Program-made: the position numbers and the translations under genes
In this document: in pieces, positions 1-34,145 of the stretch
How the letters are laid out: each line of letters starts with the position of its first letter
How positions within the stretch are numbered: position 1 is the first letter of the stretch
The notes under the pieces: generated by a model
The model's database searches: none
What the model was told of the DNA's origin: nothing
Seen by the model: the letters and a program-made list of their open reading frames with translations, nothing else
From: Kipferlia bialata
Taxonomy: Eukaryota
Length of the DNA stretch: 34,145 nt
Reading direction: 5' to 3'
Assembly: GCA_003568945.1 (NCBI GenBank)
Contig: BDIP01000070.1
Coordinates: 1-34,145, forward strand

Positions 1-124
1 TCCCCCTCTTCTTTCCTCTATCTCCGTTTCCTAGCGCCAACATCCATTCCCTCTCTCTTTCTGTCTCTCTATACCCCCTATGTCTCACTCTCAGTTTGAC
101 CTCCCCACAACCTGCTCCAACATG

Positions 125-165
<41 letters not shown>

Positions 166-206
166 ATGTCTCTCTTCTATATAGTTCAATGCACACCTTA
201 CTATAG

Positions 207-1799
207 GCTGACCTCCCCACATCATGCTCCAGCATGTCTGCCACCAAGGAGGGAGACACAGTGCACCTCACAGGTATTGGTATATCTGTATGTATAAGTG
301 TGCATATATATGCATATATACATATATTCATATGCAATTATGTGGGTATATACACTACTTAACTCAGGTGTTGTAACCTCTGGCGACCGTGTAACTAGGT
401 TCTCTCTCACGAAGGGTGCATGGACGCAGGAGGCCCTGCCTTACAAGGTATTATACATATATATACAAAGTGCACATGGTTTGATGTTAATGTTAATTCA
501 GTATGTTATGTATAATATGAATACTCTTTACGCATATATATATATATATCATATATATATATATATATCATATATGAATACTCTTTACGCATATATATAT
601 ATATATATATCATTATACGCACATATATATATATATCATAATGTATATAATGTATATATATACCCAATATGCCGTTAATGTACTTTTGTCTCTATGGGTA
701 CATTTCCACATACACGGCTGCCGTATACACGGAGTTCTGAGAGATAGAGCGGTGACATATGTATATTAATTATAAGTAGACTTTACTACATTTATTACTA
801 TTAAAATTTCTATATTCTTATGCTCTTGAACCCTTTCTTCTCACCTCTAGGCCCCCCACGTGACCTCTCTCTCTCTCTCCACTGGCACTCAGATACTGGT
901 AGGAAAGCTAGAGAGAGTGGCTGTGCCTAGCCGGGGAAGGAGAGTTCCAGGTATGGACTAAGACTTGTATTCATATTTATGTATACGGGATAATATTATT
1001 ATAGTGAAGGAGAGTTCGCGTTGCTACTGCAGCTCCAGGTATGGACTAAGACTTGTGTTCATATTAACGTATACGTGATATTAGAGTGCTTCTTTTTCAT
1101 CAATGTCCCGAAACGCAACTATCGCTAGTTTTCCATAATATTATTGATACTATTAGTATGGCCCTCGTAGAATCATTCATATTGTATTGTATGAATATGC
1201 TCTGCCTCATTATTGTTGTTGTGAATATGACACACCTCTCCTGATTTACACCATAGCTGCTGCCGCTGACCAGGGAGCTACTGGATTCGGTGCTGCCGCC
1301 GCCGCTACAGGTATATACATCTCTCCCTCTCTTATTAGTTAAACCAAGCTGCTCCCGTCGCTACAATACCACTCTCTGTCTCTGCATCGGACCATCCCTA
1401 TACTCTTTGTCCCAACCTTACTATATACTGCACTGCTCTATTCTATTTGTATACACTATATCAATTTACTGTGATATACTGACAATAGGCTTTGGAGCTG
1501 GCGTGCTCTCTCTCTCTCACACACATATTCTATCTATACATATATTTATTGTCTTCCTCAGCCTCTAACTATAGGCTTTGGAGCTGCCGCTGCCAAGCCC
1601 GGGGCCCCAGGTACGTGGATTGGTGTATATAGATAGAAATAGTATACCGACAGATAGATAGTTCGCGCTATCCCCCTACATTACACGTTGTGTTTACAGC
1701 ATCCCATACCTGATGTACTATCACACACCTTACCAATTAGCTGCCCCCGGTGCAAGAGGATTCGGAGGATTCGGTGCTGCCGGAACAGGTACACCTCAT

Positions 1800-1831
<32 letters not shown>

Positions 1832-1991
1832 GGACCGAGACTCGGTAGCTAAGTAGGACACCTCTGACTCCTGATTAACACTTTAGCTGCTGCCCCTGCC
1901 CCTGCCCCTGCCCCTGCCCCTGCCGGTGCGTTCGGTGGTTTCGGTGCCGCCCCAGCTGCTGCTGCTCCTGCAGGTATCTCTCCCTCTCTCC

Positions 1992-2023
<32 letters not shown>

Positions 2024-2574
2024 TATTATTATTATATACATTCTATCATCTTCTATCATTCATGTTTTGATCATGTTCTTATGGTTGTGTTTTACTCAAT
2101 TAGTGTCCCTCATGTAAAGCTGCTGCTCCTGCGTTTGGAGCTGCCCCAGCTGCCGCTGCTCCAGGTATCATTATCTCTCTCTCTCTCTCTTAAGTGATGT
2201 ATTCTCTCTGACATCAGTAGTTCTATAGTATCTATCATTAACGCTTGACACTATATCCTTCAGTGAGTAATACTATATTGGTTTCGTTCAAGTGCACATT
2301 CCTCATCCATGTCTTCTGTCGTTTCTCTTTTCTCTCACCTCACGGGGGCCCAACCTACCGTTACTGCTGCATGTATCTCAGTGAATCATTACTTCTGTCG
2401 TATGTACTATATCTCTCACTTTCAGCCTGGGGCGCCAAGCCTGCCGCTACTCCTAATGCTGCTCCAGCTACAACAGGTATATTATTCTAGTCTACACATC
2501 CCTCGTATTGTAATATCTTGTGTGTAGTATTACACTGCTTAATCGAAGTTGTACATCGTAACCATAGTTGTATG

Positions 2575-2610
<36 letters not shown>

Positions 2611-5600
2611 ACTGTAATTTTATCCTCACTCTCAGGTTTTGGTGCCGCTGCTGCACCAGCTGCCACAGGTGCATTCCATTACTATATCAATTAGTCAATA
2701 TATACTATACTGGTTTCGTTCGAGAACACGTTTCTTCACCACGTCTTTTGTCTTACTATCTTCTCTTATCTCAGTCAGGGGTGCCAAACCAGCCGCTCCC
2801 GCTGCTCCAGGTATACTTTATACAAGAGCAGTACTAACTGGAGAGCTAGAATAACATTGTAAGCTATTTCACTAGTATATTGAGTCTTCTTCCAATCTGT
2901 TTGAGACTCAGAGCTTTACTACATAATCCTTCCTGAGTTGTTGTAATTACCTATCATTAGTCATATGCAATGATTGGTATATACACAATGATCCTCACCC
3001 TCAGCTTGGGGTGCCGTAGCACCAGCTCCAGCTGCCACAGGTATACTATATCACTATATACATACAACCTCTTTCCAGCTATATACGTCTCCACTATTCT
3101 GCCGCGTTGTTGACGGGATACCATATCATTACGCGATACCACATCATTACGCGATACCATATCATTACCGTATGTGAGTATGTGCGTGTATAAATCTTAC
3201 TCTCAGCTTGGGGTGCCAAACCTGCCGCTCCCGCTGCTCCAGCTACCACCGGTATACTATTATACTCTACACATATATCGTATTGTAATATTTTGCGTCC
3301 GGTTTTTAACCGCTTAGTCGAAGTCGTCCCATAGTTGTATATGTATGCGTGCTCTTATTATCCTCACTCTCAGGTTTTGGTGCCGCTGCCGCAGCACCAG
3401 CTCCAGCTACCTCAGGTACCCTTATTCACTATACACAGCGTCCAGACCAATATAGATTTCCTCGTTTCCGAAGTAACATATTATCACATTAGCATGTGAA
3501 GTGTGTGTTGTTAGAGTATACATACATGATTCTCACTGTTAGCATGGGGCGCCAAGCCTGCCCCTTGGGCTCCCGCTTCTCCTTTCGCCAATACAGGTAA
3601 GCTCTTGACATACCTGCACGTATACTAATGGCTCTCGGTCATTCAATGTCTCAATCACTATCGTTGATTGAGCCAAATGGTATTAGCTTCCGACTATTCT
3701 GAGGACAATTTTTGCAGCCCGCATACTATGATTTGTTGCTCCTGTGCACACTCCCTCAATACCATTACTAGCCAGCTTCTGATATACCGTCGGCTGACTA
3801 TAGATATCAATGAGTCTCTCTTACTCACAAGATGTATATCAGTCTAATCCTAAATCCATACATCCATACTTCCTACTAAGACTGTCTAAGTATACGTATT
3901 TCTTTTACGTTTGACTATGATTCATTGTATGTGAATGACTCTAAGGGTTTGGTGCAGCCATAGCGGCACCTGCACCTGCCTATATTATTGACTGAAGTAT
4001 GTGTATATGGTAGTATACATAGTATACCTCACCATCAGCTTGGGGCGCCAAGCCTGCGGTTGCTGCAGCTCCAGCTACCTCAGGTACACTATATCACTCT
4101 TCACAGCATCCAGACCAATATTCATTTTCCTCCTTTCCGACTTAACGTATTATCATATTTAGCATGAAGTGTATTATATTTGAATATACATGCATGATTC
4201 TCACTGTTAGCATGGGGCGTCAAGCCTGCCGCTTCTCCTAAAGCTGCTCCAGCTACCACAGGTATAGTACTCTACTCGACACATCCTTCTAATTGTAATA
4301 TTGTATGTGCAGTATTCTAGCGCTTAGTCGAAGTCCATATGAAGTATATATCAATGTGTCTCTATTACTCACAATGTGTAAAGCGATCTACTCCTAAATA
4401 CATACATACGCTACCAACTAAGAAAACATACTTCTCTTACTTACGAATGACAATGAATGTGACTGTATTTGACTCCAAGGGTTTGGTGCAGCCATAGCGG
4501 CACCTGCACCATCCTCTACTAAGAAGGACACATACACCGACACCACAGAGGATGCCAGTGAGGCAGAGAGTGACACGCCAGTGGAGGACTCAGGTACCTA
4601 TATCTTCATATACTATATGTACTACACTTCTACTTCCTATGTAGTGTGTCAGTATCAGTATTATCATTATAGTTTCTCATCCCACAGGTGACGAGTCGGG
4701 CAAGGAACCAGCCGCCTTCAACTTCGGAGGTATAAGTCATCAATATGATCTCTATAATCTATCCATATATCCAACATGTACATTGGGCGTGATTCTCTTC
4801 AACTTCACAGGTGCACCTCTCGGATACTTTTACATGTTTGACCTTGATAGTGGGACGTATAAAGGTTGATTCTCTCTCATTTTTACTCAGAATAGGTTTC
4901 AAAGTGACTGGGGAGAGTGTGCTGGTACTACCTGCAGGCAAGAAGGCATGGACACCAACCAGGTAACGTGTGTCTATATGTGTGTCCCCATACAAATAGC
5001 ATCTGTACAAATAGTTATATCCATTCTCTCATTTCAAGGCGCCTCCCTGTCCACGTTGGCCCTGCCTCCTCATGTCTTCTGAACCCATACACGTTCATAG
5101 TGGTAGGTATCCAACGTACATATATATACCAGGCATATATACTCTAACTCCTCCAAACATATATAACGTAGAGACTACCATATTTGAGCACAATTGTATA
5201 TATCACACAATCGGCCATATCCATACTGAATGTATGATTACTTTGATATACACACACATCTATACTATCGACCTCTAGGCACCGACCACACTGTTATGGG
5301 TATATCCACTAAGGAGAGACAGAGAGTGCAGGCAGTCAAGGCAGCAGCGGTGGCAGAGAGAGAGAGAGACGAGCTGCTCTCCCTCTTCAAGGACCTGGCA
5401 CCTTCAGCTGACATCCCCTCTCTCTCCCCTGGGTTGCCATGGATAGCACCGGTCAAGGCAGCTCTATCAGAGGTAAATTGTGAACAAATAGAGATTATCC
5501 TTGCAGTGAGTTAATTTCACATCTCTCAAGAATACTCTGACCCCAAGGTTGCCATTCTCAAGGCGGCTAGTGGTCCCTGCCCTGAGTTTCTGTCCTTCAC

Positions 5601-8549
5601 TCCCTCTGACTCCGTTGCCCTGCAGTCTCTGATAGAGGAGGCAGAGGCATTTGACATGGCATCACTCGAGCCCCACATTGAGAGACTATCCAGGTAGATA
5701 TACATATATACGTACATATACATGCTTGTGTTGATGAGTGACGATGGTGAGGCATTTGACATGGCATCACTCGAGCCCCACATCGAGCGTCTGTCCAGGT
5801 AAAGAGTCTATATGTAGACATACACGTTTGTATATGCATCTATTGGAGTTGGTATACCCACACCTAATGCCCTTTGTGACTAAGTGGCGAAAGAAGCAAT
5901 ATGCTGGTGATGTCAGGTATCTACCCGTGGCAAAGAGGTTCGCCCCTAGGCTAGAGGCCCTCTCGAAGTTCCTAAAGGAGCACCCGGAGAGTGAGGTATA
6001 TCTGACATAGTTAGTATATATATATATATATTTATGTCATTTTGTGCGACTACGAGTGTCCGTGTGTGGCTATGTGGCCATAAGAACCTTAAAAACTGGC
6101 ATGTATCTTGTGATGGTGCTTCCAGTCCACTGACTCTCTCTCCCCCTCTAAAGATGTATGTATATTTCATTTGTGTCTGCATTCATGTCTCTCACATCAC
6201 CTTGTCTCTGGTGACGGTGAGTCTCTCTCTTTCTCTCTCTCTCTCTCCCTATTAATGTATATAGTCTATTATCTATCCTCAGCTTGTCTCTGGTGACTGT
6301 GAGTCTCTACTTCTTACCACTATCTATTTACATATATATTAGTAGTAATTGTATAAACATTCATGTATCTCACTCCAGCTTGTCTCAGGTGACTGTAAGT
6401 CTCTTCTGGAGACACTCACAGACCAGTTCAGTGCATTCAAGGTATGGTGCATTTGCAAAGGACCAATATATGGATAGTTTGTGTTGATGTGGCGCGTACT
6501 GTCTTCATATATGTGATGTACTCACAGGTCAGTTCAGTGCATTCAAGGTATGGTGCAATTATGATAACTATTCATTAGTATATATTTGTCAGAGGTAATT
6601 GTGACATCGTGCAATATACACTATATTAACAATTATATGAATTCTTAGACTTACCCATCAGGCCGACCTTGAGACTGTCACCGGTCTGGACTTTGACCCC
6701 CAAGAATCACTCGAAAAGATGCACTCTGCTGCTAAGCTACTCGACTCAATCAGTAGGTATAGAACTATGCGTATTCTTGTATGTACTATCTATCTATCTA
6801 TCTATTTTCCTATATTTCAGAGGTATGAGAGGACTGTGTGCATACATATATACTCAGATTGTGGTGTGTATAACCATGTACTGATATTTCTGATGTATAC
6901 GTATGTCCATATGGAGAGTTCACTTATGACTTAGGACCCGTGTCATCCCCCTCCCCCAGAACACACTGGCCCTGACCCTGGCCCACCAGAGAATGTACTT
7001 CCAGGTATAGAACACAGTAGTATTCAGGATGTTTACGTGAGAATGACTTCTCGGAGACAACTCCCAGGTATTGTGTGTATCACTATAGAGGACACAGTAA
7101 AACCTTTGCAATATACACACAACTGGTCTCATGCAGTTTTTACTATCAGTTTCACAGTCCGGTACAAGTAGTCTAACTCAGGTCAAGGGATTCAACGGCG
7201 GCGTTGCGACACTGTTCGGAGTGGCTGGACCAGTCATAGACAGCCAGGTATGGCGTACATTTATATACATATATGGTTATACATATATGGGTATGGAGTA
7301 TCACATATGTATATATCTCACACTCAGCCTGACAGTGAGGCATGTGTGTACATGCACATACATTTGTGGATATTTAGTATCATGTATGCATATATATATA
7401 TCATCGCAGCCTGCCATTGAGGTTCCTGAGTAGTATTCTGTCACTCATTCATATATACGTATGTGGTAGTAAAGTCTACAGTACATATATATCTCTCTAA
7501 CCCTCAGCCGGCCATTGCGGCATGCATGCAAGGACTGGAGGGTGTGATGACACCTGACACACAGGAGTGTGACTGGGTAACTGAGCAGGCAGAAAAGGTA
7601 TATAGAATATTTAACTAATTTCATATCCAATTATTCATATTCAGCAGGCAGAGAAGGTATATAGTATACATATCTCTACCTAATATCTACCTATTCCATT
7701 ATACTAGTATATTAGTGTATTTATATAGACTCAGGGTGACTGAGCAGGCAGAGAAGGTGTGTGTACATGTGTTGATACATGATATTGTTCATATATGAAT
7801 AGAGCTCTGCTGGACTCATAAGTTTCCAATGTCTAACCGATGTATGATATTTCTTATGTGTCTAATCCCAGCTCCTGGAGGCCCTTGCCCTTCTGGCACC
7901 CAGGCAGGCTGAGGCCAGGACACTGCTCGCTGAGGTATTCATGGTAGTGATATCATCGCTATAGTACCTTTCTCAATAATATATGTACTATTACCATACA
8001 GCAAAACGCTTAGTGTACTGTAATGCCATACACAGGCATCGGCACACTGTTGGAGTTCACAGTACAATGTGATATCTCCCTCCTAACTCCAGTGCTGTGT
8101 CATCAAGAATGTATCCGAGGATGGGGACATTGAGATCTAGATGCCTATATAATATGTGTATATATAGTGTACAACCCCCTACTAACTCTAGTTCACTGCC
8201 ATCAACACAGTGCCCGAGGATGGCGACATTGAGTATGCAGCATATGAGGTGACACGGGTGGAGACACTGCTCAAGAACCCAAGGTAGAATCATATATTAC
8301 ATTGGTCATATGTCAATCTCTCACCCTTAGACAGTCTGCCGAGGCCCATCTCAGGCCCATCTCTCTGAATCACTGCTTGGAATTCAAGTATCCTTAGCAG
8401 AATAGCATATAGTATAGTGTATATGTACAATGTATCTCACAGACAGGCTGTCCGCCCAGCAGAAGGCCCTTCTGTCTGATGAGCTGTTGGTCAACAGGCA
8501 GGCACTGCTGGACATGGAGAGAAGTCAGGTATACGGATGTGTCTCTATG

Positions 8550-8584
<35 letters not shown>

Positions 8585-9439
8585 CTCCCTGTGTATATAT
8601 TGAGTTGTTGGTCAACACACAGGCACTGCTCGATATGGAGAGAAGCCAGGTATATGCATGCATATATGTCTATATATATGTCAGCAATGTTATGTTGGTT
8701 TATGTCCTTGACTGCCAGGCTGACTTCACCCAGTACTATATGTATAGTGTCACATGTACCAGGACTCGTGTGTAGATATATATGCATGGGATCTATCTAT
8801 ATGTATTCATATATGATCCTGTATGATATATACACTGGCGTCTCACTGCCAGGCTGACTTCACCCGTCTCAGTGAGAAGCTGACACCCTTCAGGGAGTTC
8901 CCTGAGGTATTGGTGTTCTAAGAGCCCTCATATACATGCAAGTTACCTTTATATACTCATATGGCTGTGTACTACCACAGGTAGTGACAGCTATTCACAA
9001 GACAGAGCATACTATCACTATTGTATATATAGACAATTAACTCACTCGCATATGACTGTATTCTAACCACAGGTTGTGACAGCACTTGACAAGACAGACA
9101 CTATCTGTATACAATCATTACTGCATACTTTAAATATACACTCGCTTATGACTGTATTCTAACCACAGGTTGTAGCAGCACTTGACAAGACAGAGCCTGA
9201 GACAGAGGGTGACGCAGTGGTGACACCTGAGCAGGTCAACGGCATGACAGGTAAATAGTTATATTTGGCCTTAACTCATACTTGTGAGGAGTCAAGTCTA
9301 TAATAATCATAAATGTGCATAACATAGTTTCTTGTATTATTCGACCATAGTAGAAGTACTAGGAATAGTGTTGCTGACGATAGGCATGATGGTGAAGGGA
9401 GAGAGGACTCCAGAGGCAGAGATATGTGAAGTTGCTTGA
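207..9439 (+). CDS. Multi-exon gene (5' end outside window): kelch-like beta-propeller blades + Ala/Pro-rich FG/WG-repeat tract + acidic linker + helical C-terminal region; possibly nucleoporin-like
   Basis: Hand-spliced GT-AG exons keep one frame. 207-273, 368-447 and 851-950 give ADLPTSCSSMSATKEGDTVHLTGVVTSGDRVTRFSLTKGAWTQEALPYKAPHVTSLSLSTGTQILVG. Repeat exons run 1257-4729. 4896-4962 and 5039-5106 give GFKVTGESVLVLPAGKKAWTPTRRLPVHVGPASSCLLNPYTFIVVG. Further exons at 5279-5472, 5548-5693, 5917-5995 and onward lead to a last exon ending ...EAEICEVA-TGA at 9437-9439. The span includes introns, and the product call is inference. Confidence 0.7.
1257..4729 (+). repeat. Array of about 16 symmetric phase 1-1 mini-exons, most encoding one FG or WG repeat unit
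   Basis: Exons 1257-1310, 1575-1610 (GFGAAAAKPGAP), 1741-1788 (AAPGARGFGGFGAAGT), 1887-1973, 2120-2164, 2426-2476 (AWGAKPAATPNAAPATT), 2636-2668, 2775-2810, 3005-3040, 3207-3251, 3374-3415, 3543-3596, 4039-4083, 4211-4261, 4480-4593 and 4688-4729. All lengths are multiples of 3 and all are bounded by AG/GT. Confidence 0.85.
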
Positions 9440-9725
9440 ATGCCTGAAGATGTATGATCCTGGGTTGTGGTACCAATAGAGAGAGATATTCTGGACCTGG
9501 ATAGATCCATGCAAGAGTCCATAGGATCATCACACTTTTTCATATTTACGATCGCTTCAAGTCACACAAGAAAAACAATCAACCCGTCTGGTCTATTCAC
9601 TCCCGGCACGATAAATATATATGTAACAGTGAGTATATCAACTCACACACACAATGTTGGGTGTAAAGAAACAAAACAGGGACCCAACACAACTGACACA
9701 AACACCTCTCTCTCTCTCTCTCTCT

Positions 9726-10802
9726 CTAGTAGAATGATGGCTTGACCTGGTAGGGCTTCTTGGCACTCTTCTTGGCAGCACCCTGGTGGTGAGAACAAAA
9801 ATGAAATAACTATGCATCTTCTACAAACACATATATGTATAGAGTAGATACCTTCTTCTTGCCCTTCTTGTTCTTGGGCCTGACAAAGTACTGGACAGCA
9901 TATANNNNNNNNNNNNNNNNNNNNNNNNNNNNNNNNNNNNNNNNNNNNNNNNNNNNNNNNNNNNNNNNNNNNNNNNNNNNNNNNNNNNNNNNNNNNNNNN
10001 NNNNNNNATTACATATACATTATTTATAAGACACAAACCTTCTTCTTGCCCTTCTTGTTCTTAGGTCTGACAAAGTACTGGGCGGCATTGTGCTTGGCAT
10101 CGGCAATCTCACTGGAGTTAGACCCTTCTTAGACAATACACATATGTGTGTGGGAATACTATATACATACAGAGATATATGTGTGTGAACATACCCGCTC
10201 TTCCTCATTGTCCACTCTCTGCTCGCTCTCTGTATATTGATCTATCTTTTTGTATATATATCACGAAGCACATCTAGATATTCGGATAATAATTTTGTTA
10301 ACACTAATCATACCCGCTCTTCCTGCGTGTCCACTCCCTGCTCCTGTCATCTGTCAGCAACAGCTCGCCAAACATGTCCTAAGGAGTGAGAAGAACAGTA
10401 AATATGAATATAATTGTACCAATACAATTGTATCAATATACAATAGTGTAAATTGATCAATATACACACCTTGGACTGCTCCTTCTTAGTCTTCCTCTGG
10501 TGGTATCTGTCGGCAGACACCTGGGGGTGAGTAACACTCATGTACTCTAGAGTGAATATATATCAAACACAATGGTGGTAGGATATTGCATATACACCAC
10601 AGTACACTCACGTTGTATGTGCCAAACACTCCCCGCTGTGGGAGGTTCTTCCAGTCAGACTTCTTGTAGTGTCTGGGGTTAAGGTATACATATAGAGAGA
10701 GAGAAAGAGAGAAAGAGAGAGAGAGAGAGGGAGAGAGGGAAGTTCTTCCAGTCAGTCTTCTAGTAGTGCCTGGGGGTAGATACTGAGAGAGATGTGGGGG
10801 GG

Positions 10803-10835
<33 letters not shown>

Positions 10836-12200
10836 TTACCTCGCTGGGTCAATGTATGTCCTCAGGGCCAGCATCTGGAGCTCTCTCTGGGGGTCAGGGG
10901 AGGACACACAGAGATATGTGTATAGAGTACACTGGATAAACTTGATACTCAATACAAGGATGATTCATATATCCCAATCTATATACACAGCTTAGTGTCT
11001 GTCTGGCACACTATCCCCCCCCCCCCTCCCCCTCCCTCCATATATAGAAATGTACTCTCTCTATATACCATCTATCTATATACCTTCGTCTTGTCTGTCT
11101 GATCCAGACTGGGGCACTGACTCCACATGCCTGTCTCTCTCTCTCTATGTATATTATCGCTCTCTCTCGCTCTATGTATATAATTACTAAATATCTCTGA
11201 ATATATACCTTCGTCTTGTCTGTCTGATCCAGACTGGGGCACTGGCTCTACATGCCTCTCTCTCTATCTACATATGTATATATACTCCCTATACATCTAT
11301 GTATATATGTATACATATATACCTTCGTCTTGTCTGTCTGGTCCAGACTGGGGCACTGACTCCACTTGGCTATCCTCTTCTGCCTCTCCTCGGCCTCCCT
11401 AGAGACAGGGGCGGCATTGACATCTAAGGTGAGATATGTACAGTCATATATATATTGAAGGAGAGGGGGAGAGAGAGAGAGAGAGAGTCTCTCCTCTGTC
11501 TCCCTAGAGACAGGGGCGGCATTCACGTCTAGAGGTAAGAGAGGGAGAGATACATAGAGGGGAGAGCGATAGAGAGCGAGAGAGAGGTCTATCCCTCGAG
11601 AGAGGGGAGGCATTGACGTCTAAGGTGAGATGAATTCACACACACATACATATATATATGTGGGTGTATATATGTATATATAGAGAGAGACATGGGCTAC
11701 AATGACATCTAAGGTGAGATGAATAAAGAAAGAAAGAGAGAGAGAGCCACCCATGGAGACAGGAGTCATATTGACATCTGGGTGTCAATAGGGAGAAGAG
11801 AGTTGAAATAGGTATGGCAGAGAGAAGAGACATAAACATCCGGCTGGGGGTTGACATCAAGAAACACATATTGCAGAGAGATGAGAGGAGGGAGGGGGGG
11901 GGGGGTATACATAGGATAGTGCTGAACTATATACTCACATACCTGTGCCCATTGGGAGAGCCTTCTCCAGTGCATATCTGGCCTATAGTATAGAATGGCA
12001 AGAGTAGAGTACAATATAGTGTAGTAGAGTATAGTATACTAATTATAATATATATATATATATATGTACCTGTCCCCATAGGCAATGCCTTCTCCAGCGC
12101 CTGTCTGGCCTCCTCAGACAGTACCCTGGCCTTGGTGGACTCATCTGCCTCCCCCTCACTGTCACTCTCCACATAGTCCTCAGGCTTCACATCGAAGTAG
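9726..12200 (-). CDS. FCF2: Fcf2-domain pre-rRNA processing protein (FCF2/DNTTIP2 family), first exon missing
   Basis: Eight phase-compatible exons: 12200-12070, 11423-11323, 10886-10840, 10672-10612, 10520-10470, 10378-10314, 10111-10039, 9782-9726 (TAG). Spliced product: ...KWSQCPSLDQTDKTKRELQMLALRTYIDPARHYKKSDWKNLPQRGVFGTYNVSADRYHQRKTKKEQSKDMFGELLLTDDRSREWTRRKSGEIADAK...KKGKKK...FY*. This fits the Fcf2 pattern as I recall it: W..P......K.dL..L..R..lDP.RhYKK....lP.....GT......y..R..KKe......ELL. Confidence 0.88.
9905..10007. other. Assembly gap (N run) within an echo-containing intron; further gaps at 20300-20338 and 32628-32639
   Basis: N runs seen directly. All three abut echo copies. 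Confidence 0.98.
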
Positions 12201-12250
12201 CTGGGGTAAGAGGAATATACATAGGATATGTGGATAGAAAGAGTGACTGT

Positions 12251-12295
12251 GGGGAGAGGGAGGGGGGGGGGTGGGGGGGGGGGGGGGGGGGGGGG
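12251..12295. other. Poly-G tract between two divergent, apparently 5'-truncated genes
   Basis: About 45 nt of almost pure G; flanking exons at 12200 (-) and 12355 (+) both begin at splice acceptors in phase 2. Confidence 0.8.
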
Positions 12296-12354
12296 ATGTT
12301 AATACAAGAGATTATAACTTTCTCAACATATGTATAACCTCTGTCTCACTGTAG

Positions 12355-15300
12355 GTTCTCCACCGTGCTTGTGCTGCCTAGTGCCAGTGAGGTCTATGAC
12401 GCACAGGCCAAGGTATACATCCGTATCCTTTGAGACATATCATGTTACCTGTATGCTCTCTGAATATTCGGATTTCGCTTACCCCTCAGGACAGACAGGC
12501 CTCTGCCACCAACGAATTGATTTGAATCGTCTTGTACTATAGTATTTTCATTAATGCACTCCTGGATCATGCGTCATGGACTATCTATCTATCAATCTAT
12601 CTATATGTCTAACCATCAGGACAGACAGGCCTCTGCCACCAACACAGCTGAGGGAGGACTGCTCACGCTGCTCAAGGGTATGTGTAGTATTTATAACACG
12701 TAGAGACATACAATGTGTGTGTTTTGTATTTATATACACTTAGGGAGGTCGGCTCACACTGCTCAACGGTACAGGTCATACTCAGAGCATTAGTCTTGGA
12801 TTTTGAATGAACGAACAGTCATATTCTGTAAACTCATAGGGATAATTAGTAACTAATTTCTGACGTCAGACCGTATTGTGCGTGTCTCCACTGTTGTTGC
12901 CCCCCCTAGACGTCTACCCATATCCAACATGTTTGAGATGGAGAGGCACAAGGAGACACCCAGGCAGAAGCTGGAGAAGGCCTTTTCTAAGGTAGACTTG
13001 TATATTGTAAATAGAACATATACTCCAGTATTGCATCACCATCAGAATCTAGAGACTCTATACCATTGATATATGTGTTCATTGTTATATATGTTCTCTC
13101 TCATCTTCAGACTGAGAAGCGCCTTCTGAAGAGGCAGCGTGAGTGCCGGAAGGCACTGAAGAGACTGGGACACGGTGAGTGATTGTATTATGATATATAC
13201 CCACATTACCTGCTAGCACTACAAGGTAACGCGTACTCCGTGTATTTTCCGTTGTTCATATATTCCTAACGTCTTTCTTGCATTATCAATGCCCTCACCC
13301 GTGTTGTATATGGCATATGTGTACACATTATGTATCTCTCACCCTCAGGCAAGGAGGACGACAAGGCCAGGCGCAGTGAGGAGGCAAAGTCAAGGCACAT
13401 TAAGGTATACATATATACATGTATATACTTGAGCCTATGGAATGTTGTACACATTGTGAGGCTAAGACAAGGCACATCAAGGTGTACTTCTCACGTTGAG
13501 ATAATTTCTTATCCTAATATATACATATATATTCCATATAACCTCCAGGCCGAGCTGATGGCCAACCAGCAGCAGTTCGACAAGGACAAGGCAGCACTCA
13601 AGAAGGTACATATAAATACCGCATATGTCGAATTATATATGTATCAGCACATTCATTGTCTAATATCAAATCAACTATCATATATATTACTGTTCGACAA
13701 GAACAAGGTACCAATGAAACAGAATAACAGGGTACTTATTGTGTCTATGGCCGTCAAGAATGATGTGCCCTTTCTATCACAGTATGTCACGTGTATCATA
13801 TGTTTGTGTTGAACCTTACTCTCTACCTTCCCTCTCTATCTTACCCCCAGCCCGAGGTGGACCCTGTTGACAGGGATGCTGGGAATGTACTCGCACTCTA
13901 CAGCACAGCAAAGACAAAGCCTAGGTATGATATATTTATATGTATATATGTTTACATATACGTTAATGTATGTGTACTTGCACTCTACAGCACAGCCAAG
14001 ACAACGCCGAGGTATATATATATACATATATATATGAATTCATATATCAGTGCATATATCAGTGTGATGTTACTCTACAGCACAGCTAAGACAAAACCTA
14101 GGTATGCGTATAGTAGTGTACATTCACTTGCTTAATAGTGATAATGAGTACATATCTGTACTCGCACTCTACAGCACAGCAAAGACAAAGCCTAGGTACA
14201 TCTTTAACGCAGCGGCTTTGTATAATACGTAGTTGGTGTATGCTCTTACTAGATTGCGTCTGTTTGTGGCCAGATCCAATGGTACAAACAATTGTTATGT
14301 GATCATCATTGACTTCTTCAGCAATCCTATTTCTCATTTGTCCTTACTCCCAGGTGTCTGTTTGTGGCCAGGGCCAATGGGACCAAGTGCTTTGCTGCAG
14401 TGACAGACCTGCCAAAGGTACTAATATATGTATTTTCCTATATATATATGAAAGAAGACATCAGACATGGTCGTCTCATGCTTTCACTTTTCCTGATATT
14501 TGTACAACTGTTTACACTATTTGTGTCATGATTATTCTGTATTCAGTGATTTTACAGAGTTTTACACCCACTAACCCTAGCACGAGAGGGATGCCCTTGC
14601 GAAGCACTCCAAGACAGCAGCAGAGGGCAAGACTAACAGGTATATTTATCGATGTATTTTTAACTATATTATACTATAGATATAGTATCATACTATATAT
14701 TGCACTATGGTTATCTCCTATGAGACCCCCATGATGCCATGTGTCACTGTACCTCTTTCTTTTAACTAATAGTAATATACTAATAGTAATATATGTATAA
14801 ATATGTTCAATATATATATATATATATATATGTTAGCCTTACCCCTAGACTTGTCACCTCCTATGAGACCCCCATGATGCCCTATGTCACTGCAACATAT
14901 AATATCATATATATATATATATATATATGTTAAACTCATTCATAGGCTTGTGACCTCCTACGAGACCCCGATGATGCCCTATGTGACCAAGGAGCCCACC
15001 CTTGGCATGGCATCTCCATACAGAGACGTGGTGGTGCAGATCACACCCAGGTAAGAATTCATAACTATATTTAGTATATATATATAATATATATGTAGTT
15101 GTGCCCAAACCCTTGACATGGCATCTCCATACAGAGACGTGGTCGTACAAGTGACACCCAGGTATGTGGTAGTATATATATATATATATACTATAGCACA
15201 TACATATAGTGTACACAGGTGTATATTGATCTCTGCTGGGTGTGTCTAACCCCAGTGGTGTGCATGTGATTGAGGCCAAGCCCCTTGGCAGGGTGGCCAA

Positions 15301-17966
15301 GAAGACACACAAGAAGCATGTCGAGAGAGGTATGTGGTAATATGTATATAAATACCTTTATATATATTGGATACACGAGAATAATTACTGACTCTAGGCA
15401 CCATGACCAGCTACCGTGGTGTGGTCTGTTACACACTGTATATTTTTGTATGTCGTATATACTTATGTGTATACTGACTATAGGCACCATGAACAGTTAC
15501 CGTGGTGTTGTCACCTCTGATACACTATATATATATGTATATAGATAAATATATATATATGTGCAATTTACCTGACTCTAGGTACCATGACCAGCTACCG
15601 TGGTGTGGTCACCTCTGCTGCCACCAGTGACAGTGTCATAGCAACGGTGGAGAGACTACCTAAGGTACTATATATATATAGTCCTAGTATATAGTATATG
15701 TGCTGCCACCAGTGACAGTGTCATAGCTACGGTGGAGAGACTGCCCAAGGTATATTATATATATATATACATATATAGTATATAATATATGCAATGCCAC
15801 CAGTGACAGTGTCATAGCCACAGTGGAGAGACTGTCCAAGGTAAGTATAATGGGAATTATAATAGATCTTCTATTCTATACACAATTATCCTGTAACTCA
15901 GTGTGTTCTAACCCTCAGGAGTTCCTCCCCGTGACTGGCATGGTGGGTGTGCACAGTGCAGTCATAGTCAGGAAGCTGCACAGGTACATTCATACATACT
16001 TTCGCGATACACAGTTCTTACGACGTGTATATTTGAAAACGATATCTTACGCGATACGTGTTCCTCCTCGATGTATATCTGATTCTCTTACCGCTAGGGA
16101 GCGTGTCCCAGAGCCAGAGAGGGAGAAGGAGAGAGAGAGGCGGAGGTCCAAGGCTGACAGCACCCAGTACAGGCTCCACTTCACAAGGACGGTCATCCCA
16201 ATTCCAGAGTGCGTTCTGTATATGAGCATGTTCTTCACTTATACCGGCATTCCGGCACTTTGTATATATGTATGTTTTAGATGATGCATGTACTGAGTCT
16301 CTCTCCTCACCCCCAGTGGTGTTGTCCCCTCCTCTGTGTCACTGACACACCACACACCAGACGTGCACGGGGAAGGTACAATATTGCAAATACAGTTATA
16401 CATAGTCATCCAAATGTCTTCACATTTGTAAGATATATATGTACACGTGTACTGAATTGTGTTCAGTGATAGCAGCAAGCCCAACTTTGTTTGTCATATG
16501 TATTTTCATGGTCTATATGTATATACATATAGATTCATATATACATATGTATGTATGTTTATACATTTACGTATGCTTATCCTCAGGCTCCTCCCTCTGT
16601 GTCCTGCTGTCCACTAAATATTTGCAAACATAATATTCAATATATATATATATATGCATACAATTATGATATATACATATAAGTGTATATAACCTTACAT
16701 CAGGTTCCACTCTGTGTGTCCTGCTGTCCACCAGGAATATGCATACACAGTATTCAATATAATATAATTATATTTCAATATAATATATATATACTCATAT
16801 TTATATGATATATATATATATATATATTGTATTGTCTTATCCTCAGGCTCCACCCTGTGTGTCCTGCTGTCCACCAGGAATGGGTCTGTGCTGGCCTATG
16901 ACCTGTCAGACTCAGACATCAGGCACAGGCACCCATCAGAGTGCGCAGTCACTAGGTATATTGTATTATTATATATGTGTATATATATGTATACATTTGT
17001 GTGTATATGCTTATACAAGGTATATTTACACGTATTCATTGTTGTGCACATGTTATATAGTACTATTCCGTTGGTATTAATTTTGCTCACCCCCAGGGGT
17101 GGTGATGACGAGAGCACCTCCGAGAAACCCGAGACCACCAAGACATCTAGCCGCGCAAAGTCAACGCCCGTCAAGAAGTCAACGCCAGTCAAGACTGAGG
17201 ATGGGGATGTTGTGATGGTCAAGACCGAAGAGGCTGAGGTTGTTGTGGATGTCACTGAGGAGATAGAGGAGGAGAGAGAGAGAGAGGTGCTGTCGGAGGA
17301 GACACTGTTGGAGACTCTCCATGACACTATCAGCTGGAGCTGCAAGATAGGTATGTCTGTCTTGTATTATATATGAATAATCTTCTTCTGACAACCCAGG
17401 TTCTGGCAACTCTGTGCTGAGTGCCTGTACGGTGCCCATGTCCCATGCACAGTACTCGATGGAGGTATATTTTAAATAGTATTTGATATACATATTTATG
17501 TATATATCATATGTATATATAATATATATAAATACATATACTATGTACAGGCACTGTGCCCATGTCCCATGCACAGTACTCAATGGAGGTACATTTAATA
17601 TATATGATATATATATATATGTATATATATCACATGTATAATTAGTATATATATATATACATATACTATGTACAGGCACTGTGCCCATGTCCCATGCACA
17701 GTACTCGATGGAGGTACATGATATAGTAGTAATGAGTCTATGCATGAAGTATATTATGAACAGGTATTGTATGCAAATGACACACTCAGTATTCATTGCA
17801 AGTACCCGCAGTGTGTTTGTATATATAGATAAAGTGGGGTATGTTGGTTTGTGTTTCTGATATCAGGAGGCCGAGAGACTGGCCAAGACACAGGCACAGA
17901 CAGAGGGAGAGGAGGGCAAGACGGCAGAGGTATACATGATATGTACATATATACATGCATTGATTG

Positions 17967-18009
<43 letters not shown>

Positions 18010-21000
18010 CTGGCCAAGGCACAGGCTGAGGGAGAGGAGGGCAAGAAGGCAGAGGTATGAGTGCAGTACCAGCATTTGAACATATATATCTTTTGCACCA
18101 ATACCAGCCCGAGCCCCTGTTTGGGGTGTACAGTGCCACCCTGCACTACTCTAGTTCACTGTATATATAGAAACTCTATTATTGCATATATATATATATA
18201 TATAAGTATGTTCTAATGTATCAGCCCGAGCCCCTGTTTGGGGTGTACAGTGCCACCCTGCACTGCTTCCCACCAGCACTCACAGCACCCGACCTGGAGA
18301 TGAACAGGTGTGTATGTGTGTGTGTAGTAATGTATAGAGAAATGTATATATATACACATGTGATATAGATCTGAGTGCATATATGTGTATTATCGAGTAT
18401 TCATTCACTCACTATCAGGCTACACTCCATCTACATGCCAGTGGCCCTGACTTCTGGCGAGCAGATGCTGTACAGACTCAACCTGACAAGGGGGGAGAGA
18501 GCGGGAGAGGGAGAGGGAGAGGCCTGTCTCACCCTGAGGAGGGTGTCCAACATACCATCCCCAGTCACACTGAGGTATGTAGTGATATATGTATATATTC
18601 ATTATTCCACAGAGGTACCATTGGTACATTTCTATATAGATGTATCTCACACATCTCACACATTTTTCACAAACACTCTGGTATCCCATGCGCGATACCT
18701 TCATGTACTGAATATACCACTACATGTAGTTGTGTGAATGTCTATACTAACCCCAGACCCACCCGGCCTGTCCTCGATATGTATGACATTATAGTACCAT
18801 TGCGACTATATAGTATATGATATATATATATAGCACTCATTGTATAAATTCATTCTACTAACCCCAGACCCACCCGCCCTGTCATTGATTTGTATGGTAA
18901 TAGTGTCTAAATATCAGTATCGAGTATACTTCCACATGGATACTGACCCCCCAGACCCACCCGCCCTGTCATTGATCTCTATGGCCTTGAGATTGTCAGC
19001 AGGAAGGGGGAGGGCAAGATGGCAGGTACGACTTGTACGATATTGGTATATATTATTATATGACTTGTACGATATTAGTAGATTTTTATATATTATTATT
19101 ACATTATTATTGTATACAAGGTGGAGGACACTACAATAATGTCTCTACGTGAATATGATTATTTTGTGAGCAGGAAGGGGGAGGGCAAGACTACAGGTAT
19201 GCAGTGTATATTGAGGTTGGATGACACTGTACATTCGTCTTATTCCAGACCGCTCCATCACCGACCGTGTTGGCATGTGTGTCTGGTCCACCCACCCATC
19301 CTATGCTGGGCCCATACAGCCCAGAGAGGCCAAGCCTGTGCACATACCTGTGCCTGGACAGATGGTGAGTGCATATATTCACGTATAGTTTGTATATGGT
19401 ACTATGTGCCAGGACAGGTGGTGTGTATGGTATATTTACTTGGAACGATGACTCATCTCTCTTTCTCTCTCTCTCTCTCTCTGATCCCAGGTTGTGGAGG
19501 AGGACCTCCTCCCACCTTCGGAGGTCTCTCCCTCTCTCTATCTATATATATATGTATATCTGTATTAATATATATATGTATATCCCTTAACCCAGGTTGT
19601 TGAGGAGGACCTCCCCCCTGCCCAGGCCTTTGACTTCTCCGGAGGATACCTTTGTATTGGAAAGGCATTTGCAGCAATCATGCCCAAGGTGGGGACATTA
19701 ATTAATATTATATATATATATATATTACATTGGATTTATATAATATATACAGTGAATAAGCATCCGAGGCCTCAATCATACCCAATTTGGGGAAATTCCA
19801 GGAATAGAAGTATATTTTTCATTTGTAATTTGCAGCAATGTACTATTACTATCAGTGGTATCTATTGTATAGAGCCACACCTCCTCTGCCGAGGCTGAAC
19901 CAACTGAGCACCCCCTACTGTATACACACATATACTAGTTTAATACACAGTATACTATATAATATACATATTCTTATATGTAGGGCCACACCTCCTCTGC
20001 CGAGGCTGACCCCACTGAGCACCCCCTAGCCTATATTTTTTACTAGTATATACAGTATTATAGTATATTATAGTAAATAGATATATATATTCTCATGTCC
20101 TAGGGCCACACCTCCTCTGCCGAGGCCGACCCCACTGAGCACCCATTACTATATATATACCAGTGTAGTCTATACAGTATATGTACTGTATATATATATA
20201 CTACATATTCTTATATGTAGGGCCACACCTCCTCTGCCGAGGCCGACCCCACTGAGCACCCATCACTATATATATACCAGTGTAGTCTATACAGTATACN
20301 NNNNNNNNNNNNNNNNNNNNNNNNNNNNNNNNNNNNNNAGTCTATACAGTATACTATATATATATATATTCTTATATGTAGGGACATACCTCCTCTGCCG
20401 AGGCTGACCCCACTGAGCACCCATTGCTATATATATACCAGTGTAGTCTATACAGTATATGTACTATATGTATATATATACTCATTAATAGGGTCACACC
20501 TCCTCTGCCGAGGCTGACCCCACTGAGCACCCATTACTATACACACACATATGCTAGTATAGTATATACTAGTATACTATATATATATACATATTCCTCA
20601 TACCTAGGGACATACCTCCTCTGCCGAGGCCGACCCCACTGAGCACCCCCTGTTGAAGAAGGCAATCCCAGGGTCACTGTTCCTACTCTCCAGTGCTGCC
20701 GCAGGTCTATATGTACATTATAGTAATGGTATACATATATTAATAGAGAGTGACAGAGAGAGATAGTAAGAGAGAGATAGTACCAGGGTCAATGTTCCTT
20801 CTATCCAGTGCTGCAGCAGGTACTGTAAATGTATAATATGTAATAATTGATGACAATAGTCAGTATTCATTTCGACCAACCCCAGGCGACATTGCTCCAG
20901 CTAGGGGCGCGAAGACAGGTAATTCATTGTCAACTCATGTATACATAACTACCAGTGTACTAATGCAACGTGTTCAATACTACTATTTCTATTAATTCAT

Positions 21001-24000
21001 CCTATCCACATAGTTCTGAGACATCCGTACTGACCCCATGTGCCTCCTACCTCCCCGTCAGCACCCTGCTAGCCCCCACCCTACTGGGAGAACCAGCTGT
21101 GTACAGGATAGGGAGACCCACATCACAGGTATTGTTCATCTATATATCCACCTATCCATCTATATATACACCTCGCTCTCTGATACTGATACTGAGACTG
21201 GTAGGGAGACCCACATCTCAGGTACTTCCCATTCCCTAATAACATGTCCCTAATATGTAACACCACATATATGCATATACTGAGTATACTGTAAGAGAGT
21301 GTTGATATCTAACCTCAGTCCAATGTCCCCATGGTCGACTGCCCCCCCATGACCTCTGTCACAGTGGCACATGGGTTTGGATCAAGGCTGATTAGCCCAG
21401 GGGCACTGCCAGGTATAGAGTATATGTATGCATTTGCGCACATATTGGGAACATATATTCTTGTATGGAAACACCAAGGAGCCGTTTGATTATAGGTGTA
21501 TATACAAGTATGGTTGTCATTTGTATCCACTAGTCCGTAGTCCTCTCACAACCAGTCATGTTTGCTGGCAATGGCTCCTCCAAGGATGCCCTGGACGTAG
21601 TGGCCACCCTGGACGTTGGCACAGTGGTCAAGAGCAGCAAGGACAAAGATGGTATGTGGTTTATATATGAGTCCCTTCACTATAACACCGTACATGTAGA
21701 TATGTGTTACAGAGACTATATATGTATATATGATATATGTATACTAATGGTAGGCCGCAACGTCACCTTGGTATGGTATATGTATATAGTATGTATACTA
21801 ATTGTAGGCCGCAACCTCCCTGTGGGTGTGTACAAGTGCATGGACACCTACCCCATATACATATATACATATATACAGTGTCTACAATATATTATAGATT
21901 AGACAATGTACTAATGTACTAATGGTAGGTCGTAATCTCCCTGTTGGTGTGTACAAGTGCATGGACACCTACCCCATATATATTGTAGAGATAATATATA
22001 TTGTAGAATTATATATACAGATAATACCGACACTGATAGCAGGACGCGATCTCCCTGTGGGTGTGTACAAGTGCATGGACACCTACCCCAGTGCCCTTGC
22101 CCTGTCCTCACCCGGTCCATGCATGGCACAGCACACTATAATGCTTCCGCCAGGTGTGTATTTATATATATATATATATATATATGAATATATCTTACTA
22201 TGTGTACATGTACTGCATTATGCTGCCACCAGGTGTGTGCTGTGATATCACATCACCCATTATATCATACCCTTTCTTGTCTCGCTATGTGTATACTATG
22301 TACTATATAATGTTCTCACCCCAGGTGTCTCTGCCAGGGCCATGGCCTATCACAAGTCAACTGACTCCATTCTGCTGGCTGCATACACCACTAGGTATGG
22401 ATAGTATATATACATATATATACATACATACATATATATGAATCTTATGTGACAAGTTATCCTGCTGGCTGCATACACCACGAGGTATTACGAATTTGTA
22501 TTATATACACATACGTATACAATAGTACTAGGAAGTATGATTGTATGCAGCATGGAGTGTTCAACCAAATTCTTTGTATTGACCATTGTATTCATAATCC
22601 CCATCTCACCCTGCAGGATGGAGGTCAGAGAGCCAAGGTCCATACATATACACATTTGTATATATATGTATAGCAATGTTAATATTGTCAACAGTGTACT
22701 GTATAGTGACATATGTATATGTATAAACACACATCTCACCCTGCAGGATGGAGGTCAGAGAGCCCAGGTCAACTGCCAAGGACAACACCAGAGCCGCAGA
22801 CGCCGCTAGGTACTACACTCATATATATATATGGCTAGGTACTATACTCAAATGTGTATATATATATATATATATAAATATAGTCTACATGTATAGTATT
22901 GCAAACAAGCTGAGAGCAGCAGACGCCGCTAGGTATGTTCTTAACGAGATGCATACACTATTCGTAAACTTTCGCTCCAAGTTTTCGTTGAAATTTCTCT
23001 GTCTTCCCTTTTGAATCGTTCTCAGTCCATCCCTGACCCTCTCTATTATTGGTTGTGAATTCATTCAAATCTCTCACCCCAGTCAGGCTGCCGAGGTTGC
23101 ACAGGAGGCCAGGAATATGGGAATGTAAGTGCATTGGCAGTCACTCCATATTTATACGTAGAGAGATCCTTTCCTGCGCAATGGTTAATTCATTAGCTAT
23201 TCTATGACTGTAATTCATCTATCTCATCAGACCTTCTCCCCTGATGCATATAGTTTTGCATGTATGTACGCGCGTGTGTGTGTGATATGTGTTCTTACCC
23301 CTTTGGGAGCCCTCCGAGGCCTTAGCCCGTATACCTATATATATTCGTGAAACAGCATATGTACACATATATATTCGTTCAATGTCTGTATGATAATAAT
23401 CTTACCCTTCAGGGAGCCCTCCGAGGCCCTTGCCCGTATGCCTATTGGTATATATATACACAAGTGAAAAACATTTTGAACTGAGTGTATATAATTGTTC
23501 TCAACCCTTAGGGAGCCCTCTGAGGCCTTAGCCCGTATACCTATATATATTCGTGTAACAACAAATATGTACACGTATATATGTATCGAATGTATGTATT
23601 ATATTAGCCTTACCCTTCAGGGAGCCCTCCGAGGCCCTGGCCCGTATGCCCAAGGTGGAGAGGCCACCCAGTCCACCCCTGCACAGGACAAAGTGAGTGA
23701 TAGCATGCTGTTGGCATAGATGTTGTATTGATTGAAGACCTGTTACAGTACACCCCCTCACCCCCAGTGCAGAGACATATCAATATCATATTCAGTATAC
23801 TAGAGTATATACTAAAGATAATACAGTACCTATAGTACCCCCTCACCCCCAGTGCCGAGAAGGAGTCAGACCCCGAGGCACTGCCCATGTATGCAAGGTG
23901 AGAACCCAGAAGTATACTATATACACTAATACTCTGTAGTGATAACTGTATATGTATATTGGTATATGTATATGTATATACAATTGGGAAGGAGTCAGAC

Positions 24001-25272
24001 CCCGAGGCACTGCCCATGTATGCAAGGTATGGATAATACACGTCATATGTATATATATACTATATATATACTCTAAATATACAGTCAGTTTACCTACTAT
24101 GTCTGTGTAATTATGAGGGAGACAGACCCCGAGGCGCTGTCCGTGTACTCGAGAGCATATGTGTATTGTACTATTACATGATTTGTATATATCCGGTTAT
24201 ACATGTTGCATCTTTGGTGTATGTCTCACCTTAGGGAGCAGCACCGCCTGATCCTGATCTCTGCCTCGACAGGAGAGGTCATGGACTCACACATGATGAG
24301 GTACTTTATATACTGGCATTATGTGTATAGTATGCTAGATAGTGTACACATGCTCTCTGCCTAACCTCCCTAGGGCTCATATTTCTTCCATCTCACCCTC
24401 AGGTCTGCCTATGGCGAGGAGGTCACGTGCATTGCCTCTGGCAATGTCAGAGCGGCATTCCCACAGAGACTGGGTACGATTAGTATACATATCATTGTTG
24501 ATACCCCTACACATATATACACATGTTCATAGATATCAGAGCGGCATTCCCACAGAGACTCGGTACGATGAAGTATCAGTGACTATCACTATGTATTGCT
24601 TGGATGGTGTATCCATCTCTCATCCCCCAGGTGCCCATTGGCGCCCTGCCGCTGACATGCTGGATGCATTTGGAAGGGTTGATAGGAGGTAAGAGTCAAT
24701 ATGGTATACTGCATAGCATGTATATTTACACACACACATATATACACAAATTCATATACGTGTATACATTATGTATATGTCCTATATATCATATGCCACT
24801 GACATGCTGGATGCAGTTGGAAGGGTCAACAGGAGGTATGGTATCACCAAGTTGTCAACATACACAACACTCTCTAGGATTGACCGTATTCACTTCTACA
24901 TGATTGAGTATTTAATAGTCTTTGTAGTATATGATCTTCATACTCCTAGGAACCGATCCGGCACTGAGGTCGATGGCCTCTATATTATATTGCTAACAGA
25001 TATGTACTATATATTGTACTCGCTTAGGAACCGTGCAGGCACTGAGGCCGGTGCCATGTTGAGACTATACTACATATATGTATATATATATATATATAAA
25101 TATATATATGTATTAGTACTATTATATACAATTATTATATACTGTTTTCTTACTCCTAGAAACCGAGCTGGCACTGAGGCCGGTGCCATGCTGAGACTGG
25201 CCTTCCTGGGTGGTAACAGACTGACAGACCAGTGGAAGGAGGTGCTGGTGGTAGGAACTGCATTGGTACAAG
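12355..25272 (+). CDS. CPSF1: CPSF160/Cft1-like (DDB1/SF3B3/CPSF1 superfamily) multi-propeller protein, partial; N-terminus and most of the C-terminal propeller not found
   Basis: About 35-40 spliced exons give motifs in the same order as I recall for CPSF160: YVTKEPTLGMASPYRDVVVQITP (about 14950-15050), LCVLLSTRNGSVLAYDLSD (16848-16955), IYMPVALTSGEQMLYRL (about 18420-18575), FDFSGGYLCIG (about 19595-19688), ARAMAYHKSTDSILLAAYTT (about 22325-22393), EQHRLILISASTGEVMDS (about 24235-24300), EEVTCIAS (about 24403-24472) and KEVLVVGTALVQG (25160-25272). Orthology versus DDB1/SF3B3 is not computed. Confidence 0.65.
13885..14200 (+). repeat. Exon 3' end + donor echoes (three copies after the complete exon)
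   Basis: ACTCTACAGCACAGCNAAGACAANNCCNAG|GTA ends the complete exon at 13924 and recurs ending near 14011, 14101 and 14195. Confidence 0.9.
19870..20650 (+). repeat. Tandem array (about 110-120 bp period) of acceptor + exon-5' echoes ending in the complete exon at 20608
   Basis: Core AG|GGCCACACCTCCTCTGCCGAGGCYGACCCCACTGAGCACCC at about 19872, 19984, 20104, 20221, 20382 and 20492, each running into TA-rich filler. Only the copy at 20608 continues to a donor (about 20704). An N-gap lies inside the array. Confidence 0.92.
23300..23660 (+). repeat. Acceptor + exon-5' echoes (three copies before the complete exon at 23621)
   Basis: GGAGCCCTCYGAGGCCYTNGCCCGTATRCC at about 23306, 23413, 23512 and 23621. 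Confidence 0.9.
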
Positions 25273-25530
25273 GTATGTCTTTTGATGTATATGATGTATT
25301 GTATATATACAGTATATGTATATATACATTGGGTATATGTAGACAGACCAGTGGAAGGAGGTGCTGGTGGTGGGCACTACACTAGGGCAAGGTATGTGTT
25401 ATGTGTGTATATTTTTTTGTTGTGGGATGGGGGGGGGGGGGGGGATAAAAAGATTTTTTTAAAAAAAATTTTTTATCCTCTATTGTATATATACATATGC
25501 ATATATATGGATCATGGGGCTCACTGTTAG

Positions 25531-25972
25531 GGAGGCCCCCAGTAGTGGGTAGACAAACACTGGTCAGTACTGACACCTGTAGTGACTGGTAGTGACTGGT
25601 AGTGACTGGTAGTGACTAGTCAAGGACAGGGCAGACAGCACCCATTGGCCAGGTACTCTATATACATGTATACACCTATATACATGTATATTATGTATTA
25701 CAATACTTTCTCTCTCCTTCAATGTTTTCGTCACTGTATACACACACATATATATATATAAATACACACACACACACGCGCACACACACACACACACATA
25801 TATATATATACATGTATAGACACACATACGTCCTCACCCTCGCTCTTGCTGTGCTTTGTCTATATGTGTCATAGTCATACCACTCACCCAGGCCCTACCC
25901 CACTAGATGCACAGTTCATTGCACCACAAGACGGGCGGGGACAGAGAGAGAGAGGCACCCTCGAGGGGGAAG
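25531..25972 (+). CDS. Orphan exons of uncertain assignment (continuation of gene 3 or 5' part of gene 4)
   Basis: Candidate exons 25531-25548, 25620-25652 and about 25892-25972 can be joined as GRPPVVVKDRADSTHWPGPTPLDAQFIAPQDGRGQRERGTLEGE. The last exon has a CTCAC branch point + CCAG acceptor, a GTATGG donor and downstream echo copies. Its phase does not link cleanly to 26822. Confidence 0.4.
25582..25620. repeat. Short tandem repeat (AGTGACTGGT)x~4
   Basis: Direct reading at about 25581-25620. Confidence 0.85.
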
Positions 25973-26387
25973 GTATGGTACATGTACATATACACACACT
26001 ATATCCACCAAGTATAAGGGGAGAGGGAGGCATACTAGAGGGGGGAAGTGGGTATATATATATATATATGTGTATAGACACTCTTCATATCTACTATATA
26101 TGTATGGAGACAGAGAGGTATCCTCTAGGGGGAAGGTATGGTACATATATGTATAAGTATATCTACATGTGTGAGTATATACACTAAATATCATTAAGCA
26201 CATGTATAGTATATATATACATACACACTATATATTGAGACAGAGAGGCATCCTCGAGGGGGAAGGTGGGTATATATGTGTGTGCGAGTATTTGTATGTG
26301 GCTACGCAATATATATCCACTATATATTTCTATATGGGGACAGAGAGGTATCCTCGAGGGGTAAGGTGGTAAATGTATTTGTTTATT

Positions 26388-26432
<45 letters not shown>

Positions 26433-26821
26433 GTAATTGTTTATATACATAAGAAGATACATAAACACTATATACTATATACATACTATATACATACTAT
26501 ATGTATGTGGAGTCAGAGTGGTATTGTCGATGAGTATATGTATATATGTATACACACCATGTATATGCTTCTGTGATGGCTTGTGGATGTATACTAAGAA
26601 TGACAGTGTGTATATGTACAGTAAGGTTATGTATACCCCTTTATTTCAGGATTGTAGAGTGGTGGTGTTTGTATATGTGTATGCATAGGTATATCTGTAT
26701 TCAGTATATATTTGTGTTCATGGTGGCCATTTGTGCCTCAAGTCTTCTCCCACCTTGTTCCGTGTGACATACGGTCTCTCATTGATATAGATAGTATATC
26801 TATACCTATTCTCACCCCCAG

Positions 26822-29321
26822 ACCCGGCCCCACACTGAAACCAAGGGTACTGAGAGGCCCCGACCCAAGGGCACTGTCAAGACCAAGGGCCCCCAGGAGA
26901 AGGTATGTAGGCATCTCTGTCTATATACACCCTCTGCTACTGTCTCTCTGTTACACTGTGTCTCTCTCTCTGTAATACCTATCTCACCCCAGAGACGGCC
27001 AGCTACAACAAGAGAGAGAGAGAACGGACAGAGTCCCTCTTGGAAGAAGGAGGTGATGACATACACATGTATTTCTTGTATTGCTGCTCGGTATTGCTTC
27101 TTGGTATTATCCCGGTGAAGTGTTTCTTGGATATAGTATTGTATATATATATATATGTATACACACATATATATATATACATACTGCGTACTTTCACCCA
27201 TCTTCTTTGACGTGCCTCACCCTAGCCCCAGAACAGGACTGACACTCTCCGCAGCATGACCCACGTGACAGGTGCATATGTCAAGACGATCACCAAGGTG
27301 GGGGTGGTGGGGACTGTTTCTATGTATATATTTGCATGTATATTAGTGACTGACTGGGTTTGTCAAGGTGCTCCCCTCTGACCCTAGGAACCGGCGCCTG
27401 GTAGGACGGAACTCCTAAAGGTGTTGTACCCACAGGCCGGAGGTGTGTATAGCCAAGTGTTCTTGATATATATCACATCTTAGGATGTATTCATCCTCAT
27501 GCTCTTCGTATCGAGTGCTGCTGTACCCTTCAATCTCATCTACATACACCCTACCTCTGATTGCAATGTACAGTGTCTGACTCCAGCTGATCTGAGTCTG
27601 CTGTCTGTCTATGTAGCGGACCTTTACCGGGGTATCGAGCGTCCTGACCTCTCGGCAAAGACTGACGTCCTCAAGGTATGAAGTTTTATGTATATTATAT
27701 ATGCATTGTAGACCATGTTATCAGTCTCTGATACAGCAGACATTGAGGTGGGAGATTGGACAGGATGTGTGGTTATTGGCTATATCTGATGCACCCTCAT
27801 CACAGGAACAGATGGAGGCAATCACTGTGGCCCAAGAGAGTCTCAGACACATATCTCTCACGGGACTGTACATTCAGAAAGAGGTATCGGTTTTAGTTTC
27901 ACTATTGTACTATATACTAGTGTTTATATATATGAGTGTATACGTTCATGCCAATATTTTGACAGATTCTGACACACCGACAAGATGGATTAGTGTTAAC
28001 AGCACTTGTATGTATATGTATATGTGTATACCTTAGAAATCATTAATTGATACTGAGAGATAGATACTTGTATCAGTATTGACATTCCATGTTTCTATGT
28101 AACGGGTACTGCGCAGATTCATTCTAGAGAGTGACAGTCCCACATACCCAGTAATTGTGTGATATGCTATTTATTGCCCTCTCCTATTCTCACCCAGTGT
28201 AAGGATGCCAGTTTTTGGAACGGCACAGTAGGGGCTCCGGTGAAGAGGTACAGCTATACTCCTACTTGTGTTCATTGTATTGTTTCGAATGTTCCACCTT
28301 TGCATTGTATTCTGATATTATCACAACCACTATACCAATGTACTGATGCACTTATGTATAGATATTATGATACATGTATCATGTCACCTGATCCCAGTTT
28401 CAAGGATGAGGTTGTGTCCAGGGTGGAGGAACTGAAGAGGGTGGTGGCAGAGGGGCAGAGACAGCTCGAGGTGAGGACTGGGATGGGTATATGGAGAAAT
28501 TGTCGTTTGGATATTGTATTATTAGGATACGTAGCTGTTATACTGGCAATATGCACACATATCTGTGTTTTGGGTATTAATTCTATCGAGTATGGTGTCC
28601 ATTTGACTGATATTCAGGAGATCCGTGTCTACAGTGAGGGAGTCCTTACCATGAACGCACTCCTAGAGACCTACGAGGCCACCGACAAGTCTGAGCAGGT
28701 ATTAGCAGTGTAGTGTAGTATAGTACTCAGTATAGGCAGTGAACGGGTGGTGAGTATTCTATATGTGTGCCTAGCCCTAACCACAGGAACACATCTCAGC
28801 CCTTCTGGAGGCCTCAGATCCAGAGATCGTGGGGGGTGTCGACGAGGTGTGTTCATTCGACCTCTCTCTTATGTGACTGTAGTATACTATCATGTACTTC
28901 ACACTTTACTCATGTTCAGGTCGTTGATCGTCTCGTCAAGAGTGTTGCCCCAACTCTAACTAGACTGACAGAGGTCTGCACACTACTCGGTGGTACGTCC
29001 ATTCTAACATTGCCTGTTATATATATGTCTGCAGAACAGATCATATGTATGTCAATTATATATATGCATTCTATTCTGTGTGCCTACATGAACCTAGTTG
29101 ACCTGTGTGTCTTTGCAACCTGTGTTCTCCCCCTCACCCACCAGAGGAGGCCCTTGAACTACTCGGTCATACCAACGTCGCCCATGCCCAGAGACTGGAG
29201 GAACTCAACACAGAGTACGGTGCAGCTATGTATATACTTGTCTCACAATATACAGTGATATATCATACTGGATTTTCATCTTCACCAGCACCTAGCCCCT
29301 TGTATCAACTGGCTAAATATG

Positions 29322-29354
<33 letters not shown>

Positions 29355-31653
29355 CAATATTTATCATACATATATTGTATATTATAGTATATACACCTAA
29401 ATATTGGCATATAGTATTTACCATCTTGTATACTGCGTTTCATGTATCATCTTATATATATATTCATATATATATCATCTCATATATATCTTCTTGTGTA
29501 TATCCTCTTGTGTTTACCATCTCATATATATCACCTCATATATATCATCTTATATATATCATATTATATACATCACCTTATATATATCACCTCATTCATA
29601 TCATCTTATGTTCCCCATCTTATGGTCACCATCCTATATACACCACCCAATATACCTCACCTCATGTATACCACCCTATATACCCCACCTCATGTATACC
29701 ATCCTATATACCCCACCTTATGTACACCATCTCATACCCCCCCTTATGTCAGGAAGGAGGCGGCAGCACAACGCATCGAGGCTGCTGAGACAGCCCAGCG
29801 GCTGAGAGGTCTGTTGGATGGACACCTGGAGGACCTCGAGGCCACCACCCGGAGGCTGTTAGAGGTATGGTGGGGTGACGGTGGGTGTGATATGTAGTTA
29901 TAGGATGATAGCAACATGGATATCTATCTATATATGTAGTATAATGAATGTTACATATAGTATATACATGTCTATATGTATACGTATAGTATACAAATCA
30001 TATCTAGAACTATATCCCGTATATATGTAAATGTCACATATTCAGACATTGAGAGTGCACGTGAGTATGCATATGTCAGTCTGTGTGTGCATATCCCCCT
30101 ATCTCTGCTGATTCCAGTCGGTTGACAGTGCCCCAGGCTGGTCTGACAGGCTAGAGCTGATCAAGCAGGTATCGGCTGTTGTCCAATATCTGTTGACACT
30201 ATATTTATATATATATATATGTATATATATATACATATACATATACATATATGCAATGACTATATAGTATAGTACTGATGGGTCCCCTCATGAACCAGGC
30301 CTCCCTTGAGATGGAAGGGGGTGCCATCCACAGGGTACTGGGCCACATCAAGGACACCGCTGGGCAGATGGGTACGGGTATGCTTCTAGTGACTATGTAA
30401 GTACATACAATGCATGACCGTTTGACCCCAGGCGAGGTGTCCCCTGATCCCGAGGCCACGGCCACTGACATAGTACGGCAGTTTGCGGACTCTCTCGCAG
30501 ACAGGTACCCACAATACTCCTACATAAGTTGACCTGTACTGTTACTCTGTGGATATTCAGACAGAGAAGATATTCCATATTGTGTAAGACTCTGCCCACA
30601 GTTATATATATATACTCCGCATACAATCACATTTATACATATATACCACTATATCTATCTCATTATTACCTTCCCCCACCCCATAGGAAGGGAGAGGCTC
30701 AGAGAGAGAGAGAGGCAGAGGCAGAGAGAGAGGCAGAGGCAAAGAAGCAGGCAGCAGAAGAGAGGCGTGCTAAGGCGAAGAGGGACAGGCTTGATAGACA
30801 CGTCGCAAAGGTATCAGTATCAGTATCAGTATTAGTATCATACTGATAGACACGTGTGAAAGGTGGGCAGGGTGGTGTATATCACATATACCATGCCGTA
30901 TCTCCCCTCTTGCCGTCTCTCACCCTTCAGACCACTGCCTGGTGTGATAGCACCATGGGCTTTCTCAACAAGGCAGAGGAGTGCCACCAGGACTACCACG
31001 TCACCAGAGACAGCGGGAGGGAGGTGTCTGGGTTCCATGCCGCCATCGCCGACATTGACACCCTGGCCCAGGTACCTGTTGTATCAGTATCAGTATCAGT
31101 ACACATAGTGAGTACATGCTAGTGTGACCTGATGTGGCCAACGTATCAGTATCACTATCAGTATTGACACCCTGGCCCAGGTACCTGCTTCATGATATAT
31201 ATATATATATATATTTATATATAACCGACCGAACTCATCTCTCTAGGAAGGGACTGAGCTCAAGGCCGGGGCCACCCAGATTGACCAGTGGCTCCAGCAG
31301 GATGGCTCTGAGGAGCTCGACAGAGAGGGCTCTGCACAGACAGAGGTGCGGCCCCGTCTAACCTACGCGATAGTCTAAATCTGCTCTTGTTATAGTGTAA
31401 TGCTATGTCGTCATTATAATGCCAGTGGTCAGTCCGAGACATACTTGGGTGCTACGGGGATGCCTGTGATCGGCTGAGGTCTAGACATGACGAGCTGACC
31501 ATCACACTCCAGGCCCTCATGGAGTCCTTCTCTAAGGTGAGTGGTTGGTTGGTCTCTCACTACACTGTCTGACTACCACACTATTGTTCTGGTACACTCC
31601 ACACACATATACATGTATATGGCTATTAATAATCATATGGTGAATATATATAT

Positions 31654-31684
<31 letters not shown>

Positions 31685-32679
31685 CCATCTTTGCTGACAC
31701 CCAGGGCGAAAAGGCTGTCAAGGACTGTGAGGGCAGTATCGGGTCTGTAGAGGACTGGTGCCAGGTATGTATGGGACCATATACACGCTGCTCTCTCTGC
31801 CTATCCCCCATATTTCTCTTTACTCAGCACTCACATACCTGTAATCCATACCCATTTATATATATACTACATACATTCCTCGCATGCAGTTTGCTATGAC
31901 GTAATTCTCCCCTCAGGTCCATATCGCCTCGATACCTCGGAATTTTGGGGGCACTAAGGTTGTAGATGGCAAGGCCGGCCAGTATCAGAAGGCCCTCAAG
32001 ATGTGGACAGGTATCTGGTATATACGGTACCATGCTATTATTCAGTAAACTTGTCCAGGGGTGTATGTTTGGTTACTGTTTCGTTCTCTGTGTTTAGATG
32101 CAGAGTCAAGTTACAGTTCATTGAATGAACATTTCTAGTATGTCGGTACCAGTGTTTCACTCTCCCTGACCCAAGAATGTCTAGAGGAGGCCGACAGCGC
32201 TCAAGAGGCTGTTCACCCCAGAGATGACATCAGTACAGCACGGTAAGTAGTGATATGTGACAGTAATCAGAGTCAATAGTATATGTAGAGCACATATACA
32301 TGGTATATGGGCACCCACTCACCACAGGGTGTGTCGTCTCCAGGAGTACTGTACCAAGAAGATGGCTGAGTGTAAGGCTGCCCAGAGGGCACTAGAGGAC
32401 GGCACTGACCCCACCTGCAAGATACGTACACCCACAGTGCTCGCTGGGGGGTCCAGTCTACTGCGCCCACCTGCCACAGGTATTACCCATATATACCTGT
32501 CACATGCATTATATATATATATATATATACATATACACATATATATTTATATACATATATATACACACATATATATATACACAGCACCCTGTTACAGGTA
32601 TTACTCATATATACCTGTCACAGACACNNNNNNNNNNNNCACCCTGTTACAGGTATTACTCATATATACCTGTCACAGA

Positions 32680-32726
<47 letters not shown>

Positions 32727-34145
32727 CACAGCACCCTGTCACAGGTATTACTTGTCTCAGTCTCCGTATTCTCCATCCAATAATACATTGAGTTATTGCC
32801 TTCATTTTTAATGTCCTCTCTACTATGTGTATATAGTATAAAGGAGGTACTAACATACCCCATGTTCTGTACGCATGTGCGTATATATATATAGTAATTT
32901 GTGTGTGTGTAGGTATATTAGTATATATATGAGTGTGCGTGTAAATGTCCATATTATATGCTTCTCACCCCAGGCCTGGTCCTGGCCACCAACATGCGCA
33001 CAGGTACCTGCATGGGGCGTGTCAGTATCAGTATGGTGTCTGTGATGTTTGTGGTGTCAGTGATGTCAGTGGTGTCTGTGTAAGCTGACACTAAGATGAG
33101 TCTGTTATGCCTTCTTCTGTCTCATCCTCAGCGGTCTGTGCCGAGTATGGTGTCCATGGCTGTGTGTCTCCAGCGGTATCCCCCAGACAGACCAGACAGA
33201 GACCCCCAGAGAGACCGGACATCATAGCACATCAGAGCCCACAGGTCATGGTACTGACACTTATACTTATGCTGATACTACGTTGCCAGACACAACGTAC
33301 ATATCGGTCCAGTGGCTGTTGGAATTATCAACTCTCTTTGTGTGTTTAGCTGTCATACCCCTGACGTCCAGCCCCGCATATATATAGACATAGAGCCACC
33401 AGAGCCAGTGCCCGCTGCTGCCCCCCCAGGTATGTGCTGTATATGTATATATGTAAATGTATGTATATATATATATATATTTATAGTGTTTCTTTTATGA
33501 CTATAGTACTCGATACATACAATCAATATTCATATATATCTTCTTTATGGGTCTATTGTATTGGGTATGGATACCTGCTTAAATCATCATGCTATCTCTC
33601 ACCCCAGCCACGGCCCCTGCCCAGTCCAAGCAGATCGATGAGTCGAAGGACACTCCTTTGAACTTTGGGTCACTGGTAAGACGCTCTCTCTCTCTTGTCT
33701 CTCTGTTAGTGACACTCTATAGCAGAGCGTTACTGAGTATACTAGACGCTCTACAGATGTACTGTATATTTGTTGTTTCACTGGCTGCTCTCGTTACTCA
33801 CGAGTTTCAGGCTGTGGATCTGACGCATCAGGGGAGCTCATGCTCTGACCAGCCAGAGACGGAGACCTTGCCAGCAGAGCGAGAGAGAGATGCCTATGCT
33901 GGAGAGAGAGAGAGAGAGGCTATGCCTAGAGAGAGAGAGGCCAAGGCTGGAGATGCACCGGAGCAGGCCCTGGTGGCTATGGCCAAGGTGTCAGTGACCA
34001 CTCAAGCAGAGGTGGGGTCAGTGGCCCCTGGGCTGAGCAAGGTGTCTGGCCCCCGGGTGTCTCCCTCCCTCCCCAGGGACAGCATTCCTCTACATGATAT
34101 GCCCGTCAAGGGCACCCTGCCACTGACCAATCCCCCTGCACCCAT
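26822..34145 (+). CDS. Large multi-exon alpha-helical/coiled-coil protein (weakly spectrin-repeat-like) with Pro-rich low-complexity tail; runs off the window end
   Basis: Spliced exons read TRPHTETKGTERPRPKGTVKTKGPQEK (26822-26902), ADLSLLSVYVADLYRGIERPDLSAKTDVLK, FKDEVVSRVEELKRVVAEGQRQLE, KEAAAQRIEAAETAQRLRGLLDGHLEDLEATTRRLLE, TTAWCDSTMGFLNKAEE...IADIDTLAQ (30931-31071) and GEKAVKDCEGSIGSVEDWCQ. The final exon is open from 33811 to the end. Start codon not identified. Confidence 0.65.
29400..29750. repeat. Degenerate intronic minisatellite (about 14/28 bp units such as TATATACCCCACCTCATGTATACCATCC)
   Basis: Visible periodicity. It produces spurious stop-free Tyr/His/Pro/Ile ORFs in three frames and lies between gene 4 exons. 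Confidence 0.7.

What the first reader, a model, noticed from the sequence alone, without database searches (positions are those of the whole stretch)
95..32750. Pervasive polar 'exon echo' architecture: introns filled with half-exon copies carrying intact splice sites
Seen: a large share of exons in all four genes, on both strands, are flanked by partial copies of themselves with consistent polarity. Upstream introns hold [branch point + AG + first 15-50 nt of the exon], e.g. 95, 1489, 3946, 6283, 8719, 9073, 12490, 15398/15485, 16588/16704, 19872-20492, 21808/21929, 22617, 23306-23512 and 24951/25028. Downstream introns hold [last 15-50 nt + GT donor], e.g. 1006-1038, 5749-5798, 8601-8649, 13975-14195, 15702-15840, 17532-17713, 25343-25391 and 32585-32745. 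Each copy breaks off into (TA)n-rich filler. Inference: a genome-wide process duplicates exon/intron junctions in tandem, leaving many decoy splice sites. The spliceosome would then need the first donor and the last acceptor, implying strict exon definition or stepwise/recursive removal. I do not recall this as a described system, but I cannot search the literature.
Basis: partly seen in the sequence, partly recalled or inferred. Interest (0 to 1): 0.9.

Follow-up and report, generated by a model that had tools for sequence, protein, structure and literature searches.

The report
Half-exon echoes with allele-like divergence
In this intron-rich eukaryote a third or more of the modelled exons sit beside broken copies of their own splice junction, which the one transcript examined skips; the copies differ from the working exon mostly at silent positions, so they were likely captured from other working versions (alleles) of the gene.

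Summary
The echoes are real. 82 junction copies flank 46 of 111 modelled exons (about 4 chance hits expected), with none on the 'wrong' side. A separate assembly of the same sample's DNA spans several; an RNA-like contig skips all 6 intact decoys in the 7 introns it covers. The polarity is the geometry of a head-to-tail duplication. Such repeats are known as amphioxus 'mirages' and at human F7 and CBS; this scan met them before in sea-urchin genes. Recursive splicing is not supported.

Not found in print: the density, and three disagreeing clocks. Echo versus exon differs at 5.6% of non-degenerate but 24% of four-fold sites (ratio 0.23; a dead copy gives about 0.55). Echo versus echo gives 0.28. 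The intron flanks are mostly unalignable, yet splice dinucleotides are kept. Each echo thus looks like a piece of a once-working gene version. Best reading (0.5): recombination between strongly diverged alleles, tolerated because splicing picks the sites nearest across the exon even in short introns. No second allele was found. New variant of a known kind; interest 0.62.

The parts
207..9440 (+). Gene g1, 35 modelled exons, 811 codons with FG/WG-type repeats (nucleoporin-like by recall only); 5' end lies outside the window
   Evidence: open frame to a single stop; strong echoes at 7 of 35 exons
9729..12200 (-). Gene g2 fragment, 8 modelled exons (Fcf2-like by recall; not confirmed by any search)
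   Evidence: open frame; echoes at 5 of 8 exons
12355..25272 (+). Gene g3 fragment, 39 modelled exons (CPSF160/DDB1-family-like by recall; not confirmed)
   Evidence: open frame; first 7 exons and start of the 8th in RNA-like contig X2 record 9; echoes at 23 of 39 exons
26822..33675 (+). Gene g4 fragment, 28 modelled exons, nearly echo-free
   Evidence: open frame; strong echo at 1 of 28 exons
95..124 (+). Upstream echo (AG + 5' part) of exon 207-273
   Evidence: 25/28
5735..5798 (+). Downstream echo (3' part + GT) of exon 5548-5693; differences in its last 50 nt are silent
   Evidence: 54/64
6201..6547 (+). Two upstream echoes (6201, 6283) and one downstream echo (6520) around exon 6379-6441
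8093..9098 (+). Echoes of exons 8192, 8447, 8853 and 9169 (8098, 8601, 8719, 8981, 9073)
9852..10768 (-). Echoes of g2 exons 10111, 10378 (downstream) and 10672 (upstream)
   Evidence: X1 record 1 spans 10033-10681 without differences
11084..11777 (-). Four upstream and two downstream echoes around g2 exon 11423-11323
   Evidence: X1 records 3 and 4 span 11090-11244 and 11215-11454 without differences
12476..12513 (+). Upstream echo of exon 12620-12677: 24/24 identical, different flank, acceptor scoring above the real one, skipped in the transcript
12739..13718 (+). Downstream echoes of exons 12620, 13349 and 13549 (12739, 13458, 13692), skipped in the transcript
   Evidence: X1 record 7 spans 12306-13915 without differences
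13973..14288 (+). Three downstream echoes of exon 13851-13924 (each with a different intron flank; outermost 39/39) and one upstream echo of exon 14354; all skipped
14710..15840 (+). Echoes around exons 14946-15050 and 15582-15664 (upstream 14710, 14850, 15400, 15486; downstream 15103, 15701, 15795)
16587..19513 (+). Echoes of exons 16847, 17400, 17867, 18225, 18955 and 19596
19870..20532 (+). Array of at least six upstream echoes of exon 20608-20704, period about 110-120 nt, with an N gap inside
20783..22932 (+). Echoes of exons 20608, 21073, 22043, 22325 and 22747
23306..24147 (+). Three upstream echoes of exon 23621 (alternating units, higher-order period about 207) and two downstream echoes of exon 23853-23897 (39 of 45 nt, acceptor missing)
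24533..25391 (+). Echoes of exons 24403, 24631 and 25160
26107..26365 (+). Short downstream echoes of the lone exon 25892-25972
32582..32760 (+). Three short downstream echoes of exon 32328-32479, mostly intron-side similarity

Best explanation
These are head-to-tail duplications of exon-intron junctions ('mirage' repeats, about 110 nt) that the one transcript examined splices out, and whose copies likely come from different, strongly diverged working alleles rather than from the neighbouring exon itself. Shown: the copies, their polarity, their intact splice dinucleotides, skipping in 7 introns, the silent-site bias, the mostly unrelated flanks. Inferred: exons are the only good homology between alleles whose TA-rich introns have drifted apart. 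Recombination or break repair that starts in an exon either copies half an exon plus 40-110 nt of intron from the homologue and rejoins without homology, or swaps the outer unit of an ordinary tandem duplicate for another allele's. Repeats of this, and some slippage between units, build arrays. Selection removes copies that hold a whole exon or a whole intron and spares single-junction copies. They are spared because the spliceosome likely pairs sites across the short GC-rich exon (58% GC against 37% in introns), which only the complete copy offers.
For: Nearest echo versus exon (46 exon sides): 56 of 1003 non-degenerate sites differ, 67 of 276 four-fold sites; ratio 0.23, bootstrap 0.16-0.32, unchanged after base standardising, alike in g1, g2, g3 and on both sides. 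A simulated dead copy beside a live exon, found with the same detector, gives 0.54-0.57. Echo versus echo in 16 arrays: 25 of 353 against 27 of 107, ratio 0.28 (0.17-0.41), where two dead copies should be near 1. Non-degenerate differences run GC-to-AT in the echo (33 against 13), four-fold ones are more even (23 against 16). Flanks: 16 of 45 exceed the 95th percentile of unrelated introns, 29 do not; no correlation with exon-part identity (rho 0.06); simulated 11% divergence would leave about 100% alignable. All five echoes with a perfect exon part have null-level flanks. Splice dinucleotides are kept in 63 of 69. X2 record 9 skips 6 of 6 intact decoys, two scoring above the real site, each offering an intron of 67-342 nt. 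Precedent: in human CBS the insertion carries the wild-type base while the outer copy can carry the variant.
Against: No second allele or paralogue was seen: over 12420-13357 only one DNA contig lies at >=95% and no other letters are listed (contigs drop variants), and a metagenome scan found no relative. The model needs silent divergence between alleles of about 0.18 (my arithmetic), which is very high. 16 of 45 flanks are clearly homologous and several arrays have near-identical units, so ordinary tandem turnover also acts. The nearest echo is the more identical in 11 of 16 arrays, as serial budding from the live exon would give. g4 is almost echo-free, unexplained. 103 of 111 exon models have no RNA check, and codon classes depend on them. 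RNA evidence is one contig; it cannot show minor use of decoys. Only one intact decoy acceptor was RNA-tested.
Confidence: 0.5

Rival explanations
1. Classical mirage/minisatellite model: slippage or unequal exchange on the same chromosome copies a junction, and the dead copy then decays neutrally, with TA-rich fillers scrambling faster.
For: Matches the model in Ebner et al. 2010. TRF sees several echo arrays as tandem repeats of 87-125 nt; 16 of 45 flanks are homologous; nearest copy most similar in 11 of 16 arrays; introns hold many other tandem repeats.
Against: Predicts a ratio of about 0.55 (simulation) against 0.23 seen, and near 1 between echoes against 0.28. Predicts near-identical flanks for perfect echoes; all five are at null level.
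Confidence: 0.2
2. Echoes are kept under protein-level selection because conversion, unit deletion or recruitment as new exons (Ebner's intron-gain route) often puts them into the reading frame.
For: Explains the silent-site bias and intact splice signals without needing divergent alleles; only 3 stops in 768 echo codons (28 output).
Against: Conversion within one chromosome still gives a ratio near 0.5 unless it is frequent, and frequent exchange would erase the 24% silent divergence (my reasoning, not simulated). Using a decoy breaks the frame or adds a stop in 50 of 58 cases. The RNA contig has no echo letters.
Confidence: 0.15
3. The decoys work in splicing: stepwise/recursive intron removal, or regulated unproductive splicing.
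For: Decoy donors score like real ones (31 of 33 above the real 10th percentile; Wilcoxon p=0.27); 23 of 36 decoy acceptors do too.
Against: Exons with an upstream echo start with GT in 4 of 24 cases against 15 of 83 others, so no donor is regenerated; the AG before a downstream echo's GT has an acceptor-like context in 3 of 33. It does not explain a bias that follows the reading frame. 53% of ordinary intronic GTs also pass the donor cut-off.
Confidence: 0.08
4. Assembly artefact: two haplotypes of a heterozygous genome stitched in tandem.
For: Would give silent differences and unrelated introns. N gaps lie inside three echo regions and the scaffold looks misjoined at G-runs. X1 may be the window's own source data.
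Against: Separately assembled X1 contigs cross filler-to-echo junctions without a difference at depth 384-448 (records 1, 3, 4, 7). Such junction words would not exist in either allele alone. Arrays of 3-6 distinct units exceed two haplotypes.
Confidence: 0.07

Closest known systems
Amphioxus 'mirages' (Ebner et al. 2010, PMC3087553, passages read; Pavelitz/PGBD5 paper PMC3902484, passage read; Canestro et al. 2002 not held, seen only as cited)
   Same: [quoted passage not shown]
   Different: Reported for a handful of lancelet genes; here 37-46 of 111 exons in one window, in short introns. The passages read mention no silent-site bias and no unrelated flanks. Length or somatic polymorphism, shown in amphioxus, was not testable here.
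Human F7 intron 7 37-bp VNTR (Borensztajn et al. 2006, PMC1557585, abstract read)
   Same: First unit spans the exon-intron boundary; downstream pseudo-donors are functional but silent; the first donor is used.
   Different: One locus, identical units, donors only; 5'-to-3' scanning explains first donors but not last acceptors.
Human CBS c.844_845ins68 (PMC7490669, passages read)
   Same: Copy of the last 52 nt of an intron plus the first 16 nt of the exon; the exon-side acceptor is used; the two copies can carry different allelic bases.
   Different: A single polymorphic event whose intron part is nearly identical.
Exon- versus intron-definition proximity rule (Carranza et al. 2022, PMC9225289, abstract read)
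   Same: Under exon definition the sites closest across the exon are chosen, as here.
   Different: There short introns favour the sites closest across the intron; here introns of 144-429 nt use the sites closest across the exon (7 introns, one contig).

Membership tests
Mirage repeats | Tandem copies spanning an exon-intron boundary, at 5' or 3' end | tested here: met
   42 upstream 5' and 40 downstream 3' copies; TRF periods 87-125
Mirage repeats | Many but not all units keep AG/GT | tested here: met
   32 of 36 and 31 of 33
Mirage repeats | Normal mRNA splicing is not disturbed | tested here: met
   7 introns in one RNA-like contig, 6 of 6 intact decoys skipped; minor isoforms not visible in contigs
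Mirage repeats | Units homologous over their whole length, with concerted evolution | tested here: inconclusive
   true for some arrays; 29 of 45 nearest flanks at null level
Mirage repeats | Copy-number polymorphism between haplotypes or cells | not testable with these tools
   only contigs of one sample listed
Recursive splicing sites | Acceptor context followed at once by a regenerated GT donor | tested here: not met
   4 of 24 versus 15 of 83; 3 of 33
Recursive splicing sites | Intermediates or lariats at the sites | not testable with these tools
   no raw RNA reads listed
Tandem (mutually exclusive) exon duplication | Complete exon copy with both splice sites | tested here: not met
   median 42% of the exon copied, maximum 87% and then without acceptor; whole-exon copies occur only in the g1 repeat region
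Introner-type mobile introns | Dispersed family of similar introns or fillers | tested here: not met
   101 of 125 same-strand self-hits lie within 1 kb; the 40 of 52 reverse-strand hits printed are TA/CT-type simple sequence; window only

The most novel reading that the evidence does not exclude
In this genome, recombination between hyper-diverged alleles routinely misfires at exons and leaves half-exon-plus-intron pieces of other alleles in tandem, so that introns hold a fossil record of lost alleles and grow by it; the spliceosome copes by strict cross-exon definition in short introns, with thousands of natural competing-site experiments genome-wide.
Probability: 0.35. Interest if true: 0.85.

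Novelty: new variant of a known kind. Interest (0 to 1): 0.62.

Why it matters
Mirage repeats are known from a few animal genes and their origin was called unclear. A window with dozens of them allows the first codon-level test I could find, and it rejects simple copy-and-decay. If alleles are the source, one assembly would reveal past polymorphism and cryptic sex or hybridisation in an organism with a single sample. The echoes are also a natural, large set of competing splice sites in short introns, where the published rule predicts the opposite choice. Practically, they trap gene predictors: my own predictor called many echoes as mini-exons.

Tried and rejected
No genome is held for the window, so no genome-wide count. 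Run search: 2 rows, one sample, no holder on record as RNA; X2 is RNA by guess, though it skips GT..AG introns exactly. Contigs were laid on 10008-14012 only; no X2 contig covered g2 there, which says nothing on expression. The organism and gene names therefore rest on recall. From memory the intron style suggested an intron-rich fornicate protist; untested. In two papers on that group I saw passages only: PMC5874029 has no 'tandem' or 'duplicat' in its main text; PMC6679479 none on such repeats. Literature searches: 0 papers; listing only; no paper read on the repair mechanism, which is my inference. Canestro et al. 2002 is not held; its text and Ebner's supplements (unit alignments), which I did not open, may already bear on the silent-site bias. 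Rejected: detector bias, base composition, polarity as independent evidence, in-frame use of decoys (25 of 58 in frame, 8 clean; close to chance by my estimate). The g1 whole-exon control lists only pairs with one flank score >=30, so it shows that introns can stay alignable at 18-40% third-position divergence, not how often. No look-alike earlier notes for this genome.

Full report
Setting. The window is eukaryotic DNA with short GC-rich exons (median 68 nt, 58% GC) and TA-rich introns (median 173 nt, 37% GC). No genome was available and no search identified the organism or the genes. A self-trained predictor followed by hand curation gave 111 exons and 106 introns, all GT-AG, in four open frames plus one lone exon. 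Exons end in AG in about nine of ten cases. These are my models; only eight exons are touched by RNA evidence.

The observation. Self-BLAST put 101 of 125 same-strand hits within 1 kb. Aligning each exon to its two neighbouring introns gave 85 hits in 216 pairs, against a null of 2.0% in 8,558 non-adjacent pairs. 42 are 5' parts upstream, 40 are 3' parts downstream, 3 are interior and none is reversed. 46 of 111 exons have a hit, 37 at the stricter score. For the 69 stricter echoes the exon part has median 35 nt and 91% identity, spacing has median 111 nt, AG is kept in 32 of 36 and GT in 31 of 33. Decoy donors score like real ones; decoy acceptors are somewhat weaker (mean 6.0 against 8.8 bits; 14 of 36 equal or higher). 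Density is uneven: 23 of 39 exons in g3, 1 of 28 in g4.

Are they in the DNA? Run X1's contigs, assembled separately though possibly from the window's own sample, cover 12306-13915, 10033-10681, 11090-11244 and 11215-11454 with no difference at depth 384-448. These contigs cross filler-to-echo junctions, which neither of two plain alleles would contain. An artefact is unlikely; copy numbers at the three N gaps stay open.

What splicing does. X2 record 9 (6,529 nt, depth 158) has consecutive pieces on seven g3 exons, five listed GT..AG joints, and a loose end that reads as exon 14354. Its seven introns hold eight echoes, six with an intact dinucleotide. All are skipped, although they would leave introns of 67-342 nt and two outscore the real site. 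Recursive removal fails two sequence tests. Using a decoy would break the frame or add a stop in 50 of 58 cases. Choice of the sites closest across the exon is what Carranza et al. report for exon definition, while for short introns they report the opposite (abstract).

Polarity. Duplicating [intron end + exon start] head to tail leaves the orphan upstream; duplicating [exon end + intron start] leaves it downstream. The score of 82 to 0 shows that copies are local and in tandem, nothing more. Whole-exon copies appear only where the protein tolerates them, in the phase-1 repeat exons of g1, which fits a selective filter (inference).

The unexpected part. Mismatches fall 54, 35 and 128 on codon positions 1, 2 and 3 (unique differences). 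With one echo per exon side, 56 of 1003 non-degenerate and 67 of 276 four-fold sites differ: ratio 0.23, bootstrap 0.16-0.32. A dead copy next to a perfectly conserved exon cannot go below about 0.5; simulation with the same detector gave 0.54-0.57. Two echoes of one array, both supposedly dead, give 0.28. The intron flanks are a third clock: 16 of 45 are recognisably homologous, 29 are not, with no relation to exon-part identity. At exon 13851-13924 the outermost echo is 39/39 identical, yet its flank shares only the first three letters. Low amino-acid divergence, moderate silent divergence, high intron divergence and intact but different splice signals describe two working versions of a gene. 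The AT-ward drift at non-degenerate sites (33 against 13) reads as a short decay since capture.

Mechanism. I infer capture from diverged alleles: repair or crossing-over starts in an exon, the only close homology, and either copies into the homologue's intron and rejoins without homology, or exchanges the outer unit of an ordinary tandem duplicate. Slippage between units adds near-identical copies in some arrays (19870-20532, 23306-23541). Against this: no other allele shows in the sample's contigs or in metagenomes, the implied silent divergence of about 0.18 is very high, the nearest copy is usually the most similar (11 of 16), and g4's lack of echoes is unexplained. Confidence 0.5; the weaker claim that these are real, skipped, mirage-type repeats I put near 0.85.

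Known relatives. Ebner et al. 2010 describe minisatellite-like duplications of both exon boundaries in amphioxus, with splice signals often kept, splicing undisturbed and mechanism unclear (passages); a second paper repeats this for other lancelet genes (passage). Human F7 (abstract) and CBS 844ins68 (passages) are single-locus cases. My searches found no report at this density, none outside animals, and none on a silent-site bias; the original mirage paper and supplements were not seen.

Verdict. Observation confirmed with small overstatements; interpretation partly supported. A new variant of a known kind, with one result, the reading-frame signature in 'dead' copies, that specialists should find surprising and that is directly testable. 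Interest 0.62.

Noticed in passing
window 12262-12295 and 25429-25444: Gene fragments abut at long G-runs. The RNA-like contig runs 2,249 nt further 5' of 12353 and the letters next to that point are not in the window; X1 record 7 stops at 12306. The scaffold is probably misjoined here, so the four genes may not be neighbours.
   Followed up: partly
window 1257-4729: The FG/WG-type repeat of g1 is built from 16 small exons that all start and end in phase 1, several duplicated with their introns (e.g. 3362-3566 versus 4027-4234, 80%).
   Followed up: partly
window 29445-29749: Purely intronic 14/28-nt minisatellite whose unit drifts from TA-rich to C-rich along the array.
   Followed up: no
window 23306-23650: Echo units alternate in two types, a higher-order repeat of about 207 nt.
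   Followed up: partly
window 943-1083: The downstream echo at 1006-1038 is 18 nt longer than the exon end it copies, in frame: an indel difference that keeps the reading frame.
   Followed up: partly
window 4811-4864: Possible extra in-frame exon of g1, left out of my model because it would need a 31-nt intron.
   Followed up: no
window 25446-26821: Exon structure unresolved between the G-run and 26822; exon 25892-25972 does not join 26822 in phase.
   Followed up: no
window 6520-6547 and 17676-17713: Some downstream echoes are preceded by an acceptor-like AG and so form potential mini-exons; no RNA check.
   Followed up: no

Follow-up and report, generated by a model that had tools for sequence, protein, structure and literature searches.

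The window, that is, the whole stretch of 34,145 nt analysed here (positions 1 to 34,145 of contig BDIP01000070.1, assembly GCA_003568945.1, Kipferlia bialata), was modelled as three genes with 95 exons and 92 introns. One gene (4480-9439) was modelled from RNA joints and two by eye, and RNA-checked exons belong to the 4480-9439 gene only. The 5′ exons encode GFG/WG-rich repeats, which we take to be reminiscent of FG nucleoporins. At 1257-4261, whole exons are duplicated together with their intron flanks, at periods of up to 832 nt, and encode GFG/WG alanine-proline repeats; a loose end of the RNA contig described below ties the exon 4211-4261 to the 4480-9439 gene. A protein search with exon 5548-5691 (longer targets) gave no match at E ≤ 1, Pfam returned no families for 14 single exons, and the Atlas comparison of exon 5281-5472 reached 0.89 at best and gave no lead. 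On the minus strand at 9700-12200, a protein spliced by eye presumably resembles the rRNA-processing factor Fcf2/DNTTIP2. Two divergent genes lie 154 nt apart (12201-12354), each beginning at an acceptor with no first exon visible, and a long G run lies between them. This arrangement is likely a misjoin, and trans-splicing may be an alternative account.

The last 50 nt of the exon 5548-5693 recur in the following intron. Such partial copies of exon ends are called echoes below. Direct comparison of 5644-5693 with 5749-5798 gave four differing bases in 50 (5679/5784, 5683/5788, 5685/5790 and 5688/5793). From exon to echo they change ATT to ATC (Ile), AGA to CGT (Arg) and CTA to CTG (Leu) and leave the protein unchanged (EAFDMASLEPHIERLS in both copies). 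Each copy ends in AG followed by GT, and all four silent differences lie within 15 nt of the donor. The description in the first-pass annotation, four silent differences in 50 nt clustered beside the donor, was therefore exact. The reading frame of the exon was set by the RNA joints and the open spliced ORF, independently of the differences between the copies. For a neutral echo beside a constrained exon, four differences with the protein kept have P = 0.012-0.028, and the position of all four in the last 15 of 48 sites has P = 0.007; both are post hoc values for a case singled out from 73, and thus the weight of the argument is placed on the window-wide counts. The flank after the echo shows borderline likeness to the 55-nt spacer (score 4.8, null 95th percentile 5.0).

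A single spliced RNA contig (run X2; 2030 nt, depth 9.5) joins 5693 to 5917 using the first copy, with no other letters, which makes the echo at 5749-5798 intronic. The RNA nature of X2 is a guess, and the contig does skip GT..AG introns; its further joints are 5995 to 6379 and 6441 to 6662. The junction CGTCTGTCCAG-GTATCTACCC, for which the first-pass annotation had suggested a transcript search, was not seen in this one contig, at a depth at which a minor isoform could escape. Only the first copy is seen in mRNA, on the evidence of one contig, and contigs drop rare forms. The record coordinates of the contig leave no space for the other echoes of the 4480-9439 gene. Use of the echo donor with the spacer retained would add 105 nt in frame with an immediate TAG, and in-frame read-through into the echo was ruled out by this TAG. 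The sole in-register route into 5749-5798 leads from a GC donor after 5646 to an acceptor before 5752, which scores lower than all 92 modelled acceptors and reads GAG, found at none of the 92. The exon's last 50 nt are thus truly repeated in tandem at 5749-5798, and this second copy carries its own donor and is spliced out in one RNA contig. Further along the same gene, the echoes at 6283 and 6520 together tile the exon 6379-6441 (29 + 28 of 63 nt). A degenerate partial copy of exon 8447-8528, located 111 nt upstream at 8331-8380 and overlooked by the anchored scan, is probably an old acceptor echo.

Table 1. Coordinates of the exon 5548-5693, its echo and the other echoes of the window.
Position	Strand	Feature	Evidence
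5548..5693	+	Coding exon, 146 nt, last 50 nt echoed	RNA contig piece 5546-5690 with no other letters; joints 5472 to 5548 and 5693 to 5917; open spliced ORF
5644..5693	+	First copy, the end with which the exon is spliced (...CAC ATT GAG AGA CTA TCC AG)	Sequence comparison, RNA contig
5694..5748	+	Used donor GT and 55-nt spacer; in-frame reading opens with a TAG stop	GT..AG RNA joint; donor score 9.2; translation
5749..5798	+	Echo, copy 2 of the exon end, four silent differences, intronic in the RNA contig	Sequence comparison, RNA contig
5799..5916	+	Echo donor GT, not used, with the 118 nt of intron that lead to the acceptor	Donor score 10.1, as strong as the used donor
5917..5995	+	Next exon	RNA joints
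6201..6311	+	Acceptor-side echoes of exon 6379-6441 at 6201 (acceptor lost) and 6283	Echo scan; RNA joint 5995 to 6379 passes over both
6520..6547	+	Donor-side echo of exon 6379-6441	Echo scan; RNA joint 6441 to 6662
7643..9098	+	Six more echoes of the same gene, ends or starts 7656, 7756, 8093, 8649, 8981 and 9073	Echo scan; no room in the RNA contig coordinates
10195..31180	.	Another 63 echoes, spread over the minus-strand gene and the long plus-strand gene	Echo scan on by-eye exon models, without RNA check

The assembly at this locus was compared with unitigs of run X1, which may be the assembly's own source; contigs and unitigs were used rather than raw reads. The unitigs 4481-5673, 5649-5778, 5754-6215 and 6259-8535 have depths of 448, 417, 427 and 446, respectively, so that 5649-5778 stands among flanking depths of 448, 427, 446 and 458. 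This unitig leaves a shared 35-mer in the first copy and re-enters it in the second, forming a loop at single-copy depth, and no other letters are listed in X1 unitigs across 4400-9300. The first-pass annotation had named a second haplotype misplaced in tandem by the assembler as what would undo its reading. A full-depth loop was found and not the half-depth bubble of a collapsed or misplaced haplotype, which argues against such a misassembly, as do the stops and lost splice sites present in echoes. X1 may itself underlie the assembly and N gaps lie inside some echo arrays; even so, we consider an assembly artefact hardly credible. The N gaps seen in the window (9905-10007, 20300-20338 and 32628-32639) all lie inside echo arrays.

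All counts given here come from this single 34-kb window. The anchored scan found 73 echoes in 46 families, and 39 of the 90 gap-free modelled introns contained at least one. The repeat-coding exons at 1257-4261, the echo that straddles the N gap near 9850-9901, and any copy shorter than 14 nt or below score 11 were left out before counting. Mismatched exon/intron pairs, used as a control, gave 0 of 586 donor-side matches, so the echoes were not detected by chance. Relative to the exon they match, donor halves are found on the downstream side and acceptor halves on the upstream side; scans of the reverse placement gave 2 matches in 184, both long donor echoes viewed from the opposite end. Each echo spans 14-53 nt of exon (longest ungapped echo 53 nt), about half of the adjacent exon (echo/exon length interquartile 0.35-0.52), plus one splice site, and the median step is 107 nt. 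The inner echo end falls close to the exon midpoint (median offset 5.5 nt), except in the longest exons, among them the host exon of 5749-5798, with an offset of 23 nt. By the ungapped measure, at most 62% of the exon is covered in 44 of 46 families, and echo lengths within a family spread by no more than 3 nt in 12 of 18 families. A single indel, of 6 nt and in frame, occurs among the 73 echoes. Introns with an echo have a median length of 258 nt versus 133 nt for those without. Both kinds of echoes occur together in six introns, and in all six the donor echoes precede the acceptor echoes, an order in which no false exon forms. Where an exon has echoes upstream as well as downstream (nine exons), the two halves together tile it (mean gap 11 nt; rho 0.90, permutation p < 0.001) and never overlap by more than 2 nt. 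One split copy around an intact exon was not favoured as an explanation: the residual lengths show no anticorrelation (r = +0.34, p = 0.37), and two independent events ending near the midpoint therefore fit equally.

Several structures of the window should be mentioned separately. Donor echoes at 17998-18054 and 23988-24026 cover most of their exon but carry no acceptor, and the first contains the only indel of the 73. Six acceptor echoes lie ahead of one exon at 19873-20651, several with near-identical flanks and with an N gap within the array, which is a recent cis amplification of uncertain copy number. The by-eye junction 20918-21014 is out of phase, which may reflect an unseen micro-exon, a different splice site or an error in the sequence, and frames there were therefore set exon by exon. 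AAG acceptors number 3 of 92, and an intronic tandem array at 29414-29735 has a 14-nt period and a unit that drifts along the array. The median exon (73 nt, 58% GC) and the median echo-free intron (133 nt; introns 34% GC) add up to about 200 nt, near one nucleosome repeat.

The differences between exons and echoes are concentrated at silent sites (pS 146.2/594, pN 107.8/1894, with AGA/CGT counted as half a replacement). With one vote per family, 4-fold sites differ at 88/272 and 0-fold sites at 85/1008, a ratio of 0.26 (family bootstrap 0.20-0.34), where 0.5 is expected for a neutral echo beside a fully constrained exon. Between echoes, which are untranslated in the gene models and within a family are not independent, the corresponding values are 36/115 and 34/402, with a ratio of 0.27 (0.18-0.39) against an expectation of 1 between neutral echoes (p = 6e-9). 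The low ratio persists within G/C sites and within A/T sites separately, stands at 0.23 without the 5749-5798 echo, and is retained in the RNA-checked gene alone (8/35 vs. 10/151). It is weaker in single-echo families (0.31; p = 0.024 against 0.5), and shifted reading frames give 2.6 and 3.2. Differences at third positions also depend on distance from the splice site (42/126 within 18 nt vs. 17/147 beyond, p = 1.5e-5), the relation that the first-pass annotation had suggested checking, while first and second positions show no gradient (16/252 near vs. 14/298 far). The third-position gradient is present on each side in echoes of at least 36 nt, also without the 5749-5798 echo; in acceptor echoes of at least 30 nt it has p = 0.07, and the acceptor-side 4-fold gradient disappears once the first 3 nt are dropped (12/57 vs. 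13/49). Adenine-specific mutagenesis as the source of the differences was ruled out by the similar 4-fold rates over all bases (A 0.29, C 0.21, G 0.30, T 0.22).

The order within stacks of echoes separates two layers of change. In 18 stacks, 0-fold differences rise from 15/427 in inner to 32/407 in outer echoes (p = 0.007), 4-fold differences are equal (32/122 and 29/117), and the splice site is lost in 0/18 inner vs. 3/18 outer echoes. Replacement changes run from G/C to A/T in the echo (58:23), whereas silent changes have no direction (56:53; p = 0.007). A directionless and equal silent layer together with an outward-rising, A/T-ward replacement layer points to silent differences that likely built up at a time when both versions were being translated, with decay setting in after retirement. 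The echoes contain 6 stops in 879 codons and have lost 5 of 73 splice sites, the 68 retained comparing with 65 expected under neutral decay. Intron flanks after donor echoes are at background identity (0.283 vs. 0.294); the flank has diverged even in four echoes that match the exon without a difference over 18-39 nt. Flanks are clearly related in 6/28 donor and 5/18 acceptor echoes, which indicates that some copies are plain cis duplicates. The proposal of the first-pass annotation that echo sequence is constrained at the protein level thus stands as to a real and general signature; the evidence points to past and not present constraint, so that the signature is likely historical, and the single echo that had been offered as independent support lends little.

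Based on the above results, we suggest with a probability of about 0.55 that the echo at 5749-5798, like probably the echoes in general, once served as the exon end of a different working allele and was retired when recombination displaced it. This reading calls for very high allelic divergence. We infer that, close to splice sites, roughly one silent site in four would differ between alleles of this species, which would also have little intron sequence in common; where allelic introns no longer match, pairing would be confined to exons. An offset exchange or one-sided repair could then set one allele's exon end, with 55-70 nt of its intron, ahead of the half exon and intron of the other allele. 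Splicing would take the inner copy, probably since the sites bracketing the shortest exon win, and the outer copy, no longer translated, would decay. Such a copy would be tolerated since the inner site is chosen despite an echo donor of equal strength (10.1 vs. 9.2), and since the donor-first order described above yields no false exon. Unequal exchange of an echo with another allele's working end would add a fresh inner echo at the same mid-exon junction and so build stacks, which matches the near-equal echo lengths within families. A cis copy in a purely clonal line would be neutral from birth, presumably with a ratio not below 0.5, and exchange between different working copies would therefore be needed. 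It is our guess that the midpoint junction and the step of about 107 nt come from exon-limited pairing or exon-centred nucleosomes; an Okazaki-flap origin of the echoes is likewise a guess, and the literature searched on it gave nothing related. Against this reading, no second allele or relative was found in X1 on 4400-9300, which has no other letters, or in metagenomes, where a degenerate pattern of the echoed peptide gave 0 matches and a generic intron motif gave 6 unrelated loci, none with near-tandem repeats or the intron style of the window. According to the available part of PMC8516963, canonical end joining is absent in metamonads, which rely on homologous repair; if the host is a metamonad, this would favour one-sided repair or an alternative end-joining route. 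More tentatively, and at somewhat below even odds, this eukaryote may renew exon ends through exon-only allele pairing and file the displaced half exons in order of retirement. Introns would then consist largely of such units, and one genome would hold a dated record of past alleles and of hidden sex.

Alternatively, the donor could have been a second gene copy, either a paralog since lost or a homeolog that stems from hybridisation or genome doubling, with the same retirement and decay. This would yield the silent bias and the foreign flanks without extreme within-species diversity, but stacks of 3-6 echoes with several unrelated flanks would need several donors, and no second copy at 90% identity or more was seen on 4400-9300; we regard it as rather unlikely. 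If the echoes were instead cis tandem duplicates, neutral from birth, they would be snapshots of exon ends with unusually fast-changing silent sites and flanking introns. The simple tandem geometry, with 3′ halves downstream and 5′ halves upstream, and the minority of flanks that are still alike agree with this. However, a ratio of at least 0.5 is predicted unless silent sites exceed neutral DNA several-fold, and outer 4-fold divergence should be about 0.47, compared with 0.25 observed (p = 5e-7, or P = 0.015 when both rates are treated as uncertain). This explanation is disfavoured and unlikely.

Selection acting now on echoes in use as alternative half exons, with 5749-5798 reached through the 5646 GC donor and the 5752 acceptor, could also keep the protein. 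Splicing along this path would keep the frame and leave the protein as it is. In 19/28 donors and 13/18 acceptors the echo splice site equals or exceeds the score of the real one, and steps are divisible by 3 in 21/46 (p = 0.055). We judge present-day use decidedly improbable all the same, given that the RNA contig skips the echoes of the 4480-9439 gene, that the 5752 acceptor is as poor as described above, and that in-register pairs are not more frequent than expected at random, with 3 of 46 families for GT (expected 7.1) and 16 for GT/GC (expected 21.0). Furthermore, stops and lost sites are present, the retention of splice sites fits neutral decay, and spacers are no more open when in frame (9/21 vs. 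8/25). Highly error-prone repair synthesis of the inner copy off the sister chromatid, with selection sparing only silent versions, would leave differences that become denser away from the mid-exon junction and end in a scrambled intron flank. It would require an error of about 30% per base with almost no indels (1/73), and the differences have no base-specific bias; we know of no polymerase with such properties, and this origin is very improbable.

The intron style of the window seems in keeping with Kipferlia bialata, an intron-rich fornicate. Its genome has 124,912 GU-AG introns according to the available part of PMC5874029, in the main text of which the words "duplicat", "heterozyg" and "alternative splic" are absent; the available part of PMC6679479 contains nothing on duplicates. 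No report of pervasive half-exon stacks with allele-like divergence was found in the literature searched, which included few subscription papers and no supplements. If the echoes are retired alleles, one assembly would give allele divergence, the order of events and between-strain recombination with no population sample, and the echoes would be a large source of intron sequence, as the median lengths given above suggest. Whatever their origin, they are natural competition tests of splice-site choice. In short introns the nearer splice site is often expected to win, and here an equally strong donor nearer the acceptor is passed over, so that exon versus intron definition is directly testable in Kipferlia bialata. 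Gene predictors and assemblers are liable to be misled by them as well.

The echoes are a real, window-wide feature and a variant form of internal gene duplication. In tandem-duplication intron gain, as described in the available part of PMC3443670, a short intragenic tandem duplication likewise doubles splice-like sites and the protein can stay the same; there, the duplication takes in an exonic AGGT, and the stretch from one copy to the other is spliced as a new intron. The unit of the echoes, by contrast, crosses a boundary that was already present, splicing uses no new intron, and the differences are allele-like. In register, 5749-5798 offers only AG followed by GC, GT pairs being rarer than expected over the families, and the RNA contig (one contig, depth 9.5) joins 5693 to 5917 and not the two copies. 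The available part of bioRxiv 10.1101/2020.06.23.168138 describes offset meiotic breaks on different chromatids or homologs whose end joining gives direct tandem duplications, possibly inter-homolog, as well as inserts of 15-349 bp from break sites; in mouse these are rare, arise mostly without ATM and lie at hotspots. The echoes are also direct tandem copies with one non-homologous junction, but unlike the mouse duplications so described they form a fixed pattern in about four of ten introns and are tied to exon midpoints.

Tandem exon duplication with mutually exclusive splicing also produces neighbouring exon-like copies with silent-biased divergence. Purifying selection between copies is seen here as well (ratios of 0.26 and 0.27), but the echoes are half exons with one splice site each instead of an acceptor and a donor per copy, are skipped in the RNA contig, and are decaying. 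In diversity-generating retroelements, differences fall at the adenines of one copy, a pattern that the echoes do not have. Decoy or cryptic strong splice sites that lie unused inside introns are known from exon definition. Each echo differs from such decoys in that it copies the neighbouring real site plus 14-53 nt of its exon.

Follow-up and report, generated by a model that had tools for sequence, protein, structure and literature searches.

Introns of Kipferlia bialata carry partial copies of the ends of their neighboring exons, and we consider it probable (at roughly 0.55) that these copies, here called echoes, are snapshots of divergent, once-working alleles which recombination in a very diverse population placed beside the live exons, where they then decayed neutrally. 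The evidence comes from one 34-kb window, meaning the whole stretch of 34,145 nucleotides analyzed (contig BDIP01000070.1), in which 90 exons and 87 introns were curated.

Gene models in the window

Reading frames were taken from a predictor trained on the window itself, followed by manual curation; the predictor initially called many echoes as exons, and these were taken out by hand. The curated exon chains are those of gene A, which lies on the plus strand and extends to about 9430, of a minus-strand gene, and of gene C, which occupies the plus strand from 12355 onward. When individual exons of genes A and C were used as protein queries, nothing matched, and the frames of these two genes are therefore those of the predictor and the curation. 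The exon peptide of the minus-strand gene matched a single protein, KIPB_000581 of Kipferlia bialata, an Fcf2 rRNA-processing factor (FCF2; Pfam PF08698, E = 2.8e-15). Residues 5-198 of this protein are the translation of the curated FCF2 exon chain, and the exon frame used for the FCF2 echo comparison below agrees with the annotation; the annotated start, MLRN, probably results from a faulty prediction. KIPB_000581 is alone in its protein cluster.

At 12201-12355 the window contains a poly-G tract (about 12250-12295). The FCF2 RNA contig runs 17 letters beyond 12201 that the window does not contain, and upstream of 12869 the gene C RNA contig extends for 2366 letters, as compared to 116 exonic bases in the window. 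Since both RNA contigs disagree with the window there, a contig misjoin near 12250-12295 is likely, with trans-splicing at 12201-12355 a less likely alternative. Gene C is possibly two genes, as suggested by an acceptor followed by an in-phase stop at 26650-26657 (plus strand), after exon 25892-25972.

Gene C, whose chain has three phase breaks, supplies 36 of the 50 echo families described below. The exon chains checked against RNA are those of the other two genes; the RNA evidence spans 4700-14700 and, in gene C, ends at 12989. Three parts of the window were omitted from the echo counts: the repeat-exon region, with everything before 5279; the last exon, at 33811; and an exon-like stretch at 25531-25652 (plus strand) in which we found no open frame. 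The latter has AG and GT ends, is broken by four 10-bp repeats and has stops in all three frames, and the exon chain is in phase when it is left out. The repeat-exon region contains, at 1257-4600 (plus strand), whole-exon duplicates in series, some with duplicated introns, that code for GFGA/AWGAKPAA repeats, which we take from the motif to be nucleoporin-like. At 29414-29735 an intron holds a tandem array with a 14-bp unit, repeated about 23 times with divergence between the units.

Echoes lie beside their own exons with a fixed polarity

An ungapped, codon-blind, junction-anchored scan of the introns flanking curated exons (score 10) retrieved 78 echoes in 50 families, located in 42 of the 87 introns. 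Forty-one are 3' echoes, downstream of the exon whose end they copy, and 37 are 5' echoes, upstream of the exon whose head they copy; wrong polarity was seen in only 2 and 3 cases, and 0.6 echoes were expected by chance from unrelated introns. Lying beside their own exon, on the same strand and with forced polarity, the echoes are partial tandem duplications across the splice junction. Their median length is 32 nt and the inner spacing 108 nt, and their presence makes introns twice as long (median 260 vs 130 nt).

The splice dinucleotide is kept in most echoes (GT in 38/41 of the 3' echoes, AG in 31/37 of the 5' echoes), and up to six acceptors can be found upstream of one live exon. This overall retention of 69/78 agrees with the 0.87 predicted from a dead-branch load of 0.067, and departs from the 0.75 predicted from half the 4-fold divergence (p = 0.002). 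Similarity in the intron flank is clear for 5' echoes (p = 2e-9) and weak for 3' echoes (p = 0.02), in which the exon part is kept while the flank past the splice consensus is near random. One further 3' echo, at 931-950 vs 1003-1038 (plus strand), has a conserved intron flank; it contains 18 additional bases, in frame, that the predicted exon end lacks, and may stem from a longer earlier version or allele.

The case that drew attention to these copies is in FCF2. Its live exon at 12070..12200 (minus strand; 43 codons, matching KIPB_000581) ends in LEKALPMGT at a phase-1 GT donor, and a 40-nt 3' echo of this end, with its own GT donor, is found by sequence comparison at 11943..11982 (minus strand). 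The two differ at 8 of 40 bases, 6 of them synonymous and 2 in a single replaced codon. An earlier note on this DNA had reported five substitutions that leave LEKALPMGT unchanged and one amino-acid difference, Q versus Y, further upstream; codon-by-codon comparison shows the first statement to be exact and the second to be the only replacement (CAG/TAT). The changes that it listed are right, yet among the synonymous pairs of the 13 codons compared (GCG/GCA, GCA/GCT, TTG/CTC, CCT/CCA and GGG/GGC, exon/echo) it had overlooked GCG/GCA. The probability of at least 6 synonymous changes out of 8 is 0.004 if only the dead copy changes and 0.048 if live and dead copies both do, for an example picked by hand. 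Because the live copy continues to gain synonymous changes after any duplication, the FCF2 echo by itself is modest, borderline evidence, and the claim rests on the pooled test given below. The FCF2 echo has a donor score of 12.5 and a weak upstream AG (3.2, as against a live 10th percentile of 4.6). We rejected its use as a true exon tail through a GC-AG intron, for which the donor score is -1.5 and the RNA has the live letters.

Other echoes span a range of decay. Four 5' echoes, each an AG with the head of the next FCF2 exon, lie at 11528, 11619, 11708 and 11777 (within 11489..11777, minus strand) and, over their first 30 nt, mismatch the exon at 3, 6, 10 and 9 positions; the outer ones are more decayed and carry many replacements. 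That next live exon (11323..11423, minus strand) is followed by two 3' echoes of its own, at 11260-11209 and 11135-11084 (within 11084..11260, minus strand). In gene A, a 3' echo at 5735..5798 (plus strand) of exon 5548-5693 has only synonymous differences over its last 17 codons, including AGA/CGT. A counter-example is the 5' echo at 10737..10769 (minus strand), whose scored codons show three non-synonymous changes, one of them a stop, but none that is synonymous.

Echo differences carry a coding signature

When the 78 echoes were pooled, differences fell at codon positions 1, 2 and 3 in a ratio of 67/46/167 (61/39/140 when each difference was counted once per family; chi-square p = 7e-16), and the pooled dN/dS was 0.22 (Nei-Gojobori, Jukes-Cantor). 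The excess of synonymous change for which the earlier note had argued thus stands in the pooled alignments. With families weighted equally, divergence is 0.067 at 0-fold and 0.243 at 4-fold sites, a ratio of 0.24 (bootstrap 95% 0.18-0.32); in the two RNA-checked genes the ratio is 0.25 (0.14-0.44). Removal of six exons of uncertain frame or border leaves it at 0.24, and wrong-frame controls gave 3.1 and 2.5. Without the four exons picked by eye (45 of the 50 families remaining) the ratio is 0.27 (CI 0.20-0.36).

The neutral value of 1 that the earlier note had assumed was wrong. Copies simulated through the same detector, with a mutation spectrum set by hand from the observed differences, gave a ratio of about 1.0 if only the dead copy changed, and of 0.52-0.63 if the live copy changed as well (lowest of 360 replicates, 0.29); a plain duplicate gives about 0.55, since the live exon alone contributes synonymous changes. 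The observed 0.24 lies well below this, and the time separating exon and echo was therefore mostly spent as working coding sequence. Codon usage was also examined: the more-used codon is the echo's in 46 of 104 synonymous differences, as compared to 20% predicted by dead-copy decay (p = 3e-8). At 2-fold sites, transitions (0.098) match those at 4-fold sites (0.101) and transversions (0.046) match those at 0-fold sites (0.045). Repeat-induced C>T mutation was rejected, as 4-fold differences show no transition excess. We found no gradient of more non-synonymous change away from the splice site, a comparison confounded by end-trimming, and no significant difference in the direction of GC/AT change between synonymous and non-synonymous codons (p = 0.20).

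Divergence has two layers

The divergence of the echoes is composed of two layers, of which one is constant and codon-respecting (~0.17-0.2 per 4-fold site) and the other variable and neutral-like (~0.07). Synonymous divergence is not overdispersed among the 78 echoes (chi-square 63.9, df 77), each of which offers few 4-fold sites; non-synonymous divergence is (chi-square 131, p = 1e-4), with no correlation between the two (rho 0.11). At 4-fold sites divergence is near-constant at about 0.24, both between echoes (28.1/110.7) and between echo and exon (67.6/278.4), and innermost and outermost echoes are alike (30/120 vs 30/117). At 0-fold sites, in contrast, innermost echoes differ at 14/421 and outermost at 35/406 (p = 0.002). 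This outward decay is seen within arrays only, and over all 78 echoes raw distance does not correlate with pS or pN. The non-synonymous changes look like neutral decay: their mean BLOSUM score is -0.43 vs -0.54 expected, and 5 of 70 are stops vs 3.6 expected.

In simulations, only a fixed prior live divergence combined with a variable dead time reproduced all statistics. When they arose, echoes already differed from their exons by some 0.2 at silent sites. The synonymous dispersion, taking one echo per family, is 0.85; a model of alleles at fixed depth gave 1.07 (P = 0.14) and plain duplication 1.55 (P = 0.005). Exponentially varying allele depth fails this test (0/200) and gamma-distributed depth is borderline (P = 0.05). 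The plain dead duplicate, with its age-scaled divergence and a ratio of 0.5 or more, is rejected by the ratio of 0.24 together with the lack of overdispersion in synonymous depth.

A history confined to one genome appears highly unlikely. The live role could have been swapped as arrays expanded and collapsed, or silent change in live exons could outpace mutation in the echoes. A live lineage lengthened 3-5 times indeed reproduces the ratio, and in 16 of 46 pairs it is the inner echo that has diverged more. A two-unit duplication (86% over 160 nt) is also present at 23285-23650 (plus strand), spanning two echoes and the head of the live exon, so that echo arrays also expand by multi-unit steps. 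However, both versions predict an age-scaled, overdispersed synonymous depth, which is rejected by a simulated dispersion of 1.80 (0/200 replicates), and intron flanks diverge faster than exons rather than slower.

Echoes are present in the DNA and skipped in the main transcript

Among the matches listed, eight contigs of a DNA sequencing run cover 4700-14186 in pieces with 0 differences and at a depth of 384-458, although this run may be the window's own source. Four separate contigs (6259-8535, 8602-9693, 11215-11454 and 12306-13915) traverse both exons and echoes without a difference, and that at 11215-11454 links exon 11423-11323 to most of its inner echo. The possibility that allelic reads were assembled in tandem, or that detection favored synonymous-looking copies, is in our view barely credible given these contigs; the detector is codon-blind, neutral simulations passed through it give a ratio near 1, and arrays of up to six copies, as well as echoes with stops, cannot be alleles of one diploid. 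In its favor are the short-read assembly with N gaps, the likely misjoin described above, the uncertain independence of the DNA run, and the lack of a contig bridging the FCF2 echo itself among the DNA matches listed.

Transcript evidence came from a run (X2) taken as RNA because it behaves as spliced RNA, although it is not on record as such; its depth in the bin 11714-12047 is 8.4. Its contigs have the live letters, with 0 others, at 5546-5690, 8190-8281, 11323-11425 and 12080-12201, thereby matching four exons that together have nine echoes and include those at 5548-5693 (up to 5690), 11323..11423 and 12070..12200 discussed above. Spacings of 143, 290 and 298 nt in the RNA records are exact sums of echo-free exon chains (arithmetic on coordinates). 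In the RNA contigs listed, a kind of evidence that cannot reveal minor forms, the echoes are thus skipped in the main transcript. Where several strong donors or several acceptors are on offer, the checked transcripts take the donor that comes first and the acceptor that comes last; this points to exon definition, in a protist whose introns are short. The spliceosome is reportedly reduced (87/174 proteins; PMC6679479), and how it selects the first donor and last acceptor among several strong sites is a question that these introns raise.

Direct protein selection, on echoes used in minor splice forms or on exon parts co-expressed until recently, is very unlikely as the source of the coding signature. 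Echo donors do score like live ones (9.9 vs 9.5), a fair opposite splice site occurs near 11/41 of the 3' echoes (acceptor) and 6/37 of the 5' echoes (donor), and the final 10 bases of the live FCF2 exon, with one diagnostic site (GGG/GGC), fall outside the RNA match, probably due to repeat masking beside a TA run. Against this stand the live letters and echo-free spacings just described, the stop codons inside 6 of the 78 echoes, and the in-register swap points, 0/35 of which have both splice sites at live strength. The strict polarity speaks against decayed mutually exclusive exons.

Origin of the echoes

The earlier note had left two readings side by side, snapshots of earlier exon versions or alleles, and continued coding constraint through exchange with the live exon. 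The former fits best, and in the specific form of alleles, given a synonymous depth that is not overdispersed and has no link to non-synonymous decay. Such a history might run as follows. Alleles in the population would differ by about 0.2 at silent sites, and their introns would be too divergent for pairing, leaving exons as the homology islands where exchange begins. An out-of-register crossover or conversion could then join one haplotype's exon end with another's echo, or a break could be repaired off the homologue; by either route the exon end of one allele would come to lie in the intron beside the live exon of another. A copy that had both of its splice sites would be included in the mRNA and selected out, so that only one-site copies of the right polarity would persist. 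The step of allele capture is proposed on the strength of the sequence comparisons; signs of exchange are seen in two 39-nt echoes identical to their exon but with dissimilar flanks, and in four-gamete site pairs, both described below. As a general statement about the species, that its introns form an archive of fossil alleles in which exon ends of other haplotypes are steadily deposited beside live exons, we regard it as an even bet.

The silent diversity required, near 0.2, would be among the highest known. Because exponentially varying depth fails the dispersion test, the fixed depth requires either very fast recombination or few deep lineages, and five of the 78 echoes, being identical to their exon, additionally need copying from the same allele. 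No report of sex in K. bialata appeared in the literature consulted for the mechanism. Two metagenome scans for a relative returned 592 and 595 pattern matches but no relative, and no captured allele was seen in these scans, in the FCF2 protein cluster or in the DNA run. Metamonads are described as lacking NHEJ and depending on homologous repair (PMC8516963).

The main rivals of the captured-allele reading are constraint driven by conversion and a past hybrid; all three derive the echoes from live sequence or exchange them with it. Ongoing constraint would mean that echoes are frequent donors of conversion to the live exon, like silent cassettes, and that damaged ones are selected against. Several observations point that way. 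Two of the identical echoes, the outermost of three 3' echoes of exon 13851-13924 (14157..14195, plus strand; 39/39) and a 3' echo of exon 23853-23897 (23988..24026, plus strand; 39/39), have intron flanks that are dissimilar or, past the GT in the former case, look unrelated to that of the live exon. The six-copy array of 5' echoes of exon 20608-20704 (19873..20532, plus strand, with an N gap), whose spacers are partly alignable whereas most other echoes have dissimilar spacers, holds 5 of 6 variable sites at third positions and one Gly site with three states; four-gamete patterns, the live exon included, were found in 2 of 6 informative site pairs, both in this array, although recurrent mutation may also produce them. 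Moreover, innermost echoes have a ratio of 0.11, and 26 of the 78 echoes have no non-synonymous change. Yet conversion erases synonymous differences too, and by arithmetic symmetric conversion gives a ratio near 0.5 or above; lower ratios need a bias from echo to exon and a population large enough to hold very diverse alleles anyway. Stops and radical changes moreover occur at neutral proportions. Of the earlier reading of continued constraint, the exchange part has indirect support from the identical echoes with dissimilar flanks and the four-gamete pairs; the constraint part is weakly supported, with the neutral-like non-synonymous spectrum and the echoes with stops against it. We consider this explanation unlikely.

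A single past hybridization, or a long asexual diploid phase, in which two or a few lineages ~0.2 apart at silent sites merged and template switches made echoes before heterozygosity was lost, would supply the fixed synonymous depth that fits best, and no heterozygous letters appear in the DNA run listing (no alternative letters over 10 kb, in contigs that drop variants). It is nevertheless quite unlikely: multi-echo families contain three-state sites (9 counts at 4-fold vs 4 at 0-fold sites), echoes are as distant from each other as from the exon where two haplotypes would give many identical pairs, and non-synonymous decay covers a wide age range.

If the echoes are captured alleles, a single genome would suffice to measure how diverse this protist is and how it recombines, although few isolates of it are known; its silent diversity (about 0.2) would follow, as would a dated record of how its introns grew. 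The species has about 125,000 introns, and one assembly would offer tens of thousands of such pairs of alleles. The echoes would also be evidence that genetic exchange takes place in a free-living fornicate, making sex there testable.

Comparison with known systems

The genome paper of K. bialata reports 124,912 introns (PMC5874029), and its main text contains 0 occurrences of 'duplicat' and 'heterozyg'. In titles and abstract starts of the literature, in a search that took in few subscription journals, we found no description of dense echoes with an allele-like signature.

Intron 7 of human F7 contains a 37-bp VNTR with silent 5' pseudo-sites (PMC1557585). The likeness is that tandem copies extend over an exon-intron border, the first donor being used and the downstream donors silent; unlike this single locus of near-identical units, echoes occur in 42/87 introns, on donor and acceptor sides, with dissimilar spacers and codon-respecting divergence. 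Introns can also be gained through tandem duplication of exonic proto-splice sites, as described in PMC2891723, where exon-like sequence likewise ends up inside an intron and the mRNA is unchanged; echoes, in contrast, copy an existing junction without creating a new intron, and such a gain predicts the live-plus-dead ratio of about 0.55 rather than 0.24. The regime needed by the captured-allele explanation exists in Schizophyllum commune, with a silent diversity of 0.20 and crossovers that favor exons, which act as homology islands (PMC4576712, PMC4209137); the crossovers there are allelic, between sequenced strains, and the abstracts mention no intronic copies of exon ends.

Several well-studied kinds of duplicated coding sequence differ from the echoes in other ways. 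Intron gain by internal duplication was reportedly discussed by Gao and Lynch in 2009. In tandem exon duplication with mutually exclusive exons, both copies can be under purifying selection; the echoes are partial, strictly polar copies, mostly with a single splice site, that the RNA contigs listed leave out. They are unlikely to be such exons, since an acceptor and donor of their own at live strength were not found (the opposite site being fair in the 11/41 and 6/37 cases given above). Whole-exon duplicates occur separately in the window, in the repeat region 1257-4600, and are distinct from echoes. Silent cassettes, such as Neisseria pilS, Borrelia vls and the chicken Ig pseudogenes, are unexpressed partial copies whose coding character is kept by exchange. 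Unlike these, which serve amino-acid change in surface and immune proteins, echoes copy housekeeping exons, differ from them silently, and include stops in their decay. Duplicated splice junctions are already known as single-locus oddities; what sets the present case apart is their presence in about half of the introns examined, together with a signature of purifying selection that is impossible for a dead duplicate.

Follow-up and report, generated by a model that had tools for sequence, protein, structure and literature searches.

The window analysed here is a stretch of 34,145 nt of Kipferlia bialata (contig BDIP01000070.1), and the whole analysis refers to this one 34-kb window and to one haplotype. 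Our exon model comprises 99 plus-strand exons (median length 70 nt, 58.5% GC) separated by TA-rich introns (36.5% GC). Exons and reading frames were taken from a simple dynamic-programming exon chain of our own with three hand fixes, and RNA backs one of the exons. A comparison of an 84-aa exon with longer proteins found no homologue, a Pfam search with 14 single-exon translations returned nothing above the cut-off, and two metagenome scans for the identity of the gene gave no match.

The exon backed by RNA lies at 15582-15664 on the plus strand (83 nt, phase 2) and was also recovered by the exon chain. A 6529-nt contig from a public run of the same sample matches positions 15580-15665 without a single difference. 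In the exon-chain frame, which is also the frame used by an earlier sequence-only reading of this DNA, the translation of the exon ends in SDSVIATVERLPK. The exon terminates in GCA ACG GTG GAG AGA CTA CCT AAG, with AAG at 15662-15664 and the donor gt starting at 15665. Its last 49 nt (15616-15664) form the first unit of a donor array, in which a unit made of exon end, donor and TA-rich spacer is followed head to tail by two further copies (TRF array 15616-15843, period 91, 2.6 copies, 86% matches). The sequence-only reading had quoted three versions of this exon end, and all three are present exactly as given, ending at 15664, 15749 and 15840. We refer to such copies of an exon end with its splice site as echoes.

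Both donor echoes lie within the plus-strand intron 15665-15918 (donor gt at 15665, acceptor ag at 15917-15918), which is followed by the next exon at 15919-15983 (plus strand, also present in the exon chain). Donor echo 1 (15701-15751, plus strand) consists of an exon-end copy at 15701-15749 plus gt, and differs from the exon at three sites, all of them at codon position 3. Donor echo 2 (15795-15842, plus strand) consists of an exon-end copy at 15795-15840 plus gt, and shows five differences, four at position 3 and one at position 1. The array therefore has five variable sites, given here in the order exon, echo 1, echo 2: the position-3 variants are A/T/C at 15643, G/G/A at 15646, A/G/G at 15658 and T/C/C at 15661, and the position-1 variant is C/C/T at 15659, where CCT (Pro) becomes TCC (Ser) in the second copy. 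The units measure 85 and 91 nt, neither a multiple of three, and their inner edges carry no splice sites.

The same exon is also flanked upstream by a mirror array (TRF array 15386-15617), which contains two additional copies of the intron end with its ag and the opening 29-36 nt of the exon. The far acceptor echo (15388-15426, plus strand, inside the upstream intron 15330-15581) includes the first 29 nt of the exon, is identical to 15572-15610 at 38/39 positions and is absent from the RNA contig. The near one (15474-15519, plus strand) includes the first 36 nt and is identical to 15572-15617 at 42/46 positions.

Outside its match to the exon, the contig has two loose ends, one corresponding to the end of the upstream exon (~15329) and the other, AGTTCCTCCCCGTG..., to the start of the next exon (window position 15920 onward), so that on the downstream side the contig jumps from 15664/15665 to 15920. 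Since these ends match sequences that are not adjacent in the DNA, the contig represents spliced RNA; it is this splicing, rather than the record of the run, that identifies the run as RNA. The contig joins 15329 to 15582 and 15664 to 15919, and the two acceptor and two donor echoes are thus removed with the introns. This evidence consists of one contig and one exon, and is compatible with rare use of the echo donors. The donor that is used does not have the highest matrix score of the three (8.2 bits, versus 12.1 bits for echo 1 and 9.9 bits for echo 2). Over the window, echo donors have a median score of 9.7 bits (n = 29) versus 9.8 for live ones, and echo acceptors a median of 8.4 bits (n = 26) versus 9.0. 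Splice-site choice at this one exon depends on position: the RNA takes the junction directly attached to the exon body.

Junction copies across the window

A self-comparison of the window revealed local direct repeats throughout, and TRF arrays with periods of 87-125 occur at many junctions. Each exon, extended by 25 nt of flanking sequence, was compared with the two introns next to it. Before filtering, direct copies were found in 46 of 197 flanking introns and inverted copies in none (0/197), whereas the same search in unrelated introns yielded 3 hits in 594. Exon-like copies thus occur in an exon's own introns far above chance. The final set comprises 59 echoes at 39 of the 198 junctions (17 acceptor and 22 donor families), distributed over 30 of the 99 exons; two further copies that adjoin an N gap were left out of the count. 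A low-penalty version of the exon chain, which took echoes as micro-exons through contrived pairs of splice sites, was rejected.

These echoes are uniform in their arrangement. All are in direct orientation; relative to the exon concerned, donor-junction copies lie downstream and acceptor-junction copies upstream. The alignment spans the junction in 54 of the 59, and the AG or GT is intact in 52/55. In all but a few cases the spacing from copy to copy is 75-147 nt (median 108) and the exonic portion amounts to 15-57 nt of one exon end, each echo bearing one splice site. Introns that contain echoes have a median length of 268 nt (n = 34), compared with 147 nt for those without (n = 61), with a slope of about 97 nt per echo. 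Introns here grow in steps of about 100 nt by copying their own borders, at about one fifth of the junctions in the window, and the expansion can be counted directly. In nine of nine exons examined for a possible abutment of upstream and downstream echoes in mid-exon, the two do not overlap.

A second donor array belongs to the predicted live exon 13851-13924 (plus strand, exon chain), whose last 39 nt are its first unit. Three copies of the exon end follow, ending at 14011, 14101 and 14195, and the Ala codons read GCA/GCC/GCT/GCA along the array; the GCA/GCC/GCT series that the earlier reading had placed at 13885-14195 is therefore there, and a fourth copy bearing this site returns to GCA. 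Donor echo 1 (13973-14013, plus strand) has four differences from the exon, three at position 3 and one at position 2; donor echo 2 (14072-14103, plus strand) has two, both at position 3; and donor echo 3 (14157-14198, plus strand), the farthest, is identical to the exon end at 42/42 positions. The one non-silent change in this array is AAG to ACG. The claim that the copies differ silently stands, with most pooled differences at position 3; one of the changes that the earlier reading took as silent, the Pro to Ser replacement at 15659, is not.

In the largest acceptor array (19870-20651, plus strand), ag followed by some 40 nt of exon start is present seven times. The array has an N gap at 20300-20338, and the exon continues only from the last copy (20608-20704). 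The variable sites of its core (GGA/GGC/GGT, CAT/CAC, GCC/GCT, GAC/GAA and CCC/CCA) are all at codon position 3. A minus-strand gene located between two plus-strand genes bears arrays of its own, oriented to its own strand. Its exon 11323-11423 differs from its echoes at 3/10/9 sites (codon positions 1/2/3), including a TGG-to-TAG stop in one echo, and this is a pattern of free decay.

Order of the copies and codon-position bias

The sequence-only reading had regarded the introns as a layered, ordered record of former exon ends. The arrays do not support such layering, since divergence does not rise steadily with distance: among the 14 families with at least two echoes, the copy nearest to the exon shows the smaller divergence in 9 and the farthest copy in 5, and no difference separates the farthest copy from the exon in the 13886 array (exon 13851-13924) or in the one at 17400. 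Some copies are identical to the exon over the junction segment only, with unrelated spacers around it (18105-18147 and 18222-18264, 43/43; likewise 12486-12513 and 12616-12643). These junction-only identities look like the products of recent gene conversion or of insertion of a junction segment, rather than of a simple tandem duplication of recent date. In the array at 19870-20650, some of whose seven copies adjoin an N gap, two variable sites occur by eye in all four combinations; a strict four-gamete test had two usable site pairs only and detected no violation.

Mismatches between exons and echoes are strongly biased with respect to codon position (47/653, 28/656 and 123/648 at positions 1, 2 and 3, respectively). 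Counting each variable site once per family gave 41/437, 27/439 and 101/434 unique changes (binomial p = 1e-12), and the bias persisted when the two arrays named in the earlier reading were left out (40/26/91, p = 1e-10). It was also present among echoes, the pooled comparison by which that reading had proposed to judge itself and which does not refute it: echo-versus-echo differences amounted to 19/305, 17/306 and 57/300 (p = 2e-8). Position-3 differences are thus about three times more frequent than those at positions 1 and 2, even between copies that are not spliced. CpG or base-composition bias was rejected as the cause, position 3 being raised for all four bases and many of the changes being transversions.

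If echoes were inert, changes at positions 1 and 2 would be confined to the echo branch, while those at position 3 would also arise on the exon branch. The rate ratio (1+2)/3 would then have a floor of about 0.5 and would rise as echo branches are added. The observed ratio was 0.33 (family bootstrap CI 0.24-0.44, P(>=0.5) = 0.003; P = 0.009 without the two arrays named earlier). It was 0.27 in multi-echo and 0.40 in single-echo families, and 0.30 in the two better-modelled genes; changes at positions 1+2 outnumber those at position 3 in 8 of the 39 families. A ratio below the floor suggests that most of the divergence arose under coding selection. The excess below 0.5 is nevertheless moderate, and hinges on the neutral yardstick. 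Taking as yardstick the aligned intron parts, with 73 mismatches in 529 positions (13.8%), position 1 (7.2%) agrees with free decay, and the high value is that of position 3 (19%).

Several other features of the copies agree with coding selection. One gap (6 nt, in frame) was observed in the exon-derived parts, versus 15 in the intron parts. Third-position changes were GC in the exon and AT in the echo in 46 cases and the reverse in 36, and the third positions of echoes are still GC-rich. Six sites show three states, five of them at position 3. The in-frame stops, 2 among 613 echo codons and not significantly few, count against it. On balance, most of the divergence of the unused copies likely dates from a state of working coding sequence, and not from one of decaying debris.

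Origin of the copies

The best explanation of the focal versions, to which we assign roughly even chances, is that they represent one spliced exon end (15616-15664) and two unspliced copies of the exon-end-plus-donor junction, with exchange or capture as part of their history. The focal array is best read as one case of ~100-nt junction-spanning duplications that accumulate in the neighbouring intron all over the window. Small tandem duplications may be the source of such units, likely formed when staggered breaks are filled in or through slippage close to the TA-rich intron ends. The units would be tolerated because splice-site choice is position-dependent, and each echo lengthens its intron by about 100 nt. 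The units would then likely have been exchanged with functional exon ends, or captured from them, these being other alleles or earlier states of the exon. Unequal crossing-over or gene conversion might bring about the exchange, also among the alleles of a highly diverse population, and the divergence would thus mostly have been gathered under protein-coding selection. Exchange or capture is the likely route because an echo is unreadable in frame where it is placed, and because inert relics would not show so strong a silent-site bias. Gene conversion alone gives no codon-position bias, so the model requires that allelic diversity be very high or the population very large. If the signature of coding selection holds genome-wide, it would point either to frequent exchange between exons and decoys or to extreme allelic diversity captured into arrays.

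A bolder possibility, which we hold tentatively and place somewhat short of an even chance, is that intronic junction copies are no debris but take turns in the coding role, each unit coming under selection on the protein as it is continually and unequally exchanged with the live end, in the same allele or another. The arrays would then act at once like a small gene family made up of exon ends, as a store of silent variants and as a driver of genome-wide intron growth.

Rather unlikely in our judgement, yet in agreement with part of the data, is that echoes are inert fossils. Each would be a dead snapshot of an exon end that decays freely, the silent excess coming from constraint on the live exon and the additional bias from noise, errors in the model or uneven mutation. 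Of the changes private to the live copy, 3/0/12 fall at positions 1/2/3, whereas the bias among those private to one echo is weaker (12/8/24). Free decay also predicts the position-1 rate of 7.2%, about half of the aligned intron rate of 13.8%; the echoes contain the two stops and several amino-acid changes, and the minus-strand exon 11323-11423 behaves in just this way. However, the ratio of 0.33 (CI 0.24-0.44) lies below 0.5 and is lowest (0.27) precisely in multi-echo families, where inert echoes should give the highest value, and the ratio between echoes is 0.31 against a predicted 0.59 or more. In addition, AG or GT is intact in 52/55 echoes where 43-49 would be expected, and third positions have not drifted to the AT-rich make-up of introns (46 versus 36).

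Exon turnover, as put forward in the sequence-only reading, would make each downstream copy a former exon end of this lineage, with introns keeping the ends in order of age. We consider it improbable. It accommodates the silent excess between echoes and their intact and strong splice sites. Nevertheless, turnover within the lineage is disfavoured because the inner edges of the units lack splice sites and the reading frame is preserved only in the copy that directly continues the exon body, in an array with units of 85 and 91 nt. Divergence also shows no rise with distance (9 families versus 5), with exon-identical farthest copies in the 13886 and 17400 arrays, and acceptor echoes show the same pattern despite lying upstream.

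Translation of the echoes, as alternative exon pieces or cassettes maintained by direct selection at the protein level, is very improbable. The echoes of the 13886 array do each hold a ctctacag and a downstream AG followed by gt that delimit 21 nt in frame, and could add STAKTKP-like repeats. In the focal array, however, the candidates measure 37, 31 or 23 nt and are out of frame; a cassette as the general cause was therefore rejected. Furthermore, an echo has just one of the two splice sites that an exon needs, the low-penalty exon chain incorporated echoes only through its contrived pairs, and all four echoes of exon 15582-15664 are missing from the one RNA contig.

Hardly any likelihood is left for an assembly artefact, in which allelic or paralogous versions of a junction would have been stacked in tandem by the assembler or the gap closer. 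The window does have three N gaps, the ~100-nt spacing is near short-read length, and some repeats adjoin gaps: 32585-32627 and 32640-32682 are identical and adjoin a 12-N gap, and 9850-9901 and 10037-10088 (92%) flank a 103-N gap. Those at 32585-32682, and perhaps those at 9850-10088, are likely assembly artefacts and were excluded from the counts. The focal arrays, on the contrary, are free of gaps, and an echo begins in mid-exon after a TA-rich spacer, a join that would be expected in no allele of the gene. The contigs of a DNA run contain 0.99 of 500 31-letter words sampled from 13000-18000, where false joins at the ~16 unit junctions would have cost about one tenth of the words. Since the unit junctions are present in the reads (99% of words), the earlier argument that three states at one site exceed what a diploid could provide is not needed.

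Related systems

Tandem duplication of exons gives rise to alternative or mutually exclusive exons. The arrays resemble it in the local duplication of coding sequence with splice signals and in the coding-like conservation of the copies, but echoes are partial, bear one splice site, and in the focal array have lengths that are not multiples of three. Whole-exon duplication with mutually exclusive exons was rejected, as the echoes form no acceptor and donor pairs and the RNA contig skips the four of the focal exon.

In the literature outside subscription journals, we found no account of gene-wide junction echoes or of coding-like divergence in unspliced exon fragments. Several described systems share individual features with the arrays. 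Introns have been gained by tandem duplication of an AGGT-bearing exon segment in the potato RdRp gene (PMC4974935) and by tandem duplication in Drosophila (PMC2891723); in the AGGT model the new intron is duplicated exon sequence, bounded by the GT of the first copy and the AG of the second (PMC2891723). Here as there, a small tandem duplication carrying splice signals is spliced out and leaves the message unchanged. The outcome differs from those cases in that existing introns are enlarged and no new intron position appears. AGGT intron gain was rejected for the focal array: intron 15665-15918 ends in unique sequence with a normal acceptor, and the echoes lie inside it.

For the complex introns of Lipomyces, fill-in of staggered double-strand breaks has been proposed to account for the duplication of a donor (PMC7138796). 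A process of this kind could plausibly give rise to adjacent direct duplications with a donor in them, although the duplications described there measure 4-7 nt, compared with 75-147 nt here. Gene conversion between a functional gene and a non-functional duplicate has been described as keeping the dead copy like the live one and able to couple its fate to selection on the latter (PMC3924837). The arrays depart from that example in involving junction fragments of 30-50 nt located 100 nt apart within one transcription unit, and in that exchange is here inferred.

The nearest described case is intron 7 (IVS7) of human F7, and we regard the focal array as a junction-spanning minisatellite of the same arrangement. 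According to Borensztajn et al. (2006, PMC1557585), the first unit of the 37-bp minisatellite of IVS7 spans the border between exon 7 and intron 7, and the pseudo-donors of the array are functional in principle yet silent, the most upstream site being chosen. Similarly, the focal repeat begins inside the exon (unit 1, from 15616) and places look-alike donors behind the true one; these downstream pseudo-donors are as good as the true donor (12.1 and 9.9 versus 8.2 bits), and the RNA takes the first, joining 15664 to 15919 (one contig, one exon). F7 is a single locus with 37-bp units, whereas here 39 of 198 junctions in 34 kb are concerned, acceptors as well as donors, with units of about 100 nt, fast-changing TA-rich spacers, 5-20% divergence and codon-position bias. 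The F7 type is moreover a VNTR, defined by variation in copy number, and the arrays here are known from one haplotype. The window amounts to a natural experiment in splice-site choice, in which dozens of decoys of real strength lie 100 nt away and the site that is used adjoins the exon body.

Apparent partition of exons between upstream and downstream copies

Echoes, the direct copies of an exon end or start with its splice signal inside the neighbouring intron, occur on both sides of nine exons in the window (exons 6379, 7508, 12620, 14946, 15582, 18955, 20608, 22747 and 25160). The part of the exon copied upstream and the part copied downstream did not overlap in any of the nine, and the two frequently meet in the middle of the exon, with a gap of -2 to 50 nt. 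At exon 15582-15664, the upstream echoes end at 15617 and the downstream echoes start at 15616.

In the donor array following predicted exon 13851-13924, each of the three echoes contains a 21-nt segment (13991-14011, 14081-14101 and 14175-14195) that is preceded by ctctacag and followed by gt. If included, each segment would add a putative in-frame STAKTKP-like repeat. The donor echo at 18004-18058, belonging to exon 17867-17929, carries a 6-nt in-frame deletion relative to its exon, the sole gap detected within the exon-derived parts of echoes.

Echo arrays on the minus strand

A minus-strand gene at 9747-12200, located between two plus-strand genes, has a donor array at 11070-11365 (period of 125) and an acceptor array at 11384-11724, both oriented according to the gene's own strand. 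Its echoes display free decay, including a TGG-to-TAG stop.

Duplicated units and repeats beside gaps

Approximately 15 predicted mini-exons, each 33-87 nt long and in phase 2, lie on the plus strand at 1257-4261, separated by introns of about 150-450 nt. Every mini-exon codes for a single repeat of the FG/WG type (FGAAAA..., WGAKPAAPAAPATT). This is a duplication of entire exon-plus-intron units, with the predicted mini-exons retained in the message. By motif, the gene looks like an FG-repeat nucleoporin.

Two further repeat pairs are associated with N gaps. The copies at 32585-32627 and 32640-32682, identical at 43 of 43 positions, both adjoin a 12-N gap and are most likely a gap-closing artefact. 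The copies at 9850-9901 and 10037-10088 (92% identity) stand on either side of a 103-N gap; this pair may be artefactual, may reflect overlap between alleles or may be a genuine echo.

Acceptor features

Across the window, G is the first nucleotide after the AG in 55 of the 99 predicted exons. The motif TAAC lies 6-9 nt upstream of the 3' splice site at 14 acceptors, and it is present in 16 of the 99 last-20-nt windows, compared with 4.6% of windows drawn at random from introns. At 12249-12295, a stretch of roughly 40 G residues with a few A or T lies immediately 5' of exon 1 in the second plus-strand gene.
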